A stretch of DNA of 50,761 nucleotides from Escherichia phage MatMar. Each line of letters begins with the position of its first letter. Positions within the stretch are counted from its first letter, which is position 1. The translations under genes were made by a program, and so were the position numbers. The notes under the pieces were generated by a model. The model worked only from the letters and a program-made list of their open reading frames with translations. It did no database searches and was not told the origin of the DNA. Below are positions 1 to 50,761 of this stretch, in pieces. The stretch lies in sequence record OR896829.1; one strand, given 5' to 3'.

Positions 1-1569
1 ATGCTTATTTGGGAAGATTTAACAGCGGCGCAGAAACGCGCCATTAAGGAAATGAGCGAGCATTCATTCGAAAAGATGATTCGAATCTGGTTCCAGCTAC
101 TCCAGGGGCAAAAGTTTTTAGGTAACTGGCATTTCAGCTACCTGTGCAGCGAAGTAGAGAAAATCATCAAAGGCGAATCACAAAACGTGATTTTCAATAT
201 AACCCCTGGTAGTGGTAAAACCGAGATATTTTCGATCCATATGTCACCTTATGCGTCACTAAAAAGCAAGAAGGTGCGAAATCTGAATCTTTCGTTTAGT
301 GACGGACTTGTGCAGCAGAATAGCAACAGGATTAAGGAGATTATTGGATCTCCGGAATGGCAGGAACTATGGCCTGGCAAACTGGCTAAGGCCAGCGCAA
401 AAGACCTGATAGTCACTGAGAAAGGGAAAGTTAAATTGCAGGTTAATTCCCGCTCTATTGGTGGACAGGTAACTGGCTTGCGCGGCGGCTACATGGATGA
501 TGGCTTTACTGGTATGCTGGTTCTTGATGATCCAGATAAACCAGACGACCAGTTATCAAAGGTTAAGCGCGAAGCCGGACACATGCGCCTGAAAAACACC
601 GTGCGATCACGTCGAATGAAAGACACCACGCCGATTGTAATGGTTCAGCAGCGGCTACACGTCAATGATTCGACTTGGTTTATGACGAATGGCGGTATGG
701 GCGGCATCAAGTTTAAGGTCGTGAGCATTCCGGCGCTCGTTACCGAGGATTATCGGGAAACGTTGCCTGACTGGTTGAAACCTGAGTTTGACCGCGACGT
801 GTTAAGCAGCAAGCCAGTGTATATTGATGGCGTGGCGCATTACTCCTTCTGGCCTGCAAAGGAAAGCGCGGAGGAATTGCTTGCCCTGCGGAATGCAGAT
901 CCTTACACGTTCGCAAGCCAGTACCAGCAGCATCCTATCGCGCTTGGTGGAAACGTGTTTAAGGTGGAGTGGTTCCAATATTACGGCGGCGGGGATAGGG
1001 CAACCGTTCAGAAGCCAGATCGCTTTGAGTACACATTCATTACCGTTGATACCGCTCAGAAAACAGGAGAACTTAACGACTATTCTGTGATCTGCTATTG
1101 GGGGATGTATAAAAACCGCGTTTACTTCATTGATGGCGTTCGCGGAAAGTGGGAAGCGCCGGAACTGGAAACAAATTTTGTAGCGTTCGTTAATCAATGC
1201 TGGAAGCGAAACAAGGAGTGCGGAACGTTGCGCCGCATACACGTAGAAGACAAATCATCGGGAACTGGCCTGATCCAGAGTGCAGCTAAAAAGTTGCCAA
1301 TTGCCATCAATCCGGTGCAGCGCGACAAGGACAAGGTAACGCGAGCTATGGACGCAGCGCCAGTAATGAAGGCTGGACGTGTGGCATTACCTGAATCACA
1401 CCCCATGCTTGATGAGATACTTTCAGAGGTTGCGGCTTTTACGTTCGATGATAGCCATCCACATGATGATATTGTCGACACACTGGTTGATGCCGTTAAC
1501 CTTGAAATGAATATGGCAGATGATCCGGTTGCTCGCATGAAAAAACTGGCAGGTCTACGCAATAAATAG
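1..1569 (+). CDS. terminase large subunit
   Basis: 522 aa; P-loop NITPGSGKT and Walker-B-like LVLDDPD in N-terminal half; lies directly after terS-like gene (wrapping) and before portal; ATG at window position 1. Confidence 0.8.
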   Translation: MLIWEDLTAAQKRAIKEMSEHSFEKMIRIWFQLLQGQKFLGNWHFSYLCSEVEKIIKGESQNVIFNITPGSGKTEIFSIHMSPYASLKSKKVRNLNLSFSDGLVQQNSNRIKEIIGSPEWQELWPGKLAKASAKDLIVTEKGKVKLQVNSRSIGGQVTGLRGGYMDDGFTGMLVLDDPDKPDDQLSKVKREAGHMRLKNTVRSRRMKDTTPIVMVQQRLHVNDSTWFMTNGGMGGIKFKVVSIPALVTEDYRETLPDWLKPEFDRDVLSSKPVYIDGVAHYSFWPAKESAEELLALRNADPYTFASQYQQHPIALGGNVFKVEWFQYYGGGDRATVQKPDRFEYTFITVDTAQKTGELNDYSVICYWGMYKNRVYFIDGVRGKWEAPELETNFVAFVNQCWKRNKECGTLRRIHVEDKSSGTGLIQSAAKKLPIAINPVQRDKDKVTRAMDAAPVMKAGRVALPESHPMLDEILSEVAAFTFDDSHPHDDIVDTLVDAVNLEMNMADDPVARMKKLAGLRNK

Positions 1570-1595
1570 CACGAATTGCTAAAAGAAAGTATAAT
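1564..1595 (+). repeat. 22-bp AAATAGCAC element, GAATTG variant, overlapping terL stop; TATAAT at atypical 8-bp distance
   Basis: aaatagcacgaattgctaaaag then tataat at 1590-1595; read directly. Confidence 0.6.
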
Positions 1596-1596
1596 C

Positions 1597-1623
1597 AAGG
1601 CTGGATTTTTCCAGCCTTTTTTA
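1597..1623 (+). terminator. rho-independent terminator-like hairpin
   Basis: 9-bp stem aaggctgga / tccagcctt with tttt loop followed by T-run. Confidence 0.55.
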
Positions 1624-1637
1624 TTAGGAGAATAATC

Positions 1638-2921
1638 ATGAGTGAGAAAAATAAAACCATAAAGTACGACGGGTACAACGATATTTTCAAGCGAAGCCAA
1701 AACCAACGAGTCGATCAGCCATTTTACATGCAAGGACTGGAACAGCGAACGCTTGCCGACTTTTACGCCGTTGATGGCATGGCAAAAAGAATCATCGACG
1801 TTGTGCCGGAAGAGATGGTGACGCCTGGGTTTAATATTGATGGCATAGAAGATGAGGCCGCTTTCCGCTCTATTTGGGATGAGAAGCGCCTTAATGCAAA
1901 AATCATTGATGCCCTGTGCTGGTCGCGATTGTTCGGTGGCGCTGCAATTGTGGCAATAGTCAACGACGGGAGAGCGTTAAAGTCAGCCGTCCGCGAAGGC
2001 GCAATGCTTGAGGACATCCGCGTATATGACCGCTTCCAGATCCGAGTAGAAAAACGTGAAACAAATCCCCGAAACGTCCGCTACGGTGAGCCAGTGCTTT
2101 ACACCATCCAACCTGGCGATGATATGCCGGAATATCAAGTACACTACACACGAATTTGTGTTATCGACGGTGAACGTATTCCTAACGCGCAGAGACGACG
2201 TAACGATGGATGGGGCGAGTCAATTCTCAATAAGCGGCTGATTGAGGCCATCGTTGATTACAACTATTGTGAAGAACTGGCGACACAGCTACTACGCCGC
2301 AAACAACAGGCGGTATGGAAAGCACGCGGACTGGCTGACCTGTGCGACGACAACGAAGGTGAACAGGCGGCACGCTTGCGACTAGCGCAGGTTGACGATG
2401 AAAGCGGTGTAGGCCGTGCAATCGGGATTGACGCGGAAGATGAAGAATACGACGTTCTTAATTCTGACATTTCAGGCGTGGATGCCTTCCTGGAGAAGAA
2501 ACTTGATCGTATTGTTTCCCTGTCAGGTATCCATGAAATCATTCTGAAAAATAAAAACGTCGGCGGCGTGAGCGCCAGTCAAAACACCGCGCTTGAAACG
2601 TTCTACAAACTGATCGAACGAAAACGCATTGAGGACTACAAGCCAATCCTGGAATTTCTCCTGCCGTTCCTGATCACTGAAAACGAGTGGAGCATCGACT
2701 TTGCGCCGTTGAGCGTGCCGAGCGATAAGGACGAGGCTGAAATCCTTAACAAAAATATTACTTCTCTGAAAGCAGCTATCGAAGGCCAATTTATTGACGC
2801 AGACGAAGCACGCGACACATTGCGAGCTATCGCGCCGAAAGTTAAACTGAAAGACACCAACAACATCAAATTGCCGGAGCCGGAGCCAGTGGAGCCGGAG
2901 CCAGGCACTGAGGGAGAATAA
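1638..2921 (+). CDS. portal protein (putative)
   Basis: 427 aa ORF immediately after terL and before MuF-like gene; AGGAGA RBS; synteny. Confidence 0.6.
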   Translation: MSEKNKTIKYDGYNDIFKRSQNQRVDQPFYMQGLEQRTLADFYAVDGMAKRIIDVVPEEMVTPGFNIDGIEDEAAFRSIWDEKRLNAKIIDALCWSRLFGGAAIVAIVNDGRALKSAVREGAMLEDIRVYDRFQIRVEKRETNPRNVRYGEPVLYTIQPGDDMPEYQVHYTRICVIDGERIPNAQRRRNDGWGESILNKRLIEAIVDYNYCEELATQLLRRKQQAVWKARGLADLCDDNEGEQAARLRLAQVDDESGVGRAIGIDAEDEEYDVLNSDISGVDAFLEKKLDRIVSLSGIHEIILKNKNVGGVSASQNTALETFYKLIERKRIEDYKPILEFLLPFLITENEWSIDFAPLSVPSDKDEAEILNKNITSLKAAIEGQFIDADEARDTLRAIAPKVKLKDTNNIKLPEPEPVEPEPGTEGE

Positions 2922-2923
2922 TC

Positions 2924-3670
2924 ATGAAACGCGCCGTTAAACAATGGCGCTTTCCTGAAGCCAGCGAGCGGCAATTAAGCCGCTCAATTCAGGAGGCGAT
3001 CCGAGATCTGGTTGTGCTGATGCGCAGCCGGACAAAGGCAATGAAATTTGACGCAAGCGACGCAGAGATTAACGCGGCAGAGGATGAGATCAACAATCTG
3101 TCTACCGACTTAATCAGCGCCATCGTTTCAAGTCTTCCGGCTATCGCACTGGCGATCTACAAATTCAATGCGCAGCAGTTTATTAACATCGCGCGCGCTA
3201 CTGGCGGCAAAGATAACGTATCTGTCATTGTTCTGATCGCGGTCGGCGCTAACGCACAAGAGGAATGGTATAGGACGTTATACGGTCAATGGATCGGACT
3301 TACTGAATCATCCCTGAGAAAGCTGTTTACTAACATCGTTTCTGACTGGTCAACAAATATACGCAGCGCCAACTTTCGAGGAAGCAGTGACAAACAGGTT
3401 AATGAACTGGCTGAGAAACGATTCGCCGTCTATAGTTCATGGGGAAAGACCAGGGCGGAAAATATGGTTGGCGCATGGAACAGTCGTCTAATGCGCCAGC
3501 GCCTTTATGATGCCGGAGTGTCTGCCTATTACTGGCACGGGATGTTAGACGAGCGCGAGCGATTGAAACACGTCCAGTTGGAAGGTAAACTGATTCGGCT
3601 GAGTGAAAACCATGTTTTCCCTGGCGAGGAATTTGGTTGTCGTTGTTGGGCTATTCCAAAATGGGATTAA
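2924..3670 (+). CDS. head morphogenesis protein, Mu F / SPP1 gp7-like
   Basis: 248 aa; C-terminal signature ...HVFPGEEFGCRCWAIP typical of MuF-like minor head proteins; position after portal. Confidence 0.75.
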   Translation: MKRAVKQWRFPEASERQLSRSIQEAIRDLVVLMRSRTKAMKFDASDAEINAAEDEINNLSTDLISAIVSSLPAIALAIYKFNAQQFINIARATGGKDNVSVIVLIAVGANAQEEWYRTLYGQWIGLTESSLRKLFTNIVSDWSTNIRSANFRGSSDKQVNELAEKRFAVYSSWGKTRAENMVGAWNSRLMRQRLYDAGVSAYYWHGMLDERERLKHVQLEGKLIRLSENHVFPGEEFGCRCWAIPKWD

Positions 3671-3684
3671 CAGGAGACTAATTA

Positions 3685-4797
3685 ATGAAGGCAAAACAAA
3701 GGTTTGATAGTGTGCGCGTCAAAGCGCACTTTGACGATAACGGATTTTTAGTGGATCGCCCAATTGTGGCGCGTATCGGTTTGCAGGAGTACCAAACTCC
3801 TTTCGGCGTTCGACGTGAATTTCGCCCAGCGTCAGAGGTATTCAAGGCCGACTCCCTGGAGACGTTCGCAGGCAAGCCGATCACTATCGGGCATGTTACC
3901 GTCACGCCTGAGAACGCGGAAAAAGTGGTTGTTGGTTCCTGTGCTGGCGCTGGCGTTCCAAACGGGATCGGGGTAGAAGTGCCGTTAAGCATTTACTCTA
4001 AACGCGCGATTGACAGCGCGAAGAAGCGCGCCACTGCGGAAATCTCTGTGGGTTACACTTCCGTTGATATTGATAAGCCAGGCTGGGGAAATAATCAAAC
4101 AGGAGAATATATCTTTGAAGAAGATATGAAAGAAGATTGGAAACCGGATTCTCCTGATTGGGTTAAGTTCGATGCCATTCAGACGAACATCAGAGTTAAT
4201 CATATCGCGCTAGTTTTCCGTGGTCGTGCCGGAGTCGCTAAACTAAACCTTGATAGTGAGCAAGATTTTCCGTATAGTGACGAGGATATTTCAAACAAAG
4301 AGGATGAAAAAATGAACGTTAAAATTAAACTTGATGGAGCTGTAGAATTTGATGTGCCGAAAGAAGTTGCTGCGCACATTGACAACCTGAAAGCTGATGC
4401 CAAAGCTGAGAAAGACAAGGCTGCATCACTTGAGGCAGAGCGCGACGCATTGCAGGCTAAGGTTGATGGCATTCCGGCTAAGATTGAAGAAGCTGTGAAG
4501 CAGGCCAAAGCTGACGCAGAAGCGCACGCCGCGCTTGTTGCTGACGCTACAGAGATTGGCATCAAGTGCGACGGCCTGGACGCAAAAGCAATCAAAGTTG
4601 CTTACATCAAAGAGGTTACTGGTGCGGACGTATCAGACAAGGCTGACGCTTACATCGAAACCGCTTTCGATATTGCGAAGACTTCTGATAAAATGGCAGC
4701 GCAGAGACAAGCAGTTAAGGGTGACTCTTTCTGTTCCAATAAGGAAGACGAAGACAAGCCTCTTAATCCAAACGCTCGCTTTGCTAAACTGAAATAA
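3685..4797 (+). CDS. putative capsid scaffolding protein
   Basis: 370 aa; C-terminal half Ala/Lys/Glu-rich coiled-coil-like (KADAKAEKDKAASLEAERDALQAK...); lies between MuF-like and capsid genes. Confidence 0.4.
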   Translation: MKAKQRFDSVRVKAHFDDNGFLVDRPIVARIGLQEYQTPFGVRREFRPASEVFKADSLETFAGKPITIGHVTVTPENAEKVVVGSCAGAGVPNGIGVEVPLSIYSKRAIDSAKKRATAEISVGYTSVDIDKPGWGNNQTGEYIFEEDMKEDWKPDSPDWVKFDAIQTNIRVNHIALVFRGRAGVAKLNLDSEQDFPYSDEDISNKEDEKMNVKIKLDGAVEFDVPKEVAAHIDNLKADAKAEKDKAASLEAERDALQAKVDGIPAKIEEAVKQAKADAEAHAALVADATEIGIKCDGLDAKAIKVAYIKEVTGADVSDKADAYIETAFDIAKTSDKMAAQRQAVKGDSFCSNKEDEDKPLNPNARFAKLK

Positions 4798-4813
4798 TCA
4801 AAGGAGAAATAAA

Positions 4814-5323
4814 ATGGCTAAAATTGGAGCAAGTTACTTTGACGTAATGGCGCGCGCACTTCCTGGTCAGGTGTCTGACACTTCCGCTTATAACATCGAC
4901 GGCGCTTGCGTTCTTGACAAGGAAGACGGCATCCCAATCCTCGTTGGCGTGGCTGTTAAGCTAAAAGGCGTTGACTCAATGGGTAATAAGCTGATCGACG
5001 CTATTTCTGGTGGTGGTGATGTTCCTTATGGCGTTGGCATCCGCTCGCACTTTCAAACCACGGCTGATAATGGGCGAATGGTTTATGAGGCTGGCGGCGG
5101 AATCAACGTTATGACCGAGGGCAGAGTCTGGATGGTTGGCGATGATTCTGATAAATCAAAAACTCCACAATATCGCGAGCCTGTGAAAATTGATGAAAAC
5201 ACTGGCAAGGTGAAAAGTGCTGGTGCCATCAATACGAACTGGATCTACACTGGAGATAAAACCACTTTTGGTACTGGTAGCGATTTGTTGACTTTGTTTG
5301 AAGTTCAAGTCTTCCCAAGCTAA
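4814..5323 (+). CDS. putative head decoration / structural protein (paralog 1)
   Basis: 169 aa; shares motifs (AYNIDGxxV, INVMTEGRVW vs INILTRGVVW) with the next ORF; lambda gpD-like position. Confidence 0.35.
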   Translation: MAKIGASYFDVMARALPGQVSDTSAYNIDGACVLDKEDGIPILVGVAVKLKGVDSMGNKLIDAISGGGDVPYGVGIRSHFQTTADNGRMVYEAGGGINVMTEGRVWMVGDDSDKSKTPQYREPVKIDENTGKVKSAGAINTNWIYTGDKTTFGTGSDLLTLFEVQVFPS

Positions 5324-5329
5324 AATTAA

Positions 5330-5360
5330 GGCGCTCGCTTGAGCGCCTTTTTTTATTATG
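5330..5360 (+). terminator. terminator-like hairpin
   Basis: aaggcgctc gctt gagcgcctt followed by T-run. Confidence 0.5.
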
Positions 5361-5374
5361 TAAGGAGAAATGAG

Positions 5375-6157
5375 ATGGCTAAAGATTACTCATCTGTTAT
5401 GGGGCTTTCCTGTCCTGGATGCCTGGTTGATTCTACTCGCTACAACATTGATGGCACTGGAGTTTGCGGTTCTGAATCCATCATTGCTGGAAAGGTTGTT
5501 TTCTTTAAAGAAAGAGTTGAAGGTTACAACATATTTGTTGATCACAAAGAGGGTGATGCTGTGGTTGCTGGTGTTGCCATAAGGAGCAATATCACGACAA
5601 CGGTTAACGAGGAAGACGGATACTCTGACTATAAGGAAGGAGATTCTATCAACATTTTAACAAGAGGGGTTGTATGGTGCTTAACTCAAACGATTGAGTC
5701 TGCGCCTGAACATGGCGATCTTGTTTATGTTAACAATGATGGCTTTGTAGCAAGTAGTGATGGGGATGAAATCGTCGATGGTTGGATTTTTACTGGTGAC
5801 TTTTACAAGTTTGATGAAACAATGAACATAGTCGGAGTCAGAATAACGCCGCTTCATCATAGAAAATACCTTCTTACTGGTGCGATCATTGAGGCCGAAA
5901 ATGGTTATGTAGAGGGAACAGAAACAATTGACAACGTTCAGCTAAAAGTAACCGTTGTTCCAACATGGGCTGACGACAAAACGGGGCAGTGGACGATTAC
6001 AAACGAGCAAGATCCAAAGGTTGCAAGCGTTAGTCGCACTGGTCTTGTAGTTCCTACTGGAGTAGGTGGTCATGTTAATGTTAACTGGACTGCAAACGAC
6101 GGTTCTGGAGTTGCTGATCAGTTTGACATAGTGTTCAGGAAAACAGTAGGCACTTAA
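5375..6157 (+). CDS. putative head decoration / structural protein (paralog 2, Ig-like C-terminus)
   Basis: 260 aa from ATG 5375 with AGGAGA RBS (ORF track starts at TTG 5339); N-terminal region paralogous to 4814..5323; C-terminal segment resembles bacterial Ig-like fold. Confidence 0.35.
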   Translation: MAKDYSSVMGLSCPGCLVDSTRYNIDGTGVCGSESIIAGKVVFFKERVEGYNIFVDHKEGDAVVAGVAIRSNITTTVNEEDGYSDYKEGDSINILTRGVVWCLTQTIESAPEHGDLVYVNNDGFVASSDGDEIVDGWIFTGDFYKFDETMNIVGVRITPLHHRKYLLTGAIIEAENGYVEGTETIDNVQLKVTVVPTWADDKTGQWTITNEQDPKVASVSRTGLVVPTGVGGHVNVNWTANDGSGVADQFDIVFRKTVGT

Positions 6158-6183
6158 TGAATACCACAAAATAGATTTGCACC

Positions 6184-6203
6184 TTTAACAAAAAGTGCTA
6201 TCA
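6184..6203 (-). repeat. 22-bp AAATAGCAC element, leftward orientation inside rightward late region
   Basis: + strand reads tttaacaaaaagtgctat; no good -10 on the - strand (TATTCA). Confidence 0.6.
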
Positions 6204-6205
6204 TG

Positions 6206-6235
6206 AGGCTGTTACTTGTTAACAGCCTTTTTTAT
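6206..6235 (+). terminator. terminator-like hairpin upstream of capsid gene
   Basis: ggctgtta cttgt taacagcc followed by ttttttat. Confidence 0.5.
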
Positions 6236-6247
6236 AGGAGAAAAATC

Positions 6248-7222
6248 ATGACAAAGAAAAAATATGATGAGCTAGACGCTTCCATTGTGTCTAATCACCT
6301 GCAATTGCAAGGTATCAAGGGTGACGCTTCCGACATGGGTATTTGGACTGCGCAGGAGTTACACAAAATCCGATCCACTGCTTACGAAAAAGAGTACCCA
6401 GCGGGTTCTGCGCTTCGCGTCTTCCCTGTCACCAATGAACTGAGCGACACCGACAAAACTTTCGAGTATCAGACTTTTGATAAAGTTGGTTACGCGAAAA
6501 TTATTGCAGACTACACCGACGACCTGCCGACCGTTGACGCTCTTATGACTTCTGAGTTTGGCAAAGTGTTCCGCATGGGTAACGCTTTCCTGATCTCAAT
6601 TGACGAAATCAAAGCAGGTCAGCGAACTGGCAAAAGCCTTTCTACTCGCAAGGCTAACGCAGCGCAGAATGCACATGATCAGCTTATTAACTTCCTGGTT
6701 TTCAAAGGTTCCAAGCCTCATAAGATCGTTTCCGTTTTCGATCATCCAAACCTGACTAAAATCACGTCAAAAGGATGGCTGAGTAACGACGGAAACACCA
6801 AGTTTCCAGAAGTTGCAAGCGATGAACTGGAGACTGCAATCGAAACGATCGAGGAAGTAACCAAAGGTCAGCATCGCGCGACCAACATCCTGATTCCGCC
6901 GTCTATGCGTAAAGTCCTTACGGTTCGAATGGAAAATACCACTGAAAGCTATTTGGAATACTTCCAGAAGCAAAACGACGGTATCACCATCGACTCCATT
7001 GCAGAGCTTGAGGATATTGACGGCAAAGGCACTAAAGGCTGCCTGGTTTACGAAAAAGATCCAATGAACATGAGTATTGAGATCCCGGAGGCATTCAATA
7101 TGCTGCCTGCACAGCCGAAAGATCTGCATTTTAAAGTTCCTTGTACTTCAAAGTGCACTGGCCTTACAATTTACCGTCCGTTTACGATGGTTCTAATTAC
7201 TGGCTTGAAAAAGGCTGTGTAA
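6248..7222 (+). CDS. major capsid protein (putative)
   Basis: 324 aa from ATG 6248 with AGGAG RBS; lambda gpE-like position after decoration-like genes; flanked by terminators. Confidence 0.6.
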   Translation: MTKKKYDELDASIVSNHLQLQGIKGDASDMGIWTAQELHKIRSTAYEKEYPAGSALRVFPVTNELSDTDKTFEYQTFDKVGYAKIIADYTDDLPTVDALMTSEFGKVFRMGNAFLISIDEIKAGQRTGKSLSTRKANAAQNAHDQLINFLVFKGSKPHKIVSVFDHPNLTKITSKGWLSNDGNTKFPEVASDELETAIETIEEVTKGQHRATNILIPPSMRKVLTVRMENTTESYLEYFQKQNDGITIDSIAELEDIDGKGTKGCLVYEKDPMNMSIEIPEAFNMLPAQPKDLHFKVPCTSKCTGLTIYRPFTMVLITGLKKAV

Positions 7223-7235
7223 TTAGATAACATGG

Positions 7236-7262
7236 GGAGCCTTAAGGGTTCCCCTTTTTATT
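7236..7262 (+). terminator. terminator-like hairpin after capsid gene
   Basis: ggggagcc ttaa gggttcccc followed by T-run. Confidence 0.5.
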
Positions 7263-7277
7263 TATGGAGTGCGCAAA

Positions 7278-7544
7278 ATGAGCAAAAATTTAAAACTTAA
7301 AGTAACTGGCGTTTGCATGATTATTATGGATGGTAAGCGTTATCATCCTGGTGATGAAATTGAAATTGAATCTGATCGCATTAATGATTCCGCAATTGAA
7401 TACCTGATCGCTCGCGGAGATGTGGAAGTTAAAGACAATTCAGAAATTAACGAGCAAATCAAGGAGAAAGCGGATAAGAAGCGCAAAAAAGATCCTACCG
7501 AGGGTAAGAGCCGCAAAGAGCTAGAGGATGGCGGCGAATATTAA
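7278..7544 (+). CDS. hypothetical protein, Lys-rich C-terminus
   Basis: 88 aa from ATG 7278 with GGAG RBS. Confidence 0.4.
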
Positions 7545-7590
7545 TAATTGGGGCGCTTATGCGCCCCTTGTCACATCTGGAGAAAACAAA

Positions 7591-8010
7591 ATGGTAGATG
7601 AATTTTACACAGACGCTGAAATCATGCAGCAAATCGTGAAGTTAGCGCCGCCAATGCAACAAGTTGATCCCGATTTAATTGTGGCATGGATTGAGCTTGC
7701 TAAAGAGTTTGTTTGCAAAAAGCGGTTTAAAAACTCATACCCTAAAGCGGTTGCGCTTTACACCTTGCACCTTATGACGTTGGACGGAGCTATGAAACAG
7801 GAAGGTGAGAGCGTGGAGAGTTACTCACGCCGTATTGCGTCGTTTTCCCTGACTGGAGAATTTAGTCAGACGTTTGACCGCGTGACCAATGACGCAAGCG
7901 GAAAGATGATCCGCCAGACACCGTGGGGAAAAATGTACGAGGCGCTAAACCGTAAGCATGGTGGCGGATTTGGCCTGGTAACTGGATTGCGCCGGAGGTG
8001 TTGCCGATGA
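7591..8010 (+). CDS. putative head-tail connector protein
   Basis: 139 aa from ATG 7591 with GGAG RBS; synteny between capsid and tail genes. Confidence 0.4.
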
Positions 8011-8378
8011 ACTACAATGAGATCGCACGATTGGCTACGGCTGGAATTAACTTTTTCAGCGATGGCGCTGGTGAGTTTAAGTGTATCACGCAACAGGGTA
8101 GCGTAGATATTGTGGGAGGCGAGGAGGTAGAGAAGCCGGAAGTAAGCGTAATGATTAAAGGTCTGATCCGGTCGCCTCGAACGCGTGAGGTGGACGGCGA
8201 AACAATCCGCGTAACCGACAAGCTGGGAGTTTTCACTAATTCCGTAGAAATTAAGAACGGGTATCACATTGATGTTGATGGTGAGCGTTATATAGTAGTT
8301 GAAGCGCGACCAGTCAGACAGACAAACATCACGGTCGCCTACAGGCCAATACTTAGGAGGGTTGCGGTACATGGCTAA
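8007..8378 (+). CDS. putative head closure / head-tail adaptor protein
   Basis: ATGA overlap with upstream gene; synteny. Confidence 0.35.
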
Positions 8379-8811
8379 CTACAAGATCAAGGAATTTCAC
8401 GGCGACATTGACCGCTGGATTAACGCCGTAAATGATGGTCTTGAGGATTGCATAGAATTGTTCGCCGTTAAGGTACACACAGATCTGGTAAGACGCTCGC
8501 CAGTTGATACGGGGCGCTATCGGGGAAACTGGCAGGTGACAGCAAATTCCCCGCCACTGTACGCACTGAATCAATATGATAAGCACGGAGATAAGACTAT
8601 TGCGGAAGGCAAGCGGGCAATCTTTGCCATCATGCGTGGCGGCGGCGCGGTAAGGTCGATTTATTTTTCCAATATGTTGATTTATGCTAACGCCCTAGAG
8701 TACGGGCATTCAAAGCAAGCGCCAGCGGGTGTGCTGGGAATTGTTGCAGCGAAGTTAAGAACGTATATAGCAGAAGCAATCAAAGAGTCGAGGAAAAAAA
8801 ATGGACTATGA
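8371..8811 (+). CDS. putative neck / tail completion protein
   Basis: 146 aa from ATG 8371 with GGAGGG RBS; synteny. Confidence 0.35.
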   Translation: MANYKIKEFHGDIDRWINAVNDGLEDCIELFAVKVHTDLVRRSPVDTGRYRGNWQVTANSPPLYALNQYDKHGDKTIAEGKRAIFAIMRGGGAVRSIYFSNMLIYANALEYGHSKQAPAGVLGIVAAKLRTYIAEAIKESRKKNGL

Positions 8812-9199
8812 ATTGATGTTGGCAGCGCGCAAGGCGCTTGCTGGTGAATTTGAAAGCAGATTTAAAATCGCTTATGAAAACGTCGAGTTTGTACCGCCTG
8901 CCGATGGTTCTATGTGGTTGCGGTTCGATTATACAGAAGTTGACAAGGAGTTTTTCTCAATTGACCGTAGATGTGTTTCTTATATTGGGATGGTTCAGAT
9001 TGGCGTTATTATTCCTCCAGGCGCTGGATCTGACAAAGGTAGAAAACTTGCTAAAGAGATTGCCAGTTTTTTCTATGATGGTAAAATCTTAGAAACTGGC
9101 TATATTAGCGAAGGGGCGAAAGTCCATAAGCTACAAAAAAGTGAAACTGGTTGGTTGATTCCGATCAGGTTCTATGTTCGAATTGAAACAAAGGAGTAA
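8801..9199 (+). CDS. putative tail terminator protein
   Basis: 132 aa directly upstream of major tail protein gene (lambda gpU-like position). Confidence 0.35.
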   Translation: MDYELMLAARKALAGEFESRFKIAYENVEFVPPADGSMWLRFDYTEVDKEFFSIDRRCVSYIGMVQIGVIIPPGAGSDKGRKLAKEIASFFYDGKILETGYISEGAKVHKLQKSETGWLIPIRFYVRIETKE

Positions 9200-9205
9200 T
9201 TTACT

Positions 9206-9868
9206 ATGCACCTTCCTAACGGTTCTCAAATTTTTATTGAAAGCAATCGAGCTACTGATGTGCAAGCAACGGCTATTTCTAACGCAGCAGATCCTGTATT
9301 TACAGTTGCATCAGGCGGCACTGAGTTTAAGAAAGGTGATTATGTAATTATCACTACTTCCTCATGGGGTAAGATGGTTGATCGCGTTCTTCGCGTCAAG
9401 CAGAATGGCGAAGAAACTAGCGTAACGCTTGAGGGTATTGATACTACAGATCAGAATATCTTCCCTTCCGGTGGTACTGCATCGTTTGCGAAAATCAATT
9501 CATGGGTTGAAATTCCATGCGTTCAGGATCTGTCACAGGACGGCGGCGAACAGCAATATTACACTTATCAGTGTTTATCTGACGACCAGGAGCAGCAGCT
9601 ACCAACATATAAAAGCGCGGTATCTCTTACCTACACTTTCGCGCATGAGTTCGATAATCCAATTTATCCATTGCTTCGAAAAGCTGATGAAGGAGGTGAG
9701 GTTACGGCGTTGCGAATGTTCGTTCCAAAGGCGAAAGAAATGCGTTGCTGGGCTGGTGTTCTTTCGTTTAACGAGATCCCGCAGACGACCGTCAACGAAA
9801 TGGAAACCGTTTCCCTTTCCGTTTCTCTGAAAGGTCGATTCACCTTCCTTCCTTCCGATGTTCAGTAA
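9206..9868 (+). CDS. major tail (tube) protein, putative
   Basis: 220 aa; AAGGAG RBS; followed by terminator and chaperone genes as in lambda V-G-T-H order. Confidence 0.5.
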   Translation: MHLPNGSQIFIESNRATDVQATAISNAADPVFTVASGGTEFKKGDYVIITTSSWGKMVDRVLRVKQNGEETSVTLEGIDTTDQNIFPSGGTASFAKINSWVEIPCVQDLSQDGGEQQYYTYQCLSDDQEQQLPTYKSAVSLTYTFAHEFDNPIYPLLRKADEGGEVTALRMFVPKAKEMRCWAGVLSFNEIPQTTVNEMETVSLSVSLKGRFTFLPSDVQ

Positions 9869-9870
9869 TT

Positions 9871-9897
9871 ACAAGGGGCATTGCGCCCCTTTTTTCG
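9871..9897 (+). terminator. rho-independent terminator-like hairpin
   Basis: aggggcattgcgcccct followed by tttttt. Confidence 0.55.
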
Positions 9898-9932
9898 TTC
9901 CTGTAGAATCTATCAAACAAGTCATTCAGACT

Positions 9933-9953
9933 TTTAACAAAAAATGCTATTTA
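9933..9953 (-). repeat. 22-bp element variant (ATAGCAT), leftward orientation, abutting RBS of chaperone gene
   Basis: + strand reads ttttaacaaaaaatgctattt immediately before AAGGAG and ATG 9967. Confidence 0.55.
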
Positions 9954-9966
9954 AGGAGAAATCAAA

Positions 9967-10281
9967 ATGGCAAAGATGAAATTAACACTTGGCCCACTGC
10001 CGGACTTCAAGCTACCAGTAAACTTCGTTATGCCTGACGGGAGCGAACAGAAAATCATTTTCACCGTGAAGCACAAGAAAGCGACGGAAGTCCAGGAGCT
10101 TTACCGGAAAGAGGGGATCAAAGATTCCGACTTTATCATGAACATTGCGACGGGTTGGGATCTTGAAGAAGAATTTAACCACGAAAACGCAAAACTGTTA
10201 GTCGATTATTACCCTGGGTCAGCGTTGGCGCTCGTTCAATCCTACTTAGGCGCTCTGGCTGGTCAGCGCGTAAAGGGTTAA
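9967..10281 (+). CDS. tail assembly chaperone (gpG-like)
   Basis: 104 aa directly upstream of tape measure gene; slippery heptamer near its 3' end. Confidence 0.6.
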   Translation: MAKMKLTLGPLPDFKLPVNFVMPDGSEQKIIFTVKHKKATEVQELYRKEGIKDSDFIMNIATGWDLEEEFNHENAKLLVDYYPGSALALVQSYLGALAGQRVKG

Positions 10282-10592
10282 GGCGCGCGGTTTACCTGTT
10301 TTATCAGAAGCCACCGACAGACGCAGAGCTTGAAGCGGTCGGATTAACACGCGCCGACTACGAAGGCGAGGAGCCGCCGGAGGTTATTTTCGATGAAAGC
10401 ATGATGCAGTCATGGGATGTTTTTTGTGCAATGCAAACGCAGTGGAGAAGCGCCGGATCTGGTGCTTACGGATTTGACTATAATGTTTTGCCGATGTTGT
10501 TCAGAATCTATAAAATAGAAGATGAAGAAATGGCCTTAAACGATTTGCGAATCATGGAACAAAAAGCATTAGAAATGATGCACCAAAAATAG
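9967..10592 (+). CDS. tail assembly chaperone -1 frameshift fusion product (gpGT-like), predicted
   Basis: slippery heptamer A AAG GGT at 10272-10278 just before the TAA stop; -1 frame is open from 10179 to TAG at 10590-10592. Confidence 0.45.
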
Positions 10593-10599
10593 CAATCAA

Positions 10600-10622
10600 A
10601 GCGCCTACGGGCGCTTTTTTAA
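10600..10622 (+). terminator. terminator-like hairpin
   Basis: aaagcgcctacgggcgcttt followed by T-run. Confidence 0.5.
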
Positions 10623-10634
10623 TATCTGGAGTAA

Positions 10635-13565
10635 ATGAACATGGCTGATAAATACGCAGGCTTAACACTTGGCGTTGACGTGTCGCAGGTCACAAATGCT
10701 GTTAAATCATTGCAGCAGTTCAAGAAGGCCAACGACGACGCAAAGATCAGCGTCGAGGGATTCGTTGATACTGAGGCAATCGCACGACAGCAGGCTAAAC
10801 AGCTTGCCGAGGAATTGCGCAGGCAGCGAGCGGAGTTCAGAAAAATTCAGGACTCCATTGATCCGACAGCGGCAAAAATGGATAAGTTGCGACAAGCGGC
10901 ATCACAGCTTGATTCCCTTTGGAAAAAAGGCGTAGTGCCGGATGATACTTTCTTTGAGCTTGGCGCTATCTTGGAAACGCAGCAGAATAAGCTGATCGCC
11001 ACAAAGAAAGCATTAACCGAAGAAGGCCGAGCAGCGGCAGAGGAAGCGAAACAGAAAGCCCGTGCAGAGGCTGAGGCGCGTAAATTCATCTCTGCATTGC
11101 AACAGCAAGCTGAGGCAGCAGGGAAAACAAGAGAGGAATTACTGGAGATTCGCGCCGCGCAACTAGGGGTAAGTGCTGAAGCAGCGCCATTTATCTCGCA
11201 GATGAAAGCGCAGGATAAGCAAGCCCAAAAATTAGGTATCTCAATGGGGCAATATCGGCATGCTATGCAAATGCTTCCAGCGCAAATCACTGACGTGGTT
11301 ACTTCGCTTGCTTCCGGTATGCCTATATGGCTGGTTGCTATCCAGCAAGGGGGGCAGATTAAGGACTCTTTCGGCGGAATCTCTAACACGTTCAAAGTGT
11401 TGTTGTCGTACCTTAATCCGGTAAATGTTGGCGTTGGTGCGCTTGTTGTTTCCCTGGGTGCTTTGGTGAAAGCTGGTTATGATTCATACTCTTCGCAACG
11501 AAACTTGCATGAGGCGTTAGTCCTGACTGGAGGTTATGCAGGAACTAACGCGGCGCAATTCGAAAAGATGGCGCAGGACATCAACAGTAGCACGAATGCA
11601 ACGATTGGAAGTATCCGCAATATTGCAACCGAGCTTGCAAGATCCGGTAAGTTTACGATTACCCAAATCAGGGCAATCACCAAAACGACGGCGCAATGGT
11701 CAGCGGTAACGGGCGAATCAAGCGGAAAGATTACGGAATACTTTAACAAGATTGCTGATGATCCGGTCAAAGGTCTGGCTAAGCTAAACGAAGAATTTAA
11801 TTTCCTGAAACAAGGCCAGCTAACCTATATCGCCGACCTTGAAAAAACCAGCGGCAAAACTGCGGCAGTAACACGGGCGACCGAGCTATTCGCCGATGTA
11901 ATGGAGCAACGCCTTGCCAACCTTGCCGATTCGGCAACGCCGTTAGAAAAGATGTGGGACGACGTGCGCAAGTGGGCTTCTGACGCCTGGGGATGGGTAG
12001 GCGATCACACAATTGGTGCGCTTAACCTGATCACTGACGTTGTGGCGGCAACGGTTGAGCAGGTTCGCTACTTGCTTAATCAGGGTGATATTCTGATCGG
12101 TGAGTTTGTTATTTCTGCCACTAAAGCGATGCAGAACATCCCAGGACTTAGCGGTGTTGGCGATGAATTTATCAAGCAGCAGCAGGAAATCATCGACAAG
12201 AGCAAGAAGGAAAACGAAGAACTGGCGAAGTCCATCGAAGAACGCGACGCGCGAGTCAGAAAGGGCGAGATGGGTTACATTGAAATGATGCGTGAACGCG
12301 CGGCGACAGAGCAGCAGTATTCAGAGAAGACGCGCGAAGCAATCAGGAAAGAGGCCGAAGAACTGGCGAAGCGTGACAAAGCACGTTCTCAAAAGGTCAA
12401 AGTGTCGGCTGGAGACAGGATTGAGGATCAGTATCAGCGAGACATTGTTGCACTGGAGACTCAATTGCGAGTATTGAAGGAGCACGAAACTGTCATTGCA
12501 TCAATCAGCCAGCAGCGCCGGGCGTTATGGACTGAGCAAGCAAAAATCCAGGTCTTGCAGGAAGCATCACAGAAACGCCAGCTTACTGACGAAGAAAAAA
12601 GCATTATTGCCAACAAGGATAAGATCCTTTCGCTGGCAGAGCAGCGGGCTATACTTGGCGACCAGATCCAGTTGCAGGATACATCAATTAAATTCTTGCA
12701 TCGTCAAAAGGAAACGCTTCAATCGCTTGAGCTACAGCAAAAAGGCATGAGCGACCGAGAGACGCAAAGGGAGCTTGAACGGCAACGCATCGTCACTGAC
12801 TGGCTGGCAAAAGGCGGTCAGCTTACTGATGCAAGACTCGCCGAGATGATTGATAAGATCAACGAAGTCTACGCAATGCAAGATGAGTTGAGCATGAACT
12901 CAATCGCAGGGATTGAACGCTCTACGAAAAACTGGATTGATTCGGCTATGGATTTGGGCGGTCAATTTGGTAACGTAATGACCAACGCATTAAACGGAAT
13001 CAGCGATCAGTTTGTGGAGCTATTGAGCACAGGAAAAAGCAGTTTTAAAGACTTCGCATCTTCAATCATCAAAATGATTATGAACATCATTACGCAGTTG
13101 AGTATTGCCTACGCAATTCAGGCAGCGATGGGATGGGTTAGCGGAAGTCCTAAAACTGGCGGCGGATCTGGTCAGTCATTCCCCGTTCCGTCATTCCGTC
13201 CTCGCGGCTTCTCTGATGGCGGTTACACTGGCGACGGCGGGAAATATGAAGCGGCTGGAGTGGTTCACAAGGGTGAATTTGTCATGACGAAGGAGGCAAC
13301 GAAGCGGATCGGAGTCGGCAACCTTTACAAGTTGATGCGCGGTTATGCTAACGGCGGCGTGGTTGGTGGTTCCAGCTATAGCGGCGGTGGCATCAATGCT
13401 GGCGCGGCGCAATTCAATATCGGCGGTATTAGCGTTGATATTAACAACGGTAGCGATCCGAAAGGTATAGAAACTGGCGTTAAGATGATTTTCACCGATA
13501 TGATTAAACGTTCCTGTACGCAGGGCGGCGAAGTTTACGAATTTGTTATGAGCAAGCGAGGCTAA
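10635..13565 (+). CDS. tail tape measure protein
   Basis: 976 aa, Ala/Gln/Glu-rich coiled-coil-like middle, Gly-rich C-terminus; after G/GT chaperone; alternative ATG at 10641 has better RBS spacing. Confidence 0.85.
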   Translation: MNMADKYAGLTLGVDVSQVTNAVKSLQQFKKANDDAKISVEGFVDTEAIARQQAKQLAEELRRQRAEFRKIQDSIDPTAAKMDKLRQAASQLDSLWKKGVVPDDTFFELGAILETQQNKLIATKKALTEEGRAAAEEAKQKARAEAEARKFISALQQQAEAAGKTREELLEIRAAQLGVSAEAAPFISQMKAQDKQAQKLGISMGQYRHAMQMLPAQITDVVTSLASGMPIWLVAIQQGGQIKDSFGGISNTFKVLLSYLNPVNVGVGALVVSLGALVKAGYDSYSSQRNLHEALVLTGGYAGTNAAQFEKMAQDINSSTNATIGSIRNIATELARSGKFTITQIRAITKTTAQWSAVTGESSGKITEYFNKIADDPVKGLAKLNEEFNFLKQGQLTYIADLEKTSGKTAAVTRATELFADVMEQRLANLADSATPLEKMWDDVRKWASDAWGWVGDHTIGALNLITDVVAATVEQVRYLLNQGDILIGEFVISATKAMQNIPGLSGVGDEFIKQQQEIIDKSKKENEELAKSIEERDARVRKGEMGYIEMMRERAATEQQYSEKTREAIRKEAEELAKRDKARSQKVKVSAGDRIEDQYQRDIVALETQLRVLKEHETVIASISQQRRALWTEQAKIQVLQEASQKRQLTDEEKSIIANKDKILSLAEQRAILGDQIQLQDTSIKFLHRQKETLQSLELQQKGMSDRETQRELERQRIVTDWLAKGGQLTDARLAEMIDKINEVYAMQDELSMNSIAGIERSTKNWIDSAMDLGGQFGNVMTNALNGISDQFVELLSTGKSSFKDFASSIIKMIMNIITQLSIAYAIQAAMGWVSGSPKTGGGSGQSFPVPSFRPRGFSDGGYTGDGGKYEAAGVVHKGEFVMTKEATKRIGVGNLYKLMRGYANGGVVGGSSYSGGGINAGAAQFNIGGISVDINNGSDPKGIETGVKMIFTDMIKRSCTQGGEVYEFVMSKRG

Positions 13566-13567
13566 TC

Positions 13568-13918
13568 ATGAAGCTGGAAAGATTCAAATGGTGCACGCAA
13601 ACGCAAGGAGGCGGCGGAGCAATGACCACATCCAACAACGACAGGGAGGTCGTTTTTGGTAACGGATACACGCAAGTAGCATCCGGCGGATTTAACACGG
13701 TGCGGCGAGAGTTTACCATCGTGTACGCCGGACGTGATTACAGGGAGGTGCTGAACTTTCTGCATAATCACAGATTAAAACCGTTTGTTTGGGAAATGCC
13801 GGACGGTCAATTGGGGTTATTCAGGGTGCAGGGAGGCAGCGTTGGAGCAACTCCGATTTCTGCAACCGTTCAGGAAGTCAAAGCTACTTTCACGGAGCAA
13901 TTTACATCAATGGGATAA
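13568..13918 (+). CDS. minor tail protein (lambda gpM-like)
   Basis: 116 aa directly after tape measure; synteny M-L-K-I-J. Confidence 0.55.
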   Translation: MKLERFKWCTQTQGGGGAMTTSNNDREVVFGNGYTQVASGGFNTVRREFTIVYAGRDYREVLNFLHNHRLKPFVWEMPDGQLGLFRVQGGSVGATPISATVQEVKATFTEQFTSMG

Positions 13919-13923
13919 AACAC

Positions 13924-13950
13924 AGGCCGCTTTTGTGCGGCCTTTTTATT
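13924..13950 (+). terminator. terminator-like hairpin
   Basis: aggccgc ttttgt gcggcct followed by ttttatt. Confidence 0.45.
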
Positions 13951-13983
13951 GGTGTTACAATGCAGCAAACAGGAGGACTTATT

Positions 13984-14742
13984 ATGGCTGAAACAACCGG
14001 AAGACAAGATCTACATAACTGCTTACAAAGCCTGTATCCAGGAGAAATCATCACGCTTATTGAGATTGACGGAACGAAGTTTGGCGCTCGCGTTTACCGC
14101 TTACACGGCGAGAATATCCGCTACACGCCGGAAGAATTATTACAGGCGCAGCAAACAGGAATATTGCCACCGAAAGAAATTACTTTTCGTGGTGAGCAAT
14201 ACGGGGCGCGACCGTTTGGAATCACCGGAATTAACTTTACCAGTAACGGAAAGGCAGACAAGCCGCAATTAATCTTGTCCAACCTTGATAGCCAGGTTAG
14301 CGCAATGATCCGAAATTACAACGGCATGATGCAGGCGAAAGTTACCATATACGTTATTCCGGCTGAATTGCTGGGCGAGGATGGGAACATCAAAGATGGT
14401 GCTTTCCGGCGAATGGTTTATTACATTGAGCGTCCTAGTCAGTTTAACCGAACTCTGGCAAAGTTTGACCTTACATCTCCATACGATATGGACGGAATCA
14501 TGATCCCGCCGCGAGTGACACAAAGCGTCTGCTATTGGGCGCAGCGTAACTGGTATCGCAGCGGTAAAGGTTGCAGCTATAACGGATCGCGAATGTTCGA
14601 CAAAGACAACAATCCGGTAACTGATCCATCGCAAGACTTTTGCGCAGGAACGGTGAACGCGTGCAAACTTCGATTTGGCGCGGAAAACGAGCTTGATTTT
14701 GGCGGCGCACCAGTGGCAAGCCTGTTAAGGAGAAATCAATAA
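13984..14742 (+). CDS. minor tail protein (lambda gpL-like)
   Basis: 252 aa from ATG 13984 after AGGAGG RBS; ORF track extension from 13789 overlaps gpM-like gene and is rejected. Confidence 0.65.
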   Translation: MAETTGRQDLHNCLQSLYPGEIITLIEIDGTKFGARVYRLHGENIRYTPEELLQAQQTGILPPKEITFRGEQYGARPFGITGINFTSNGKADKPQLILSNLDSQVSAMIRNYNGMMQAKVTIYVIPAELLGEDGNIKDGAFRRMVYYIERPSQFNRTLAKFDLTSPYDMDGIMIPPRVTQSVCYWAQRNWYRSGKGCSYNGSRMFDKDNNPVTDPSQDFCAGTVNACKLRFGAENELDFGGAPVASLLRRNQ

Positions 14743-15473
14743 TGATTAGTGCAAAGATTAAACTTGAAATAATGCAGCACGTTAAAGACGAATACCCGCG
14801 CGAGGCGTGCGGGGTTATCACTCAAAAATCGCGGGTACAGAAATATCACCGCATAACAAATGTGCATGATGATCCAGAAAATCACTTTGAAATGGATACG
14901 ATGGAATACGTCGAAGCGTGCGACAGTGGCGAGCTTATTGCTATTGTGCATTCACACACTGGAGATGGGGCAAGTACAATCCCCAGTGCGCACGACACAT
15001 GTATGTGTGACGAAACAGGCGTATCATGGGTTATCGTTTCCTGGCCGGAAGGCGATATGCGAATAATAGAGCCGGAAACACGCCCACTGACTGGTCGCCC
15101 CTGGTCGCTTGGTTCTTATGATTGCTGGGGGCTTGTTATGGCCTGGCACAAAGAGAATGGCGTAGAACTGAACGACTTCCGAAAACCTTACGAATGGTGG
15201 AAGCCTGAATACGGCGAGAATCTCTATGAGGAAAACTATCTGAAAGAGGGGTTCATACCAACCAATCAGGATCCGAAGGCAGGCGATATGGTGATTTTTC
15301 AGCTATCATCGCCAGTCTGGAATCACGCCGGAATCTACTTAGGCAACAACCAGCTATTGCATCACGCTTTTGGTAAGCTATCAAAAATTGATCTGTATTC
15401 CGGCTGGTATCAGGAACATGCGGTAATGGTATGTAGGCATAAGGATCTAAAATATGACATTGAAAACAATTAA
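14742..15473 (+). CDS. tail assembly protein (lambda gpK-like, MPN/JAB plus NlpC/P60-like)
   Basis: 243 aa; HSHTGDG metal-binding-like motif then Cys/His peptidase-like C-terminal half; ATGA overlap with upstream gene. Confidence 0.7.
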   Translation: MISAKIKLEIMQHVKDEYPREACGVITQKSRVQKYHRITNVHDDPENHFEMDTMEYVEACDSGELIAIVHSHTGDGASTIPSAHDTCMCDETGVSWVIVSWPEGDMRIIEPETRPLTGRPWSLGSYDCWGLVMAWHKENGVELNDFRKPYEWWKPEYGENLYEENYLKEGFIPTNQDPKAGDMVIFQLSSPVWNHAGIYLGNNQLLHHAFGKLSKIDLYSGWYQEHAVMVCRHKDLKYDIENN

Positions 15474-16053
15474 ATTATCGGGGTCGTTAGGCCGTCGTTT
15501 TGGTGTATTTCACAAATTAGCCGTTGACTCATACCCCGAAGCAATCCGCGCCCTTTCTTCACAGATTGAAGGATTCAAGGATTACATGCAAAGCGAGGTG
15601 GGATCGCGTATGCGTTACGCTGTTATTGTTGACGGCAAAGAGATTAGCCAGCATGACGATCGCACCTGGCAATGCGCGAAAGAGATCAGGATAATCCCAA
15701 TTCCCACGGGGTCTAAGTCAGGCGGCCTGTTCCAATCCATCTTGGGTGTTACCATCATGGCAGTGGCAGTGGTTGCAACTGGCGGCGTAGCAGCAATGAT
15801 GGCTAGTTCGTTTGCATCGTCTGCTTTCCTTATGGGTGGCGCTATGGCATTGGGGGGAGTAACGCAAATGCTATCACCGCAACCAGGAGGGGCAAAAATG
15901 CAGGCAACAGCCACAGAGAACAAACCGTCATATGCCTTTGGTGGGGCTGTAAACACTTCTGCGGCTGGCTATCCACTTCCAATACCTTACGGATTGCGCA
16001 CCGTTGGTGGTGCGATCTGGTCGGCTGGAAGCTACGCGGAAGATAAAGCATAA
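15454..16053 (+). CDS. tail assembly protein (lambda gpI-like)
   Basis: 199 aa; Gly/Ala-rich hydrophobic C-terminal half; position between K-like and J-like genes. Confidence 0.6.
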   Translation: MTLKTIKLSGSLGRRFGVFHKLAVDSYPEAIRALSSQIEGFKDYMQSEVGSRMRYAVIVDGKEISQHDDRTWQCAKEIRIIPIPTGSKSGGLFQSILGVTIMAVAVVATGGVAAMMASSFASSAFLMGGAMALGGVTQMLSPQPGGAKMQATATENKPSYAFGGAVNTSAAGYPLPIPYGLRTVGGAIWSAGSYAEDKA

Positions 16054-16059
16054 ACAAAA

Positions 16060-16089
16060 AGAGTCGCGCGTTGCGCGGCTTTTTTTTCG
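16060..16089 (+). terminator. terminator-like GC hairpin plus T-run
   Basis: agtcgcgcgttgcgcggc followed by tttttttt. Confidence 0.45.
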
Positions 16090-16109
16090 TCCGTATAATG
16101 TAAACACGC

Positions 16110-16133
16110 AAATAGCACAAAAGGTAAAAAAAC
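16110..16133 (+). repeat. degenerate copy of the AAATAGCAC element directly upstream of the J-like gene
   Basis: aaatagcacaaaaggtaaaaaaac abutting ATG 16134; preceded by TATAAT at 16094-16099. Confidence 0.4.
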
Positions 16134-19100
16134 ATGGCTAAAAATATTATAACTGGCAGTAAGGGTGGGTCGAAAAAACCTTACGTGCCTAAAGAGCTTG
16201 AAGATAACCTGATTTCAATAAACAAAATTAAAATCCTGCTTGCCGTATCCGATGGTGAGTGTGACGCGGATTTCTCATTACGTGATCTGTATCTTGATGA
16301 TGTTCCGGTTATCGCTGACGACGGAACTGTAAACTACCCAGGCGTTAAAGCAGAGTTTAGGCCAGGAACGCAGGATCAGGAATACATTCAGGGTTTTACT
16401 GACACGTCAAACGAGGTAATCATCAATCGAGATTTGACTACAAATACGCCATATGTTTTGTCGGTAACGAATAAGACGCTTTCCGCAATACGCATCAAAA
16501 TGCTAATGCCAGTGGGTATTAAGCAGGAGGATAACGGCGACCTAGTGGGCGTTACCGTTACATATGCAGTTGATATGGCGGTTGATGGTGATTCATACAA
16601 AGAAGTAATGATCGACACCATTAACGGCAAGACGCGCACCGGATACGACCGTAGCCGACGCATTGACTTGCCGAAATTCAATGAGCGTGTTTTGCTTCGC
16701 GTTCGCCGCGTTACGCCTGACAGCACAACGTCGAAGGTTACAGACCTGATCCGCATACAGAGTTACGCCGAGGTAATTGATGCAAAATTCCGTTACCCTC
16801 TGACTGGGCTTGTTTACGTCGAGTTTGACAGCGAACTGTTCCCTAACCAGATCCCTAACATTTCAATTAAAAAGAAATGGAAGTTGATTCAGGTTCCCAG
16901 CAATTACGATCCTGTATCTCGTCGGTATTCTGGAACATGGGACGGAACATTTAAAAAAGCGTGGTCAAATAATCCGGCATGGGTTCTTTACGATTTGGTT
17001 ACTAATCAGCGTTATGGACTTGATCAACGAGAATTGGGAATACAGATCGACAAGTGGAGTCTATACGAGGCTGGGGTGTATTGTGATCAGATGGTTCCAG
17101 ATGGCAAGGGAGGAACAGAGCCGCGCTACCTATGCGATATGGTGATTCAAAGCCAGATTGAGGCTTATCAGCTTATTCGTGACATTTGCTCAATCTTCCG
17201 AGGAATGACTTTTTGGAATGGCGAGAGCTTGTCTGTAGTGGTGGATAAACCGCGCGAGCCATCATACATCTTTACAAACGACAACGTAATTAATGGAGAT
17301 TTTCAGTACACGAGCGCCAGCGAAAAGAGCATGTACACTCAATGCAACGTTACGTTTGACGATGAGCAAAACATGTATCAACAGGACGTTGAGGGCGTAT
17401 TTGACACTGAGGCGGCGTTACGTTTTGGCTACAATCCAACAAGTATCACGGCGATTGGTTGTACCCGTCGAAGCGAAGCGAATCGACGCGGACGCTGGAT
17501 ACTGAAAACCAACCTGCGCAGCCAAACGGTAAACTTTGCCACCGGGCTGGAAGGGATGATCCCATCTATCGGTGACGTTATCGCGATTTCTGATAACTTC
17601 CTGAGCAGCAACTTAACGCTCAACCTATCAGGGCGCGTAATGGAAGTTTCCGGCTTGCAGGTATTCGTTCCGTTTAAGATTGACGCTAGACCAGGTGATT
17701 TCATTATCATCAACAGACCGGACGGAAAACCAGTTAAGCGCACAATCTCAAAAGTCAGCGCGGACGGAAAAACCATTGAGTTAAACGTAGGGTTCGGATT
17801 CGACGTAAAACCGGACACCGTATTTGCAATCGACCGAACAGACCTTGCGTTGCAACAGTACGTTGTAACAGGAATCAGCAAGGGTGACACTGAGGAAGAA
17901 TTTACCTACTCGATTACGGCGGTTGAATACGATCCTAACAAATACGACGAAATTGATTATGGCGTAAACATTGATGATCGTCCGATCTCAATCGTGCAGC
18001 CGGACATCATGCAAGCACCGGAAAATGTTCAGGTGTCGTCATACTCCCGTGTTGTCCAGGGTGTTAGCGTTGAGACGATGGTTGTGTCGTGGGATAAAGT
18101 GCCTTATGCGTCACTGTATGAAATGCAATGGCGAAAAGGTGATGGCAACTGGCTAAATACGCCGCGCACAGCGAACAAAGAGACGGAAGTAGAAGGAATT
18201 TATTCAGGGAACTATCAAGTAAGGGTCAGATCTGTTTCAGCTTCCGGCAGTACATCAGCATGGTCGAAGATTGCAACAGCTTCCCTGACTGGTAAAGTTG
18301 GCGAGCCAGGCGCGCCAGTTAACTTAACCGCATCAGATAATGAAGTTTTCGGCATTCGTATTAAATGGGGCATGCCAGAAGGAAGCGGAGACACGGCCTA
18401 CATTGAGCTTCACCAATCGCCAGACGGAACGGTTGAAAACTCAAGCCTGTTAACGCTGATCCCATACCCGCAATATGAATACTGGCACAGTACACTACCA
18501 GCGGGTCAGGTTGTCTGGTATAGAATCCGCAGCGTTGACAGAATCGGCAACGTTTCTAGCTGGACTGATTTTGTTCGTGGCATGGCATCAGATGATGTTG
18601 AATCTGTTTTAGGAGATATTCTTGATAAGATTTTTGATAGCGAAGCAGGGCAAGAAATCAAGGAGAACGCCATCGAAAGCGCGAACAAGATCAAAGACCA
18701 GGCGCAGGCAATAATCCAGAACGCTTTGGCGATTGACGCTAACTTGAAATGGACGCGAGTACAGAACGGAAAGCGAAAGGCTGAATATGGTCATGCTGTT
18801 CAGTTGATCGCAAATGAGACTGAGGCGCGAGTAACTCAAATCGAAGAATTGAGGGCTTCAATTGATGGCGAGATAACATCAAGCATCAAGACAGTTCAGG
18901 AGGCAATCGCCACTGAATCAGAGACACGAGCAACTCAAATTCAGCAGCTTGATTCTAAATTCACGAAAGAAATCGACGGCGTGCGCAAGGATACTTCTGC
19001 AAGCATTAGCGATGTAAGGCAGACAATCACTAACGAGTCAGAAGCGCGAGCGCAAGCGGTACAACAGCTTGATGCAAAATTCACCAAAGAGATTAATGAT

Positions 19101-19712
19101 CTCAATGATGCAATCAAGGTTGACGTTGAGGCCAGCATTTCCGAAGTGAGACAAGCTATCGCCAACGAGGAGGAAGCACGAGTACAAGCTGATCAGGCAT
19201 TAACAGCACGATTTGGAGACGTTGAATCTGCATTGGTTGAAAAGTTGGATTCTTGGGCGAGCGTTGATTCAGTTGGCGCTAAGTACGCTATGAAATTGGG
19301 TCTTACTTACAATGGGCAGAAGTACAGCGCAGGAATGGTGATGCAGCTTTCGCAGGGTTCATCCGGCCTTATCTCGCAAATTTTGTTTGATGCTAACAGG
19401 TTCGCCATTATGACTAGCTCTACTGGAGGGGCTTTCACTTTGCCTTTCGTGGTTGAGAATAATCAGGTTTTCATTAATAGTCTTTTGGTGAAGAACGGAT
19501 CAATCACCAATGCTATGATCGGTAATGTTATTCAGTCAAACAACTTTGTTCAAAACCAGCAAGGATGGAGGCTTGATAAAAACGGAATATTTGAAAACTA
19601 CGGATCAACTCCAGGAGAAGGAGCCACTAAATTCACCAACGAAGGATTGAAGGTAAAAGATGCAAACGGAGTATTGAGGGTTGAAGTCGGAAGGATTACC
19701 GGAAGCTGGTAA
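16134..19712 (+). CDS. central tail fibre / host specificity protein (lambda gpJ-like)
   Basis: 1192 aa; last and largest gene of the M-L-K-I-J block; C-terminal region has repeated about 30-aa segments. Confidence 0.8.
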   Translation: MAKNIITGSKGGSKKPYVPKELEDNLISINKIKILLAVSDGECDADFSLRDLYLDDVPVIADDGTVNYPGVKAEFRPGTQDQEYIQGFTDTSNEVIINRDLTTNTPYVLSVTNKTLSAIRIKMLMPVGIKQEDNGDLVGVTVTYAVDMAVDGDSYKEVMIDTINGKTRTGYDRSRRIDLPKFNERVLLRVRRVTPDSTTSKVTDLIRIQSYAEVIDAKFRYPLTGLVYVEFDSELFPNQIPNISIKKKWKLIQVPSNYDPVSRRYSGTWDGTFKKAWSNNPAWVLYDLVTNQRYGLDQRELGIQIDKWSLYEAGVYCDQMVPDGKGGTEPRYLCDMVIQSQIEAYQLIRDICSIFRGMTFWNGESLSVVVDKPREPSYIFTNDNVINGDFQYTSASEKSMYTQCNVTFDDEQNMYQQDVEGVFDTEAALRFGYNPTSITAIGCTRRSEANRRGRWILKTNLRSQTVNFATGLEGMIPSIGDVIAISDNFLSSNLTLNLSGRVMEVSGLQVFVPFKIDARPGDFIIINRPDGKPVKRTISKVSADGKTIELNVGFGFDVKPDTVFAIDRTDLALQQYVVTGISKGDTEEEFTYSITAVEYDPNKYDEIDYGVNIDDRPISIVQPDIMQAPENVQVSSYSRVVQGVSVETMVVSWDKVPYASLYEMQWRKGDGNWLNTPRTANKETEVEGIYSGNYQVRVRSVSASGSTSAWSKIATASLTGKVGEPGAPVNLTASDNEVFGIRIKWGMPEGSGDTAYIELHQSPDGTVENSSLLTLIPYPQYEYWHSTLPAGQVVWYRIRSVDRIGNVSSWTDFVRGMASDDVESVLGDILDKIFDSEAGQEIKENAIESANKIKDQAQAIIQNALAIDANLKWTRVQNGKRKAEYGHAVQLIANETEARVTQIEELRASIDGEITSSIKTVQEAIATESETRATQIQQLDSKFTKEIDGVRKDTSASISDVRQTITNESEARAQAVQQLDAKFTKEINDLNDAIKVDVEASISEVRQAIANEEEARVQADQALTARFGDVESALVEKLDSWASVDSVGAKYAMKLGLTYNGQKYSAGMVMQLSQGSSGLISQILFDANRFAIMTSSTGGAFTLPFVVENNQVFINSLLVKNGSITNAMIGNVIQSNNFVQNQQGWRLDKNGIFENYGSTPGEGATKFTNEGLKVKDANGVLRVEVGRITGSW

Positions 19713-19740
19713 AAAAGGGGGCATAGCCCCCTTTAATTTT
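19711..19740. terminator. bidirectional terminator-like hairpin between convergent genes
   Basis: aaaaaagggggcatagccccctttaatttt. Confidence 0.6.
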
Positions 19741-20356
19741 AATCATAGTGTGATGCATTTATAACCAAAACAGACGAGGCTGTGTAAATACCAACTGGGC
19801 CAGGAGTTTGTGCAACTTGCCTAGAGAAAGAATATACACCGTTGCCATACGCAGCAGCCTGAGATTCAAATATCATGAATCCACCTAAAGCCGGATTAGG
19901 AACAGAGTTTAATGCTGTCAGTGATGGCATTATGGCGCAAGGATAGCCCAGGTTAACATCAAATGCGATCCCGCTTACGCCTACTTGCTTTGCATCTAGC
20001 GGCCTCATTTTTCCATGATAAACCATTTCACCATGAGCATTATAAAACGCTATGCCGTGACTACCTGGGGGAGTCACCATATTACTAAAAGCATAAACAA
20101 TAACCTCACCCTGATTATCAGATCTATCAAGTCTTATTGCGTGCCTTCCACCATTGTTAAATTGCGTGAATGATATGTATGATTTAGCAGTCAATCTAAC
20201 AAAGAAAAAACACACCCTATCAATAGGAATTGACGAAGTAAAAACTGTTCCGGTATTAGCAGATATAACTGCCCGATCAATTAGATTAACCGGAGTGAAA
20301 TCTGGGCTTAACCATAATGATCCGTCTGATTTTTTTATGCTCATCCCGTACATCAT
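19739..20356 (-). CDS. hypothetical protein
   Basis: 205 aa from ATG at 20356; start overlaps stop of upstream gene. Confidence 0.45.
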   Translation of the reverse strand: MMYGMSIKKSDGSLWLSPDFTPVNLIDRAVISANTGTVFTSSIPIDRVCFFFVRLTAKSYISFTQFNNGGRHAIRLDRSDNQGEVIVYAFSNMVTPPGSHGIAFYNAHGEMVYHGKMRPLDAKQVGVSGIAFDVNLGYPCAIMPSLTALNSVPNPALGGFMIFESQAAAYGNGVYSFSRQVAQTPGPVGIYTASSVLVINASHYD

Positions 20357-20634
20357 CACCCCCAAAAAGTATATATATATCTTGAATCAGATCCAGAAAG
20401 CCCACTCCATGTAACGGTGTCGCCACTTACCGATAAGTTTGGTGCGCCAGGGTCGCCACCACGCCAGGAATTCATGCCAACATATATTGCTTTCAATGAT
20501 TTACCTGGCGGCCTGTTTTGGTAAGTCTTGCTACCTGATGGCTGAGTGAATTTATCAAGAAAGAAAACAGGCGTTAAAAGTCCTGTAACTTCCCTTCCTC
20601 GATCGTCATATATTGCATAACCATATTGCGCCAT
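20356..20634 (-). CDS. hypothetical protein
   Basis: 92 aa ORF, translationally coupled in 3-gene leftward operon. Confidence 0.45.
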   Translation of the reverse strand: MAQYGYAIYDDRGREVTGLLTPVFFLDKFTQPSGSKTYQNRPPGKSLKAIYVGMNSWRGGDPGAPNLSVSGDTVTWSGLSGSDSRYIYTFWG

Positions 20635-20903
20635 TAATTACACCTCAAATCAATAAATTTACTTTCATTTTGCCAGCGGTTGATAAATTTAACTTCTTTA
20701 TTGTCAACGCTCAACCTGTATTGCTTTTGGCTGAATCTGTTTTCGCGTACTGCATTAATTTTGACTTCATGGAATCCGTTAACAGGGAATGTTTTAACGT
20801 TAAATTTTGCCGTGCAATCGATCTTTTTGAAGCTGCCAGTAGGCGACGCTGCGCATCCGGTCAGAGCGGCTACGGTGGCGATAACTGCGATTAATTTTTT
20901 CAT
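20634..20903 (-). CDS. lipoprotein, possible superinfection exclusion protein
   Basis: 89 aa; signal peptide with lipobox LTGC; located next to tail genes where receptor-blocking exclusion lipoproteins of related phages sit; AGGAGA RBS. Confidence 0.5.
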   Translation of the reverse strand: MKKLIAVIATVAALTGCAASPTGSFKKIDCTAKFNVKTFPVNGFHEVKINAVRENRFSQKQYRLSVDNKEVKFINRWQNESKFIDLRCN

Positions 20904-20934
20904 CTTTGTATCTCCTTAGTTGTTGTTGTTTCCA

Positions 20935-20979
20935 ACTATACAAGATCTTGAACATCGAGTTTAGCAAAAAGTGCTATTT
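20935..20979 (-). promoter_or_regulatory. AAATAGCAC module (TTGCTA variant) with TATAGT box 21 bp downstream, upstream of lipoprotein operon
   Basis: - strand reads aaatagcactttttgctaaac N21 tatagt then RBS and ATG 20903. Confidence 0.45.
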
Positions 20980-21358
20980 GTTTTTTCTGTTCTCGCTTGT
21001 TATCAAATTCACACCTCCTTAATTTTAGCGCAAAACTTAAACACAAATTGGACAAACAATAGACAGTAAAATCATCTATATACATAAAAAATAAAGAGTT
21101 TATTTATCTATGTATCTATATTTGTTTTTATTTGTTCTCTGTGTTTCATTGGGTTGTGGTGTGTAGCATGTTTGGTGAGTGTATTGATTTATGTAATTAC
21201 AGATGCTCACTGGGTATTGCATATGTATGTATAAAGCTGAGCAGATACGCGAACGCGAGAACAGAAAAATAACAACCTTGATATTCAATCACTTATAATA
21301 TGATTTTGTTCTTAAGCTCAAAAGAAGCGTTTAGAAAACAGAAAAAACAAATCACCTA

Positions 21359-21386
21359 TTGACTAAACGCATCAAATAGCTAAAAT
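21359..21386 (+). promoter_or_regulatory. sigma70-like promoter (TTGACT N16 TAAAAT) upstream of exonuclease operon
   Basis: read directly; spacer contains AAATAGC. Confidence 0.45.
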
Positions 21387-21415
21387 GCAGGCATACCAAC
21401 CAATGAGGACGAATC

Positions 21416-22477
21416 ATGAATAAATTTATGGCTTACACCAGCGCAGAAATGAGCAACGAGCTTTATCACGATCCAGAAGCATGGACGGCTGAATATGTTA
21501 GCGGTTCAAGTCTGGCAGAGATTTACAGCACTTGCCCTGCTGCGTGGAAGTTCAAGCCGCGCGACGATAAGAGCAAGGCGCTCGTTTTCGGTACGCAGTC
21601 GCATACCAACTTCGAAAGCAAGGAGCTATTTGATAAAACTTACCGCCGTGCGCCAGCGCCGGAAGACTTCAAAGAGTTGATCACAAGCCAAACGGCATTG
21701 GCTGCAAAGCTGAAATCTTTTGGCCTGAAAGGGACAAGCGGAAAGGCTTACCCCGACCTTATCAAAATGATGGTTGATTGTGGCGAAGACCTTAACATCA
21801 TGTGGTTAATCGACATGATCGCAGAAAGCCAGGCCAGAGCCGACGGCGTACAGTTAATCGACGCGAAAGATTACGATGCTTGCGTGGCAATGCGCCAGGT
21901 TCTGGAATCCATACCGGAACATAACGCCTGCATGAACAGCCCGACGGCACAGCGTGAATTGTCGTTATTCGGCGAAATCAACGGCGTAAAAGTTAAAGTT
22001 CGATGTGATCACGTTGACGTAGTGAAAAACGTCACCGCCACGCTGATTGATGGTTATGACGAAAAAGGTCAGCCAATTTGTCGTGATATTGTTTATCCAG
22101 AAGCAGTGGTGATCACAGACTACAAAACAACAATGAGCGCAAATCCTATGGAGTTTATGCGACTGGCTTACAACCACGGTTATTATTTGAAAATGGCACT
22201 GCAACATGATTTATTCAGGAAGGCATATCCAGATGAGAAGCGACCTGTAGTTATGCGCCTGTTAGCCCAGGAGAAGAAGGAGCCTTATCTACCGCTGGCT
22301 TTCCGCATGAACAGCGAGCAATTGAAAATAGGCCGAGTCCAGTATGTTAGCGTGATCCAACAGTTTGCTATGTGCCAGCATCATGACGTATGGCCTGCGT
22401 ATGCAAACGGTGAGCCGGAAGTTTGCTTGGATACGCCTGAATTTGTGCGCCGACAGTTCAAGCAGTATCTGATTTAA
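21416..22477 (+). CDS. PD-(D/E)XK exonuclease (RecE / lambda-exo-like), putative
   Basis: 353 aa; VVITDYKTT D-x-K motif; followed by annealing protein and SSB genes. Confidence 0.55.
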   Translation: MNKFMAYTSAEMSNELYHDPEAWTAEYVSGSSLAEIYSTCPAAWKFKPRDDKSKALVFGTQSHTNFESKELFDKTYRRAPAPEDFKELITSQTALAAKLKSFGLKGTSGKAYPDLIKMMVDCGEDLNIMWLIDMIAESQARADGVQLIDAKDYDACVAMRQVLESIPEHNACMNSPTAQRELSLFGEINGVKVKVRCDHVDVVKNVTATLIDGYDEKGQPICRDIVYPEAVVITDYKTTMSANPMEFMRLAYNHGYYLKMALQHDLFRKAYPDEKRPVVMRLLAQEKKEPYLPLAFRMNSEQLKIGRVQYVSVIQQFAMCQHHDVWPAYANGEPEVCLDTPEFVRRQFKQYLI

Positions 22478-22484
22478 ACCGCAC

Positions 22485-22520
22485 AAATAGCTAAACAAAT
22501 GATTAGCGCGGTGTTATAAT
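22485..22520 (+). repeat. short variant of the element (AAATAGCTAAAC) with TATAAT about 21 bp downstream inside a small hairpin
   Basis: aaatagctaaac ... cgcgg tgttataattcg ccgcg. Confidence 0.35.
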
Positions 22521-22553
22521 TCGCCGCGCAGGTTAACAAATAAGGGATTAATT

Positions 22554-23207
22554 ATGCAGCTATCAGAGAAATTCGATCTTGTACTTCCGGCGCTACACAA
22601 AGCGCGTTCAATGTTTGTGAAGGTTAAAAAAGACCGACAAAACAGCCATCTGAAAAACCGTTACGCCACACTTGACGCTGTACTTGATGCAATAACTCCA
22701 GCGTTGATGGATAACGACCTAATGCTAATGCAGGACGGCAGCCGCATCGAAAATAACACGCTGCGAGTCGAAACAACAGTAATGCACACATCAGGTCAGT
22801 GGGTGAAATATTTCTTTGACATCCCAATCGTGAAGAATGATCCGCAAGGCGTAGGTTCTGCTTTCACCTATGGGCGACGTTATGCGGCGGCGGCAGCGTT
22901 CGGTTTAAGCCAGGCTGACGACGATGCGCAAATCGCTGTTAAGTCTGCGAACGACTGGAAACGCGATCTTGATAAATGTGAGTCAGTACCTGAATTGCAG
23001 GAAACATTCAAGAAAGCATGGAGCGCAAGCGATCCAGCAAGTAAACAGGTCGTTAAGGAACACTACGAGAAACGCAAAGCAGAAATCGAAATCGGCGGCG
23101 CGCGCGGTTTTAATCCAGCGCAACCAAAAAATAATCTTGCAAGTGATTCCGTTGACACCGCAAAACATGAGCAAGTACAATCGGCTAACATCACCGATTT
23201 TGAATAA
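22554..23207 (+). CDS. single-strand annealing protein (Erf/Rad52-like), putative
   Basis: 217 aa; [13 protein letters not shown] and [12 protein letters not shown] motifs; synteny with exonuclease and SSB. Confidence 0.5.
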
Positions 23208-23232
23208 AAACGGGGCGCTTGCGCCCCATTTT
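23205..23232 (+). terminator. hairpin between annealing-protein and SSB genes
   Basis: ggggcgc ttg cgcccc then attttca. Confidence 0.4.
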
Positions 23233-23248
23233 CATAGGAGAAAACAAA

Positions 23249-23695
23249 ATGCACGTAGTCACAGGAACGATCCGAAAAGAGCCATACACAAAAGAAGGAC
23301 AAAGCAACTCCGGCGCTTACAAGATGTATATTGTGGAATTGTCGGAGTCTATTAAAGACAGACAGAGTGGTGAACGGATATATTCAAACTATAGCGCAAC
23401 GTTCTTCGCATCAAGCGATGTAATGCGTCAGTGGTATGATAACGCGTTGCAGGTTGGTAAAGTCGTTTCCATCTCTGCGGAAGTTCTACGCATCAACCAG
23501 CGCGAGCATAACGGTAACAACTACGTGACGTTGCAGATGGAACAACCACGACTGGTATTCAGCCAGCGCACCGAAGGACAGCAGCAACAGCAGAATCAAG
23601 GTGGATGGGGGCAACCGCAACAGCAGCATCCTCGCCAGCAACCACAGCAAAGCAATCAGCCTCCAATGAATTTTGACGACGACATTCCATTCTGA
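23249..23695 (+). CDS. ssb: single-stranded DNA-binding protein
   Basis: 148 aa from ATG 23249 with AGGAGA RBS; Gln/Gly/Pro-rich linker and acidic C-terminal tail DDDIPF. Confidence 0.8.
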   Translation: MHVVTGTIRKEPYTKEGQSNSGAYKMYIVELSESIKDRQSGERIYSNYSATFFASSDVMRQWYDNALQVGKVVSISAEVLRINQREHNGNNYVTLQMEQPRLVFSQRTEGQQQQQNQGGWGQPQQQHPRQQPQQSNQPPMNFDDDIPF

Positions 23696-23703
23696 TAACA
23701 AAA

Positions 23704-23729
23704 GCCCCGCATATGCGGGGCATTTTTTT
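23704..23729. terminator. bidirectional terminator-like hairpin
   Basis: gccccgcatatgcggggc followed by ttttttt. Confidence 0.6.
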
Positions 23730-24423
23730 AGTCTAACGTGGTTGGTTTGTTTACCAGTGCCGCTACAACCGCTTTTAGCTCGTCAATTTCTTTTCTCATC
23801 TCCTCATTTTCCGCTTTCAGATTCTTGACGTGGTGAATCAGTGGAACAGTGAGGCGGTCATACATAACGCCTTCCGCCACCATGCCATTACTTGAAGCAA
23901 TGGCAGGATCTTCTCCTTCTTGCAGCGGTCGCCAGTGAACGTACTCCGGCGCAACCTCTCCAACTTCCTCTGCAATCAGTCCGTACCATCCCCAATCTTT
24001 ACGGTCGCTTTCACAAGTTGACCGATACCACACAGGACGCATTTCAAGCATCAGATCCGCATATTCATCAATAACCGATTCTACGCTGCGCTTATAACGA
24101 GAAGAGGAAGTGGAGCGTAAAACTTGCGACACTCCAGCATTTGGATCAAGCCATAAGTTTGCTGATTGAGCGGTTGTGTTAAGATTAAATAAATAAAATG
24201 CATCGTTACCAGTTAGGGGGTAAAAACTCCCACCATACCTTCCGCTACCCAACTCGGATGATAGATCAGTTTGTTTTAGATACGGTTTCAATTTATTTTC
24301 AACATCAGTAGTTGATGCTTTTCCGGCAACATCCTGTTTTAGTGTCGAAACATCCTGATTTATCGTAGAAACATCATTTTTTAGCTTCGTTATATCACTA
24401 GGTATAACAGTTACTGTAGCCAT
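23728..24423 (-). CDS. putative tail fibre-associated protein (coiled-coil N- and C-termini)
   Basis: 231 aa downstream of the side tail fibre gene on the same strand. Confidence 0.35.
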   Translation of the reverse strand: MATVTVIPSDITKLKNDVSTINQDVSTLKQDVAGKASTTDVENKLKPYLKQTDLSSELGSGRYGGSFYPLTGNDAFYLFNLNTTAQSANLWLDPNAGVSQVLRSTSSSRYKRSVESVIDEYADLMLEMRPVWYRSTCESDRKDWGWYGLIAEEVGEVAPEYVHWRPLQEGEDPAIASSNGMVAEGVMYDRLTVPLIHHVKNLKAENEEMRKEIDELKAVVAALVNKPTTLD

Positions 24424-24435
24424 TTTCCTAACTCC

Positions 24436-24714
24436 TTAAGCCCATTCTCTAATAGGCTGATCTAACTCAACCACGTAGTCGTTAAAAATTACGGCATCAA
24501 ACTTATCATCAATGATTCGCACATTGACGAAATAGCCGTCGTTCTTTCTCGCAACCTCCTCGCCATCGTCAGTGACCGAAATTACCTTATATGTGTATCC
24601 AATTACATCAATCATGATTGCGTTTTGAAGTTCATCATTATCATGCCATTCTATTTCGTCCAGAAAGGCGGAAAACTCCGCCTTGTCTGCAAATTTAAGT
24701 GTTAAATCTTTCAT
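24436..24714 (-). CDS. hypothetical protein (possible fibre assembly factor)
   Basis: 92 aa acidic protein between the two fibre-related genes. Confidence 0.4.
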   Translation of the reverse strand: MKDLTLKFADKAEFSAFLDEIEWHDNDELQNAIMIDVIGYTYKVISVTDDGEEVARKNDGYFVNVRIIDDKFDAVIFNDYVVELDQPIREWA

Positions 24715-26702
24715 TAAACAATCTCCCCCATTTGATGATCTGTTAATGCTTTATGCCAGATTCTGAAGTTTCTAACGTGCCCGAAAAGGTGTCTCTCTCC
24801 AGTGTTTGTTTGTCCGCCAATCCTTATGGTCGCAGTAGATACAACGTGACTATAAGTTGCCTTTGCTGAAGATGATAGAACAGCGTTACAAAGTGCTTGC
24901 GTATCTCCATTTTCACCACATCTAAATCCAGCGATAAATTTTCTACTTGTTGTTTTTACATATTTATTGATTCTTCCTGATCCGTCTCCTATATCCACAT
25001 AAGGAGATCCAGTATCAACAGCCGAACCACCTCGCAAACCGTGAATTATCGCTTGCCCTTCCTTTTGCCCAGTGAAATCCATAATTCTCGGAGCTGCATT
25101 AGGTGGAGAGTCCCACTCCCAATTACGATGAACCTCACTCATTACCGTTAGCGGAAGATTGTAGATATTGTTTTTTATTGGGAGAGTTACAAGATCGCTT
25201 GCCCGTGTTACTGGATTTGCTTCTGTAATTATGAAAGAAGAAGCACAAGACCCTCCCTCAACTTGCGGAGTTGCAATATAAATGTAATCGTCGGCAGTGG
25301 TTGCAGCCCCCTTTTCAGGTGCATATTGCACCATTGCACCAATCATGCTTTCCTGTTCTAATGCTGTGATCGTGGCCTCAAAAAATATCCATTTGCTTGA
25401 TTCATCTCTTACTGCTCTTGCTGTTATCCTGTTTGCAGCACCGCCTGTTTTTTCTATTGACAAGTCCTCAAGTCCGAGATAAGCATCACCCAAAAAGGTA
25501 TATCCACTATCATTATAATTTTCAAATCTAAGCCTGCACCTTATGTTTCCTTTACCTCCCTTTACTCTGCATGAGATTGTTACTCTTTTTTCTTCACCAG
25601 TAACATCAAAACCCTTACTACCAGATACTGTAACTATGTTAATAGCCGATGTTTGCCCTACCATTTCTGGCTTCAATGTAAACTTGCCAAATGAAAAACC
25701 GAAATCATCAACTCCTGATTGGTTTAATACCATGTTTGATGACTTGTTCCATTTTGAAGGATTGGTGCTATTTATAAGAAGGTTTGTTCTTTGCCCCTCG
25801 ATGAGAAGACCATCCTTTTCAAATCTAGGTTCATCAATAGCAGCATTAGTAAGCACGCCAGACTTATTAATGTAAGTAGCGGTTGATGCTCGTTTAAATT
25901 TAACAATCTTGTCGCCTGGCATTGTGATCTCATCATCACCTATGACAATCTTTTTGTATGACGGCGAGAATCCCGTAATCATATCAAGCGAATCATTAAA
26001 CGGTATCCACACGTCAGGCAATGGTTGCAATAAATCTTTGTAAGGTTCTGCCGCCTGCTTTGCGTATTCCTCCGCTTTATCTCGCGCACTTTCAGCGCCT
26101 GCCTTTGCGGTGTTCGCAGCATCACGCGCGGATTCAGCGCCAGACTTTGCTGCTTCAGCGCCAGTCTTTGCAGTGTTTGCAGCGTCGCGCGCGGATTCAG
26201 CGGCAGCCTTTGCAGTATCAGCGCCTTTCTTGCTATTCGCTGCATTTGTTGCGCTTGTCTTCGCGTTATTCTCGCTGGTTTTAGCTGCCTGCTGGCTTGC
26301 TGCTGCTGCGTCAGCATTTGTCTTTACGTCTTCTTGGATCTTCTGTAGCTTATCCCAATCAAAATCCTTGATGATCTCAATAAATCCAGCAAGCTCCGAC
26401 TCTTTCCCCATGTAGTAGCGCAATGTTTCCGCTACGTCTTGCGCCAGGCCATCAACAGTTAACGAGTCATGAAGCAAGATTATGTAGTCTGAACGGGGAA
26501 CAACAGCACCACCAGTGGTGATTGCTCGAATGCTAGTATCGTTGACCACTTCGGTGATAACTGCGGCCTGTAGCGGCTGAGTCAGAAAAATAATGGTTGC
26601 GCCGGAACGGATCAGCGTTAACTGCTCACGCCAGTTCGTCCCGTAGCCAGTTATATAGCCTTGAGCGTCCATTGACGCTTGACCTTTGCGATAAATTGCC
26701 AT
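24714..26702 (-). CDS. side tail fibre protein
   Basis: 662 aa from ATG at 26702 with AGGAGA RBS (ORF track starts at GTG 26726); tandem Ala/Lys-rich repeats AESARDAANTAK x3; lectin/jelly-roll-like C-terminal half. Confidence 0.65.
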   Translation of the reverse strand: MAIYRKGQASMDAQGYITGYGTNWREQLTLIRSGATIIFLTQPLQAAVITEVVNDTSIRAITTGGAVVPRSDYIILLHDSLTVDGLAQDVAETLRYYMGKESELAGFIEIIKDFDWDKLQKIQEDVKTNADAAAASQQAAKTSENNAKTSATNAANSKKGADTAKAAAESARDAANTAKTGAEAAKSGAESARDAANTAKAGAESARDKAEEYAKQAAEPYKDLLQPLPDVWIPFNDSLDMITGFSPSYKKIVIGDDEITMPGDKIVKFKRASTATYINKSGVLTNAAIDEPRFEKDGLLIEGQRTNLLINSTNPSKWNKSSNMVLNQSGVDDFGFSFGKFTLKPEMVGQTSAINIVTVSGSKGFDVTGEEKRVTISCRVKGGKGNIRCRLRFENYNDSGYTFLGDAYLGLEDLSIEKTGGAANRITARAVRDESSKWIFFEATITALEQESMIGAMVQYAPEKGAATTADDYIYIATPQVEGGSCASSFIITEANPVTRASDLVTLPIKNNIYNLPLTVMSEVHRNWEWDSPPNAAPRIMDFTGQKEGQAIIHGLRGGSAVDTGSPYVDIGDGSGRINKYVKTTSRKFIAGFRCGENGDTQALCNAVLSSSAKATYSHVVSTATIRIGGQTNTGERHLFGHVRNFRIWHKALTDHQMGEIV

Positions 26703-26718
26703 CTGTAATTTTCTCCTG

Positions 26719-26738
26719 TATAGCACTTTTTGCTAATG
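26719..26738 (+). repeat. AAATAGCAC element (TTGCTA variant) abutting tail-fibre RBS, oriented opposite to the gene
   Basis: + strand reads tatagcactttttgctaatg; no -10-like box at N22. Confidence 0.55.
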
Positions 26739-26775
26739 ACAACATTGAGAATAGCAGTTTTGCAGGCAAAAAAAA

Positions 26776-26792
26776 ACCCCGCGTAGCGGGGT
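26776..26792 (-). terminator. terminator hairpin serving the leftward primase transcript
   Basis: accccgcgtagcggggt flanked by an A-run on + strand (U-run on - strand). Confidence 0.5.
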
Positions 26793-26831
26793 AAGCATAA
26801 AGGAAGTGATAACGATGGATTCTCGCTAATC

Positions 26832-27794
26832 TTATAAAAGCGATTCAGGCTTGTAAAGTTTTTTCTCAATGCCATTTTTGAAGTTTCCACCAATCGGCAG
26901 CATAACATCAAGGTTTCTTTCATCGGCGGCGATTATTACATCCCGATCATCTTTATGGCATACGACGCGCATCTTTCGATTTCCTTTGTATCTGTGGGCA
27001 ACCATCTCAAGATTGTAGTTATTGTAGCACGTCCATACTTCTTGCCCCGTCGCAAGGTGCACATGCTGAGCATTTACCCAGTCAGTGCACAAATAGATCG
27101 TCTTATCTGTGCTACCAGTTACAACAACCGATCCGCGCGTGTAATCCTTTGCCAGAAATGATTTATCGCCTTCCTCGGTGATAAAGAGAATATTGCACAT
27201 CTCATCATCCACGCCGTCTTCGTGAACAAGTCGGCACGGAAGCGCGTGAATGTATCGCCCATCCTTAACGCCGCAATCGTAATGACCATCATCAGGCGGG
27301 TAGATTCCTTCAAATACGCTTAAAGGAGTGCGATCAAATTTAAGCGTCTTTGCCATTACTCTTTCACAGCATTCATGGCTGGCCTGCTTCCCGAAATTGT
27401 AGCCGGACGAGCGCGACGCTATCTTGTTAGCCTTTGCCACCACCTCGACCGGAACGAGATTGAGCCAGTCGCCCAGCGTGTTAATTGCTTCGCTATAGCT
27501 TTCCCCGCGCAATCGCATAAACAACCCGATCCCGCTATCGTTACCGCATACGTTGCAGATATTGCCGCCATCACCTTTCTTTGCGAGTTGGTTAGTCCAA
27601 CGAGCGCGATCTTTGCCACCACAATACAGGCACGGTTGATGCTTGCCATTAAAGAAAGATTGAGGCGCATTGCATAGTTTCATTAATGCAGTTTGCCACA
27701 TTCCAAGCATACGCGGTAAAACTTCGTCTTTGTCGTAGTGCATTGTAAACCTCATACAAGAAAAAGCCTGGCAATGATAAACCACGCCAGGCAA
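26832..27794 (-). CDS. DNA primase (zinc-ribbon type)
   Basis: 320 aa; HQPCLYCGGKDRARW ... NICNVCG zinc-binding motif typical of primase zinc-binding domains. Confidence 0.55.
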   Translation of the reverse strand: MPGVVYHCQAFSCMRFTMHYDKDEVLPRMLGMWQTALMKLCNAPQSFFNGKHQPCLYCGGKDRARWTNQLAKKGDGGNICNVCGNDSGIGLFMRLRGESYSEAINTLGDWLNLVPVEVVAKANKIASRSSGYNFGKQASHECCERVMAKTLKFDRTPLSVFEGIYPPDDGHYDCGVKDGRYIHALPCRLVHEDGVDDEMCNILFITEEGDKSFLAKDYTRGSVVVTGSTDKTIYLCTDWVNAQHVHLATGQEVWTCYNNYNLEMVAHRYKGNRKMRVVCHKDDRDVIIAADERNLDVMLPIGGNFKNGIEKKLYKPESLL

Positions 27795-27800
27795 TTAACT

Positions 27801-28277
27801 TTAGCTATTTGTGCTTTTTGGTTCTTTGTAAAATATTCCGCCAGGTTCATAATCGCGCATCGTTACCACTCGCAACATCTCACGACGTTCGCAACGTGTA
27901 ACAAGCGGCTTACCGTTTGAGTCGAATTTTAGATCCGGGCGACAGAATGATGCGCGATAGCCTTTACAGCCATTATATTTGTAGTCATTATGCACGCGTT
28001 GTGCGCCCATCGCTGAAATCATCCCGCGCTTGCGCCACATATTTACAGTTTGCTGGGATACTCCCAATCGACGAGCCATATTTGCCACACCTCCGAAATA
28101 CTCCAGAAGAATATCAAGGCGAGCGGTCAGTCCGGCTTTTACTTCTTCTTTCAGTATGTAATATCCGGTGCGCGGCTTGCGTGGCTTCTTGTCCTTGCCG
28201 CGTCGCGTTCCGTTGTTGCCGTTCAATGTTCTCTTGTCAATCTCACCAGTATAGGCCGCGATTCGCTTTTCTTTCAT
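27801..28277 (-). CDS. HTH DNA-binding protein (putative transcription regulator)
   Basis: 158 aa from ATG at 28277 with GAGGTG RBS (ORF track start 28436 is an upstream alternative codon); helix-turn-helix MARRLGVSQQTVNMWRKRG; basic N-terminal region. Confidence 0.5.
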   Translation of the reverse strand: MKEKRIAAYTGEIDKRTLNGNNGTRRGKDKKPRKPRTGYYILKEEVKAGLTARLDILLEYFGGVANMARRLGVSQQTVNMWRKRGMISAMGAQRVHNDYKYNGCKGYRASFCRPDLKFDSNGKPLVTRCERREMLRVVTMRDYEPGGIFYKEPKSTNS

Positions 28278-28287
28278 TTTGCACCTC

Positions 28288-28330
28288 ATAGCACTTTTTG
28301 TTAAAAATAGCTTTTGAACGTGTGTATTAT
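28288..28330 (+). promoter_or_regulatory. AAATAGCAC module with TATTAT box 21 bp downstream, upstream of helicase gene
   Basis: atagcactttttgttaaaa N21 tattat acacgcc. Confidence 0.45.
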
Positions 28331-28362
28331 ACACGCCTAATGGCTTATTAAAAGAGACAGTT

Positions 28363-30402
28363 ATGATTCCTAATATTGAAAAGCAGATAGCCGCTTTAGG
28401 TGAAGAAACGATCCGAAAAATACAGGAGCGTTTCACGGTTGGCGATATTGTGCCATATCCTTACCAGGTTGTTGCATACACTGAGATCGCAAAGCGTATG
28501 CGAAATTATCAGCATCCATTCTTTATTAAAGCGTCAGTATCAGCAGGCAAAACATTGATGTTTGCAATGGTTGCGGCGCAATGCCGGAAAATGGGCTTGA
28601 AAATGATGGTATTGGCGCGACAGGCTGAAATTGTTGATCAGGATTCAGAGGAGATCACAAATCTCGGCGTGCCAAATTCCATTTATTGTGCCGGACTGAA
28701 AACCAAAAGCGCATACTTTCCTATTGTGGTTGGTTCTGAGGGAACTGTAGTTAACGGCCTGTTTAAGTCACTTGGCGACTATGTTCCGCACGTTATCGGG
28801 ATTGACGAGTGTCATCAGGTGGATTGGGAAGACCTTGCCGACGCGATAGAGAATGATGAATCACTCATTCAAATGACGACAAAAAAGGGCGAGAAAGTAA
28901 AGAATCCAGATTACGACATCACGAACGCCCATGAGTGTGATGAATTCCTGATTGGGGAAGATGGCTTGCCAATGGAAGGAACAGGCCGGACACAGTACAC
29001 CGTTATCATCATGGAAATGATGCGTCGTTGCAGGAAGGAATACGGTCACGAATTGCGTATATTTGGCATGACTGGATCGGAATTTCGCGGCGTGGTTCCA
29101 ATCCTGGTTGAAGATAAAAAACAGAAAGGATTTTGGCGAGAACAGGTTACTAACATAGATACCAACTATCTGATCAAATTCGGTTCGGTTGTGCCAACCA
29201 ATTTTGGCGACGTTGGCGATCTCGGTTATGACCTGTCAGAGTTCGAGGCATCCAGCGAGGACGGAGTTGCAGATTTTGACGCGAAAACGCTTCGCAAAAT
29301 GGAACAGAAGATCCATGAAGAAGCCACTATGACTAAGCGCATCATGGAGAAGGTGCACGAAATATGTAAAAACCGTAACGGCGTATTGGTGACATGTGCA
29401 GGTGAAAGACATTGTAAAGAGGCGGCGGCAGCGTTGCCTCCTGGCACGACTTACCGGATCATCACTGGCAAGACTGGCGACAATCAGCGTAAAGAATGGC
29501 TGAAAGAAGCATACGAGGGGAAAGTAAAATACATCTTCCAGGTGCAGGCGCTAACCACTGGCGTTAACGTGCCGTTTTGGGATACGTCAGTTATTCTGCG
29601 TAAGATTGGATCGCTAACTTTGTTGATTCAGCTTTTAGGTCGCGGTATGCGACTGCTTAAAAAGTGGCACAAAGAGCAGGGCTTTCATAAAGACGATCAT
29701 CTTGTTTTGGACTTTTCCGGCACGATGGACGAGTTAGGAGAGCTTTATTTCGATCCGATACTGGAGCAGGCGCAGCATCAGAAGAGATTCAAAAACGGAA
29801 AAGATCCGAAGCCTTGCCCTGTATGCAAGACGTTAAACAGCTATTACGCTCGACGTTGTATGCACGTAGACGAAAACGGAAACAGATGCGAATGGTTTTT
29901 CAAATACAAGATATGCGAGGATCGGATAGACCAGCGCACCAGAAAGGTTATCCATCACGGCTGTGGTACTAAGAATGATATTGCGGCCAGGGTGTGCAGG
30001 CATTGCGATGTGTCGCTTATTGACCCTAACGAAAAGTTAAGCGGTAAGCACTACACAAAAAACGACTGGTTCCAGGTAAAATCTTTCTCGGTTGACATGA
30101 CGAAAAATCAGAAAGGGATCATCTTCAATTATGAGCTTTCCGACGGCATCGACACATTCAGGGCGCGAGAGATATTTTTCCCTGAATCAGAAAGCCAGAT
30201 TTGCAGGGATAAATGGCGTAGAGTCGCGTTAAAGCATATACCGGATCGCCGTATTGCTGGCATGGTGGCAAGCTATCGCAATGCAAGAAAAATCATGCAA
30301 TATGCGAATCACATCATGCAGCCGTCGATGGTAACTCACCGCAAGACGAGTAAGGGCGAAGATAATCTATACAAGAAGGAGTTTAATTATGGCAATGACT
30401 GA
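28363..30402 (+). CDS. SF2 DNA helicase with C-terminal zinc ribbons
   Basis: 679 aa; Walker A SVSAGKT, DECH box (IGIDECHQ), Cys-x2-Cys pairs near C-terminus. Confidence 0.7.
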   Translation: MIPNIEKQIAALGEETIRKIQERFTVGDIVPYPYQVVAYTEIAKRMRNYQHPFFIKASVSAGKTLMFAMVAAQCRKMGLKMMVLARQAEIVDQDSEEITNLGVPNSIYCAGLKTKSAYFPIVVGSEGTVVNGLFKSLGDYVPHVIGIDECHQVDWEDLADAIENDESLIQMTTKKGEKVKNPDYDITNAHECDEFLIGEDGLPMEGTGRTQYTVIIMEMMRRCRKEYGHELRIFGMTGSEFRGVVPILVEDKKQKGFWREQVTNIDTNYLIKFGSVVPTNFGDVGDLGYDLSEFEASSEDGVADFDAKTLRKMEQKIHEEATMTKRIMEKVHEICKNRNGVLVTCAGERHCKEAAAALPPGTTYRIITGKTGDNQRKEWLKEAYEGKVKYIFQVQALTTGVNVPFWDTSVILRKIGSLTLLIQLLGRGMRLLKKWHKEQGFHKDDHLVLDFSGTMDELGELYFDPILEQAQHQKRFKNGKDPKPCPVCKTLNSYYARRCMHVDENGNRCEWFFKYKICEDRIDQRTRKVIHHGCGTKNDIAARVCRHCDVSLIDPNEKLSGKHYTKNDWFQVKSFSVDMTKNQKGIIFNYELSDGIDTFRAREIFFPESESQICRDKWRRVALKHIPDRRIAGMVASYRNARKIMQYANHIMQPSMVTHRKTSKGEDNLYKKEFNYGND

Positions 30403-30808
30403 TAAAGGTGACTATCTGGAGTTTTACGAAAGAGATCCAACAGATACACTAAAAGAAGAATCGCACCAGATAGGTGCGTTTCAATGGGTGACTTATGCTC
30501 ATCCTGAATTGCTGGCCTGGCATACGAAAAACGAAGGAGACAAGGGAATCGCCACTGCAATGATGGATCAGCAAGCCGGACTCGTTAAGGGTGTGAGTGA
30601 CTTCATCATCCTGATTGGATTAAAAGGCCGCTACCCGTTTGCGGCTATTGAAATGAAGCGCGTCAACAAGTCCGGCAAGGGGAAGGCTTCTCCGGTCAGC
30701 AAAGAGCAAAAAGCCTTCTTGCGCCGCGTGCGCGAGCTTGGCGGCTTCGCTGCCGTCACCTACGGTTACAAGCAATTCATGATCGCAGTTGATTACATGC
30801 TGAAATAG
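30389..30808 (+). CDS. VRR-NUC domain nuclease, putative
   Basis: 139 aa; GVSDFIIL ... AAIEMKR ... EQKAFL pattern of PD-(D/E)XK VRR-NUC proteins; overlaps helicase 3' end. Confidence 0.5.
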   Translation: MAMTDKGDYLEFYERDPTDTLKEESHQIGAFQWVTYAHPELLAWHTKNEGDKGIATAMMDQQAGLVKGVSDFIILIGLKGRYPFAAIEMKRVNKSGKGKASPVSKEQKAFLRRVRELGGFAAVTYGYKQFMIAVDYMLK

Positions 30809-30848
30809 CACTTTTTGTTAAAACAGGCGCGATGGATTGCGCCATAAT
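30803..30848 (+). promoter_or_regulatory. AAATAGCAC module: 22-bp box overlapping stop codon, GC hairpin spacer, CATAAT at N22
   Basis: aaatagcactttttgttaaaac aggcgcgatggattgcgc cataat. Confidence 0.5.
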
Positions 30849-30880
30849 CAAATAAACAAGGAAATCGCGAGGATATTAAC

Positions 30881-31582
30881 GTGAAGAAAGAAATTGAAAT
30901 CAGCTTTGAACAAATCGAACGAGAAACGTTTGTAGGTAATGCCCTAGCGACCGGAGGCCATTACCAGGCAGTTAAGTCAAATCAATATTTCAAAGTGACG
31001 GGCAACCGATATAACGGAAGCAATACGCCGGACGTTGTGCGCGATTTATGGTCTACACCATCAGAGCTTGTCGCATGGATGGAAAGCGAATATGGTGATT
31101 ATGACATCGACGCGGCAGCAAGCAAAGATAATGCTGTATGCGAAAAATTCTACAGCAAGGAAACGAATTGCTTAAAGCGTTGGTGGGGTAGTAATAAGCA
31201 CATCTGGCTTAATCCACCATACAGCAACATCACGCCATTCGTTAAGAAAGCGATTGAGCAGATGGAGCACAACAACCAGATCGACATGCTTTTACCATGC
31301 GACACATCAACAGGATGGTTTTATGAAGCGCAACAGCACGCGGCGGAAATAATCTGGATCACTGGAGAAGTTTACAAAGAGGATGGAACAGAATATTCAC
31401 GCACCGGACGCCTGGCGTTTACTTCCGCACTTACAGGTAAACCAGTACAGGGCAACAACAAAGGAAGCGTTATTTTCATCATGCGTGAACTGAAAGAAGG
31501 CGAGCATCAGAAAACGCGATACGTTAAAATCAGCGACATTTGCCCTTCCGTGGCAGAGCGTCGGGCAAGAAAGCGGAGTTAA
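30881..31582 (+). CDS. DNA N6-adenine methyltransferase (phage Dam-like)
   Basis: 233 aa, GTG start after GAGGA RBS; catalytic NPPY motif (WLNPPYSN). Confidence 0.65.
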   Translation: MKKEIEISFEQIERETFVGNALATGGHYQAVKSNQYFKVTGNRYNGSNTPDVVRDLWSTPSELVAWMESEYGDYDIDAAASKDNAVCEKFYSKETNCLKRWWGSNKHIWLNPPYSNITPFVKKAIEQMEHNNQIDMLLPCDTSTGWFYEAQQHAAEIIWITGEVYKEDGTEYSRTGRLAFTSALTGKPVQGNNKGSVIFIMRELKEGEHQKTRYVKISDICPSVAERRARKRS

Positions 31583-31586
31583 TATC

Positions 31587-31844
31587 ATGCAAAAAGAAAG
31601 AAGCGTTTATTTAAATGAGTGTGGCGAATGGTTGCTTTATCGCGCTATGGTTTGCGATGCGCTTGATAAAAACCCTAACGTGAAAAAGATGATTGATTGC
31701 GATCCGTGGGAATTTTCAAGCGCATTGGATATGAGCTTTGAGGAGACAAAAAAACTCCCGCTTGAAAAATGGCATGAACAGATCAGAAATGACATGCAAG
31801 AATTTGTCGATTCGTGGAATTTTCAGCACGGAATGATCCACTAA
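31587..31844 (+). CDS. hypothetical protein
   Basis: 85 aa ORF. Confidence 0.45.
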   Translation: MQKERSVYLNECGEWLLYRAMVCDALDKNPNVKKMIDCDPWEFSSALDMSFEETKKLPLEKWHEQIRNDMQEFVDSWNFQHGMIH

Positions 31845-31887
31845 CAGCACTTTTTGTTAAAACGCCCGGCATTTTGTCGGGCATAAT
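31842..31887 (+). promoter_or_regulatory. AAATAGCAC module (CAGCAC variant), hairpin spacer, CATAAT at N22
   Basis: taacagcactttttgttaaaac gcccggcattttgtcggg cataat. Confidence 0.5.
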
Positions 31888-31919
31888 TATTTCATCGAAA
31901 CGAAAATGAGGAAATAAAA

Positions 31920-32099
31920 ATGGTAGTATATAGCAAGAAAGCATTTGACCAGGCGCAACAAACCGCACGCGAGGCGGTAAAAGGTGGAACGAAAAACAAT
32001 ATGCAGCTTGATTGGGGCGCTGCAATGATTCTACTTCGCGTTGCATATGGTCACTACCCATTAGAATTTGCGGAGGCATATTATAAGCATGAAAGTTGA
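31920..32099 (+). CDS. hypothetical small protein (59 aa)
   Basis: ORF below the track threshold; GAGGA RBS 8 nt upstream; follows promoter-like module. Confidence 0.4.
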   Translation: MVVYSKKAFDQAQQTAREAVKGGTKNNMQLDWGAAMILLRVAYGHYPLEFAEAYYKHES

Positions 32100-32331
32100 A
32101 CAAGGGCGTGAAGCAGTCTGGCAACATATAAACGAAATGGGGATGGCTGACGACATAAAGAAGATCGCGCAATATTTCGATATTGCAGACATCAGCGTGA
32201 TCGGAGGCGGCAAAATGACTTTCCTCAAGGAAAAGCCGCGCAAGATGGTGCGAGTTCCAGCCATACCAACAAAAATTGATTTCAAAGAGGCAATGTCTAA
32301 AATTCGAGAGCCTCGCAAATATTATAAGTGA
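32089..32331 (+). CDS. hypothetical protein
   Basis: 80 aa from ATG 32089; overlaps 3' end of upstream small ORF. Confidence 0.4.
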   Translation: MKVEQGREAVWQHINEMGMADDIKKIAQYFDIADISVIGGGKMTFLKEKPRKMVRVPAIPTKIDFKEAMSKIREPRKYYK

Positions 32332-32342
32332 GGATGGTTATC

Positions 32343-32420
32343 ATGTGGCGCTTGTTTGTTCTACCGTTACCCGTTATCATTGCGACCGCTATCATATATA
32401 GTATCGTAATGCACCAATAG
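32343..32420 (+). CDS. possible 25-aa hydrophobic peptide
   Basis: MWRLFVLPLPVIIATAIIYSIVMHQ; GAGGA RBS at correct spacing; not in ORF track. Confidence 0.25.
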   Translation: MWRLFVLPLPVIIATAIIYSIVMHQ

Positions 32421-32431
32421 GAGAAAAAATC

Positions 32432-33550
32432 ATGAGTCAGAGCAAGATAACGGACGAGCAATTCACGCATGAGCGATTAAAGGGTAAGAGCTATCGTCAG
32501 ATTGCTGAGGAATACGGCCTTAACGTTCGTAGCGTCGAGCGCCGAGCGGCACGACTGGCAAAACAGGGTAAAATATCAACCATCGGAACTCCTGGTTTTG
32601 GTGTTCACGGTGAATCGGTCATGACCGACAAAGAAGGTAACGTGATCGTCAAATGGACAAAGACCAGTAAGGACAAAGAGCAACTGGAAGCGTTGATGCG
32701 TGCAGCTATGGACGCTTTTACCGAAGAATTGCCGCGAGTAGATCCGACACCGGAAGAAGCGAGCGAATACAGCGAAAGCCTTGCCCTTTACCCCGTTTTT
32801 GATATGCACCTGGGAGCTATGGCGCACAAACACGAATGCGGCGAGAATTGGGATACTTCCACGGCTGAGAAAGTAATGAATGACTTTTTCGATTATGCTG
32901 TGGCCTGTGCACCGTTCAGCGAGAAAGCAGTGCTACTGATTGGGGGTGACATGCTTCATAGTGACGGCCTGGAAGCAGTAACGCCTGCAAGCGGTCACGT
33001 CCTGGATCAAGATAGCCGATACGCAAAATTGGTTTACGTGGCAATCCGCGCCGTCCGTCGTGCCATTGAGTTGATGCTCAAAAAACACAAAGAAGTAGAG
33101 ATCCAGATAATTGAGGGAAACCATGACCAAAGCGGCATGATCTGGTTACGTGCAGCTATGGCGGCGGCATATGAAAAAGAGCCGCGCGTTTACGTTGATG
33201 TATCGCCGCGAGTGGTTCACCATACGCAGTACGGAAAAACCTTCCTTGCATATCATCACGGTCACACCGTCCGCAAGCCGGAAACATTGCTAATGATGTG
33301 CGCGGCAGACTGGCGGGAGGACTTCGGCAACTCAAAAACGATGTATGCGCACGTAGGGCATTTTCATCATCAGACTGTAACAGAAACATCGCTCGGCATT
33401 GTTGAAGTACATAGCACGATGGCAGCTAAAGACGCATACGCCGCGCGAGGCGGTTGGCGTTCCCGTCGCCGTGCTGCGGTTATCATTTACGACAAAGAAC
33501 ACGGCGAAATCGGACGATTTATGTTTTATCCTGAGATGGCAGAGAAATAA
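32432..33550 (+). CDS. HTH domain fused to calcineurin-like metallophosphoesterase
   Basis: 372 aa; N-terminal HTH (SYRQIAEEYGLNVRSVERRAARL); phosphoesterase motifs DMH, GDMLHSDG, GNHD, GHFHH in order. Confidence 0.5.
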   Translation: MSQSKITDEQFTHERLKGKSYRQIAEEYGLNVRSVERRAARLAKQGKISTIGTPGFGVHGESVMTDKEGNVIVKWTKTSKDKEQLEALMRAAMDAFTEELPRVDPTPEEASEYSESLALYPVFDMHLGAMAHKHECGENWDTSTAEKVMNDFFDYAVACAPFSEKAVLLIGGDMLHSDGLEAVTPASGHVLDQDSRYAKLVYVAIRAVRRAIELMLKKHKEVEIQIIEGNHDQSGMIWLRAAMAAAYEKEPRVYVDVSPRVVHHTQYGKTFLAYHHGHTVRKPETLLMMCAADWREDFGNSKTMYAHVGHFHHQTVTETSLGIVEVHSTMAAKDAYAARGGWRSRRRAAVIIYDKEHGEIGRFMFYPEMAEK

Positions 33551-33721
33551 ATGAAAGTACGTTGCACCAGAAACACATCTAAGCAATTGCCTTATACCGT
33601 CGGCCTGATTTACACGGCTGTAGCAATTCCTGGCGGCATGTATGAGATCCGCGACGGGCAAGGCAGTGCAATAATCGCACCATTACACGGCTATTACCTG
33701 ACTTTTTCACCAGCAGAATAA
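33551..33721 (+). CDS. hypothetical small protein (56 aa)
   Basis: ATG immediately after upstream stop; not in ORF track. Confidence 0.3.
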   Translation: MKVRCTRNTSKQLPYTVGLIYTAVAIPGGMYEIRDGQGSAIIAPLHGYYLTFSPAE

Positions 33722-33742
33722 CCATATAAAACATTAACTTAT

Positions 33743-33780
33743 AAGGAGGCTTAATTTACAAGCCTCCTTTTTTTATTTAT
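33743..33780 (+). terminator. strong rho-independent terminator-like hairpin
   Basis: aaggaggcttaatttacaagcctcctt followed by tttttttatttatttttt. Confidence 0.6.
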
Positions 33781-33844
33781 TTTTTCAGCACAATGTTTAA
33801 AATGCAATCATCACTATTGACATTTGAATAAAGAGGATCTAAAA

Positions 33845-34060
33845 ATGAAAGATTTTTTGAACGCTGCAACGTCAGGCACGGGTGGTGCATCAATCACGGG
33901 AGCAGTAACAGGACAAACTGCAATTGCAATTGCCAGCTTCGTATTGATGGCTATTTTCGGCGTGTGGGGCGCTTATCTGCGGTGGCGTGATAGTAAAGCC
34001 TTCCAGAAGGCGCTTGATAGTGGTGACTTTAAAAAAGCAATTGAAATTAGGGGTAAATAA
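33845..34060 (+). CDS. holin (small single-TMD, pinholin-like)
   Basis: 71 aa from ATG 33845 with AAGAGGA RBS; one hydrophobic segment then charged C-terminus; directly upstream of endolysin. Confidence 0.5.
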
Positions 34061-34548
34061 TGAGCGCAAGAAATAGCGTCGTCGCCGTCGCCATCGGCGC
34101 TGCGCTTGCTCTTACTTCTCCACTTCTTGAGGAAATAGAAGGGATCAGATACACGCCATATAAAGATATTGCCGGAGTCTGGACGGTATGCGCCGGAATC
34201 ACCGGAAAAGATGTGATTATCGGCAAGACCTACACAAAGCGCGAATGCGATGCGCTACTGGCAAAACATATCAAGGTGGCGAAGGATGAAGTAGACAAGC
34301 GCGTGAAGGTTGAAATCCCAGCCACGATGAGAGCGGCGATGTATAGTTTCACTTTTAACGCTGGTGTGGGTGCATTCCGCAATTCGACAATGCTTAAACT
34401 GATTAATCAGGGCAGATTGCCGGAAGCGTGCCAGCAGTTATGGCGGTGGGATAAATTCACGAATCCTAAAACCGGAAAGAAAGAACGCTCTAAAGGTTTA
34501 CGCAACCGTCGCGCGGTTGAGTTTAAATACTGCATGAGGGATCTGTAA
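34060..34548 (+). CDS. endolysin, lysozyme-type with N-terminal signal-anchor-release segment
   Basis: 162 aa; hydrophobic N-terminus [18 protein letters not shown] then [22 protein letters not shown] lysozyme catalytic region. Confidence 0.7.
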
Positions 34549-34934
34549 TGAAACGAATCACAGCTATTGCACTGGCGGTTTTATTGTCCGGCTGTTCTGC
34601 TATAAGTCCAGTTGACCTACTGACCGGAAGTAAGCCAGATATTAGCGCCCAGGCTGGCGCGGAGAACGTGAAGCAGGCCGTTGGTATTACCGCAAAAAAA
34701 GACTCCAGCAGCAAGCAGGAAAACACCTTTAAAGAATCGAAGGTCGAAAAGGTGGATACATCCAGCAAGAAGACGGTTAAGGCATCAACCATTCAGGCCA
34801 ATACCATCAATGCGGAAAAAATCCAGGTTGTGCAGGGTGATAACGGCAGATGGTACGACCCGATAATCGTATGTTTTGCCACATTCGCCGTAATGCTTGC
34901 TATCTACTTCTGGACAAATAAAAAGGAGGCTTAA
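34548..34934 (+). CDS. unimolecular spanin (lipoprotein N-terminus plus C-terminal TMD)
   Basis: 128 aa; lipobox LLSGCS at N-terminus; C-terminal hydrophobic helix IIVCFATFAVMLAIYFW; last gene of lysis cassette. Confidence 0.55.
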   Translation: MKRITAIALAVLLSGCSAISPVDLLTGSKPDISAQAGAENVKQAVGITAKKDSSSKQENTFKESKVEKVDTSSKKTVKASTIQANTINAEKIQVVQGDNGRWYDPIIVCFATFAVMLAIYFWTNKKEA

Positions 34935-34948
34935 AGCCTCCTTTATTT
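34923..34948. terminator. bidirectional terminator-like hairpin between convergent operons
   Basis: aggaggcttaaagcctcct followed by tatttttaagc. Confidence 0.55.
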
Positions 34949-35167
34949 TTAAGCATCAGGCCATTCGTGTGAATGATTTGTTAGCTTCTGGTTTTCCTGA
35001 AATTCAATATCATAATGACCAGCCATTACGCGTTTAGCCATTTCCTCAACATATCCGACAGCTTGCTCGTGAGTCCAAGAGTCGGCTGGGAATTTTGTAG
35101 GGATCTCAGTGGTAGTGCCGTTTTCATGTTTGATAATCAGCGCCACGGTAAAAAATTTGTTGCTCAT
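34949..35167 (-). CDS. hypothetical protein
   Basis: 72 aa from ATG at 35167 with GAGGA RBS; last gene of leftward operon. Confidence 0.45.
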   Translation of the reverse strand: MSNKFFTVALIIKHENGTTTEIPTKFPADSWTHEQAVGYVEEMAKRVMAGHYDIEFQENQKLTNHSHEWPDA

Positions 35168-35199
35168 TTTGTTTTCCTCATATTCGTTTCGATGAAACA

Positions 35200-35245
35200 A
35201 ATATACCCGACTATAAGCCGGGCGTTTTAACAAAAAGTGCTATTC
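35200..35245 (-). promoter_or_regulatory. AAATAGCAC module, hairpin spacer, TATATT at N22
   Basis: - strand: gaatagcactttttgttaaaac gcccggcttatagtcggg tatatt; box overlaps stop of upstream gene. Confidence 0.5.
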
Positions 35246-35437
35246 CATCCGCTTCACCGTAACCAGCAAGACACCATCATCATCACATAAATTGTGTTCG
35301 GAAGTGTCAAAGGCACGCATATCCGATAAAAGCAGCGTAAGTAACGCATGAATGAAATCATCATGTGATATTGAATTTACGGCGCAAAATTTCAATATCT
35401 TGTCTATTAGACTTTGCTCCAAAGAGTTCATCATCAC
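35240..35437 (-). CDS. hypothetical protein
   Basis: 65 aa; AGGAGA RBS upstream of ATG at 35434; 5' part overlaps 3' end of upstream gene in another frame. Confidence 0.4.
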   Translation of the reverse strand: MMMNSLEQSLIDKILKFCAVNSISHDDFIHALLTLLLSDMRAFDTSEHNLCDDDGVLLVTVKRME

Positions 35438-35756
35438 TCATTTCTCCTATCCGTGCCATATCCCTTATCCATTCATTTTGCATTCCCTCAAAGGTGTAAA
35501 ATTCGAATCCGAACGGCCTACGGGCAGATCCGTCAATGCACCAAAATCTACCTTCAACGCCATCCAGATAACCAGCGCCCATCATTCTTGCGCAAAACTC
35601 TTTCGATAGCATGGAAGCGAACATGCGCGGGGTGAATCCGGCCTGCTTCGCCAGGCGTTCACATTCTCTGTGCTGATAGATAAATTTTGCAATGTGCTGA
35701 CGAGTAAACCAGTCGTAAGACTCACACCATCTGTAGAGATCCAGAATGAACATCAT
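35361..35756 (-). CDS. hypothetical protein
   Basis: 131 aa; start ATG overlaps stop (TAATG) of upstream 527-aa gene. Confidence 0.45.
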   Translation of the reverse strand: MMFILDLYRWCESYDWFTRQHIAKFIYQHRECERLAKQAGFTPRMFASMLSKEFCARMMGAGYLDGVEGRFWCIDGSARRPFGFEFYTFEGMQNEWIRDMARIGEMSDDELFGAKSNRQDIEILRRKFNIT

Positions 35757-37339
35757 TACCCCATTAACACAGGATTCACAAAAATAACACCATTAATAAC
35801 ACAAACGTAGTTTTTTTGCTCAAGCATCGGAAGCAGTTGCGATTCTATGCGCTTCATCACGCCAGCTTGCCCCAGGAAAGGTTTTACCTTGCGTGCTGCC
35901 TCATACAAAGCGCGGACATTCAATACGCCTTTATTTGCCTTACCGTGGCGGGTGATTAACTCAATCAGTTTTGACATCTCGGCATCATCACCAGCATAGC
36001 CGGACGCGTTCGCCGCGCTGATATACGTTTTGCTCAATTCATGGAACATCAGCAAGGCTTCTTGCATCGTGTCAACGTCAATCTCTCTAGACTTTTGCGG
36101 GTATCCAGCAGGATTAAACCAATTGCGTATCACATGCAGAACGGCAGCAATGCGGATCACCTGCTTATCCATTTTACCCAGCGCACCGCGTAGCATCGTA
36201 TGCGAATACTTTCCGCCGTCGGCAAGATGCGGTTCCATATCCTGGCGTGCAATGTTCAGCACGCGCATTGCAGAACGGCTAACTTTCAGAGAAACGTTAA
36301 TTTCGCTCATAATGTTATGCACCAACTGAAAGTATTGCGCTTTCAATTCACCGTCTACTGGTTCGTAAGTTGAATCACCATTCTCATCCACAAATACACG
36401 CGTACCGATTAACGGCTGTTCGCGCACCAGTAGAAAACGCTCGCTTACACCGATGCCACGAGATCCTGCATCCATGATGCCATTAATGGTTTCATCCTGG
36501 GCGATAACACTCATACATCCAAGCGCAAAAAAACTCATGTTATTGTCTGCATTAGAACGGGCGATAGAAACATGGCCGTGATCCCATGCTTTTAACACAA
36601 GTTCGCTGTTAGTTTTGCGCTCGCTATTCGCGTAAGTCAGGCCAAGCAGACTGTTAATACTGGTTGCTTCATCAGAAATAACCGCGAAGTTTCCTTGTCT
36701 GTTATTTATCTTTGCTAATCCCTCTGGTGTGGTGTCGGAGACAGGGAAAACAACATCGCAAAGTTTGCTTAGTTTTTCTTCCAGATCTTCTTTTTCTTGA
36801 TATAGAATCTCCATATCTGCGCCGGAGCGTTCGCTTTTCATCTCCTTTAGTAGTCCGGCAAGTTTTGCCTGTATCTTTTTCCGTTCCTTCTTGCGTTGCT
36901 CGTTGATGCGCTCAACTTCTGCAACCATAGGCGCAATAGCCAGACTGTTAATCGCGGATTTACCTGCCGACGGAGGCTGGCTTGTCACAACGTAAAGCGC
37001 GGTCGGCTGATCGGTTCCGTGGTAGTCAACTGTGAATCGACCAAGCATAGCGGCAGAAATACATCCGATAAAGTGCATGTAGGCCGATGATTCAGGGAAT
37101 TGAACAGATCTCGCAAGATTGCGCGCCAGCTTACCAACTACATCAACATCATTCCCAAGTGAAATGACAGGGTAGCGGTCGTTAGCGCCGTTAATATCTT
37201 CCACCTGGCCCCAATAGCTTGAAGATTGGCGGTATCCGTTGGCCTGAATGGATACACGAACAGGGGAAATACCTTGAGATTCGGCGGTTTCAATGATTTG
37301 TTTCGGTGATAACTGACTTGTTTCAAATGAAAAATTCAT
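35756..37339 (-). CDS. large early protein with P-loop-like motif (putative NTPase)
   Basis: 527 aa; deviant Walker A PPSAGKS and Walker-B-like AVISDEAT separated by charged coiled-coil-like insert. Confidence 0.4.
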   Translation of the reverse strand: MNFSFETSQLSPKQIIETAESQGISPVRVSIQANGYRQSSSYWGQVEDINGANDRYPVISLGNDVDVVGKLARNLARSVQFPESSAYMHFIGCISAAMLGRFTVDYHGTDQPTALYVVTSQPPSAGKSAINSLAIAPMVAEVERINEQRKKERKKIQAKLAGLLKEMKSERSGADMEILYQEKEDLEEKLSKLCDVVFPVSDTTPEGLAKINNRQGNFAVISDEATSINSLLGLTYANSERKTNSELVLKAWDHGHVSIARSNADNNMSFFALGCMSVIAQDETINGIMDAGSRGIGVSERFLLVREQPLIGTRVFVDENGDSTYEPVDGELKAQYFQLVHNIMSEINVSLKVSRSAMRVLNIARQDMEPHLADGGKYSHTMLRGALGKMDKQVIRIAAVLHVIRNWFNPAGYPQKSREIDVDTMQEALLMFHELSKTYISAANASGYAGDDAEMSKLIELITRHGKANKGVLNVRALYEAARKVKPFLGQAGVMKRIESQLLPMLEQKNYVCVINGVIFVNPVLMG

Positions 37340-37366
37340 TAAATCGACTCCTATTTGGTGCGGTGT

Positions 37367-37413
37367 ATGTTACCGCACCAATACTACCCTTATTTGTCAA
37401 AAAGTGCTATTTG
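37367..37413 (-). promoter_or_regulatory. AAATAGCAC module (TTGACA variant), hairpin spacer, TAACAT at N22
   Basis: - strand: aaatagcactttttgacaa N22 taacat acaccgcacc. Confidence 0.45.
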
Positions 37414-37628
37414 ATCCGCTCGATTGCAACCAGTAGGCGATCCGGCTGGCGGTCGCTGTAGCATTCTCCGGTTACATCATCCTTAAAAGTGAAGTAAAGC
37501 GACTTGTGATATGAATACCCAATCAGCCAACCTTCCGCAGTTCTCTTTATTGGCCTGACAATATCGCCAGGCTTGAAAGTTGCAGTTGTGGCGTGAGTTA
37601 CTTTATATCGGTATTCACTGCGGATCAT
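37407..37628 (-). CDS. hypothetical protein
   Basis: 73 aa ORF. Confidence 0.45.
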   Translation of the reverse strand: MIRSEYRYKVTHATTATFKPGDIVRPIKRTAEGWLIGYSYHKSLYFTFKDDVTGECYSDRQPDRLLVAIERIK

Positions 37629-38011
37629 GAATATTTGGCCTCAAAAAGATAAGAGTAACCAGCAGAGAATCCGACCTCCTCGCGGTAGAGCGTCCATCGG
37701 TCGCCGTCCTCATCGAAGACGTAACCAGCAACTGATCCAAGAACGCGACCCTGTTCGACCTGGTAACGCTTTCCAGCTTTAAAACTTTTTTTGGTTGCCA
37801 TCCGGTGATCAACAAACGTACATAGAATCGTCTTTGCCTTGATAGTGCGGTATTCGTCCTGGTTGGCTGATTCCCACTTCGCGCCCTTAGCCAGCGCCTT
37901 AACCTGAAATTCCTCCATCTCGATCACGTCGTCGCTGCCAGCTACTTTTGTGTAAACAGTTTTATAGCGACCGTTCATCAATTTGTTGTCGGAATTGCGG
38001 ATAACTTTCAT
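37625..38011 (-). CDS. hypothetical protein
   Basis: 128 aa ORF. Confidence 0.45.
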   Translation of the reverse strand: MKVIRNSDNKLMNGRYKTVYTKVAGSDDVIEMEEFQVKALAKGAKWESANQDEYRTIKAKTILCTFVDHRMATKKSFKAGKRYQVEQGRVLGSVAGYVFDEDGDRWTLYREEVGFSAGYSYLFEAKYS

Positions 38012-38043
38012 TTGATTTTCTCCAGTTGTTTTCGTTGAAACGC

Positions 38044-38089
38044 ATTATGCCCGACTCAAGGTCGGGCGTTTTAACAAAAAGTGCTATTT
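38044..38089 (-). promoter_or_regulatory. AAATAGCAC module, hairpin spacer, CATAAT at N22
   Basis: - strand: aaatagcactttttgttaaaac gcccgaccttgagtcggg cataat. Confidence 0.5.
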
Positions 38090-38794
38090 TGAGTTTTCCT
38101 CAAATACGGCGCGAGCAAATCCTCGCGGAGTGAGGGAGCGTATCATCTTTGTTCTGGATGATTTGCCACCAGTTTTAGCCCAGCCTGGGTTATCCTTCTC
38201 GGTTGGCAATACCAGTTTTCTCTGTGGAACGATAAAGCCGTTTCCAGTCCAAAGGCATGTTTTCTTAAAGTAGCAATCACGCGCCGGAATAATATCAGGG
38301 AAGTCTGGATGCTTATCATCTTCCGGCAGATAGCCAGCGTAATCGCACGGATGGAACGTATAATCAGGCTTTCGCCATAACGTTGACAACTTGCCAACCG
38401 GATTTTCGATCATGTAAGGAACACCGAAATAATCAGCTATATCAGCCGCGATTCTGCAAGTGTCGGCGGCCTCATCCTGGAACGATGGATTCTCAAGGCG
38501 TTTTTTAGCCCAATGGCGAGATCCGCTATTTGCAAGGTCAGTGCATGGTGGGAAGGCCATAATAAAATCAGGATTGCCCCACTCATTATTTATTGCCTTA
38601 ACATAAAAAGCATCGTCAATCCAGACGTTAACGTATTCGATATTCTCATGCTTTATGCGCACTGACTGGTAATCACCGTGATCGCCACCGTCAGCATTAA
38701 AGCAAATGCACTTATAGCCATTATCAGCCCAATCTTTAACGGCTTTACCAGATCCATCAAATAGGGAGAATATTAAACCTTTATACATCGTCAT
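38084..38794 (-). CDS. DNA cytosine-5 methyltransferase-like protein (short)
   Basis: about 236 aa from ATG near 38794; motif order FDGSG (AdoMet box), PPC (catalytic Pro-Cys), ENPVG (ENV box); ORF track start 38857 is TTG. Confidence 0.4.
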   Translation of the reverse strand: MTMYKGLIFSLFDGSGKAVKDWADNGYKCICFNADGGDHGDYQSVRIKHENIEYVNVWIDDAFYVKAINNEWGNPDFIMAFPPCTDLANSGSRHWAKKRLENPSFQDEAADTCRIAADIADYFGVPYMIENPVGKLSTLWRKPDYTFHPCDYAGYLPEDDKHPDFPDIIPARDCYFKKTCLWTGNGFIVPQRKLVLPTEKDNPGWAKTGGKSSRTKMIRSLTPRGFARAVFEENSK

Positions 38795-38798
38795 TACC

Positions 38799-39023
38799 TC
38801 AAAACGGAAAACAGCGCGCACAACCAGGATCGAAATCGCATCCACAATCATTAACAATCATAGTGGGATCTGCAAATATTGCGCTTGATTCAAGATCCAT
38901 ATCCATATCACCTAAAGCCTCATCAAGAGTCTTAAATTTATATGCCACTTCAAGCGCCGCCTCTTTATTTAGTCCGGCATCTTCTGCCATTTGAAGGCGC
39001 TCAAAAAAACCGTCCTGACTCAT
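38799..39023 (-). CDS. hypothetical protein
   Basis: 74 aa acidic protein. Confidence 0.45.
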   Translation of the reverse strand: MSQDGFFERLQMAEDAGLNKEAALEVAYKFKTLDEALGDMDMDLESSAIFADPTMIVNDCGCDFDPGCARCFPF

Positions 39024-39136
39024 CGCATAACTCCATTAATAACAGCCAAGATAATAGCCAGGCCAGCAGCAGTAACCAAAAATCCAACCGCGCCAATAAT
39101 CGAATAAAAAAAGAAATCAATAGCTTTATCTATCAT
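39020..39136 (-). CDS. possible 38-aa membrane peptide
   Basis: hydrophobic small ORF with GAGGTG RBS; stop overlaps downstream start; not in ORF track. Confidence 0.25.
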   Translation of the reverse strand: MIDKAIDFFFYSIIGAVGFLVTAAGLAIILAVINGVMR

Positions 39137-39178
39137 TTTCCACCTCATTTAAAAGGCGGCAAAACGCCGCCAGATTAA

Positions 39179-39406
39179 TTAAAGAGCGCGCCAACTTTGA
39201 ATATAGAAAGCGTTTTCTTCCAGTAATTCTTTTACCTGATCTTTATTGTATTTGCGCACCTTACCGCCTGGATGGATACCAATAAGATAGCCGCCTTTGC
39301 CCTCGGTGATAGTGATTTGGCTAATTCCACAAGACTTATCAAGTTTTACAGCCACGCGGTGATGAGCGTCAATAGTTGACATAATGTTTAAAACTTTTGC
39401 TTTCAT
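39179..39406 (-). CDS. hypothetical protein
   Basis: 75 aa; GAGGA RBS. Confidence 0.45.
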   Translation of the reverse strand: MKAKVLNIMSTIDAHHRVAVKLDKSCGISQITITEGKGGYLIGIHPGGKVRKYNKDQVKELLEENAFYIQSWRAL

Positions 39407-39514
39407 TTAAATATCCTCAATTGAAATATGAATGGCGTCGTGCTCTTTTTCCGTCGCCGCCGTAATGGTCATTTGCAACCGCCACCATCCAGGCATTTTT
39501 GAAAATAAATAGCC

Positions 39515-39727
39515 TCATTTCTTATTTTTCATCTTAAATTTATGGCCTGGAACACCAGCACCAATATATCCATCGTTGTATTCCATTAAATAAAGGTGAA
39601 GACCATTATCTGAAATTACATGAGGATCTTCTTTGAGATTTCCCATTAGTGGATATTCTTTTTCGCGCGTGAATTTCCAAATTGAGTTATAAGTTTCTAC
39701 GCATTTAAGTTTTAATTGCTTTGCCAT
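39515..39727 (-). CDS. hypothetical protein
   Basis: 70 aa ORF. Confidence 0.45.
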   Translation of the reverse strand: MAKQLKLKCVETYNSIWKFTREKEYPLMGNLKEDPHVISDNGLHLYLMEYNDGYIGAGVPGHKFKMKNKK

Positions 39728-39924
39728 TAGATGATCTCCATGTATGTTTCAAAGCCATTTAACTTGAACAGGCCGTTTTCACATTTGCGAACGTTCCAAG
39801 TTAGCCCTGAGTGGTACGCCTCCATATCATCAAGGTCAATGGTGATTTCAGCACCTTTCTTAAACAAACCTTTTTCGTGAGACTTGTCGCGCTTAACAAC
39901 TTTAACATCAACCTGATTTTCCAT
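39727..39924 (-). CDS. hypothetical protein
   Basis: 65 aa from ATG at 39924 with GAGGA RBS. Confidence 0.4.
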   Translation of the reverse strand: MENQVDVKVVKRDKSHEKGLFKKGAEITIDLDDMEAYHSGLTWNVRKCENGLFKLNGFETYMEII

Positions 39925-39957
39925 CTTTAAATCCTCGCATTCGTTGTCGATGCGTGT

Positions 39958-40003
39958 AATGTACAGGAACACGAGGATTGAGTTTTAACAAAAAGTGCTA
40001 TTT
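39958..40003 (-). promoter_or_regulatory. AAATAGCAC module, TACATT at N22
   Basis: - strand: taaatagcactttttgttaaaac N19 tacatt acacgcatcg. Confidence 0.5.
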
Positions 40004-40268
40004 AGTCCAGAAATTCGATTTCACGCTCGCCAGTTAACGGATCTACAAGCCAGAATCCGAGCGGTTCGCCGTAAACACCGCCATAGAATCCAAGCGCCGC
40101 CAGATCTTCACCTTTAACGAATACCAGGTTTCCGCTACGGCTTACGTGAGACACGTTAACGATAACCGGAAAGGTGCGATCCTTAAATGCAGGCATCAGG
40201 GCGTAACATCCTTTATTGAGCAAACGTGCTTTGCGCTTTACTGGAATAGGTGCATTGATACGTGCCAT
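40002..40268 (-). CDS. hypothetical protein
   Basis: 88 aa from ATG at 40268. Confidence 0.4.
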   Translation of the reverse strand: MARINAPIPVKRKARLLNKGCYALMPAFKDRTFPVIVNVSHVSRSGNLVFVKGEDLAALGFYGGVYGEPLGFWLVDPLTGEREIEFLD

Positions 40269-40480
40269 CAGTTGATTCTCCCATACAGATCGCAAACTTC
40301 GTTGATAAAGCAGAGTTGCGCCTCCTTATCTTGTTTCTCAAACATCGCACGGCACTCATATCGGTGATTATGCACAATGACTACAACCATATTTTCCTGC
40401 GCTAACGGGTGACGTGCGGACGCGTCGCAGATTGAAACATCCATACCCATCTCACGGGCTTTCTTGATCACATTAAGCAT
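40268..40480 (-). CDS. hypothetical protein
   Basis: 70 aa from ATG at 40480 with AGGAGA RBS. Confidence 0.4.
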   Translation of the reverse strand: MLNVIKKAREMGMDVSICDASARHPLAQENMVVVIVHNHRYECRAMFEKQDKEAQLCFINEVCDLYGRIN

Positions 40481-40734
40481 TTTTTCTTCTCCTGCAATAA
40501 GCAAACATCATTGATAAAATCAGCGCGGCCTTTAATGTTGCTGATGTGGAACGTCTTTTCAGCGTACAGGCCATCACCTTCAATCACGATCATTACGCGA
40601 GTCGGTTTGTTCACGGGCGCACATGAAAAGAGTGGGCGCACCGGAAGAAATTTAGTAGTCACATCCAGGTTAGACCTGGCCGCCCTGCAAAATGCCTCAG
40701 CCAGATCTAAATCATTTTCGGTAATCACCGCCAT
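40468..40734 (-). CDS. hypothetical protein
   Basis: 88 aa ORF. Confidence 0.4.
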   Translation of the reverse strand: MAVITENDLDLAEAFCRAARSNLDVTTKFLPVRPLFSCAPVNKPTRVMIVIEGDGLYAEKTFHISNIKGRADFINDVCLLQEKKKCLM

Positions 40735-41006
40735 TACTTCTTGATCTCCTCACTGATAAATTTCAGCACCCGGCGCAAGAAAACTTCGTTGTTGATAGTC
40801 GCTGGCAATTCTTCTTTCACCTCTTGCGGCAGATAGATATTGCCGTGCCAGGTCAAGCAATCGTAGTTGATACGATAAGAGCAAAGCCACTCGCAATCGT
40901 TATCTGCTTCCCAAATGCAGAGTTGCAGAACATCGCCTAAGTTCTCAACAGTCAGATCCAGACCGTGACGCTTAGCGAAATTGAAAGTGGTTTTGCTGAT
41001 GTTCAT
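40734..41006 (-). CDS. hypothetical protein (first gene of leftward early operon)
   Basis: 90 aa; AGGAGA RBS. Confidence 0.45.
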   Translation of the reverse strand: MNISKTTFNFAKRHGLDLTVENLGDVLQLCIWEADNDCEWLCSYRINYDCLTWHGNIYLPQEVKEELPATINNEVFLRRVLKFISEEIKK

Positions 41007-41041
41007 TTGCTATCTCCTGAGCGGTTTGTTTCGATGTGTGT

Positions 41042-41087
41042 AATGTACCCGATCAGAATGATTCGGTTTTAACAAAAAGTGCTATTC
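41042..41087 (-). promoter_or_regulatory. AAATAGCAC module, TACATT at N22, with no gene upstream of it
   Basis: - strand: atggaatagcactttttgttaaaac cgaatcattctgatcggg tacatt acacacatcg, then RBS and ATG 41006. Confidence 0.5.
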
Positions 41088-41681
41088 CATGCCTGGTGCA
41101 TTATTCCAGTTATTCCACGCTCAAAGAATAATCGGAATAAGTTGCTTAACTGTTAAATTGGTTAGTGTGATATGCGTTTACCAGGTTTTTCGATTGATTG
41201 CGTGTGTGATTAATCATGTGTGGCGGGGTGTATAGAAAGTAGTTGCCCTCTCGCCTCGTCCTGGTGGCGTCAGCAAACAGAAGCTGTTTATTTTGTTCGC
41301 GCGTGTTCGCGTTTCAGGGCGGCATGTTTCCGCGCTGTTTTTCAATGTATTGCGAACGCAAAAAACAAAATAAATCCCTTATAATACATTGAAAATAAAG
41401 AATATTTATTTATGTATATATTTATGTGTTATTTCTTGTTAGCGTTGTTAGTGTGGTATGTGATGGTTGCGGTGTCGCTTTGTTGGTATATATATGGATA
41501 GTTGCGCGCCTGGTGGAATGAGTATGTGTATATATACTTTTATTGCGATATTGCGCTAACAGCGCGAACAGAAAGAAAACAAGCGACAAAAACTTATTGC
41601 AAATCATGTTGTTATGTAGCGATTATCTCAAAACGTCGACAACGCGAACAGGCCGCGAACGTTATACGGACAAAATAAACA

Positions 41682-41709
41682 TTGACACGCATGAAATAGC
41701 AATTATAAT
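41682..41709 (+). promoter_or_regulatory. consensus sigma70-like promoter (TTGACA N16 TATAAT) for rightward early operon
   Basis: read directly; spacer contains AAATAGCA. Confidence 0.55.
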
Positions 41710-41740
41710 GGCCTGCAACTGACCAACAGGAGGAATGACA

Positions 41741-42202
41741 ATGAGTCAGAAAACATCGAAAGACTATTGCGACTGGTTGCGAGAGCTTGGTCGACGCCTT
41801 GCAAGCGGCGAGATTGTAGAGCATAAAATGTCAGTTCTCGACCTTGCCGGAATGTTAAACGGCGACGACTACTACAAGGTGACAAAGAATCAGGCATACA
41901 GCCGCACAATAATCAACCGCGTGCCGGAAGTGAAAGCGGTTGGAAAGGTGCGAATCAGAACGGAAGAAACGGAAGACGATAAGTTTTACGTTTTCAGCCT
42001 GAATCGCGACGTTAAGCGCAAGGTGATTACGAGCGAGGACTTGCCAGCAGTCCAGGCAAAGGCGGTTGAAAAGTTCGCCGCTCGCATTCTTGCATCAATG
42101 CCGAACGTTACCGACATGCAAGGCGATAAACTGGCTGGAGCTTGCGAAGGAATAAGTCGCTACCAGGAAATGATCCGCAATCTTGTTAACGAGGAGAAAT
42201 GA
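41741..42202 (+). CDS. hypothetical protein
   Basis: 153 aa from ATG 41741 with AGGAGG RBS. Confidence 0.45.
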   Translation: MSQKTSKDYCDWLRELGRRLASGEIVEHKMSVLDLAGMLNGDDYYKVTKNQAYSRTIINRVPEVKAVGKVRIRTEETEDDKFYVFSLNRDVKRKVITSEDLPAVQAKAVEKFAARILASMPNVTDMQGDKLAGACEGISRYQEMIRNLVNEEK

Positions 42203-42203
42203 A

Positions 42204-42467
42204 ATGAATAAGGCATTAATGGCGGTTTTTATGGCAACAGCATTCCTGACCGGATGTAATGGTGATGGTGCTTACGTCGATGCACAAATGGCTAACCCTG
42301 CCGATACTTACAACGTCAGAAAACTATTTACAGTCGATGGTTGCGATGTGTACAGGTTCAGCGATAGCCGATACGTGTACTTTACCAACTGCCAGGGTAG
42401 CGCAAACTGGTCAACTAACGAAGGCAAGTCGGTTAGTCACTACCAAAACACAACAAACGTGAAATAG
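42204..42467 (+). CDS. lipoprotein (second in genome)
   Basis: 87 aa from ATG 42204; signal peptide with lipobox LTGC. Confidence 0.5.
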   Translation: MNKALMAVFMATAFLTGCNGDGAYVDAQMANPADTYNVRKLFTVDGCDVYRFSDSRYVYFTNCQGSANWSTNEGKSVSHYQNTTNVK

Positions 42468-42507
42468 CACTTTTTGTTAAAACTCAAAAACGATAACCAG
42501 GCATAAT
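42462..42507 (+). promoter_or_regulatory. AAATAGCAC module, CATAAT at N22
   Basis: aaatagcactttttgttaaaac tcaaaaacgataaccagg cataat acacacatag. Confidence 0.5.
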
Positions 42508-42709
42508 ACACACATAGACGGGCGGCAAGGATTGCTGCGGGAGAGGAGCGACGCAGGGGCTTGATCGAAGTGTCAGGATTCCCAACCGTGAGGCCAGAAC
42601 TATCACACTCGCCACCAGGCAGAACGCTAGATAGGTCACTGAACTGAGGCTACCGACGAAGTGAAGCCCGTCACCAAAGATTAAACGGTTATTTATGTGA
42701 AAGGGGTTA
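42508..42709 (+). ncRNA. candidate structured non-coding RNA or long 5' leader
   Basis: about 200 bp with no ORF having start codon and RBS, GC-rich compared with flanks, begins just after a promoter-like module; local hairpins and long-range complement gacgggc / gcccgtc. Confidence 0.25.
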
Positions 42710-42892
42710 ATGATGGATAAGATCATCAAAATGAGCGAAGTCAAACCGGGAATGATGGTTAAGTTTGCTGGCAAATATCGCCTGGTGCTGGATAACTGCC
42801 GCAAAGAGAACATTCTCACCATTCGAGTTAACGGCAAGGCGCAGCTATTCGCCCCCAACGCAGATATTAATGTTGAGGTCAGAATTAAGTAA
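42710..42892 (+). CDS. hypothetical protein
   Basis: 60 aa ORF. Confidence 0.4.
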   Translation: MMDKIIKMSEVKPGMMVKFAGKYRLVLDNCRKENILTIRVNGKAQLFAPNADINVEVRIK

Positions 42893-42960
42893 TAAGCCAG
42901 GCCGCAAAATCCGGCCTATAACCAGAAATAATTTTGTTAAACCAATCAGGAGAAAGCACC

Positions 42961-43854
42961 ATGTTAAAACTTGCTGACATTAAATTCCCGATCACCTTCG
43001 AATCTCGCGGCATTGGTCATTACATTTTTACTGATGAAAAAACATGCCATAAAGTTGATTTGCATAGCTACAAGCGTGCGCCATCAGACATGGAGATTGA
43101 ACACTTCATTGATGCACACAATACGCACTACAACGCCCTTAAAGACTATGGCTATGCAATGCCAGGATATACCAGCTTCCACTACAAGCCATATAAAGGC
43201 CAGGTGTTGCCAGTGCGCTCACCGGAACGCGCAGAGATTCCGATGGTCGATATGAAAACATGCGACTACAAAAAGCTGTGGTGCTTAAGTGTGGACAATA
43301 TCAAGTACCCGATCACGTTCTACACGGTTGGTAATTCAACGATTCGCTTCACATCGCGCGACAATGGCGTTTATAGCGATGGTCAGAAATCAGAGTTGAA
43401 AGTTGATTTCTTTGTTGATGGTCACAATAGATACAATCCACACAACGAAAAAGATAAGGTGTACTACGTGGAAGATATTACAAAACACTTATTTGGAGAA
43501 ACACCATTCGGCGGCGGGAAGACGTCAATTCATCAAATCATTGGCGAGGAGATCCACAAAGCGGCTGCCGAAATGAAAGCGCCTGGAGGATGGCGTATTG
43601 ACAAGAGCGCCTTTGCCTATCAAGAAATCGTAACGCAGGGCGCAATTGAAGATATGCCAGTTGCAGCCACGCTAAAAGGAGTCCGGCTTGATGATGGTAC
43701 ATGGTATGAATTAACGGCTACACCAAAGACGATCGAAATTCATGATGATGTTGTTATCCTCCTGCTTCACTATGGCGGCGCTAAAAACCGGACGGTTGCA
43801 GGTGAGATCAGCATCAAGCGCGGAACGATGGTTAAGTGGAAGGTGAAAGTATAA
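42961..43854 (+). CDS. hypothetical protein with internal two-fold repeat
   Basis: 297 aa from ATG 42961 with AGGAGA RBS; repeated motif KFPITFESRG / KYPITFYTVG. Confidence 0.45.
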   Translation: MLKLADIKFPITFESRGIGHYIFTDEKTCHKVDLHSYKRAPSDMEIEHFIDAHNTHYNALKDYGYAMPGYTSFHYKPYKGQVLPVRSPERAEIPMVDMKTCDYKKLWCLSVDNIKYPITFYTVGNSTIRFTSRDNGVYSDGQKSELKVDFFVDGHNRYNPHNEKDKVYYVEDITKHLFGETPFGGGKTSIHQIIGEEIHKAAAEMKAPGGWRIDKSAFAYQEIVTQGAIEDMPVAATLKGVRLDDGTWYELTATPKTIEIHDDVVILLLHYGGAKNRTVAGEISIKRGTMVKWKVKV

Positions 43855-43897
43855 ATAGCACGAATTGTTAAAACTCAATGGTGGGGCCAGGTATAAT
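43853..43897 (+). promoter_or_regulatory. AAATAGCAC module (GAATTG variant), TATAAT at N21
   Basis: aaatagcacgaattgttaaaac ... ggcc aggtataat ggcc. Confidence 0.5.
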
Positions 43898-43926
43898 GGC
43901 CTCACTTTCAACGAAGGAGATAAAAA

Positions 43927-44160
43927 ATGATTATTGAACAGCATTTTCTTTGCGTTAAGAGCAATCGACCATTCTTCACGCCTGGCAAGGTGTACCAGGG
44001 CAAGAAGGACACAAGAGATGGTCACTCTTATCATGTTCACTGCAACAACGGATACAAGTTTTACCTTAACGGCGAGAATGGAACTGAGATCGTTGCGTTT
44101 GAAAACGTAGTTGCAGAGTTCGAGCAGGTTACAGACGCGGAATTTGAGGAAGTGAAATAA
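43927..44160 (+). CDS. hypothetical protein
   Basis: 77 aa; AAGGAGA RBS. Confidence 0.45.
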   Translation: MIIEQHFLCVKSNRPFFTPGKVYQGKKDTRDGHSYHVHCNNGYKFYLNGENGTEIVAFENVVAEFEQVTDAEFEEVK

Positions 44161-44342
44161 TGGATGATTTTACTCGGCTTGTTCTCGGCTGGATTGTATT
44201 TCTTTTTGCGTGGCTTATCCACTGTGCGAGACATAAATTCAGACTGAGCTATGATAATTCATTCGTTATGACCTGCTTCAGTATTCCAGGATGGATCATT
44301 TTGCTTGTGGCTACTGCTGAATACATCCATAAAACATTTTAA
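44160..44342 (+). CDS. small membrane protein (two hydrophobic helices)
   Basis: 60 aa; LVLGWIVFLFAWLI and GWIILLVATA segments. Confidence 0.4.
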   Translation: MDDFTRLVLGWIVFLFAWLIHCARHKFRLSYDNSFVMTCFSIPGWIILLVATAEYIHKTF

Positions 44343-44352
44343 GGATTAATAT

Positions 44353-44892
44353 ATGAAAAAATACACTTTCGAACTATGGGGCAAGAAATACGAATTAATG
44401 ACCAGCAAGCCTATTGTTATCGTTGATCTGGATGGCACGCTATCGGACGGATCGCATCGTTTGCACTTGCTGCCAACCGAAAACTTGCACCTTACGGAAT
44501 CGTGGAGCGAATTTAACAGGGCAGCCGCCGGAGATTCACCGATTAAGAGCACGATTGCTGTTATCAATGGTTTGTGGGTATCTGGCTTTGCCGTCGTTAT
44601 TCTTACCGGACGCAGCGACGAGGTTCGCTATGAAACCTGCAAATGGTTGAATGAGAACGGCGTGAAGTTTGACGAAATCATCATGCGCCGCCAGGAGGAC
44701 AACCGAAAGGATACGGTTATTAAAGAAGAAGCCTTGCGCGCTATTGGATTGGGCAACATTGTTTGCGCCTTTGACGATTCTCCGAATGTGGTTAAGCACT
44801 TCCGAAGCCTGGGGATCACAACCTATCAGGTCACGGAATACGACAAGCCACACGCTCACCTGCAATCTCACGGCGTGGAGTGTTTAAAATGA
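44353..44892 (+). CDS. HAD-family phosphatase (polynucleotide 3'-phosphatase-like)
   Basis: 179 aa; HAD motif I VDLDGTLSDG near N-terminus. Confidence 0.5.
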   Translation: MKKYTFELWGKKYELMTSKPIVIVDLDGTLSDGSHRLHLLPTENLHLTESWSEFNRAAAGDSPIKSTIAVINGLWVSGFAVVILTGRSDEVRYETCKWLNENGVKFDEIIMRRQEDNRKDTVIKEEALRAIGLGNIVCAFDDSPNVVKHFRSLGITTYQVTEYDKPHAHLQSHGVECLK

Positions 44893-45050
44893 CTTGGTTG
44901 CTTTTAATCTTTGTCACAAGTTACAACTCCGCAGCTATTGAGTCGCAGGAGTTCCACGGCGAATCAAGATGCCAGGAAGCGCGAAAGCAAGTTGTTCTCA
45001 ACATGTCAGATAGTGGGAAGGATGTAACAGCGTTATGCGTTCGTAAATAG
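44889..45050 (+). CDS. hypothetical small protein (53 aa) with hydrophobic N-terminus
   Basis: ATGA overlap with upstream gene; stop TAG embedded in the 22-bp element; not in ORF track. Confidence 0.35.
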   Translation: MTWLLLIFVTSYNSAAIESQEFHGESRCQEARKQVVLNMSDSGKDVTALCVRK

Positions 45051-45090
45051 CACTTTTTGTTAAAGCATTCCATCGGGCTTGCTTTATAGT
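45045..45090 (+). promoter_or_regulatory. AAATAGCAC module, hairpin spacer, TATAGT at N22
   Basis: aaatagcactttttgttaaagc N20 tatagt. Confidence 0.45.
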
Positions 45091-45121
45091 AAGCCCATCA
45101 ACAACGAAAGAGGAAAGCATC

Positions 45122-45421
45122 ATGTTGGTTCGTAACGCGATTTATAAATTCACAAACGAGATGGGGGTTCACCTTTACCACGTAAACCATCAAGGCCACA
45201 TCTCAATCGCGATGTATCGCGACGCTCGCGGGAAGTGCAGACCTTCTCTGCGTGGCAGAATTTCACCTGCGTTCTTCATGTTTAGATGGTATGCAACGGA
45301 ACAAAGCAACCATAACCACTGGTATAAAGTATTGGTTGCAGGAGGCCGAATTGTTGTCAGCCACGTAGTCGATCCGCGCAAACTAACAAGTCGCCAGCTT
45401 CGCAAAATGGCGCGCAAGTGA
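45122..45421 (+). CDS. hypothetical protein
   Basis: 99 aa ORF with RBS. Confidence 0.45.
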   Translation: MLVRNAIYKFTNEMGVHLYHVNHQGHISIAMYRDARGKCRPSLRGRISPAFFMFRWYATEQSNHNHWYKVLVAGGRIVVSHVVDPRKLTSRQLRKMARK

Positions 45422-45433
45422 GAGAGGAATCCG

Positions 45434-45628
45434 ATGTATAAACTTCCATCAATGCATCCATTGCAGGAAAAAGCAGTTAACTACTTGCGCGACCTGGCAG
45501 ACAAGATCAAAAATGGCGAGGCATTCATAGAGCGAGTCGAGGCACTAAAAACCGTTGTTGATTTCGGTTGCTCAAGGGAAGAAATCAGCATTCATGTTGT
45601 TACAGCAGACGAGGAGACGAAGAAATGA
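45434..45628 (+). CDS. hypothetical protein
   Basis: 64 aa ORF. Confidence 0.4.
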   Translation: MYKLPSMHPLQEKAVNYLRDLADKIKNGEAFIERVEALKTVVDFGCSREEISIHVVTADEETKK

Positions 45629-45894
45629 CACGCAAAATTGAAATATTCCAGGCCATAGACAGAATCGACATGAGGGATTCACTATTCGCTATTGAGTCCA
45701 TTGATGGCGAAGACGTCGCCTACAACGTAGAGCTGGATGAATACGGATTCGACTGTGTGCGCAAAAAGTTTGCAGATAAAATTGCTATGCAAGGCCGATG
45801 CTTGCATAAAGACTCAAGCATAGAGCCTAGACGAAGCGACATGATTAATCCAAAACTTGTTGAGACTATTACTTTTGTGGAGAGCAGAAAATGA
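45625..45894 (+). CDS. hypothetical protein
   Basis: 89 aa from ATG 45625 with GAGGAGA RBS. Confidence 0.4.
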   Translation: MTRKIEIFQAIDRIDMRDSLFAIESIDGEDVAYNVELDEYGFDCVRKKFADKIAMQGRCLHKDSSIEPRRSDMINPKLVETITFVESRK

Positions 45895-46481
45895 AAAGAG
45901 ACATCATTATCCTGAATGGGCCACCTGGAGTGGGAAAGGACACCATTGCGGCATACCTTACCGGACACCGATACCCAGCAGTTAAGGCATCATTCAAACA
46001 GCCAATGTTCGATATTGCGTTCTCCATGCTTGGTGTGTACAGATACGATGAATTTATGGACTTGTACAACGACCGGGAACAGAAAGAAAAGCCTCAAGTG
46101 ATATTGCAGGGAAAATCACCGCGCCAGTTCATGATCTGGATTAGCGAGGAGGTAATGAAGCCAGCATTTGGGGAACAGTATTTCGGCTGGAGAATGGTTG
46201 AGCAGATCCACGAAATGTACCGCGACCTTGCAATTATCGTAACAGACGGCGGCTTTCCAGAAGAAATCAAGCCACTGATTAAAGCAGGTCACAAAGTGCA
46301 CATTTGCCGACTGCATCGCGAGGGGTACACGTTCGATGGCGACTCGCGAAACTATATCGACATGGGCGACTATCATCACCGCCTCAAGCATTACGATTTC
46401 ACGTTGCACGATGGCGAGCCAGAAAAGACGGCAGAGGAAATCATCGAAACCGTGCAGTGGTATTTCACAAAAATCAAATAG
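45891..46481 (+). CDS. P-loop kinase (nucleotide or polynucleotide kinase-like)
   Basis: 196 aa; Walker A GPPGVGKDT at residues 9-17. Confidence 0.45.
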   Translation: MKRDIIILNGPPGVGKDTIAAYLTGHRYPAVKASFKQPMFDIAFSMLGVYRYDEFMDLYNDREQKEKPQVILQGKSPRQFMIWISEEVMKPAFGEQYFGWRMVEQIHEMYRDLAIIVTDGGFPEEIKPLIKAGHKVHICRLHREGYTFDGDSRNYIDMGDYHHRLKHYDFTLHDGEPEKTAEEIIETVQWYFTKIK

Positions 46482-46521
46482 CACGAATTGCTAAACGCGG
46501 GGCGCAATGCTCCGCTATAAT
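46476..46521 (+). promoter_or_regulatory. AAATAGCAC module (GAATTG variant), TATAAT at N22
   Basis: aaatagcacgaattgctaaac gcggggcgcaatgctccgc tataat. Confidence 0.5.
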
Positions 46522-46552
46522 TTACCCAGTTCAGTAAACATAGGAATCAACA

Positions 46553-46954
46553 ATGTTAGAGCTAAGCAATATCCGCACCGGAACAAAATTTCGCGTAACC
46601 TGGGCAGACGAAAAATGCGGCCTTCGTCGTGGTGAGATTGTAACCGCCCAATCCCGTTACATCGGCAGACTGGAGAACTACAAGCGCCCACGCATTAAAT
46701 TCGGCTACATCATCACCGATAGCCTGGGATTCGACAATTACGTGATCAAGTCCAGCACCGGAATCATCGCAGACCTTAAGCGAATCCGTAATCATCGCGG
46801 CTGCCACGTAAAGACCATGAAAACGCCATTCCAGAATGCCAGATACGATGCGCGACGTATGCGCCGACTTGCTCGCAACGCCTGTAAGTTCAAGAAGACT
46901 GGCGATGATTTTTACAAAACCTACCAGGGGATCGCGCGCAATGCTGGCAAATAA
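46553..46954 (+). CDS. hypothetical basic protein
   Basis: 133 aa ORF. Confidence 0.45.
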   Translation: MLELSNIRTGTKFRVTWADEKCGLRRGEIVTAQSRYIGRLENYKRPRIKFGYIITDSLGFDNYVIKSSTGIIADLKRIRNHRGCHVKTMKTPFQNARYDARRMRRLARNACKFKKTGDDFYKTYQGIARNAGK

Positions 46955-47053
46955 AGTCGATTCGACTAATCCAAAGCCGCCATTTGATTTTCATAAGGCG
47001 ATGGCTGTGATACTATTCGTTCTGTTAATTTTTCACTGTTTGAGGTTTGGATT

Positions 47054-47305
47054 ATGGTTATCAATGCACTAAAGCGGCTTGTTCGTCCAGAATACCGGAT
47101 CGTGTGTTGCACTGAATGCAAGGTTTACTATCTGCAACGTCGTAGCACCTGGCGCGGTCGCTGGGAATATCTGACAGAGGATTCATTCGGCCTGTTCGCT
47201 ATGGAGTTTGCCCGATACAGTTCGGCGGCAATGTATGCGAAAACAGCGCACCGATTCCGCAAATCACGCCTTCGTTTGCTTGTTGTTAATAAGTGCGATG
47301 TATAG
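47054..47305 (+). CDS. hypothetical protein
   Basis: 83 aa; GAGGT RBS. Confidence 0.4.
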   Translation: MVINALKRLVRPEYRIVCCTECKVYYLQRRSTWRGRWEYLTEDSFGLFAMEFARYSSAAMYAKTAHRFRKSRLRLLVVNKCDV

Positions 47306-47313
47306 GATCACGA

Positions 47314-47493
47314 ATGAAGATAGCAATTATCACTTTTATTGCCCTTATCGCTGGTTGCTACCTTGCTTATAATTATAGCGGCATTGTTGAGTCAATCGGC
47401 GGGTTGATTATCTTCATGGCTGGCGGTTATGCTGGCTATTGTGACGGATTCGAAAACGGAAAGCGTTATGTGCTGACCGGAAAGAAAAAGTAA
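47314..47493 (+). CDS. small membrane or lipoprotein-like protein
   Basis: 59 aa from ATG 47314; hydrophobic N-terminus with LIAGC. Confidence 0.35.
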   Translation: MKIAIITFIALIAGCYLAYNYSGIVESIGGLIIFMAGGYAGYCDGFENGKRYVLTGKKK

Positions 47494-47531
47494 AACACGC
47501 GCCGCCGCAAGGTGGCGTTTTCTATAGGAGA

Positions 47532-47828
47532 ATGAAAATGGCAACTATGCGCAAAATGCTTATCAATGGCTTTGAAAGAGAAATTCGCCGTCGAGGCTGG
47601 GATGATTCTAAAAATTCACCTTACACTATCAATCGCGGAGAGTATAAATCAGTTCGACATTTTGCACGATGCCTGGCTGGATGCTACGACCTTGAGCACC
47701 CTTTCCCGTTCATGAACGAAACGCTAACCGAAATGATGGAAGAGGCCGCAACTCAAGATCGCCCACTGACGCAACATGATTTTGATGAGTTTGCGCACTG
47801 GGAAATCGAATGTGCGCTATATAAATAG
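47532..47828 (+). CDS. hypothetical protein
   Basis: 98 aa; alternative ATG at 47538 has better RBS spacing. Confidence 0.45.
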   Translation: MKMATMRKMLINGFEREIRRRGWDDSKNSPYTINRGEYKSVRHFARCLAGCYDLEHPFPFMNETLTEMMEEAATQDRPLTQHDFDEFAHWEIECALYK

Positions 47829-47868
47829 CACTTTTTGTTAAAACCAGCTTCGGCTGGTTTTGTATTAT
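47823..47868 (+). promoter_or_regulatory. AAATAGCAC module, hairpin spacer, TATTAT at N22
   Basis: aaatagcactttttgttaaaac cagcttcggctggttttg tattat atgcgcatcg. Confidence 0.5.
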
Positions 47869-47898
47869 ATGCGCATCGACAACAGAGGAGGCCGGAAC

Positions 47899-48084
47899 AT
47901 GGCAACGCTGACAGTTAAAACAAAATTTTCCGTTATGAAGTTCGAATGTGAGCAATACAATTACAAGAAAGGTGGCAGCTTCGGAACGCTGGTTACATAC
48001 GACAAAGAAGGTCGACAACTTGAAGTGGTGACAATAGGTAATGCGCTAGGCGGCGAGAATCCACAATTTCAGTTTGAGGGATAA
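47899..48084 (+). CDS. hypothetical protein
   Basis: 61 aa from ATG 47899 with GAGGAGG RBS. Confidence 0.4.
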   Translation: MATLTVKTKFSVMKFECEQYNYKKGGSFGTLVTYDKEGRQLEVVTIGNALGGENPQFQFEG

Positions 48085-48336
48085 GTGATGAAAGATAAAA
48101 GTTTTGTAGGCCATGTTCGCGTTAAGTTAATCAATGTTGACTATCGTCCAGATCCAGAATCACCCACATTGCGCGAGTGGGCTGGATTCGAAAATGGAAA
48201 GGAAATGGTAGTAGAGCTTTACAAAGACGGTGAGATGTGGGCTATGGCTGGCGTTAACCGTAGCGGCGAATTTGGCGAAGTGAAGGAAACAGATTGGTTT
48301 AGTTTGACAAACGAAGAAGCGGAGATTATCGAATGA
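48085..48336 (+). CDS. hypothetical protein
   Basis: 83 aa ORF. Confidence 0.4.
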   Translation: MMKDKSFVGHVRVKLINVDYRPDPESPTLREWAGFENGKEMVVELYKDGEMWAMAGVNRSGEFGEVKETDWFSLTNEEAEIIE

Positions 48337-48641
48337 TTACGATCAACCTTTCAGAAGAGCAAGCGCGAATTATGTTAGCGGCCTTTGGTTGGCGAGATGA
48401 TAACGGTATTCAGGCAACGGTTAAAATTCCTGAGTCTGTAGCGCGTGAAGTTTTTAACCAGCTTGAACACGCATTTGTTCCCGCTGGTTCTGATCAGGCA
48501 GAAACAGCGGCATGGTTTGGTGAGAATGGCTACCGAGATCAGCAGATTGAGGACTGGAAGCGAAAGAATGAAAGCATGGAGTCGGCATTTGCTGATTACG
48601 TTCAATCAGTTGCAAATCATGTATCGGAGAAATACAAATGA
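48333..48641 (+). CDS. hypothetical protein
   Basis: 102 aa; ATGA overlap. Confidence 0.4.
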   Translation: MITINLSEEQARIMLAAFGWRDDNGIQATVKIPESVAREVFNQLEHAFVPAGSDQAETAAWFGENGYRDQQIEDWKRKNESMESAFADYVQSVANHVSEKYK

Positions 48642-48952
48642 TTTACATTCACTACTACCAAATCGGAACAAACGAGAACAAAAAAGAGCATCGCTTCATT
48701 CATGATGATTTTGACAAGGCAAAGGCGCAGCAACAGGTTTTAGGCGGTGTCATTCAGGCTTTTGAGCCTGTAGAAGATATTGAGCACCGCGATCATTTAA
48801 AAGATATTGTCATTGATGAGATCTCTTGCTTGATTGACGATATGACAAATCACGGCCCTGGTTCCCCGTGGGAAGATGCAGGATCTGTAACGTGGGACAA
48901 GGCAAAAGTTAAGACGCTAAACAACTTTCGGGAGATTCTCGACGGTTTTTAA
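48638..48952 (+). CDS. hypothetical protein
   Basis: 104 aa; ATGA overlap. Confidence 0.4.
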   Translation: MIYIHYYQIGTNENKKEHRFIHDDFDKAKAQQQVLGGVIQAFEPVEDIEHRDHLKDIVIDEISCLIDDMTNHGPGSPWEDAGSVTWDKAKVKTLNNFREILDGF

Positions 48953-49022
48953 TTAAAAACACATAGCCGCTAGAGCGCCTCAATAGCATTCTAACGAGCT
49001 ATTTTTTAAGTAAGGTGATTTT

Positions 49023-49151
49023 ATGGGTGAGTACAAGCAGCCTTCGCAGTGGTGCAAAGAGAAGCAGGAGGAAGCACTGGAGCGCGGAGATGTAGAAGAA
49101 GCTATGAACTATTTCAAACTTGCGGAAGAATGGAAGGGGAGAGGATACTGA
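49023..49151 (+). CDS. hypothetical small protein (42 aa)
   Basis: stop overlaps start of next gene (TGATG); not in ORF track. Confidence 0.3.
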   Translation: MGEYKQPSQWCKEKQEEALERGDVEEAMNYFKLAEEWKGRGY

Positions 49152-49381
49152 TGTTCGGCATGAATGAGGCGCAATTCAACGCAGCTAAACGCCAGGCTAA
49201 AAAGTGCGGCGAGGCGATGAAAGCGGATGTAGAAAAGCGCGGGAAGTATGTTGATGAAGTAATGAAGAGCATCATTGCAGAGCACTACCAACCAATCGCG
49301 CCAATGTTGACGATCACGCAATTTATCTGGCTGTGCGGTTACTTGCGCGGGCGGTGGGGTAATGCTTTCGACCGCGAATGA
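49151..49381 (+). CDS. hypothetical protein
   Basis: 76 aa from ATG 49151 with GGAGAGGA RBS. Confidence 0.4.
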   Translation: MFGMNEAQFNAAKRQAKKCGEAMKADVEKRGKYVDEVMKSIIAEHYQPIAPMLTITQFIWLCGYLRGRWGNAFDRE

Positions 49382-49512
49382 TTGACAACGTTGTCATGAT
49401 TGGATAGCATCAATCCCGTAAACGTAAGAGCGGCCTTGCTGCCGAACGCGTGACGCGATAGTCACAAACAACGGCGCTATGCTGGGACACTGTAAGACGT
49501 AGCGCCTTTTTT
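49382..49512 (+). ncRNA. candidate small RNA unit: promoter-like box with palindrome, about 95 nt, terminator
   Basis: TTGACA N17 TAGCAT where TGACAACGTTGTCA (49383-49396) is a perfect 14-bp palindrome; hairpins gtgac gcgata gtcac and ggcgcta N20 tagcgcc followed by tttttt; no ORF. Confidence 0.3.
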
Positions 49513-49526
49513 ACGGAGCAAATAAA

Positions 49527-49760
49527 ATGCAAAAGTTCAAACTTACAATTGCCTTTCGCGATGAGGTCATTCATCCTTTCTACGGTAGCTTTGATAAATG
49601 CTTTACGGTAGAAGTCACAGAAAATCAGCTTAATGGTGATGATACGTGTATTTCTATCGGTGATGTTGCCTACCCGATTCATAATATTACTTGCATTAAG
49701 CGTGAGGTTATCGCCAGTGATTTACAAGGTGAAACTAACGATTCGACGGATGGGGCGTAA
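49527..49760 (+). CDS. hypothetical protein
   Basis: 77 aa; GGAG RBS. Confidence 0.45.
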   Translation: MQKFKLTIAFRDEVIHPFYGSFDKCFTVEVTENQLNGDDTCISIGDVAYPIHNITCIKREVIASDLQGETNDSTDGA

Positions 49761-49902
49761 TTGCTCATCTTGCAAACAAGATTTTGAATGTGAGGTTGCG
49801 GCCTTTAATGCAGAGCACGCCGTTAACCTTGCAAAACGCCTTTCAGGGGCGAATCCTGAAACACATCAATTTTCCATTAACTTTGTAAAGGAAATATCAT
49901 GA
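49750..49902 (+). CDS. hypothetical small Cys-containing protein (50 aa)
   Basis: ATG 49750 overlapping upstream stop; weak RBS. Confidence 0.3.
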   Translation: MGRNCSSCKQDFECEVAAFNAEHAVNLAKRLSGANPETHQFSINFVKEIS

Positions 49903-50141
49903 GCGCGTTACTATTTGTTTTAAGTTATATCCTCACATTTATTGCTGGCTCATTTGCATGGGGATTCCTGACGTCAGTCGCAATAGCTCATCTTGCACGC
50001 AAAGGCAAGGCGGCGTTTGCCATTTACTCAAGCAAGGATGAGAAATGGAATGTTCGCGGTCGATACCTGCGGATCGGACAGGAAATTCACAAGCACATCA
50101 AAGCAATGGACGGAAAAGTGGAATACAAATTGCTTGAGTGA
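49899..50141 (+). CDS. small membrane protein
   Basis: 80 aa; hydrophobic N-terminal helix LLFVLSYILTFIAGSFAWGFL. Confidence 0.4.
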   Translation: MSALLFVLSYILTFIAGSFAWGFLTSVAIAHLARKGKAAFAIYSSKDEKWNVRGRYLRIGQEIHKHIKAMDGKVEYKLLE

Positions 50142-50148
50142 CGAAAAA

Positions 50149-50176
50149 CAGCCCGCCTTTATGGCGGGTTTTTTAT
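50149..50176 (+). terminator. rho-independent terminator-like hairpin
   Basis: cagcccgcc tttat ggcgggtt followed by ttttatt; then extended -10 TGcTATAAT. Confidence 0.55.
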
Positions 50177-50227
50177 TGCCTGTCATTTGCTATAATGATG
50201 CCCTGTTATCAAAAAGGAGAAATGATT

Positions 50228-50749
50228 ATGGCACGCAATCCTGAGCCAGTAGTGAAGGTTCAAAACTTCAAAGAACTATATAACAAGAAATACGGAGATA
50301 TTGTCACCGTGCAGGCCAGCAGCCGCTACACGCCGGAACAGATTTTCGATCTGGCTGTGCGTTACTTTACGTGGGCAGAACAAAACCACATCCAGGCGGC
50401 AGAAACGGCATCTTTCCAGGGTGATGTGTATGAAAGCAAAGTGCATAAGCCGCGAGTGTTTACGCTGACCGGATTTTCTTTGTTTTCCGGTATCTCTGAC
50501 AGCAACATCCAGAGACTGCGAAAACTCCCAGGTTACAGTGATGTTATGGCGTTTATTGATTCCGTTGTATTTGAGCAAAAATTCCAGCTTGCCGCCCACA
50601 ACATGATCAACCCTGGCTTAATCGGCAAAGAGATCGGAATAGACAAGCCAGCAAGCATCAACGTTGAGGCCACGGCTGATTCCAGCATCGAATCCGTGAC
50701 GGCTGAGGAAGTGCGCGAGGCTGTACGCGATATTCTGGATAATATCTAA
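50228..50749 (+). CDS. terminase small subunit (putative)
   Basis: 173 aa from ATG 50228 with AGGAGA RBS; immediately upstream of terL if the window is circularly joined. Confidence 0.5.
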   Translation: MARNPEPVVKVQNFKELYNKKYGDIVTVQASSRYTPEQIFDLAVRYFTWAEQNHIQAAETASFQGDVYESKVHKPRVFTLTGFSLFSGISDSNIQRLRKLPGYSDVMAFIDSVVFEQKFQLAAHNMINPGLIGKEIGIDKPASINVEATADSSIESVTAEEVREAVRDILDNI

Positions 50750-50761
50750 TGGTGGTGTTTT

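Follow-up and report, generated by a model that had tools for sequence, protein, structure and literature searches.

The genome of the virulent coliphage MatMar (OR896829.1) carries about 20 copies of a 22-bp box, AAATAGCACTTTTTGTTAAAAC, which is a near-perfect candidate site for the host activators MarA, SoxS and Rob and is placed as in host class II promoters. The window analysed, 50,761 nucleotides in length, represents a near-complete genome of a T1-like phage (Drexlerviridae, Warwickvirus). The repeat has been described before, at a length of 21 nt, for phages TLS, T1 and Rtp, with its function listed as an open question; here, the box is identified as a putative host marbox by sequence comparison. 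In the literature searched, we found no paper tying T1-like phages to marboxes, and no transcription start site (TSS) map, binding assay or reporter for any T1-like phage.

The 22-mer occurred 13 times in the window with up to three mismatches (0 expected, 100 shuffles) and 18 times with up to six, in agreement with the at least 18 copies of the original prediction, which had been made from the sequence alone and whose 14 box coordinates were all correct to within 2 nt. Two extra co-oriented copies, 22476-22497(+) and 27798-27819(-), came to light with an independent marbox matrix, described below. The predicted rule that boxes always point in the direction of local transcription holds for the 16 copies co-oriented with local genes but not window-wide, as 6182-6203(-) and 9931-9952(-) lie antisense among the late (+) structural genes. 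At 1564(+) and 26718(+), the box is not followed by a -10 at the proper spacing. In most copies the stop codon of the upstream ORF is, as had been proposed, either the TAG of the box (box positions 4-6) or a TAA at position -1/0. The individual boxes are listed below, with scores in bits from the ChIP-derived weight matrix (PWM).

1564..1585 (+): box holding the stop codon of the large terminase gene, followed by a terminator; no -10 found at class II distance; 17.1 bits.
6182..6203 (-): antisense box between a gene ending at ~6157 and the major head protein gene; weak -10 (TATTCA/ATTCAT) at a gap of 18-19 bp; syntenic antisense copy in T1 at 15067(-); 15.6 bits.
9931..9952 (-): antisense box, GCAT variant, between the major tail protein gene and the next gene; -10 TAGATT at a gap of 18 bp; syntenic antisense copy in T1 at 18831(-); 14.1 bits.
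20958..20979 (-): box; -10 TATAGT at 20940-20935, predicted TSS near 20928; ahead of gene 20634..20903; 17.2 bits.
22476..22497 (+): box of the 'A' subgroup (GCACAAATAGCTAAA), absent from the original prediction; -10 TATAAT at 22515-22520 within a hairpin loop, predicted TSS near 22527; ahead of gene 22554..23207; 16.5 bits.
27798..27819 (-): box of the 'A' subgroup, overlapping the stop codon of the Cro-like regulator gene and ahead of the primase gene; -10 TATCAT at 27779-27774 within a terminator-like hairpin; syntenic copy in T1 at 35976(-); 16.5 bits.
28286..28307 (+): box adjoining the start of the regulator gene and divergent from it; -10 TATTAT at 28325-28330, predicted TSS near 28337; ahead of helicase gene 28363..30402.
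30803..30824 (+): box; -10 CATAAT at 30843-30848, predicted TSS near 30855; spacer hairpin dG -11.2; ahead of DNA methyltransferase gene 30881..31582.
31842..31863 (+): box; -10 CATAAT at 31882-31887, predicted TSS 31894; spacer hairpin dG -14.6; ahead of gene 31920..32099.
35224..35245 (-): box; -10 TATATT at 35205-35200, predicted TSS 35193, start codon 35167; hairpin dG -19.8.
37391..37412 (-): box, TTGACA variant; -10 TAACAT at 37372-37367 within a hairpin loop; ahead of DNA helicase gene 35756..37339; 16.6 bits.
38068..38089 (-): box; -10 CATAAT at 38049-38044; ahead of gene 37625..38011.
39982..40003 (-): box without hairpin; -10 TACATT at 39963-39958, predicted TSS 39951; homology to phage WaterSpirit breaks at 40002.
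41066..41087 (-): box that heads the early operon running leftward and has no co-oriented gene upstream of it; -10 TACATT at 41047-41042, predicted TSS 41035; ahead of gene 40734..41006.
42462..42483 (+): box; -10 CATAAT at 42502-42507, predicted TSS 42514, then ~195 nt to the next same-strand ORF.
43853..43874 (+): box of the GAA subgroup; -10 TATAAT at 43892-43897 within a hairpin loop, predicted TSS 43904; ahead of gene 43927..44160; the module is a 73-bp homology island with WaterSpirit.
45045..45066 (+): box; -10 TATAGT at 45085-45090 within a hairpin loop, predicted TSS 45097; ahead of gene 45122..45421; 45071-45127 is a 57-bp homology island with WaterSpirit that excludes the box but covers the hairpin/-10 region, the predicted TSS and the very beginning of the next gene.
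46476..46497 (+): box of the GAA subgroup (GCACGAATTGCTAAA); -10 TATAAT at 46516-46521, predicted TSS 46528; ahead of gene 46553..46954; 17.1 bits.
47823..47844 (+): box followed by a CCAGC-TTCG-GCTGG terminator-like hairpin; -10 TATTAT at 47863-47868, predicted TSS 47875.

The marbox is an asymmetric site bound by a monomer of dual helix-turn-helix (HTH) activators of the AraC family, namely MarA, SoxS and Rob in E. coli and, additionally, RamA in Klebsiella and Salmonella; of the two HTHs, one recognises GCAC and its partner an AAA element one helical turn downstream. Positions 3-22 of the phage box (ATAGCACnnnTTGnTAAAAC) represent a consensus marbox. With a weight matrix derived solely from 87 Salmonella ChIP-seq sites of MarA/SoxS/Rob/RamA (Table 1, PMC10268841), the 18 best matches in the window were all phage boxes (15.5-17.2 bits), and 22 sites reached at least 14 bits versus 1.2 expected. 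For real ChIP sites, scored by leave-one-out, the median was 10.7, the 90th percentile 15.9 and the maximum 17.7 bits, placing the phage boxes at about the level of their top tenth. Among the ChIP-listed host sites, GCACATTTTGTTAAA (yhjB/yhjC), GCACTTTTTGCAAAA, GCACTGATTGTTAAA and GCACAAATTGCTAAA are examples with a close resemblance to the phage cores GCACTTTTTGTTAAA and GCACGAATTGCTAAA.

In class II promoters, the forward marbox overlaps the -35 position and clusters near -41, and a canonical -10 is retained without a recognisable -35 (PMC12052159; PMC10268841); at micF, RamA has its site at about -41, with the top strand reading 5'-CACT-N7-AAA (PMC8811837). E. coli micF consists of ACAGCACTGAATGTCAAAAC, 18 nt, TAGAAT and 7 nt to the annotated 5' end, and the phage module of ATAGCACTTTTTGTTAAAAC, 17-18 nt and a TATAAT-like hexamer. 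The modules thus have in common with this textbook class II promoter the GCAC-distal, AAA-proximal orientation, a centre at about -41, the lack of a -35 and a spacing of 18 bp to the -10. Because of this match, TTGTTA is better read as part of the marbox, namely the TG-n-T flank of its second recognition element, than as a -35-like hexamer or a displaced -35. The fit to a host marbox in sequence, orientation and spacing likewise argues against the earlier proposal of a phage-specific signal needing a phage factor.

A sigma70-type -10 hexamer with A2 and T6 was found 17-18 bp past the box end in 16 of 16 modules (background rate 0.197 per site; binomial P ~5e-12). This spacing is equivalent to the predicted 21-22 bp from TTGTTA to the TATAAT-like hexamer, a gap that, as had been recognised, excludes an ordinary -35/-10 pair; the mean best -35 match over the 16 modules was only 2.6/6. 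The distance from box start to start codon is 73-81 nt in co-oriented modules, and 362 related instances show conservation of a G at position -14 and of the dinucleotide C-A at the predicted -1/+1. GC-rich hairpins, anticipated as frequent, fold with a dG of -11 kcal/mol or lower in 12 of the 16 modules, and the same hairpins are annotated as terminators in the T1 GenBank record. With the stop codon inside the box and the hairpin either between box and -10 or enclosing the -10, a stop, a terminator and a promoter appear to be combined in each early cassette as a self-contained unit, consistent with the terminator-promoter unit suggested originally; the copy at 41066 indeed has no co-oriented ORF upstream. 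The view that the modules are promoters fused to the end of the preceding cistron is thereby supported.

We further surveyed 84 Drexlerviridae sources, in which 439 unique sites were chosen by the ChIP matrix alone. The best -10 was located at a gap of 17-19 bp in 369 of the 439 (84%), with 262 of these at 18 bp, and the most conserved positions were G, C, A and C (2 bits each).

One might suppose that RNA polymerase uses these promoters alone, with the A/T tracts serving the alpha-CTDs in the manner of an UP element, TTAAAA as a poor -35 at 19-bp spacing, and the -10 and the G at -14 doing most of the work. The sodA and micF promoters are thought to be occupied by polymerase without activator (PMC2787020). 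The UP-element reading was put forward by the TLS authors, and it accords with the AAA, TTTTT and AAAA tracts within the box, the conserved G at -14 and the good growth of T1-like phages in unstressed laboratory cells. We nevertheless regard it as quite improbable: the top-conserved G, C, A and C are not UP-like, the tract spacing is off the UP consensus in a by-eye comparison, alpha-CTD contacts do not need so invariant a 20-bp motif, and the box extends to -31, overlapping the -35, whereas the UP element lies further upstream (consensus span -59 to -38).

The boxes could also be mainly oriented roadblocks or 'stoperator'-like sites, an idea from the TLS paper, or decoys titrating Mar/Sox/Rob, rather than promoters. 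Like L5 stoperators, they are intergenic, transcription-oriented and overlap stop codons; 1564 and 26718 have no -10, two late-region copies are antisense, and some 20 marboxes of predicted top affinity on every genome copy, increasing in number as the DNA replicates, could tie up the activators. However, the fixed 17-18 bp to the -10 (all 16 modules, 84% of the family sites) suits a promoter and is needless for a roadblock, the conserved start dinucleotide and leader are likewise needs of a promoter, and T1-like phages are virulent, with no repressor system identified, which makes this explanation very improbable.

A search of 917 six-frame ORFs with MarA and SoxS (phmmer and hmmsearch) revealed no AraC-family protein in the phage (best E-value 0.31), and the same queries retrieved Rob and RamA from the PDB with E below 1e-28. 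The only recognisable phage regulator is the Cro-like product of 27801..28277(-), with a single HTH and a basic N-terminal arm (Pfam/PHROGs, alignment); its AF2 model (pLDDT 86) has all-alpha Cro proteins as best Foldseek matches. This protein was one of two HTH candidates named in the original prediction, but its recognition helix varies over the family and the box does not, making it an unlikely reader of the box. The other, 32432..33550, is a DNA repair exonuclease by annotation in the 98%-identical WaterSpirit record.

It should be noted that the phage boxes vary far less than host marboxes, which are degenerate, even where the host consensus leaves a base free. This uniformity is in part explained by the TAG stop codon; a reader more stringent than the host activators is possible. 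Such a reader, activating or repressing, might be the Cro-like regulator, through its basic arm and HTH, or a small orphan early protein that converged on the marbox, most early ORFs having no known domain. Conserved copies of the regulator gene are present in 848 phage records, almost all T1-like; the N-terminal motif DKRxxNGNNGxxRG of its product is as invariant as the box, and the gene is divergent from a box promoter, with a reverse-complement box in its own leader, an autoregulatory layout. Furthermore, when the Keio single knockouts were screened with LL5, a T1-like phage, the genes recovered were tolC, LPS genes, secB and ppiB, with rob, marA and soxS not among them (PMC7229145), although redundancy of the three activators could hide a requirement in such a screen. 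A phage reader is rather unlikely all the same. Single-HTH, all-alpha Cro-type proteins are normally dimeric on symmetric operators, and the box is asymmetric and has a strict orientation; residues of the recognition helix differ widely among phages having the same box; an activator that must first be synthesised cannot switch on nearly all early promoters at time zero; the TLS re-annotation found only 3 sigma70-like intergenic promoters; and the marbox match in sequence, polarity and 18-bp spacing would have to be a coincidence.

We consider it reasonably probable that the modules are class II Mar/Sox/Rob-type promoters and that host activators read the box. The marbox would sit in place of the -35 hexamer, and the bound activator would touch sigma70 region 4 and an alpha-CTD and recruit RNA polymerase, as at host class II promoters (micF). 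The polymerase would use the -10 hexamer alone, often aided by the G at -14, and would initiate at the conserved A that lies 52 nt from the start of the box; the predicted leader, ~25 nt long, includes a strong Shine-Dalgarno sequence. The box would provide the upstream gene with its stop codon, and upstream transcripts would be ended by the variable 18-bp spacer or by the hairpin enclosing the -10. We infer the actual binding and activation by Rob, MarA or SoxS, as well as which of them may act in unstressed cells and the exact start sites, from these comparisons. Without stress, cells have little MarA and SoxS, and most of their Rob is sequestered (PMC2787020; PMC10268841); T1-like phages nevertheless multiply very rapidly in ordinary broth. 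The host-activator reading then has to invoke basal activator levels, activation triggered by infection, or firing that needs no activator.

The same boxes are present in phages reported on Pseudomonas (Motto) and Vibrio (Vc1), and if these hosts are genuine and have no Mar/Sox/Rob-type proteins, this would speak against a strict dependence. In MatMar, the near-perfect MarA/SoxS/Rob site and its class II placement suggest that the phage probably drives most of its early genes through the antibiotic/stress-response regulators of its host.

The 20 kb around the box array are 98% identical to Escherichia phage WaterSpirit (Drexlerviridae, Tempevirinae, Warwickvirus), whose genome is collinear with the whole window from the large terminase gene onward; the window therefore covers almost all of the genome of a virulent T1-like coliphage. 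The 22-bp element that recurs in it, termed here the box (AAATAGCACTTTTTGTTAAAAC), was found in 13 copies at ≤3 mismatches, against none in 100 shuffled sequences, and in 18 copies at ≤6 mismatches. This bears out the recurrence claimed in the original prediction, whose 14 box coordinates were all right within 2 nt. The copies had also been said always to point with local transcription. That holds for 16 of them, each of which forms, with a downstream -10 hexamer and commonly a hairpin, what we call a module (named by the start coordinate of its box), but not for the boxes at 6182-6203(-) and 9931-9952(-), which lie antisense in the late structural region. In most copies the TAG at positions 4-6 of the box, or a TAA at -1/0, is indeed the stop codon of the upstream open reading frame (ORF), and the downstream start codon follows 73-81 nt from the box start.

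The repeat as such has been described before. When phage TLS was re-annotated in 2024, 18 direct repeats of 21 nt with the consensus aaATAGCACnnnTTGnTAAAA were reported between its genes, arranged along the direction of transcription approximately 76 nt 5' of start codons and divided into AAA, TTT and GAA subgroups, together with only three sigma70-like intergenic promoters (PMC11447400). The repeat was stated to be present in T1, Rtp and Rogue1 too, its possible roles were given as stoperators, enhancer(-binding) sites or UP elements, and what it does in T1-like phages was listed as unresolved (PMC11447400). The box has the identical consensus, the same co-orientation and start codons at +73 to +81, and is the same element as the repeat of TLS and T1. 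Its conservation and placement in relatives were confirmed in phage T1, where we found approximately 15 copies, syntenic ones included; the late-region antisense copies of T1, at 15067(-) and 18831(-), are the syntenic counterparts of 6182-6203(-) and 9931-9952(-).

AYnGCACnnWnnRYYAAAYn is the consensus of the marbox, an asymmetric site to which the dual helix-turn-helix (HTH) host activators MarA, SoxS, Rob and RamA bind as monomers. Positions 3-22 of the box fit this site, with GCAC, an A/T-rich spacer and TG-n-[T/C]AAA. A weight matrix was derived solely from 87 fifteen-mers in Salmonella ChIP-seq peaks of these four proteins (Table 1, PMC10268841), and the 18 top matches of this matrix in the window were all phage boxes, with 15.5-17.2 bits. 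For comparison, the leave-one-out scores of real ChIP sites go up to 17.7 bits, with a median of 10.7 and a 90th percentile of 15.9, which places the phage boxes at about the 90th percentile of bona fide marboxes. At ≥14 bits the window contained 22 sites, against 1.2 expected (maximum of 6 in 200 simulations). The same scan uncovered two modules missed by the original prediction, 22476(+) and 27798(-), both of the 'A' subgroup. Certain host sites are nearly equal to the phage sequence, e.g. GCACATTTTGTTAAA, GCACTGATTGTTAAA and GCACAAATTGCTAAA (Table 1, PMC10268841). The phage boxes are more uniform than the degenerate host consensus demands, and part of this uniformity is due to the embedded TAG stop codon.

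In class II Mar/Sox/Rob promoters, a forward marbox lies over the -35 position, near -41, and a canonical -10 is present without a recognisable -35; class I sites are reversed and located near -62 or -72 (PMC12052159, PMC10268841). In the cryo-EM structure of RamA at micF, the site is at approximately -41, its top strand reading 5'-CACT-N7-AAA, and the protein contacts sigma region 4 and one alpha-CTD (PMC8811837). The micF promoter of E. coli K-12 consists of ACAGCACTGAATGTCAAAAC, 18 nt and TAGAAT, and the annotated 5' end of micF follows 7 nt later; the phage modules consist of ATAGCACTTTTTGTTAAAAC, 17-18 nt and a TATAAT-like hexamer, with polarity and gap as in micF. In 16 of 16 modules GCAC is the part farther from the -10 and the gene and AAA the nearer one, and, relative to the predicted start, the site overlaps -35 at about -41, the micF distance. 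Family-wide, among 439 unique sites that the ChIP matrix picked on its own in 84 Drexlerviridae sources, the best -10 was found at a gap of 17-19 bp in 369 and at exactly 18 bp in 262. There is no recognisable -35, the best TTGACA match at that position averaging 2.6 of 6 over three spacer lengths; in class II promoters the average is 1.9 matches (PMC10268841).

The TATAAT-like hexamer pointed out originally was recovered in all 16 modules, with A2 and T6 conserved, 17-18 bp after the box (background 0.197, P ~5e-12), and the gap of 21-22 bp between TTGTTA and the -10 was likewise reproduced. Across 362 unique instances from T1, WaterSpirit and 80 IMG/VR loci encoding the regulator of the family, information outside the box peaks at a G three bases 5' of the hexamer (position -14), at T-A-t-a-A-T (box positions 41-46), at C-A (positions 52-53), and in an A/C-rich leader with a Shine-Dalgarno sequence. 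Judged from sequence, such a pattern marks a sigma70 promoter of the -10 type, partly of extended -10 character and with a pyrimidine/purine start. The predicted start is 52 nt from the box start, and the box therefore spans -52 to -31. In the 16 modules the predicted starts fall near 20928, 22527, 27767, 28337, 30855, 31894, 35193, 37360, 38037, 39951, 41035, 42514, 43904, 45097, 46528 and 47875, and in the two antisense units near 6150 and 9900. Recognition of the modules by RNA polymerase alone appears improbable. GC hairpins are as frequent as had been proposed (12 of 16 modules with dG ≤ -11 kcal/mol). They lie between box and -10 in six modules (30803, 31842, 35224, 38068, 46476 and 47823), and enclose the -10 in their loop in six others (22476, 27798, 28286, 37391, 43853 and 45045). 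In the latter type, a transcript from the module's own promoter has no 5' arm and cannot fold the hairpin, which read-through transcripts can. In the T1 record, spacer hairpins are annotated as terminators; the -10 hexamers, hairpins and upstream stop codons argue for the putative promoter-plus-terminator unit of the original prediction. Most modules have in their leaders, between +52 and +78 counted from the box start, a common A/C-rich motif (A-TCGAAACGAA...GAGGA) that runs as far as the start codon and is also kept in the related phages Motto and Vc1. The whole unit of ~78 bp, beyond the box alone, seems to have been copied as one piece.

A number of other classes were considered and rejected. 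If TTGTTA were a displaced -35, it would stand 21-22 bp from the -10, and no conserved hexamer is present 17 bp 3' of it. MerR-type promoters have a spacer of 19-20 bp between good -35 and -10 elements and a common dyad; here the corresponding distance is again 21-22 bp, and the spacers differ and have no common operator. Sigma54 promoters (TGGCAC-N5-TTGC, with GG and GC doublets 10 bp apart) differ from the box (TAGCAC-N3-TTG[T/C]), which has AG for GG and blocks 2 bp closer, and the sigma70-type -10 at a fixed distance after the box also speaks against this class. UP elements are A/T-only tracts at -59 to -38, 5' of the -35; the best-conserved bases of the box are G, C, A and C, and its span overlaps the -35 position. 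A dimeric HTH operator, TAGCA-N5-TGYTA, was rejected in view of the strict orientation of the box, its better fit to the asymmetric marbox and the variable recognition helix of the phage's regulator. Comparison by eye with the Lrp, IHF, Fis and DnaA consensuses gave partial matches only.

As to the protein that reads the box, none of the 917 six-frame ORFs of the phage was MarA/SoxS-like in phmmer and hmmsearch searches (best E-value 0.31), and a phage-encoded MarA-like reader was rejected; the MarA/SoxS queries agree with PDB 1BL0 and 7W5W and detect Rob and RamA at E < 1e-28. The only recognisable phage regulator (gene 27801..28277, -) has one Cro/YdaS-type HTH, and its AlphaFold model (pLDDT 86) is best matched by all-alpha Cro proteins. 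Pfam scans of 11 early proteins returned this HTH only, the ten others being without a DNA-binding domain. Among 38 members of the regulator family, the invariant residues are in the basic N-terminal arm, and the recognition helix is variable while the box is constant. That a phage-encoded protein reads the box is a reading to which we give some, but little, credence. Given the results for the regulator and the early proteins and the lack of a phage MarA-like protein, host Rob, MarA or SoxS (RamA in Klebsiella) is the most economical reader, and we consider it probable that the modules are class II marbox promoters at which host stress activators act. The original prediction of a phage-specific signal needing a phage factor gives way to this explanation on the grounds of the marbox match, the micF-like geometry and the missing MarA/SoxS homologue.

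When single knockouts of the Keio collection were screened with LL5, a T1-like phage, the genes rob, marA and soxS, whose products are redundant activators, were not flagged (PMC7229145). Levels of MarA and SoxS are low in the absence of stress, and Rob, although made constitutively, is for the most part sequestered unless an inducer is present (PMC10268841, PMC2787020); fast growth of T1 in broth would hence need basal activity, infection-triggered activation or activator-independent firing. The phage itself may release Rob from sequestration or trigger SoxRS/MarRA on infection. Neither transcription start mapping or transcriptomics for Drexlerviridae nor any link of T1-like phages with marboxes was found in the searchable literature, and the TLS paper, unlike the present analysis, makes no mention of a marbox, a fixed -10 or class II geometry (PMC11447400). 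The box repeat itself is known; its explanation as a class II marbox is, as far as this literature shows, unpublished.

Among known systems, the modules most resemble host class II promoters (micF, lpxC P2, lpxL P1 and rfaY P1), in which an asymmetric forward GCAC-N7-AAA near -41 replaces the -35 and is followed by a canonical sigma70 -10, at a gap of 18 bp in micF as in the modules. They differ from these in their near-invariant, top-scoring sites at ~20 copies in 50 kb, in carrying an upstream stop codon and a terminator hairpin, and in belonging to a virulent phage and not to a stress regulon, with binding of MarA, SoxS or Rob being predicted. The middle and late promoters of Mu (Mor, C) and the middle promoters of T4 (MotA, AsiA) also keep the -10, have no -35 and require an activator on or beside the -35 region, as in the modules, where the activator is predicted. 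The Mor/C dyad is at about -43.5 and the MotA box at -30, and these activators are phage-encoded and recognise other sequences, whereas the box is the site of a host regulator family for which no phage counterpart was found. The PeSL (promoter-early stem-loop) cassettes of T4-type phages are repeated promoter-plus-hairpin modules flanking small early genes; the modules of the window are similar units and coincide with gene-replacement boundaries between relatives, but PeSLs have a -35 and are sigma70 early promoters of the ordinary kind, and the box modules are of marbox type with an upstream stop codon. Like the boxes, the stoperators of mycobacteriophage L5 are short, asymmetric, distributed genome-wide, oriented with transcription and often placed over stop codons (via PMC11447400). 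They bind the repressor of a temperate phage, block elongation and show no fixed position with respect to a -10 hexamer. A role of the boxes as roadblock or decoy sites is, in our estimate, very unlikely.

Some copies and neighbouring regions deserve separate mention. Boxes 1564 and 26718 are without a properly spaced -10. Two marbox matches, the first of these boxes included, are in the late operon:
1564-1585, plus strand: co-oriented marbox match of 17.1 bits without a -10 at class II distance; it contains the stop codon of the terminase gene, and a terminator follows.
16110-16131, plus strand: co-oriented marbox match of 13.5 bits without a -10 at class II distance; it directly adjoins the start codon of the gene for the large tail protein.
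The units at 6182-6203(-) and 9931-9952(-) have both box and -10, run against the late structural genes and stand beside late terminators; read from sequence, their transcripts would run antisense into the 3' ends of the gene before the major head gene and of the major tail gene. Module 42462 is followed after its start by ~195 nt without an ORF on its strand (42514-42710), the first 78 nt of which are 89-92% conserved in Motto and one IMG/VR relative; no Rfam match, tRNA or unusual fold (z = +1.4) was detected in this stretch. At 28278-28362, the -10 of the helicase module, TATTAT(+), overlaps a perfect TATAAT(-) facing the gene of the Cro-like regulator, whose leader holds a reverse-complement box; the two predicted promoters would compete for polymerase. 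In the regulator itself, the basic N-terminal residues 14-34 (DKRxxNGNNGTRRGKDKKxRK) are conserved more than the HTH, with five invariant residues and low-confidence structure.

The modules are also the places where homology with WaterSpirit breaks (39921-40002, 43853-43925 and 45071-45127). Islands of 73 bp and 57 bp with 97-100% identity to WaterSpirit are module sequence between unrelated flanking genes: the former is the whole of module 43853, and the latter comprises the hairpin, -10 and start region of module 45045. The modules look like junctions of cassette exchange, comparable to the PeSLs of T4-type phages. It should be noted that approximately 20 'Campylobacter phage' records, together with one 'Pseudomonas' and one 'Vibrio' phage, are by their genomes T1-like phages of the usual kind. 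A Campylobacter-labelled record has ~84% identity to this coliphage, and 'Pseudomonas' phage Motto and 'Vibrio' phage Vc1 have ~45% GC and the same boxes. Motto and Vc1, taken as a control from non-enteric hosts, were uninformative, and the host labels of all these records look doubtful.

It is conceivable, with chances slightly short of even, that nearly all early transcription in Drexlerviridae is wired to the host Mar/Sox/Rob (RamA) activators through ~20 consensus class II marboxes per genome. This would make a classic phage family dependent on host stress-regulon activators instead of a polymerase or activators of its own or strong sigma70 promoters; to our knowledge there is no comparable case of a virulent phage, and none was encountered in the literature searched. 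The marbox reading makes the open question of the repeat's function (PMC11447400) experimentally decidable, and the stop-terminator-promoter-leader modules of ~78 bp, compact and portable, are possible engineered cassettes. If the reading is true, early phage expression would increase under host stress, with bile salts, salicylate or redox drugs, and in hosts with multidrug-resistance mutations of the mar/ram type, and replicating phage DNA would titrate the activators, blunting host efflux and stress response. Phage growth would then be linked to the regulators behind clinical multidrug resistance (marR, soxR and ramR mutations), which would matter for phage-antibiotic synergy and when Drexlerviridae, such as the Klebsiella weberviruses, are chosen for therapy against efflux-overexpressing strains.

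Follow-up and report, generated by a model that had tools for sequence, protein, structure and literature searches.

Relatives of the two DNA methyltransferases described below have been studied in other coliphages, and both lines of work bear directly on this locus. The Dam protein of phage T1 is, by experiment, an N6-adenine methyltransferase acting at GATC, which makes these sites DpnI-sensitive in a dam- host, while deletion of its gene yields unmethylated DNA in such a host (PMC10470545). Host Dam methylates T1 DNA in part only, and T1 without dam has a burst size about 40% lower, in the presence of host Dam and in the absence of the restriction system tested (PMC10470545).

On the cytosine side, the Dcm protein of phage K42 raised the 5-methylcytosine (5mC) content of msDNA as measured by LC-MS, and a quadruple mutant (C82, E128, K175, K176) did not, K175 and K176 being substrate-binding residues (Wang et al., bioRxiv 10.1101/2023.08.16.553469). 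The same protein triggers the retron Ec86/Eco1, and escaper phages lack dcm (bioRxiv 10.1101/2023.08.16.553469; Cell Rep 2024 43:114857). Triggering needs the CCTGG motif of the msDNA, the mutants AATGG, ACTGG and CATGG all lost defence, and control msDNA from the dcm+ host MG1655 is low in 5mC until the phage enzyme is expressed (bioRxiv 10.1101/2023.08.16.553469). The CCWGG specificity attributed to K42 Dcm was deduced from E. coli Dcm and from these msDNA mutants (Wang et al., bioRxiv 10.1101/2023.08.16.553469).

According to the BASEL paper, the pairing of a Dam with a Dcm-like gene is abundant in Drexlerviridae, where methyltransferase genes show no simple link with restriction resistance. 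The pair is annotated in phages nearly identical to the one analysed here, and close relatives of both members have been tested experimentally.

Results

Genomic context of the two methyltransferase genes

The window, i.e. the whole 50,761-nucleotide stretch of Escherichia phage MatMar that was analysed (OR896829.1), belongs to a Warwickvirus-like member of the Drexlerviridae and is 99.7% identical to phage WaterSpirit. Judged from its sequence, it is a T1-family coliphage with two genuine DNA methyltransferase genes. The initial annotation had proposed two different enzymes encoded in opposed operons, and both points are borne out: one gene is of the T1 N6-adenine type and the other of a short C5-cytosine type, each occupying the open reading frame originally indicated, and they lie on transcription units that converge on a bidirectional intrinsic terminator (34922..34944, both strands), whose 10-bp stem has a run of T after it on each strand. 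In T1, a terminator on the minus strand is annotated at the corresponding site.

The rightward unit carries helicase, VRR-NUC, Dam, exonuclease and lysis genes, in an order (helicase, VRR-NUC, Dam, exonuclease, holin, endolysin, spanin) that is the same in T1, and the Dcm-like gene sits on the leftward unit. These two are the only methyltransferases in the annotation of a near-identical genome. A domain scan of five further long open reading frames found no methyltransferase domain, and one of the five, a 306-aa frame at 42934..43854, gave no domain match whatever.

A T1-type Dam

The gene at 30881..31582 (plus strand) encodes a T1-type N6-adenine DNA methyltransferase of 233 aa, starting at a GTG codon with a GAGGA Shine-Dalgarno sequence 7 nt upstream. 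Profile searches place it firmly, with matches to Pfam PF05869 (E = 1.1e-61, 207.8 bits for a cutoff of 28.1), to the NCBIfam equivalog TIGR01712, phage_N6A_met (7.4e-55, 185 bits for a cutoff of 97.05), and to PHROG 111 (2.5e-84). It is 67% identical to T1 Dam over 218 aa and 94% identical to Bas06 Dam. The catalytic motif IV of amino-methyltransferases, (D/N)PP(Y/F), is present as NPPY (31211..31222, plus strand, aa 111-114) and aligns with the NPPY of T1 Dam, where it reads WLNPPYS. From this kinship we infer that the gene product methylates the N6 of adenine in GATC.

Start, motifs and length of the Dcm-like protein

The compact Dcm-like C5-cytosine DNA methyltransferase is encoded on the minus strand at 38084..38794, with 236 aa counted from the first ATG (38794) and 234 aa from the second (38788). 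The second is the more likely start, since a GAGG box lies 8 nt from it, as against 2 nt from the first, and since the annotation of Jahat_MG145 uses this 705-bp version; other records begin at a TTG at 38857 (257 aa). Residue numbers counted from the first ATG, used here for the motifs unless indicated, exceed those counted from the second by two (C84/C82, E130/E128, K177-K178/K175-K176).

The three motifs that the initial annotation had read in this 236-aa protein are confirmed, and they are conserved in relatives. FDGSG, the AdoMet-binding loop of motif I (38747..38761, aa 12-16), PPC, with the catalytic cysteine of motif IV (38543..38551, aa 82-84), and ENPVG of motif VI (38393..38407, aa 130-134), all on the minus strand, keep the canonical order of FxGxG, P-C cysteine and ENV glutamate, the last within ENP at 130-132. 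Across 22 relatives with 56-82% identity they are invariant or nearly so (D13, G14, S15, G16, P83, C84, E130, N131 and P132 without exception), and among 100 distant representatives with 32-56% identity C82, E128, N129 and P130 (second-ATG numbering) are at least 90% conserved, as is K175. Conservation at such low identity shows that the motifs did not match by chance.

The C-terminal half departs from the canonical plan. At the position of the QxRxR of motif VIII the protein has YFKKTCLW, without the arginine pair, on a predicted strand (aa 179-184 in the structural model) that opens with K177-K178 (38261..38266, minus strand), invariant in the 22 relatives. A motif IX-like RSLTPRGFAR follows (38111..38140, minus strand, aa 219-228), invariant in the same alignment from R219 to R224, and the protein stops 8 residues past it without a canonical motif X (GNxV). 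Only about 40 residues run from K178 to R219, so that motifs VIII and IX have no discrete target-recognition domain between them, in agreement with the earlier remark that little room is left for one. With no motif X, and with KK(T) where RxR is expected, the short enzyme, as read from its sequence, contacts cofactor and DNA in other ways than textbook C5 enzymes do.

Family and fold of the Dcm-like protein

The initial annotation had looked to C5-methyltransferase profiles for corroboration, which they did not give: neither of the two starts tried produced a Pfam match, PF00145 included, at E values up to 10, and NCBIfam returned nothing at E up to 1. PF00145 was reached by 2 of 100 family representatives, weakly (E = 0.0039). 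HMMER searches of the PDB with the single sequence or a 22-sequence profile matched only DNMT3B and HaeIII, across motifs I-IV and at an E value of about 0.2, and these matches disappeared with a 100-sequence profile. The C5 assignment rests on the fold and on a published ortholog.

The predicted structure (pLDDT 86.6, pTM 0.86) is a complete compact domain with the C5-methyltransferase catalytic-domain fold, and its 13 best Foldseek matches are all DNMT3A/B, although sequence identity to these proteins is only 13-19%. DNMT3A and DNMT3B recognise CpG, and DNMT3 enzymes have a motif X and the RxR of motif VIII and form a tetramer with regulatory domains.

The protein also matches PHROG 757, 'DNA methyltransferase', over aa 2-235 (1.2e-85). 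This family comprises 2,660 clusters at 90% identity and 2,124 representatives at 50% identity, mostly of 210-260 aa, and occurs in about 1,500 records of phages; one member is a natural fusion to a D12 N6-adenine methyltransferase. The MatMar protein, short as it is, thus has the full length that this very large compact family conserves. Strong purifying selection is evident from a dN/dS of 0.09 against the Bas04 ortholog. A literature search found no phage methylome studies on this compact C5 family.

Relation to the published ortholog and to E. coli Dcm

Over its full length the MatMar protein is 95% identical to that of Bas04 (FritzSarasin bas04_0049) and 86% identical to that of Bas06 (KarlJaspers bas06_0055). 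The BASEL genes have the same synteny, downstream of a DUF3987 helicase and two small open reading frames, and the MatMar version differs from the K42/BASEL Dcm-like proteins by a two-residue deletion in a loop (aa 197-198) and scattered substitutions. The Bas06 gene, with identical synteny, is 711 bp long and fits the '711-bp dcm' of phage K42, whose genome is 95.4% identical to that of Bas06, and the residues mutated in K42 Dcm are in register with C82, E128, K175 and K176 (second-ATG numbering) of the MatMar protein.

E. coli Dcm, by contrast, shows no such relation. Alignment against it with hhalign gave a probability of 0.3%, and segment-wise Smith-Waterman comparisons did not rise above the noise set by shuffled controls, the resemblance at motif IX (RSLTPRGFAR in MatMar, RRLTPRECAR in E. 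coli Dcm) aside; this local alignment scored 30, where shuffled sequences had a mean of 23.5 (sd 3.5), and is not significant alone. We accordingly reject the protein as a Dcm ortholog, and 'Dcm-like' is a functional label rather than a statement of orthology.

Restriction-site content

The MatMar genome holds 253 GATC and 128 CCWGG sites, neither being avoided, and lacks 26 of the 64 hexamer palindromes; GGWCC does not occur, CCSGG occurs 9 times, and GCGC and CGCG are abundant. We rejected site counts as a guide to specificity, as T1, which has no Dcm-like gene, retains 83 CCWGG sites, and in view of the abundance of GCGC and CGCG. The broad anti-restriction role suggested initially for the pair is not supported in that form: each enzyme can mask a site only where its own motif overlaps it, the BASEL survey found no simple relation, and loss of dam in T1 cuts burst size in the absence of restriction. 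Resistance in MatMar more plausibly comes from extreme restriction-site avoidance.

Discussion

These results make it very probable that MatMar encodes two independent, active DNA methyltransferases, a T1-type Dam and a compact Dcm-like C5 enzyme, and we infer that the activities established for T1 Dam and K42 Dcm hold for the two MatMar genes. Weighing against this reading are the failure of sequence profiles to group the short protein with canonical C5 methyltransferases and its departures at motifs VIII and X. The phage Dam would act on newly replicated phage DNA, more quickly and more fully than host Dam. The Dcm-like enzyme would consist of a single Rossmann-type catalytic domain with FDGSG, the cysteine of PPC, ENP and a motif IX-like tail, in which the KK(T) strand stands in place of RxR and some 40 residues in place of a target-recognition domain; the cytosine would be flipped out, attacked at C6 by Cys82/84, and methylated at C5 from AdoMet. 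Together the two enzymes may serve to mask GATC- and probably CCWGG-type sites, for instance against MboI/DpnII-like and EcoRII-like enzymes, which would matter especially in dam- or dcm- hosts, at the cost that phage methylation can be sensed by retrons.

It is possible, if doubtful, that the short protein is an active C5 methyltransferase with a target other than the inner cytosine of CCWGG (a site of 2-3 bp, a degenerate one or the outer cytosine), acting perhaps as a DNMT3-like dimer. The short stretch from the motif VIII-like strand to motif IX favours this, as do the lack of a detectable sequence relation to E. coli Dcm and the fact that the proteins closest in structure recognise sites of 2 bp (CpG for DNMT3A/B and GC for CmoX). 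The retron data can be read both ways: the low 5mC of msDNA from a dcm+ host would be odd if host and phage enzymes had a common target, and the loss of defence in all three msDNA mutants suits a different target as well, but the requirement for CCTGG itself speaks for the conventional one (bioRxiv 10.1101/2023.08.16.553469). Against another target stands also the sparing of CCWGG while its near relatives CCSGG and GGWCC are purged, and a very short one (CG, GC or CC) would make avoidance of GC-rich palindromes needless, yet 26 of 64 hexamers are absent. As to what the methylation is for, one of the enzymes, or both, might chiefly serve the phage internally rather than against restriction, through efficiency of replication or packaging, avoidance of mismatch repair or SeqA on hemimethylated DNA, or gene regulation. 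We consider this rather unlikely; the burst-size defect of T1 without dam is consistent with it (PMC10470545), as are the BASEL survey and the prior avoidance of most restriction sites in the genome, but the Dcm-like enzyme is not known to play such a part, and its gene is dispensable in the laboratory, K42 escapers without dcm being viable (bioRxiv 10.1101/2023.08.16.553469), and patchy, being absent from T1, as expected of an accessory counter-defence gene.

Two further readings concern the activity of the short protein. The suggestion that it is a truncated or repurposed orphan, or in its stronger form that it is decaying or catalytically dead, the remains of a C5 methyltransferase of normal length, draws on its being about 90-240 aa shorter than enzymes of like fold (273-472 aa) and on its failure against the PF00145 model. 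It is nevertheless highly improbable, as the length is shared by thousands of relatives, dN/dS is 0.09, the catalytic motifs are all invariant and the modelled structure forms a whole compact domain; moreover, an 86%-identical relative of the K42 enzyme (that of Bas06) ties the protein to measured 5mC, and the K42 enzyme loses its activity when the catalytic cysteine and three further residues are changed together (bioRxiv 10.1101/2023.08.16.553469). Transfer of a group other than methyl, as by a CmoX-like C5-carboxymethyltransferase using host Cx-SAM, is just as hard to credit. CmoX of Synechococcus phage S-B43 (PDB 8YF3) has about 350 aa or more, SPPC where MatMar has FPPC, and a key Arg350 that takes the place of the motif X Asn and binds the carboxylate, and CmoA and ligase genes adjoin it. 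At the C-terminal position presumed equivalent, the MatMar family appears to conserve Asn instead of this defining Arg, neither the annotation of the near-identical genome nor the five long open reading frames scanned yielded a CmoA-like or ligase gene, and what rose in the LC-MS measurements of the K42 ortholog was 5mC (bioRxiv 10.1101/2023.08.16.553469).

The reading of two active methyltransferases has practical consequences. A phage with the Dcm-like gene is predicted to be sensitive to retron Ec86/Eco1; as this retron is found in E. coli BL21, the point bears on the choice of host for phage work. The compact family, whose thousands of members come from phage groups that are not related to one another, goes unseen by Pfam and NCBIfam, and pipelines relying on them are blind to it, so censuses of phage methyltransferases come out too low. 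More tentatively, and with less than even confidence by some distance, we propose that the 234-aa enzyme may be near the smallest known functional DNA C5-cytosine methyltransferase, a single domain without motif X or a discrete recognition domain that would read its site unconventionally, as a DNMT3-like dimer or through the catalytic-loop region, and whose specificity is perhaps shorter than or unlike CCWGG. If so, the view of how retron Ec86 separates phage from host methylation would change; the enzyme is also small and tractable enough to serve as a model of a minimal C5 methyltransferase.

Set beside known systems, the MatMar Dam is a counterpart of T1 Dam (M.EcoT1Dam, YP_003925), with which it shares NPPY and the same place after the helicase and VRR-NUC genes and from which it differs in the N-terminal 15 or so residues, whereas E. 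coli Dam is of the D12 class (PF02086) and has no sequence relation to the T1 type. E. coli Dcm (PF00145) has 472 aa as against 234 aa for the Dcm-like enzyme, and the MatMar gene has no adjacent vsr partner, while a common chemistry is presumed and the CCWGG target is assumed in the literature to be alike.

Two DNA methyltransferases in the MatMar genome

The initial annotation, made from the sequence alone, had described a Dam-like N6-adenine methyltransferase and a short C5-cytosine-like enzyme in this genome. That observation is confirmed, both enzymes being of the kinds proposed, but its suggestion of a truncated or repurposed enzyme is wrong, and that of a broad anti-restriction function is unsupported. 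Neither gene is new: both have been annotated, and their function studied, in close relatives. Near-identical records call them "DNA adenine methyltransferase" and "DNA-cytosine methylase", or label the pair "DNA methyltransferase (x2)".

Over the 9.5-kb stretch around both genes, identity is 99.7% with Escherichia phage WaterSpirit and 97.9% with Jahat_MG145, both classified as Drexlerviridae, Tempevirinae, Warwickvirus. Gene order is that of coliphage T1 (helicase, VRR-NUC protein, Dam, small ORFs, DNA repair exonuclease, holin, endolysin and spanin); after the spanin comes a leftward unit, whose first gene encodes a DUF3987 helicase, and a bidirectional terminator (34922-34944, both strands) divides the convergent rightward and leftward units. 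A sigma-70 promoter of perfect consensus (TTGACA, 16 nt, TATAAT) lies at 41682-41709 (+) and is adjoined by weaker minus-strand promoter candidates; the surrounding region, 41603-41841, looks like a divergent control region at which the leftward unit, with the Dcm-like gene in it, would begin. This unit also contains a strong hairpin of the terminator type (39155-39171, minus strand; GGCGGCG-TTT-TGCCGCC and then a T run) some 360 nt upstream of the Dcm-like gene, given which expression of the gene may need read-through or a promoter of its own. The largest protein without assignment in the genome is encoded by a 306-aa ORF at 42934-43854 (+), which has no match in Pfam and whose WaterSpirit counterpart is annotated as hypothetical.

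The Dam-like gene

An ORF does occupy 30881..31582 (+); it begins with GTG, and a GAGGA box precedes this start by 7 nt. Its identification as a Dam-like adenine methyltransferase proved correct: the protein matches Pfam PF05869 (Dam; 1.1e-61) and the NCBIfam equivalog TIGR01712 (phage N-6-adenine methyltransferase; 7.4e-55), both far over the curated cutoffs, carries NPPY at aa 111-114, and is 67% identical to its orthologue, T1 Dam, and 94% to the "Dam-like N6-adenine methyltransferase" of the BASEL-collection phage Bas06 (KarlJaspers). The gene is thus wholly accounted for by a known family. The evidence for T1 Dam is direct: DNA of T1 grown in a dam- host is still DpnI-sensitive, CRISPR deletion of T1 dam leaves GATC unmethylated and lowers burst size by about 40%, and host Dam methylates T1 DNA only in part (PMC10470545).

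The short Dcm-like gene

The short ORF at 38084..38794 (-) is also as first described, with FDGSG, PPC and ENPVG in that order. Public records use three different starts, namely a TTG at 38857 (257 aa), with which the gene overlaps the ORF upstream of it, an ATG at 38794 (236 aa) and an ATG at 38788 (234 aa); the spacing of the GAGG Shine-Dalgarno, 8 nt to the second ATG but only 2 nt to the first, favours the 234-aa product. In contrast with canonical C5 enzymes, in which motif VIII is RxR, the protein has KK(T), leaves only about 40 residues between this strand and a motif IX-like RSLTPRGFAR, and stops 8 residues later, so that canonical motif X is absent.

Experimental evidence comes from Wang et al. 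(bioRxiv 10.1101/2023.08.16.553469; later Cell Rep 2024 43:114857), who worked with phage K42 (95.4% identity to Bas06) and obtained escapers of retron Ec86 from it. A 711-bp "dcm" gene was disrupted in all four of the K42 escapers, its expression was toxic solely in the presence of the retron, and 34 of 35 retron-sensitive phages encoded it; LC-MS of msDNA found high 5mC with wild-type Dcm, and not with a C82A/E128A/K175A/K176A mutant (10.1101/2023.08.16.553469). In Bas06, a "Dcm-like C5 cytosine methyltransferase" gene of 711 bp occupies the same position as the MatMar gene. Because the two share this position, because the MatMar protein is 86% identical to the Bas06 version and 95% to that of Bas04 (FritzSarasin), and because C82, E128, K175 and K176, counted from the second ATG, are exactly in register with the residues mutated in K42, the short enzyme is closely orthologous to a C5 methyltransferase that has been tested and is active. 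Host Dcm should have premethylated CCTGG if both enzymes acted on the same cytosine, and msDNA from a dcm+ MG1655 host carried little 5mC before the phage enzyme was expressed (10.1101/2023.08.16.553469), so that either host Dcm has no access to msDNA or the phage enzyme has a different target.

Profile comparisons, the check proposed in the initial annotation, did not recover this assignment: no Pfam or NCBIfam model matches the short protein, even at E=10, the best HMMER hits among all PDB sequences reach only E ~0.2 (DNMT3B and M.HaeIII, over motifs I-IV), and hhalign against E. coli Dcm gives a probability of 0.3%. PHROG 757 "DNA methyltransferase" nevertheless matches it over its full length (1.2e-85), and the negative results mean that the family is too diverged for such models; they do not assign the protein to an unrelated one. 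A word-indexed search gave 2,660 clusters of relatives, the best 120 of which are all 215-262 aa, none with a precomputed Pfam domain, and an exhaustive profile search gave 2,124 representatives at 50% identity, the full-length ones mostly 210-260 aa. Among relatives at 56-82% identity, motifs I, IV and VI, the DxYxKKTxxW strand and a C-terminal IRSLTPRGFA are invariant; at 32-56%, C82, E128, N129, P130, K175 and R217 are still at least 90% conserved. With its conserved length and motifs and a dN/dS of 0.09 against the Bas04 ortholog (dS 0.27, dN 0.026), the enzyme is neither truncated nor repurposed.

By tblastn the gene occurs in 1,500 phage records, covering Escherichia and Klebsiella Drexlerviridae, Dhillonvirus, rV5-like and other large myoviruses, phage D6 and Arthrobacter phages. 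It is absent from the T1 genome and is thus accessory within the family. One 563-aa relative (P0254) is a natural fusion of an N-terminal compact C5-like domain with a D12-class N6-adenine methyltransferase (PF02086, 2.5e-48, aa 303-546), and would join both activities in a single chain. Dozens of 'Campylobacter phage' records with C. jejuni as host (e.g. MG065687, MG065638, MG065635), some only 22 kb, share 84-93% identity with T1-like or rV5-like coliphages, and probably reflect contamination with coliphage or wrongly labelled assemblies rather than genuine Campylobacter phages.

Methylation and restriction-site avoidance

The proposal of broad anti-restriction by dual methylation is unsupported, because either enzyme shields only sites overlapping its own motif; the BASEL paper, which reports N6-adenine and C5-cytosine methyltransferases as "abundantly encoded by Drexlerviridae", found no simple pattern tying them to restriction resistance. 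Restriction-site avoidance in the MatMar genome is extreme, and is a strategy distinct from and far broader than methylation. Over the whole window (1-50761), of 64 hexamer palindromes 26 do not occur at all (about 7-14 expected each), nor does GGWCC (24-75 expected), while CCSGG occurs 9 times, GGSCC 6, EcoRI sites twice and EcoRV sites not at all. GATC (253), CCWGG (128), GCGC (348) and CGCG (266) show no depletion. For GATC and CCWGG this fits methylation cover of both motifs, without proving it, since T1, lacking the Dcm-like gene, still has 83 CCWGG sites. Avoidance is far weaker in T1 (CCSGG 65, GGWCC 24). Site avoidance of the MatMar kind may explain why its close relative Bas04 is reported in the BASEL paper to be highly restriction-resistant.

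Follow-up and report, generated by a model that had tools for sequence, protein, structure and literature searches.

Here we consider what a gene that joins a DNA-binding-type helix-turn-helix (HTH) to a calcineurin-like metallophosphoesterase (MPE) is likely to do for the phage that carries it. The gene was noticed in Escherichia phage MatMar (sequence record OR896829.1), a T1-like coliphage of the Drexlerviridae (Tempevirinae, Warwickvirus) whose DNA is, over 6 kb, 99.7% identical to that of phage WaterSpirit and 99.2% identical to that of BabyEgg. The window referred to below is the whole stretch of MatMar DNA that was analysed, 50,761 nucleotides in length. The original prediction, made from the letters of the sequence, had recognised both domains, regarded their fusion as lying outside the standard phage functions, and offered three candidate roles: a phosphoesterase targeted to DNA, a counter-defence enzyme that degrades nucleotide signals, and a transcription regulator with enzymatic activity.

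Architecture and active site of the HTH-MPE protein

At the level of sequence, the open reading frame is confirmed as a real gene in which a DNA-binding-type HTH is joined to an intact MPE. It lies where it was originally placed, and the HTH string then quoted corresponds to aa 20-46. The parts of the gene and its product are as follows.

32419..32423, + strand: Shine-Dalgarno-like AGGAG, 8 nt 5′ of the ATG, read from the sequence
32432..33550, + strand: HTH-metallophosphoesterase gene (ATG start, TAA stop, 372 aa; PHROG 704; orthologue of T1 ST16/gp16)
32453..32563, + strand: predicted N-terminal three-helix HTH, aa 8-44, of sigma-70 region 4 / LuxR-GerE type (Pfam, family profile, AlphaFold)
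32564..32596, + strand: predicted flexible linker, aa 45-55 (model; pLDDT <50 at aa 51-56)
32597..32722, + strand: family-specific beta-hairpin (aa 56-80) and helix (aa 82-97), N-terminal to the catalytic core (alignment, model)
32771..33526, + strand: metallophosphoesterase core, aa 114-365 (invariant columns, motif positions, fold matches)

The core carries the MPE motifs in their proper order: motif I (DxH) as DMH at aa 124-126; motif II (GD) at aa 172-173, followed by H176, within GGDMLHSDG at aa 171-179; motif III as GNHD at aa 229-232; motif IV as H276, within HHGH at aa 275-278; and motif V (GHxH) at aa 309-312, within GHFHH at aa 309-313. When the protein was aligned with 55 homologues sharing 32-84% identity, D124, H126, G128, D173, T184, N230, H231, H276, G309, H310 and H312 proved invariant across all 56 sequences, while G69 and W75 in the beta-hairpin were nearly so. 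Conserved positions also occur in a family-specific insert at aa 176-197, namely T184, D192, D194 and R196. The motif strings are not due to chance, because the positions invariant across the homologues are those at which the MPE superfamily has its metal ligands and transition-state histidine. The protein is thus a member of this superfamily, and its predicted binuclear metal site (D124, H126, D173, N230, H276, H310 and H312) is complete.

Profile searches found both domains in the relatives, whereas in the protein itself both scored below threshold. Pfam Metallophos fell short of its gathering cut-off (13.2 vs 21.5 bits, E 0.12), as did Sigma70_r4_2 at aa 11-41 (22.8 vs 25.7 bits, E 7e-5); among the 56 aligned sequences, by comparison, Metallophos or Metallophos_2 was matched by 11-12 (E <= 0.01) and Sigma70_r4_2 by 17 (best E 1.5e-9). 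An NCBIfam profile search with the protein gave no match close to any cut-off, and a direct sequence search of the PDB returned only a spurious nanobody match.

Some relatives match HTH_23, HTH_28, GerE, HTH_8 and similar Pfam models, and the family profile matches GerE (PDB 1fse, E 0.0025) together with LuxR-type and sigma-factor region 4 domains. The three helices are predicted at high confidence by AlphaFold2, and the putative recognition helix (aa 32-44) is, by charge count, rich in Arg and Lys. Profile and model together suggest an HTH of the sigma-70 region 4 / LuxR-GerE class and a candidate DNA binder. A homologous N-terminal HTH occurs in 122 of the 150 best cluster representatives, with about seven lacking any N-terminal extension, and the fusion of HTH and MPE is therefore an old and stable feature of the family.

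Structure prediction also bore out the proposed fusion. The AlphaFold2 model, built from the 56-sequence alignment (mean pLDDT 91.9, pTM 0.76), consists of HTH helices at aa 8-16, 21-28 and 32-44, a low-confidence linker at aa 51-56, the hairpin, a helix at aa 82-97 and an MPE sandwich at aa 114-365, in which the four-layer alpha/beta fold of the predicted core is present. The top matches to the model in a Foldseek search of the PDB were Mre11 and PolD DP1 (E about 7e-7), followed by YfcE-like proteins, Vps29, GpdQ and Rv0805. Identity to the nearest solved structures is just 13-19% and the lead over other MPEs is modest; it is by this modest margin that the closest solved relatives of the model appear to be nucleic-acid nucleases.

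The protein nevertheless differs from each of the well-known systems to which it might be assigned. Identity to Mre11/SbcD, including T4 gp47 and T5 D13-type proteins, is only about 13-15%; in contrast to these proteins the phage enzyme has an N-terminal HTH and a family-specific hairpin, and it has neither a capping domain (the predicted model has only ∼60 residues beyond motif V) nor a Rad50/SbcC partner. No Rad50/SbcC gene was found among the ORFs of the window, and the genome with 99.7% identity has no Rad50/SbcC-like ATPase, DP2 or DNA polymerase among its annotated genes. We therefore rejected an Mre11/SbcD orthologue and an Mre11-Rad50 complex, for want of both the capping domain and the partner gene. 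PolD DP1, a 3′-5′ proofreading exonuclease, and the eukaryotic polymerase B-subunits share 15% identity with the protein and have an OB fold, whereas between the linker and the MPE core our predicted model holds a two-strand hairpin and one helix only; as the OB fold is lacking, and the phage has neither a gene for the DP2 catalytic subunit nor any DNA polymerase, a DP1 orthologue or PolD-like complex was likewise rejected. Nuclease MPE/PdeM of the Pseudomonas putida ligase-associated repair cluster is a stand-alone bacterial MPE and a Mn-dependent ssDNA endonuclease (named so in PDB 6nvo); PdeM-type profiles match the phage protein weakly, around motif III (E 0.13; TIGR04123 E 0.0066). There is also a likeness to lambda NinI and the PPP phosphatases, in that NinI belongs to the MPE superfamily and its gene lies in the nin-like region of the lambdoid phage genome. 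A PPP-type protein phosphatase analogous to NinI was rejected because the GDxVDRG and GNHE signatures are absent and the fold scores are against it.

Distribution and naming of the family

The view that this fusion represents an unusual, non-standard phage function could not be sustained. The gene is present in 508 of 522 Drexlerviridae genomes and is thus a persistent core gene (PMC13164509). Its T1 orthologue is ST16/gp16 (YP_003929.1, 377 aa), with 57% identity that includes the HTH, and the MatMar protein matches PHROG 704 (“DNA repair exonuclease”) over its full length (E 2.8e-148, aa 4-370 on positions 2-389 of the 390 in the profile). Relatives were found by tblastn in 2058 phage records, 1904 of them with at least 80% query coverage, drawn from the Drexlerviridae, Jersey-like Guernseyvirinae, a T7-like Pseudomonas phage, Vibrio and Rhizobium phages, N4-like Ruegeria phages, and phages of Campylobacter and Flavobacterium. 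An exhaustive HMMER scan of 1.84 billion cluster representatives yielded 4630 matches (E <= 1e-3), of which 1048 reached E <= 1e-30, and a prophage copy, named “hypothetical protein” by PGAP, was found in 35 of 5426 complete E. coli genomes.

The names under which these proteins are deposited conflict. The BabyEgg protein, 100% identical to that of MatMar, is a “DNA repair exonuclease” in GenBank, the label most often given to this core gene in T1-like phages, and other database names are phosphoesterase, oxidoreductase, Ser/Thr phosphatase, transcriptional regulator, DNA polymerase II small subunit, Rrf2 regulator and sigma70_r4_2 or wHTH domain protein. The “proof-reading exonuclease (gp66)” of the TLS re-annotation is probably the same gene. 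In the literature on the Drexlerviridae, T1 and this phosphoesterase we found genome descriptions and no experimental study of any member. T1-like phages lie outside the coverage of a phage Tn-seq preprint. The MatMar gene is best seen as an ordinary member of a phage family that is catalogued but uncharacterised and whose proteins are nuclease-like MPEs fused to an HTH; it is not categorically new, as the family is catalogued and the enzyme superfamily is well known.

Gene neighbourhoods in MatMar and other phages

The features that surround the gene in MatMar are listed here.

28363..30402, + strand: SF2 helicase gene, upstream (ResIII and Helicase_C, Pfam)
30389..30808, + strand: VRR-NUC nuclease gene, upstream (Pfam)
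30881..31582, + strand: Dam gene, upstream (Pfam Dam, E 1.1e-61)
33551..33721, + strand: DUF7244 (SH3-like) gene, 56 aa (Pfam, E 8.5e-28)
33743..33779, + strand: intrinsic-terminator-like hairpin with a 10-bp stem, AAGGAGGCTT/AAGCCTCCTT, and a T-run, from the sequence
33817..33846, + strand: promoter-like site TTGACA-18-AAAAAT before the holin gene (10/12, consensus match only)

Between Dam and the HTH-MPE gene lie three small ORFs with no Pfam match. On the other side, the ATG of the DUF7244 gene directly abuts the TAA of the HTH-MPE gene; judging from this arrangement, the two are possibly co-translated and their products are candidate partners. The terminator-like hairpin is predicted to close a transcription unit that runs from the helicase through the MPE to DUF7244. 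The original prediction correctly located the gene upstream of the lysis cassette and downstream of Dam, but the two are neighbours in position alone: the hairpin and the promoter-like site lie between the gene and the lysis cassette, and on these grounds a functional tie to lysis was ruled out. With both of these elements lying 3′ of it, the HTH-MPE gene would therefore close a replication-type transcription unit. Promoter-like sites across the region number 14, compared with 12 +/- 4.3 in shuffled sequence; a further site just 5′ of the gene (32374..32402) was accordingly set aside as meaningless, such sites being no commoner than in shuffled sequence. Elsewhere, MatMar encodes a RecE-like PD-(D/E)XK exonuclease, Erf, SSB, a primase, a DUF3987 helicase, a HAD_PNKP phosphatase and a dNMP kinase.

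Homologues in other phages keep comparable company. Within the Drexlerviridae, genes for a ‘polynucleotide kinase’/HAD phosphatase and a dNMP kinase often lie 3′ of the gene. In Pseudomonas phage MR4 (Autographiviridae) a DNA polymerase gene is followed, further on, by Dam, exonuclease, endonuclease, the HTH-MPE homologue, phosphatase, dNMP kinase and ligase. Lambdoid phage mEp554 and E. coli prophages, with 67% identity, have the order cI, cro-like gene, Lin1244_N initiator, Ant, homologue and DnaB helicase, with NinB beyond. A Vibrio phage has SSB, then the homologue, then deoxyribosyltransferase-like and pyrophosphohydrolase-like genes; in an N4-like Ruegeria phage the homologue adjoins dCMP deaminase and ThyX; in Campylobacter Fletchervirus genes for a Holliday-junction resolvase and a ligase precede a distant homologue; and in Jerseyvirus the gene shares a small island, surrounded by tail genes, with Ant and a superinfection-immunity gene. 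In 19 prophage loci of Xanthomonadales, Burkholderiales and Caulobacterales the homologue either stands where early genes give way to late ones or has genes for DNA enzymes close by. It lies between a Q-like antiterminator and TerS, followed by TerL, in one such prophage (L017), ahead of a TerS-like gene and TerL in another (L026), and 1.3 kb upstream of TerL in a third (L034); elsewhere it lies between an upstream methyltransferase and a downstream endolysin (L019), downstream of a primase/helicase (L021) or upstream of an ATP-dependent ligase (L022). The context shared by these genes is DNA replication, recombination and nucleotide metabolism, and the gene is often the last function ahead of the late genes.

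Proposed role and alternatives

We consider it likely that the HTH-MPE protein acts on DNA as a nuclease, and a phosphoesterase targeted to DNA is the one role among those originally suggested that the evidence favours. More tentatively, and at somewhat less than an even chance, we propose that it is an HTH-tethered nuclease which serves phage replication and recombination specifically. From the features described above we infer its DNA substrate, its nuclease chemistry, the tethering by the HTH and its physiological role. The protein would be a DNA-tethered two-metal phosphodiesterase of the Mre11/SbcD and PolD-DP1 branch of the MPE superfamily, in which the HTH, carried on a flexible linker, would keep the enzyme on duplex DNA and substitute for the DNA-clamping partners, Rad50/SbcC and DP2, that are absent from the phage. 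Its catalytic core may cleave DNA phosphodiester bonds to leave 5′-phosphate and 3′-OH ends, with H231 as the putative transition-state residue. As a product of the replication operon, which it shares with the SF2 helicase, VRR-NUC, Dam and the small ORFs, it would act at the early-to-late transition, processing phage DNA ends, forks and branches for recombination-dependent replication and concatemer maturation, a task in which the phage RecE-like exonuclease, Erf and SSB would be its partners.

T1 is classically known for degrading host DNA, and the same nuclease could instead be directed at the host chromosome. On this rather unlikely account the HTH-MPE protein would degrade the bacterial nucleoid early in infection and feed 5′-dNMPs to the phage dNMP kinase, as a single-chain functional analogue of T5 A1 plus A2 and possibly as the classical T1 host-DNA-degradation function. 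T5 A1, a phage protein predicted to be a metallophosphatase, is said to resemble nucleases of DSB repair and the proofreading subunits of polymerases; it alone is reported to be both necessary and sufficient for the breakdown of host DNA in vivo, and it works with the DNA-binding protein A2 (bioRxiv 10.64898/2026.04.02.716235). Many members of its family (relatives at 44-48% identity) bear an N-terminal HTH_23, HTH_38, HTH_7 or CENP-B_N domain (Pfam), and the HTH plus MPE architecture therefore recurs in the T5 A1 family. A1 itself differs in its length of 556 aa, its large extra middle region, and its pre-early expression from first-step-transfer DNA. Specific homology is moreover not demonstrable: hhalign comparison of the HTH-MPE family with A1 gave probabilities of 12-37% (27% for the HTH region and 37% for the MPE region, the latter with E 3.6e-4 over 215 columns); motifs III-V lined up between the two families, whereas motifs I-II were out of register. 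We dropped the claim of homology, this profile-profile comparison being too weak, and treat A1 as an analogue; T5 A2 showed no similarity to the HTH of the HTH-MPE protein. A second phage MPE, Gp48 of the cluster A mycobacteriophage A10ZJ24, has phosphodiesterase activity and disrupts host genomic DNA (PMC12287305). Gp48 differs in being a short, non-essential, host-specific, stand-alone enzyme with motif I from D10 and no HTH, and it was not recovered as a relative in any homology search that we made. The papers on Metis and PUA-Cal-HAD were set aside, as they treat bacterial calcineurin-like effectors and not the phage HTH-MPE gene; these systems, which sense m6-dAMP from broken-down host DNA, could at most report such degradation in vivo.

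The gene neighbourhoods bear on this account in both directions. The recurrent dNMP kinase, HAD phosphatase and nucleotide-metabolism neighbours would fit nucleotide salvage from the host, and the Tunavirinae phage Bas12 is restricted by a defence that senses m6-dAMP from phage-induced chromosome degradation. However, the homologues at 67% identity belong to temperate lambdoid prophages, in whose early rightward operon they adjoin the initiator and DnaB; unrestrained destruction of host DNA would there clash with lysogeny, and nothing indicates how phage DNA would be spared. Their presence inside this operon favours controlled activity over wholesale destruction of the host chromosome. We are accordingly doubtful of the broader proposition that T1-like phages dismantle the host chromosome with an enzyme equivalent to A1 and A2 in one chain, and that HTH-guided MPE DNases are widespread and have had at least two origins among phages.

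In bacterial Pnkp, end-healing is carried out by an MPE domain. By analogy, the phage enzyme might remove 3′-phosphate or 2′,3′-cyclic phosphate ends, or hydrolyse small nucleotides, acting together with the phage HAD phosphatase and dNMP kinase and with a ligase. The phosphatase and dNMP kinase genes often found 3′ of it in the Drexlerviridae and in MR4 (in MR4 with a ligase), and the ligases near distant or prophage homologues, are consistent with such a role; we think it improbable, as the protein bears little similarity to the phosphatase domain of PnkP and the phage encodes a separate HAD_PNKP phosphatase.

Regulation of transcription is a weaker proposal still, and we hold it to be very unlikely. 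The HTH would here act at the switch from early to late expression by binding RNA polymerase or phage promoters, as its sigma-70 region 4 / LuxR-GerE class might suggest, and in several lineages the gene does lie at that boundary: in the Drexlerviridae it precedes the lysis cassette, and in prophages of Xanthomonadales and Burkholderiales it is flanked by a Q-like antiterminator on one side and by terminase or lysis genes on the other; some GenBank records also name it a transcriptional regulator. Against this, every catalytic residue is invariant and selection therefore acts on the enzyme part, homologues without the HTH exist, T1-like phages carry a separate regulator gene beside the primase, and in other lineages the gene is found within DNA-metabolism clusters. 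The least probable of the roles, a counter-defence enzyme degrading the cyclic (oligo)nucleotide signals of CBASS, Pycsar, Thoeris or type III CRISPR, fits poorly with a syntenic core gene shared by so many phage lineages, as opposed to the patchy accessory distribution of anti-defence genes, with its conserved, ancestral DNA-binding domain and DNA-metabolism neighbours, with the structurally nearer nuclease-type MPEs, and with a PADLOC profile search in which 0 families matched the protein at E <= 1, so that it is not a known defence component.

The preferred reading thus remains that of a DNA-tethered nuclease serving phage replication and recombination. T1-like phages, and with them Jersey-like, Kaguna-like and many others, have few large core genes that are enzymatically intact and for which we found no experimental study; the HTH-MPE gene is one of these, and knowing what its product cuts would correct thousands of annotations. 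It could explain how DNA is processed for recombination-dependent replication in small siphoviruses that have neither a polymerase of their own nor Mre11-Rad50 or, alternatively, how T1 destroys host DNA, in which case the long-unassigned T1 function of host-DNA degradation would be identified. More generally, the recurrence of the HTH plus MPE architecture, including among the relatives of T5 A1, suggests that a simple DNA-binding domain may be a general replacement for a Rad50 or DP2 partner.

Transcription-unit layout downstream of the HTH-MPE gene

In the window, the gene encoding the helix-turn-helix and metallophosphoesterase protein (HTH-MPE) is followed by these features (33551..33779 and beyond):

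33551..33721 (+), DUF7244/SH3-like gene, 56 aa
33743..33779, strong terminator-like hairpin
33817..33846, promoter-like site

The ATG of the DUF7244/SH3-like gene directly abuts the MPE stop codon at a TAAATG junction, and is followed in order by the hairpin, the promoter-like site and the holin gene. A hairpin with a T-run likewise lies between the SH3 gene ST14 and the holin gene of phage T1 (L014), in which an HNH homing-endonuclease gene, flanked by the repeated sequence 'atagcacctttt', has been inserted between ST14 and ST16, the orthologue of the HTH-MPE gene (L014 7940..8900). A 2026 paper placed the SH3 gene in the lysis module on the basis of its position; the transcription-unit layout suggests that it may instead be part of the upstream operon.

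Extent and annotation of the window

The first base of the window (1..50761) is the exact start of the terminase large subunit gene and its length is about that of related complete genomes (50.8-51.3 kb); the window is probably the entire phage genome, re-oriented. Three of its products were compared with Pfam:

44353..44892, 179 aa, called 'polynucleotide kinase' in the near-identical phage WaterSpirit and in T1 (ST64)
38084..38857 (-), 257 aa, annotated in related genomes as the second 'DNA methyltransferase'
42934..43854 (+), 306-aa ORF

The sole match of the 179-aa product was to the HAD-type PNKP 3′-phosphatase domain (HAD_PNKP, E 6e-21), with no kinase domain detected by Pfam, and neither of the other two had a Pfam match at E <= 0.001.

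Related genes under other names and in other phages

MG065641 and ∼19 other GenBank records named 'Campylobacter phage' share 82-85% DNA identity with this T1-like phage. The HTH-MPE gene is also found in 'Streptococcus phage MBBL140' (80% protein identity) and, at 58% identity and within a T1-like gene order, in a 46.7 kb contig of a Desulfovibrio-type assembly (L016, Nitratidesulfovibrio liaohensis NODE_2). These phage records and the contig appear to be contaminating or mislabelled T1-like phage sequences.

The HTH-MPE gene adjoins an Ant/Bro-N anti-repressor-like gene both in lambdoid prophages of E. coli and in Jersey-like phages of Salmonella; the order of the two genes differs between these groups. 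The Ant/Bro-N genes lie at:

L002, 5224..5967
L003, 7470..8141
L009-L012, ∼6224..6967

N-terminal Pfam HTH domains are also present in five ∼530 aa relatives (P0343, P0345, P0346, P0373 and P0385; 44-48% identity) of A1, the predicted metallophosphatase of phage T5 that is reported to degrade host DNA (L015 1706..3376); A1 itself has a different N-terminus at this place. A second phage family thus also contains fusions of an HTH to a metallophosphatase.

Follow-up and report, generated by a model that had tools for sequence, protein, structure and literature searches.

A DUF3987-family protein of Escherichia phage MatMar as a probable MCM-like replication helicase

The 527-aa protein encoded on the minus strand of Escherichia phage MatMar (sequence record OR896829.1; "the window" is the whole stretch analysed, 50,761 nucleotides) belongs with near certainty to the DUF3987 family and is probably a T1-type, MCM-like (SF6, pre-sensor-II-insert) AAA+ ring helicase that unwinds DNA in phage replication. 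We base this assignment on family membership, fold, motif conservation, the primase-domain fusions found in relatives, and the genomic association with replication genes. Taken part by part, the analysis makes helicase activity as such highly probable and somewhat favours the part of fork helicase over that of an initiator-only enzyme or a recombination motor.

Family membership and relatives

The gene is an ATG-initiated ORF with an AGGAG Shine-Dalgarno sequence 8 nt 5′ of its start (Table 1), and it is the largest ORF in the leftward block 34949–41783, the runner-up being a 257-aa methyltransferase. A sequence-only reading had placed the largest protein of a leftward operon, carrying the motifs PPSAGKS and AVISDEAT, at exactly these coordinates, and both the ORF list and the motif positions (aa 122–128 and 219–226, respectively) agree with it.

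Table 1 Features of the helicase gene and of related loci in the window (residue numbers refer to the 527-aa protein; AF2, AlphaFold2).
Feature	Residues	Window position	Strand	Basis or content
Whole CDS, 527 aa	1–527	35756..37339	-	Predicted DUF3987-family MCM-like AAA+ helicase; orthologue of phage T1 ST9
N-terminal region	1–100	37040..37339	-	AF2 secondary structure
Walker A / P-loop QPPSAGKS	121–128	36956..36979	-	Alignment of 116 relatives
Charged antiparallel helical hairpin	127–192	36764..36961	-	AF2 helices 127–169, 173–192
Walker B AVISDE	219–224	36668..36685	-	Alignment of 116 relatives
Long beta-hairpin before sensor 1	253–280	36500..36583	-	AF2 strands 253–259, 268–280
AQDE, end of strand beta-4	280–283	36491..36502	-	Q281 115/116, A280 108/116
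GVSERF	297–302	36434..36451	-	G297 and R301 116/116, E300 108/116
Helical lid region	330–406	36122..36352	-	AF2 helices 330–344, 355–372, 381–388, 390–406
C-terminal winged-helix domain	451–527	35759..35989	-	
131-aa ORF, phrog_2794 (no assigned function)		35361..35756	-	PHROG 2794 E=6.6e-58
Upstream leader		37348..37411	-	Repeat copy 37392–37411, GC-rich hairpin 37357–37379, AGGAG 37348–37352
AATAGCACTTTTTGTTAAAA sites		6183, 9932, 20959, 35225, 37392, 38069, 39983, 41067	-	
AATAGCACTTTTTGTTAAAA sites		28287, 30804, 31843, 42463, 43854, 45046, 47824	+	
Stand-alone DNA primase, 320 aa		26832..27794	-	Pfam Zn_Ribbon_Prim E=1.9e-8; PHROG 510 E=3.5e-96
SF2 helicase, 679 aa		28363..30402	+	ResIII + Helicase_C; PHROG 16 'DNA helicase'

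In Pfam, residues 82–430 aligned with positions 3–349 of the 364-position profile PF13148 (DUF3987; E=1.1e-40), scoring 140.4 bits against a gathering cutoff of 27 bits, and the protein matched PHROG 2373 'DNA helicase' from end to end (E=3.8e-243); a search of NCBIfam gave no meaningful match. An exhaustive phmmer search of a 1.84-billion-protein library returned 2,005 representative clusters at E<=0.001 (151 at E<=1e-30), and by tblastn 921 phage records carry the protein—908 of them near full length—most belonging to T1-like phages of Klebsiella, Escherichia, Salmonella, and Shigella. With full-length homologues in these 908 records, and with the 2,005 clusters besides, the reading frame is no chance ORF. 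Among PDB sequences, a search with the protein alone returned nothing significant and one with a 116-sequence family profile only non-significant coiled-coil matches, to the charged hairpin described below; nor did a sequence search find a solved structure of any DUF3987 protein.

The gene is 99.4–99.6% identical in DNA to its counterparts in Escherichia phages Jahat_MG145, BabyEgg, and WaterSpirit (Drexlerviridae, Tempevirinae, Warwickvirus), and the protein is 99.6–100% identical to the deposited Jahat_MG145 protein; the labels in these three records vary between "hypothetical protein", "putative helicase", and "DNA helicase". ST9 of phage T1 (YP_003936.1; 'DNA helicase' in RefSeq) shares 59% identity over its full length and is encoded at the same leftward-strand position just beyond the lysis cassette, with orthologues throughout Drexlerviridae. 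Across their genomes, T1 and MatMar also share genes for a primase, an SF2 helicase, ExoVIII, Erf, and SSB. They show no substantial difference here; directly upstream of ST9, T1 carries an HNH endonuclease gene where MatMar has two small ORFs.

The gene is also present, at full length, in 21 unannotated GenBank 'Campylobacter phage' records with Campylobacter jejuni given as host (among them MG065636, MG065640, MG065641, MG065670, MG065671, MG065673, MG065679, and MG065685), with 78–79% identity in DNA and about 87% in protein. Because these sequences are those of T1-like enterobacterial phages, the host labels look doubtful, and contamination or mislabelling is possible.

The DUF3987 family was classed in 2016 by Kazlauskas et al. 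as a divergent, MCM-related SF6 lineage predicted to act as replicative helicases; its members are often fused or adjacent to AEP or DnaG primases, carry a C-terminal winged helix and include the replication-essential dns protein of phage N4, and an HHsearch link to MCM was described for another member (PMC4889955). Two years later, DUF3987 appeared in a list by Kazlauskas et al. of ATPase modules that take the place of MCM, RepA, or DnaB when fused to primases (PMC5862659). AgaPH, a PriCT-DUF3987 protein purified in 2025, is oligomeric, binds its cognate primase-polymerase, and unwinds 5′-tailed and forked DNA in the 5′->3′ direction with ATP or dATP, an activity abolished by Walker A or B mutation (PMC11724360).

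Like other DUF3987 proteins—E. coli CP4-57 prophage YfjI (the papers that name it offer no functional data), N4 dns, the SF6 protein of Mycobacterium phage Corndog, and AgaPH of Seonamhaeicola sp. S2-3—the MatMar protein combines Walker A and B motifs, a hairpin between them, and a C-terminal winged helix, and it comes, as they do, from a phage or mobile element that also encodes a primase. Unlike a typical member, it stands alone without a fused PriCT or primase domain, possesses about 60 clade-specific N-terminal residues, and has its primase roughly 8 kb off on the same strand rather than fused or immediately upstream. Distant members of the family occur as fusions with a DnaG CHC2 zinc ribbon, a PriCT-2, or a DnaB N-terminal domain, and alignments to distant relatives begin only at around residue 40–67 of the MatMar protein. 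The sequence-only reading had found that the protein did not look like the helicase. That judgement is not supported, given its DUF3987 and PHROG 2373 matches, the RefSeq label of its T1 orthologue, and the helicase activity of AgaPH (PMC11724360); the profile searches essentially place the protein in a characterised family, an outcome that this reading had itself named as a refutation.

Motifs, predicted fold, and charged hairpin

Conservation was counted in an alignment of 116 relatives with a mean column identity of 25%. The P-loop obeys a family signature, QPP[S/G]xGK[S/T], with K127 and S/T128 in all 116 sequences, Q121 in 112, and G126 in 103. The first Gly of the general GxxxxGK[ST] pattern is thereby replaced by Gln, so that an earlier description of this Walker A as deviant is apt for that one position, while within DUF3987 the arrangement is the norm. 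In Walker B, E224 is equally invariant and S222 is found in 109 sequences, with D223 in just 54 of the 116 (A or S otherwise). [quoted passage not shown]

Near the turn of the long beta-hairpin preceding sensor 1, R261 is invariant and R264 is shared by 105 of the 116 relatives. By analogy with MCM topology, this element is a candidate pre-sensor-1 hairpin and the two arginines are candidate DNA-contacting pore residues. Position within the AAA+ fold likewise suggests Q281 as a candidate sensor 1, R301 as a candidate arginine finger (compare the 'SRF' motif of MCM), and R384 as a candidate sensor 2, the latter lying in the LRGALGKMDK stretch of the lid region (aa 383–392), where R384 occurs in 80 and K389 in all 116 sequences.

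An AlphaFold2 model built with 28 homologues reached a mean pLDDT of 87.7 and a pTM of 0.85. The N-terminal region comprises a small helical domain (helices 12–22, 26–34, and 37–42), a loop, and helices 67–79 and 83–98, the first ~60 residues being specific to the T1-like clade; in the model, residues 1–100 consist of helices and loop alone, with no OB-fold/zinc-finger collar. Searched against the PDB with Foldseek, the model found MCM subunits in all of its top 50 matches (best E=6.4e-6). In the structural ranking, other members of the same AAA+ clade come next (RavA, 10.7; BchI, 10.3; SCCmec Cch, 8.9; ComM, 8.4; BrxL, 8.4). A viral structure library returned DUF3987 proteins, helicases, and primase-polymerase or Toprim fusion proteins. 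The AAA+ core is of the MCM type, with a candidate pre-sensor-1 hairpin, and falls in the pre-sensor-II-insert clade.

At the level of sequence, the Pfam MCM profile PF00493 gave no match at E<=1, and the 116-sequence family profile, run against PDB sequences, recovered none from MCM at E<=10. Because it has neither an OB-fold collar nor a Pfam MCM match, we regard the protein as MCM-like in fold and outside the MCM family proper. Compared with archaeal and eukaryotic MCM (SF6, PF00493), it shows only 10–17% identity, is devoid of the N-terminal OB-fold/zinc-finger collar, and carries an additional helical hairpin following its Walker A helix. Also MCM-like and from mobile elements are the Cch helicases of staphylococcal SCCmec (DUF927, PDB 5dgk), which constitute a separate Pfam family with a structural match far weaker than that of MCM itself. 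Other types of ATPase core were considered and rejected. The DnaB/SF4 (RecA-fold) type had no DnaB_C match in Pfam, and the structural neighbours listed are AAA+ proteins and winged-helix domains rather than RecA-fold helicases; the core fell neither with SF3 (D5, P4 alpha, E1, large T antigen) nor with the initiator/loader clade (DnaA, DnaC, ORC, Cdc6).

The stretch between Walker A and Walker B, which includes EQRKKERKKIQAKLAGLLKEMKSERS (aa 147–172) and EDLEEKLSKL (aa 184–193), had been taken for a coiled-coil insert. Its charge is genuine: 41% of residues 128–196 (14 K/R plus 14 D/E among 69) compared with 23% for the whole protein. The model describes the segment better as an antiparallel helical hairpin, in which the Walker A helix runs on to a length of 43 residues, turns, and comes back as a 20-residue helix to strand beta-2; mean pLDDT in 10-residue blocks is 84–97 here (residues 121–200). 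Measured on an hmmalign alignment, the spacing from the Walker A Lys to the Walker B Glu is 67–105 residues in 143 relatives (median 97), the 96 of MatMar falling at the long end of this range, and the family profile consensus across the region is charged, heptad-like, and coiled-coil-like. By sequence and spacing, the hairpin is a family-wide DUF3987 feature, not one peculiar to MatMar. Since the connection between helix alpha-1 and strand beta-2 sits opposite the pore loops across the sheet in AAA+ topology, it would project from the ring periphery.

Gene surroundings and other replication genes

Immediately downstream, the start of a 131-aa ORF shares 1 nt with the helicase stop codon (TGATG), and the annotation of WaterSpirit displays the same arrangement. 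This overlap suggests translational coupling, arguing that the 131-aa product may be a partner protein of the helicase. T1 has a similar-sized ORF, ST10, at the corresponding position.

The leader contains one copy of a 20-nt motif, AATAGCACTTTTTGTTAAAA, that occurs 15 times in the whole window at <=3 mismatches (0.01 expected). The copies inspected (35200–41100) are intergenic, and their strand mostly agrees with the direction in which the genes around them are transcribed. Phage TLS has this element as a 21-nt repeat in 18 intergenic copies, its function being listed as an open question (PMC11447400). The leader copy, 53 nt 5′ of the helicase ATG, contains TTGACA; by reading of the sequence we saw no canonical -10 element at proper spacing in the leader, and the site is absent from the list of a promoter/terminator scan. 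As that scan gave counts for the operon no higher than for shuffled sequence, we claim no promoter here. Between the repeat copy and the Shine-Dalgarno lies an 8-bp GC-rich hairpin without a T-run, GGTGCGGT-aacatac-ACCGCACC, which could act in RNA processing or stability or in the control of translation; other copies of the repeat are likewise followed by GC hairpins of this kind (e.g., at 35205–35223 and near 38046–38070). A search of positions 34900–42000 for origin-like iterons yielded only the genome-wide intergenic repeat and short repeats at chance level.

Replication genes do lie elsewhere in the window, as had been supposed. The stand-alone primase covers only positions 8–316 of the 667-position phrog_510 'DNA primase' profile, which suggests a primase-only module whose P4 alpha-type helicase half was lost or never present; for its T1 orthologue, a similarity to the P4-type alpha replication protein is on record. 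The helicase that the sequence-only reading considered accounted for elsewhere is a different, SF2-type enzyme, so that MatMar possesses two unrelated helicase-family proteins. The SF2 helicase contains Cys-rich, zinc-ribbon-like segments (CPVC...C at ~aa 485–499; CG...C..C at ~aa 533–548) that are kept in Bas78 and Vibrio phage D93, and it is labelled merely 'hypothetical protein' in WaterSpirit, Bas78, and D93. A 670-aa ORF (24714–26726) considered as another helicase was rejected as a tail fibre.

The most distant relatives at full length are those of Bas78 and D93, and in both the DUF3987 gene resides inside a replication/recombination cluster. In Bas78 no more than ~0.8 kb separates it from the primase, with the SF2 orthologue and ExoVIII nearby; in D93 it lies directly 5′ of the SF2 orthologue, ExoVIII, and SSB. 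No DNA polymerase gene is apparent in T1 or TLS (PMC11447400), and MatMar too lacks a polymerase of its own. The literature on T1-like phages names the SF2 enzyme 'the helicase' and leaves the DUF3987 protein undiscussed. A paper on Retron-Eco11 and 'phage helicases' mentions neither T1, MCM, nor DUF3987, and the Druantia/Zorya escape mutants in the literature map to structural genes and concern other phages.

Role in phage replication

In the mechanism that we infer—for ring assembly, the tasks of single residues, the place and role of the charged hairpin, and the choice of this protein over host DnaB as fork helicase—the subunits would assemble into a ring in which ATP hydrolysis drives DNA unwinding during phage replication. 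ATP would sit at the subunit interface, attended by K127 of Walker A, E224 of Walker B, and Q281 as sensor 1, with R301 reaching it from the neighbouring subunit. Lining the central channel, the long beta-hairpin with R261 would exert traction on single-stranded DNA. The C-terminal winged helix would serve to bind either DNA or another protein as partner, and the charged hairpin off the Walker A helix may act as a docking or assembly arm on the outer rim of the ring. Together with the separate primase, the DUF3987 helicase would set up forks to be extended by host DNA polymerase III, recombination-linked replication being the task of the SF2 helicase and of the genes for ExoVIII, Erf, and SSB.

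Several points sit uneasily with this proposal. The distant primase departs from the typical family arrangement, T1-like literature reserves the name 'the helicase' for the SF2 enzyme, and the A or S in place of D223 in about half of the family makes for an atypical catalytic detail. Polarity is also uncertain: MCM translocates 3′->5′, whereas AgaPH, the one characterised DUF3987 member, works in the opposite direction. Bourque and Christensen, in T1 genetics of about 1980, reportedly described a requirement for host elongation dna genes; a literature search on the genetics of T1 replication and its reliance on host dna genes yielded no relevant paper. If dnaB were among the required host genes, the role of fork helicase would not fall to the 527-aa protein alone.

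SV40 large T antigen, papillomavirus E1, and P4 alpha recognise and melt an origin and load themselves. It is conceivable, if rather doubtful, that the MatMar protein is likewise an origin-recognising initiator helicase, its winged helix and/or N-terminal helical domain binding an origin that it would then melt in order to self-load. Neither the gene nor its vicinity, however, harbours iteron-like repeats beyond the genome-wide intergenic one—origin-like repeats were likewise not found in TLS (PMC11447400)—and the core matches MCM, whereas the matches to ORC, Cdc6, and DnaA span just 80–100 residues. An initiator role would be compatible with the replicative-helicase reading. The earlier suggestion of a replication initiator or loader thus survives in part: a replication function is best supported and could include an initiator-type role, but the ATPase does not belong to the loader/initiator clade.

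Recombination-dependent concatemer formation is typical of T1, and the protein could in principle be an accessory ComM/RuvB-like motor for recombination or branch migration, working on branches or D-loops while host DnaB or the SF2 enzyme drives the forks; we consider this unlikely. Least probable by far is a non-helicase AAA+ remodeller engaged in host takeover or counter-defence, be it a MoxR/RavA-like chaperone or a BrxL-like DNA-binding ATPase. The ranking of folds and the primase fusions make both of these readings less likely. Against a remodeller in particular, MoxR/RavA- and BrxL-type structures score well below MCM, the pre-sensor-1-type hairpin bears an invariant basic residue, the family is linked to primase and DnaB-N domains, and one DUF3987 member has demonstrated helicase activity (PMC11724360). 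Without recourse to the PADLOC library, no PADLOC-type or defence context was seen, and the host-takeover ATPase put forward at the outset found no evidence in its favour.

Returning to the MCM-like helicase, we tentatively envisage a hybrid replisome in which a ring of this archaeo-eukaryotic style, and not a DnaB-type one, opens forks for bacterial Pol III, the hairpin docking the primase or the host tau, SSB, or clamp loader; this is a speculative extension and rather less probable than the helicase assignment itself.

The core of the finding is already known, as the family has been described and orthologues are annotated as DNA helicases. For MatMar, a "mystery ATPase" gives way to a routine annotation, namely DUF3987/MCM-like DNA helicase, orthologue of T1 ST9, and the helicase function of the phage is not fully accounted for by the SF2 enzyme alone. 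DUF3987 is widespread—over 2,000 representative clusters and 921 phage records—yet a single member has been characterised biochemically. T1-like phages, easy to grow and without a polymerase of their own, would offer a convenient system for studying how a helicase of the MCM-like kind and a bacterial polymerase work together.

Follow-up and report, generated by a model that had tools for sequence, protein, structure and literature searches.

What are the short repeats that cluster between two divergent early operons of Escherichia phage MatMar, and what might they serve for? The window analysed here (50,761 bp) is the complete genome of a T1-like siphophage, and the repeats lie in its 41007-41734 intergenic DNA, which is ~98% identical to that of the Escherichia phages WaterSpirit and BEBK14 (Drexlerviridae, Tempevirinae, Warwickvirus). 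T1 belongs to the classical set of seven T phages, and the Drexlerviridae are very common coliphages that also contaminate laboratories and are considered for therapy. An earlier reading made from the letters only (the sequence-only reading) described a non-coding divergent control region of ~730 bp, in which at least six GCGAAC(A/G) units in both orientations would form either an operator array or replication initiator iterons. By the ORF list, the gap indeed spans 728 bp, bounded on the left by an ORF that runs leftward from 41006 and on the right by one that runs rightward from 41735, and it carries a rightward sigma-70 promoter (TTGACA-16-TATAAT, 41682-41709) that matches the consensus at 12/12 positions. 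The leftward operon consists of small genes and the rightward operon begins with a DUF7174 gene; the gap itself is homologous to the region in which the T1 record starts. No origin of replication has been identified for T1-like phages (PMC11447400; PMC7718038), and our literature search on the T1 origin, transcription start sites and pac sequence found nothing more specific. The kind of element considered below is known; the replication origin of the T1-like family is undescribed in the literature searched.

The repeats are unusual by their clustering only. Exact GCGAAC occurs 36 times in the whole window for 31.7 ± 5.6 expected, and is thus not enriched globally, which rules out a genome-wide over-representation. 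Six of these copies, in top- and bottom-strand arrays, fall within 366 bp (41295-41660) and 30 in the other 50.4 kb; the motif is ~27-fold denser in the cluster, and the like density in coding DNA that would have spoken against the sequence-only reading was not found. The longer unit CGCGAAC is present 11 times, with five copies in the 728-bp intergenic region and six elsewhere. To avoid a post hoc choice of motif, we scanned all strand-collapsed 6- to 8-mers, comparing the intergenic region with the rest of the genome: CGCGAAC is the best non-AT 7-mer (Poisson p = 5.8e-8, or ~3.6e-5 when corrected for 613 k-mers). The units are also phased. In the repeat-bearing module, hereafter E1, five same-strand [GT]AAC pairs are spaced by 9-11 bp, versus 0.2 ± 0.5 in shuffled sequences, and 0/1000 dinucleotide shuffles reached five pairs. 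Pairs one helical turn apart are found at 41295/41305, at 41644/41655 and, as CTAACAG/CGAACAG, at 41556/41565, and an excess of phased pairs is also seen in the phages tonnikala, PaulSarasin, Stevie and phSE-2. The strings quoted in the sequence-only reading are all in place: GTTCGCGCGTGTTCGCG at 41295-41311, TGCGAACGCA within TTGCGAACGCAA at 41350-41361, GCGCTAACAGCGCGAACAG at 41553-41571 with the palindrome GCGCTaacAGCGC at 41553-41565, and CGCGAACAGGCCGCGAACG at 41643-41661. Overall, the repeat cluster is real, non-random and conserved in position.

The 728-bp region resolves into a leftward promoter repeat, lineage-specific palindromes by the presumed packaging cut, a module of putative iterons and AT-rich DNA, and the rightward promoter (Table 1).

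Table 1. Coordinates of the features discussed, in order along the window
Feature	Position	Strand	Remarks
Large terminase gene	starts at 1		
Module E2	20965-21415	+	upstream of exonuclease VIII; aligned with E1
E2, phased TGTT pair	20987-21004		
E2, AT-rich centre	21067-21133		contains TATATACATAAAAAATAAAG
E2, further TGTT units	21121-21147		G+T-rich spacer between these and CGCGAACGCGAGAACAG
E2, CGCGAACGCGAGAACAG	21248-21264		= CGCGAACG CGAGAACAG; within Region A
E2, promoter	21359-21386		TTGACT-16-TAAAAT; A-rich stretch before it
DNA primase	26832-27794	-	Pfam Zn_Ribbon_Prim; PHROG DNA primase
Cro/YdaS-like HTH protein	27801-28433		adjoins primase gene
RadD-like SF2 helicase	28363-30402		
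DUF3987 helicase, 527 aa	35756-37339	-	Pfam PF13148; candidate origin-binding helicase
Divergent intergenic region, 728 bp	41007-41734		module E1 in right two thirds; other repeats in left part
Family 21-nt intergenic repeat, one copy	41066-41086	-	AATAGCACTTTTTGTTAAAAC
Nested inverted repeats	41100-41140		TTATTCCA/GGAATAA
E1, array A1	41285-41311	-	TGTTTATTTT GTTCGCGCGT GTTCGCG; three TGTT-type units, 10-bp spacing
E1, unit B	41350-41361	+	TTGCGAACGCAA; small palindrome
E1, AT-rich centre	41365-41424		conserved box TATAATACATTGAAAATAAAG; TATAAT at 41380-41385; candidate unwinding element
E1, array A2	41436-41453	-	TTGTTAGCG TTGTTAGTG, whole TTGTTAGCGTTGTTAGTG; two units, 9-bp spacing; CTAACAA on minus strand
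E1, G+T-rich spacer	41454-41552		TATATA runs and conserved TATATATGGATAGTTGCGCGC
E1, array D	41553-41571	+	GCGCTAACAG CGCGAACAG; two units, 9-bp spacing; includes palindrome GCGCTaacAGCGC
E1, array E	41643-41661	+	CGCGAACAGGC CGCGAACG; two units, 11-bp spacing
E1, A-rich upstream stretch, then rightward promoter	41670-41709	+	ACAAAATAAACA
DUF7174 protein, 155 aa, first rightward gene	41735-42202	+	candidate DNA-binding protein; adjoins repeats
Small terminase	50138-50749		P22 gp3-like

Within E1, the motif is read on the bottom strand in arrays A1 and A2 and on the top strand in B, D and E, and opposed arrays lie on either side of the AT-rich centre. Note that counting AACR versus YGTT to the left and right of this centre is uninformative, due to the second bottom-strand array located directly to its right. 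Two of the three units of A1 are exact bottom-strand copies of CGCGAAC(A) (written CGCGAACA), and unit B sits in the loop of a 13-bp perfect inverted repeat (41339-41351/41383-41395). From a nearest-neighbour free-energy scan of the whole genome, the centre of E1 (41365-41424) is the least stable duplex and that of its paralogous copy E2 (21067-21133) the second, ranks that both keep with windows of 40, 60 and 100 bp and at >4 SD from the genome mean. E1 thus combines a short motif in clustered, helix-phased copies with an adjacent AT-rich and, as predicted from its duplex stability, easily unwound element, as iteron origins do; the latter element is found in E2 as well. Consensus sites for DnaA, IHF, Fis and CRP are present in neither module, which argues against a purely host-factor element.

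E2 occupies a second divergent intergenic region (20904-21415), ahead of the recombination operon and ~20 kb from E1, which is a paralogue of the right two thirds of the 41007-41734 region. The string that the sequence-only reading had singled out as 'Region A' (GATACGCGAACGCGAGAACAG) is found at 21244-21264, as part of this complete module and not as an isolated match. Although non-coding, E2 keeps ~70% identity from end to end in >130 phage records, a high value for phage DNA that encodes no protein, and the same boxes recur throughout the alignment of this family. Its phasing is weaker, with two pairs in the window (p = 0.016) and zero or one pair, not significant, in relatives. The flanks of the motif are shared between E1 and E2 in the window, where both have GCGAAC, and differ between the two modules in tonnikala and T1; concerted evolution of these flanks is therefore partial only.

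We compared the homologous intergenic region from 16 further phages belonging to at least six genera, plus T1 and the Rtp-like phage Msk, with loci taken from GenBank phage records (scans of IMG/VR returned two loci). The core of E1 (41291-41581) is ~77% identical in ~70 other phages. In 14 Tempevirinae, from at least six genera, the aligned positions hold phased xxAAC units whose AAC/GTT core is kept and whose flanks vary. What relatives conserve is the position of the units, their spacing (pairs at 9-11 bp) and a core (G/T)AAC(A/G), not GCGAAC, the exact form of which is confined to four near-identical phages; GCGAAC is thus the clade-specific version of a family-wide feature. For array A1, the TGTT/GTT columns with their 10-bp spacing are kept in the 14 Tempevirinae (in herni, this position reads TGTTATTTCTGTTCCTCGTGTTATC), and for A2 a TGTT...TGTT pair is kept both in relatives and in E2. 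At unit B, relatives retain the AAC and not the 13-bp stem. The position aligned with array D reads CGTTAACAGCGTGAACAG in tonnikala, CGTTAACAGCGTTAACAG in PaulSarasin, CGTGAACATTAGGAACG in PMBT35, CTGTAACGGCTGTAACA in BubbaBully and GATAACAG...GATAACA in JK16. In T1, three CGATTAACA with 9-bp spacing occupy the place equivalent to that of the phased units. Array E lies in a ~28-nt stretch peculiar to the clade of the window, which tonnikala, PaulSarasin and PMBT35 lack. The AT-rich centre and its TATAAT-like box are conserved across Tempevirinae, the box being recognisable in T1, and so are, in relatives, the rightward promoter with its A-rich stretch, which are paralogous to the promoter of E2. 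Outside the clade of the window the units are degenerate, their constant part being AAC plus a purine only, and a core of such low information could stem from other constraints.

Judged from its sequence, the layout of E1 and E2 looks most like that of an iteron-type origin, with phased repeats, opposed arrays and the most meltable DNA of the genome. We tentatively read the GCGAAC(A/G) units, with somewhat less than even confidence, as the iterons of an origin-like module. Their consensus in this clade would be about (C)G(C/N)(G/T)AAC(A/G), in pairs or triplets one helical turn apart. Between the two possibilities raised by the sequence-only reading, the evidence leans to iterons over operators: the repeats are mostly direct and helix-spaced, in opposed arrays round the least stable DNA, whereas the classical operator side is weakened by units that do not overlap the core promoter. 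Iterons next to AT-rich DNA make up the origins of lambda (O protein), of iteron plasmids (RepE, pi, TrfA) and of SaPI islands (Rep helicase). Compared to these, the MatMar repeats are shorter (~9-bp units with a constant core of 4-5 bp) and more degenerate, the modules, whose origin role is putative, have no DnaA box and, unlike in lambda, the repeats are neither inside an initiator gene nor directly fused to one.

A close parallel to this design is satellite phage P4, whose alpha protein joins an SF3 helicase to a DnaG-type primase and binds DNA through a winged-helix origin-binding domain (PMC2777425). The type I iterons of P4 ori and crr (GGTGAACAG/TGTTCACC) are spaced by 10-11 bp, in mixed orientation round an AT-rich stretch, and the MatMar units CGCGAACAG and CGCTAACAG match them at 7/9 positions, a resemblance only. 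At array D, relatives carry GGTGAACAG (DanielBernoulli) or CGTGAACAG (tonnikala), which are exact or 8/9 matches. Among relatives, TGTTCAC is found in PaulSarasin, PMBT35, KLB26 and Stevie. As with P4 ori and crr, two separated cis elements, E1 and E2, bear the same repeats. MatMar also encodes an alpha-type primase, homologous to the N-terminal primase domain of P4 alpha (BLASTP, residues 13-263, E = 1e-10), and a helicase with a C-terminal winged helix. However, this helicase is an MCM-like SF6 protein of the DUF3987 family and not an SF3 enzyme; neither BLASTP nor hhalign detected any similarity between it and P4 alpha or the origin-binding domain of alpha, so that we rejected a homology of the two proteins, and the iteron resemblance may be a coincidence. 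In addition, the primase and the helicase of MatMar are separate genes, 8 kb apart, and its modules, whose binding by an initiator is putative, are ~300 bp long with extra conserved boxes and a promoter. The likeness to P4 is then one of design, perhaps of recognition, and not of membership.

Candidate proteins for such a system are present in the genome. The AlphaFold model of the DUF3987 protein (pLDDT 88) has MCM2-7 subunits as its top Foldseek matches, with E down to 7e-5, and ends in a predicted C-terminal winged helix (~residues 450-520, helix-strand-helix-helix-hairpin); a PDB sequence search with this helicase gave no match. Both the MCM-like model and the winged helix agree with the classification by Kazlauskas et al. 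2016 (PMC4889955), who place DUF3987 among the SF6 replicative helicases and give it a C-terminal wHTH. The winged-helix region diverges faster than the ATPase core. The DUF7174 protein, encoded beside the repeats, is modelled with a winged-helix-like N-domain. No DNA polymerase gene is known for the T1-like family, this phage included.

From these features we infer that the units are bound, that the centre is unwound and that the modules have origin activity. A phage winged-helix protein, either the C-terminal domain of the MCM-like DUF3987 helicase or the DUF7174 protein, would bind the phased units on one face of the helix and would wrap or bend the DNA, thereby helping to open the AT-rich centre, where the helicase and the P4-alpha-type primase would then start replication with the host polymerase. 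The promoter-proximal units may also couple initiation to the transcription of the adjacent early operon. That E1 and E2 are the replication origins of T1-like phages, with DUF3987 targeted to P4-like iterons by its own winged helix or by DUF7174, is a bolder proposal that we consider possible and distinctly short of probable. T1 replication is largely recombination-driven, and a dedicated origin may thus be dispensable. If true, the proposal would give bacterial viruses a counterpart of self-loading origin-binding helicases, in which two cis elements cooperate as ori and crr do in P4. Our analysis offers two defined candidate elements, 41285-41661 (centre 41365-41424) and 20987-21264 (centre 21067-21133), and three candidate binding proteins. 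If confirmed, the modules would reveal how a phage helicase of the MCM-like type is directed to its start site, and would aid in designing T1-based vectors or replication-defective phages.

The strongest rival to the origin reading holds that the units are the sites of a regulator co-controlling the two early sigma-70 promoters (41682-41709 and 21359-21386), which could be phage-encoded (e.g. DUF7174 or the Cro-like HTH protein, 27801-28433) or a host factor, the AT-rich centre being a curved region or an upstream activating or silencing one. We regard it as a serious contender that is nonetheless rather unlikely. E1 and E2 both terminate in promoters close to the consensus, preceded by conserved A-rich stretches, and their promoter-proximal AACGTT unit lies 24 nt (E1) or 33 nt (E2) from the -35 hexamer, a difference of about one helical turn; this helical register with the -35 hexamer fits a transcription-factor site. 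Candidate regulators are also at hand: the Cro/YdaS-like HTH protein, encoded beside the primase, has a T1 homologue that bears the annotation of transcriptional regulator, and the model of DUF7174 has the winged-helix-like domain described above. However, array E, which comes nearest to the promoter, leaves 20 nt between its end (41661) and the -35 hexamer (41682), and the remaining units lie 110-390 bp upstream; none overlaps or abuts the -35 or -10 hexamer. With most units so far upstream and no overlap of the core promoter, a classical operator array is unsupported. Promoter control does not require opposed direct-repeat arrays round the least stable DNA of the genome, and the lack of CRP, Fis and IHF consensus sites in both modules also counts against this reading. 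Cro-type HTH dimers usually bind dyad-symmetric sites, for which the TTATTCCA/GGAATAA inverted repeats (41100-41140) are better candidates. Most units are direct repeats, and two small palindromes are present (41350-41361 and 41553-41565). If they are regulator sites, the units define a shared control element of two early operons. Origin and other functions may overlap.

Iterated motifs bound by terminase also occur in packaging sites, such as the hexamers of P1 pac and SPP1 pacL/pacR, and the MatMar repeats could by analogy be small-terminase sites, part of a pac where headful packaging starts; we find this improbable. As in P1 and SPP1, short repeats stand on both sides of a central region, here in the intergenic DNA at which T1-like genomes begin: the record of T1, whose terminal repeat measures 2.8 kb, opens 538 bp upstream of the homologous first gene, PhageTerm places the Msk terminus at 36,862 with forward packaging (PMC8421802), inside the homologous intergenic region, and the SU57 paper locates the pac of T1-likes in this untranslated region. 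Unlike in P1 and SPP1, the ends of Msk and T1, whether mapped or assumed, are left of the module and surrounded by different, lineage-specific repeats: the Msk terminus, at position 222 of its intergenic region, is ~130 nt left of the AT-rich centre and directly right of a TTGCA/TGCAAT repeat cluster, and T1 position 1 falls within the same cluster, ~215 nt left of the centre. Projected onto MatMar, the packaging cut would be near 41170-41250, left of array A1. Array A1 is ~40-140 bp from this projected cut and could still contribute to pac, whereas arrays D and E are 300-400 bp from it. Moreover, a pac site should be a unique recognition element in the genome, while the arrays and centre recur in the paralogous module at 20965-21415, 20 kb from the genome end. 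The presumed cut left of the arrays and the location of E2 away from the genome end make a pac role unlikely. The small terminase of MatMar is P22 gp3-like, a family whose known members rely on one short pac sequence. The start of the XY3 record was rejected as a clue to pac, since this record is circular and its start uninformative.

Still less probable is that the module encodes or templates a structured nucleic acid, either a small RNA transcribed from its internal TATAAT box or a hairpin for single-strand initiation, in which case the repeats would simply be the arms of a large palindrome. Array A2, the spacer and array D do form an imperfect palindrome of ~135 nt, and 41436-41571 folds far better than its shuffles (z = -4.1 and -3.5 for the plus and minus strands, and -4.9 when tested a second time), with similar z in tonnikala and JK16. 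However, z is ~0 in Stevie, herni and BubbaBully despite their conserved arrays, so the strong fold is limited to the Warwickvirus clade, and arrays A1, B and E lie outside the palindrome. RNAalifold on nine relatives gave no consensus structure and no compensatory pairs, and an Rfam search gave no match at E <= 1; on these two results we rejected a known RNA family or a conserved RNA structure. The least probable reading of all, with a very slim chance, is that the cluster arose by chance or as a compositional by-product of a recent duplication, without sequence-specific function: array E, which sits in the clade-specific insertion, does resemble a local copy of D and the exact GCGAAC form is restricted to the four near-identical phages, but the enrichment and phasing statistics are strong and the AAC core is kept in position across genera and between E1 and E2.

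The GCGAAC units also have to be distinguished from the 21-nt intergenic direct repeat of TLS and T1-like phages, aaATAGCACnnnTTGnTAAAA (PMC11447400), another iterated non-coding element of the family, of which one copy lies on the minus strand of the same intergenic region (41066-41086). We rejected an identity of the two: the TLS-type repeat has another sequence and is dispersed, its 13 core copies in the window being neither clustered nor phased, and it precedes many genes as a single copy that follows the direction of transcription.

The intergenic repeat that lies in the leftmost part of the region holding E1, the module of GCGAAC units, is the 21-nt intergenic repeat known from phage TLS, where its sequence is aaATAGCACnnnTTGnTAAAA (PMC11447400), and its core recurs at further positions across the window. 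Between this repeat and the E1 arrays, nested inverted repeats are found, which the window has in common with the Hanrivervirus phages and T1. At the equivalent position, TAGACC..GGTCTA palindromes occur in the Tlsvirus genomes, and TTGCA/TGCAAT repeats in T1, Msk, PMBT35 and PaulSarasin. Because the inverted repeats of the window adjoin the packaging cut projected from Msk and T1, we consider them as candidates for either an HTH operator or a terminase recognition site.

Repeats in and around the E1 intergenic region
Feature	Position	Strand	Sequence
21-nt intergenic repeat copy	41066-41086	-	core AAAAAGTGCTA
Further core copies	6190, 20966, 26721, 28289, 30806, 35232, 37399, 38076, 39990, 42465, 45048, 47826		AAAAAGTGCTA
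Nested inverted repeats	41100-41140		ATTATTCCAgTTATTCCA ... GAATAATcGGAATAA

Within E1, arrays A2 and D lie in the arms of an imperfect palindrome of ~135 nt (41436-41571; fold z-score of -4 to -5), in which the two arrays pair with one another, as do the TATATA runs; this palindrome is limited to the Warwickvirus clade. In relatives, a conserved box, (C)TCCGC or CCGGCG, precedes array D, both in E1 and in its paralogous module E2; a further box, CCGC, comes after array A1. At the position of the (C)TCCGC/CCGGCG box, the window carries TTGCGCGCC/ATTGCG instead (about 41508-41552 and 21226-21243). The non-coding region around E2 (20904-21415) is more widely conserved than the E1 region, with full-length matches of ~70% identity in over 130 Drexlerviridae records.

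In Shigella phage JK16 (L009 883-2143), a tandem duplication with a period of ~585 bp takes in the E1 module with its promoter as well as the 5' portion of the first gene, resulting in an intergenic region of 1261 bp. In the near-identical WaterSpirit (L002 4090-4721, corresponding to window 41089-41722), the intergenic region is annotated with four small CDS, which overlap both the AT-rich centre and the repeat arrays; these annotations are probably spurious. Lastly, ~15-18 of the records matched in the phage collection (MG0656xx) are named 'Campylobacter phage', with Campylobacter jejuni as host; these are T1-like genomes closely matching coliphage sequences, and the label may reflect mislabelling or contamination.
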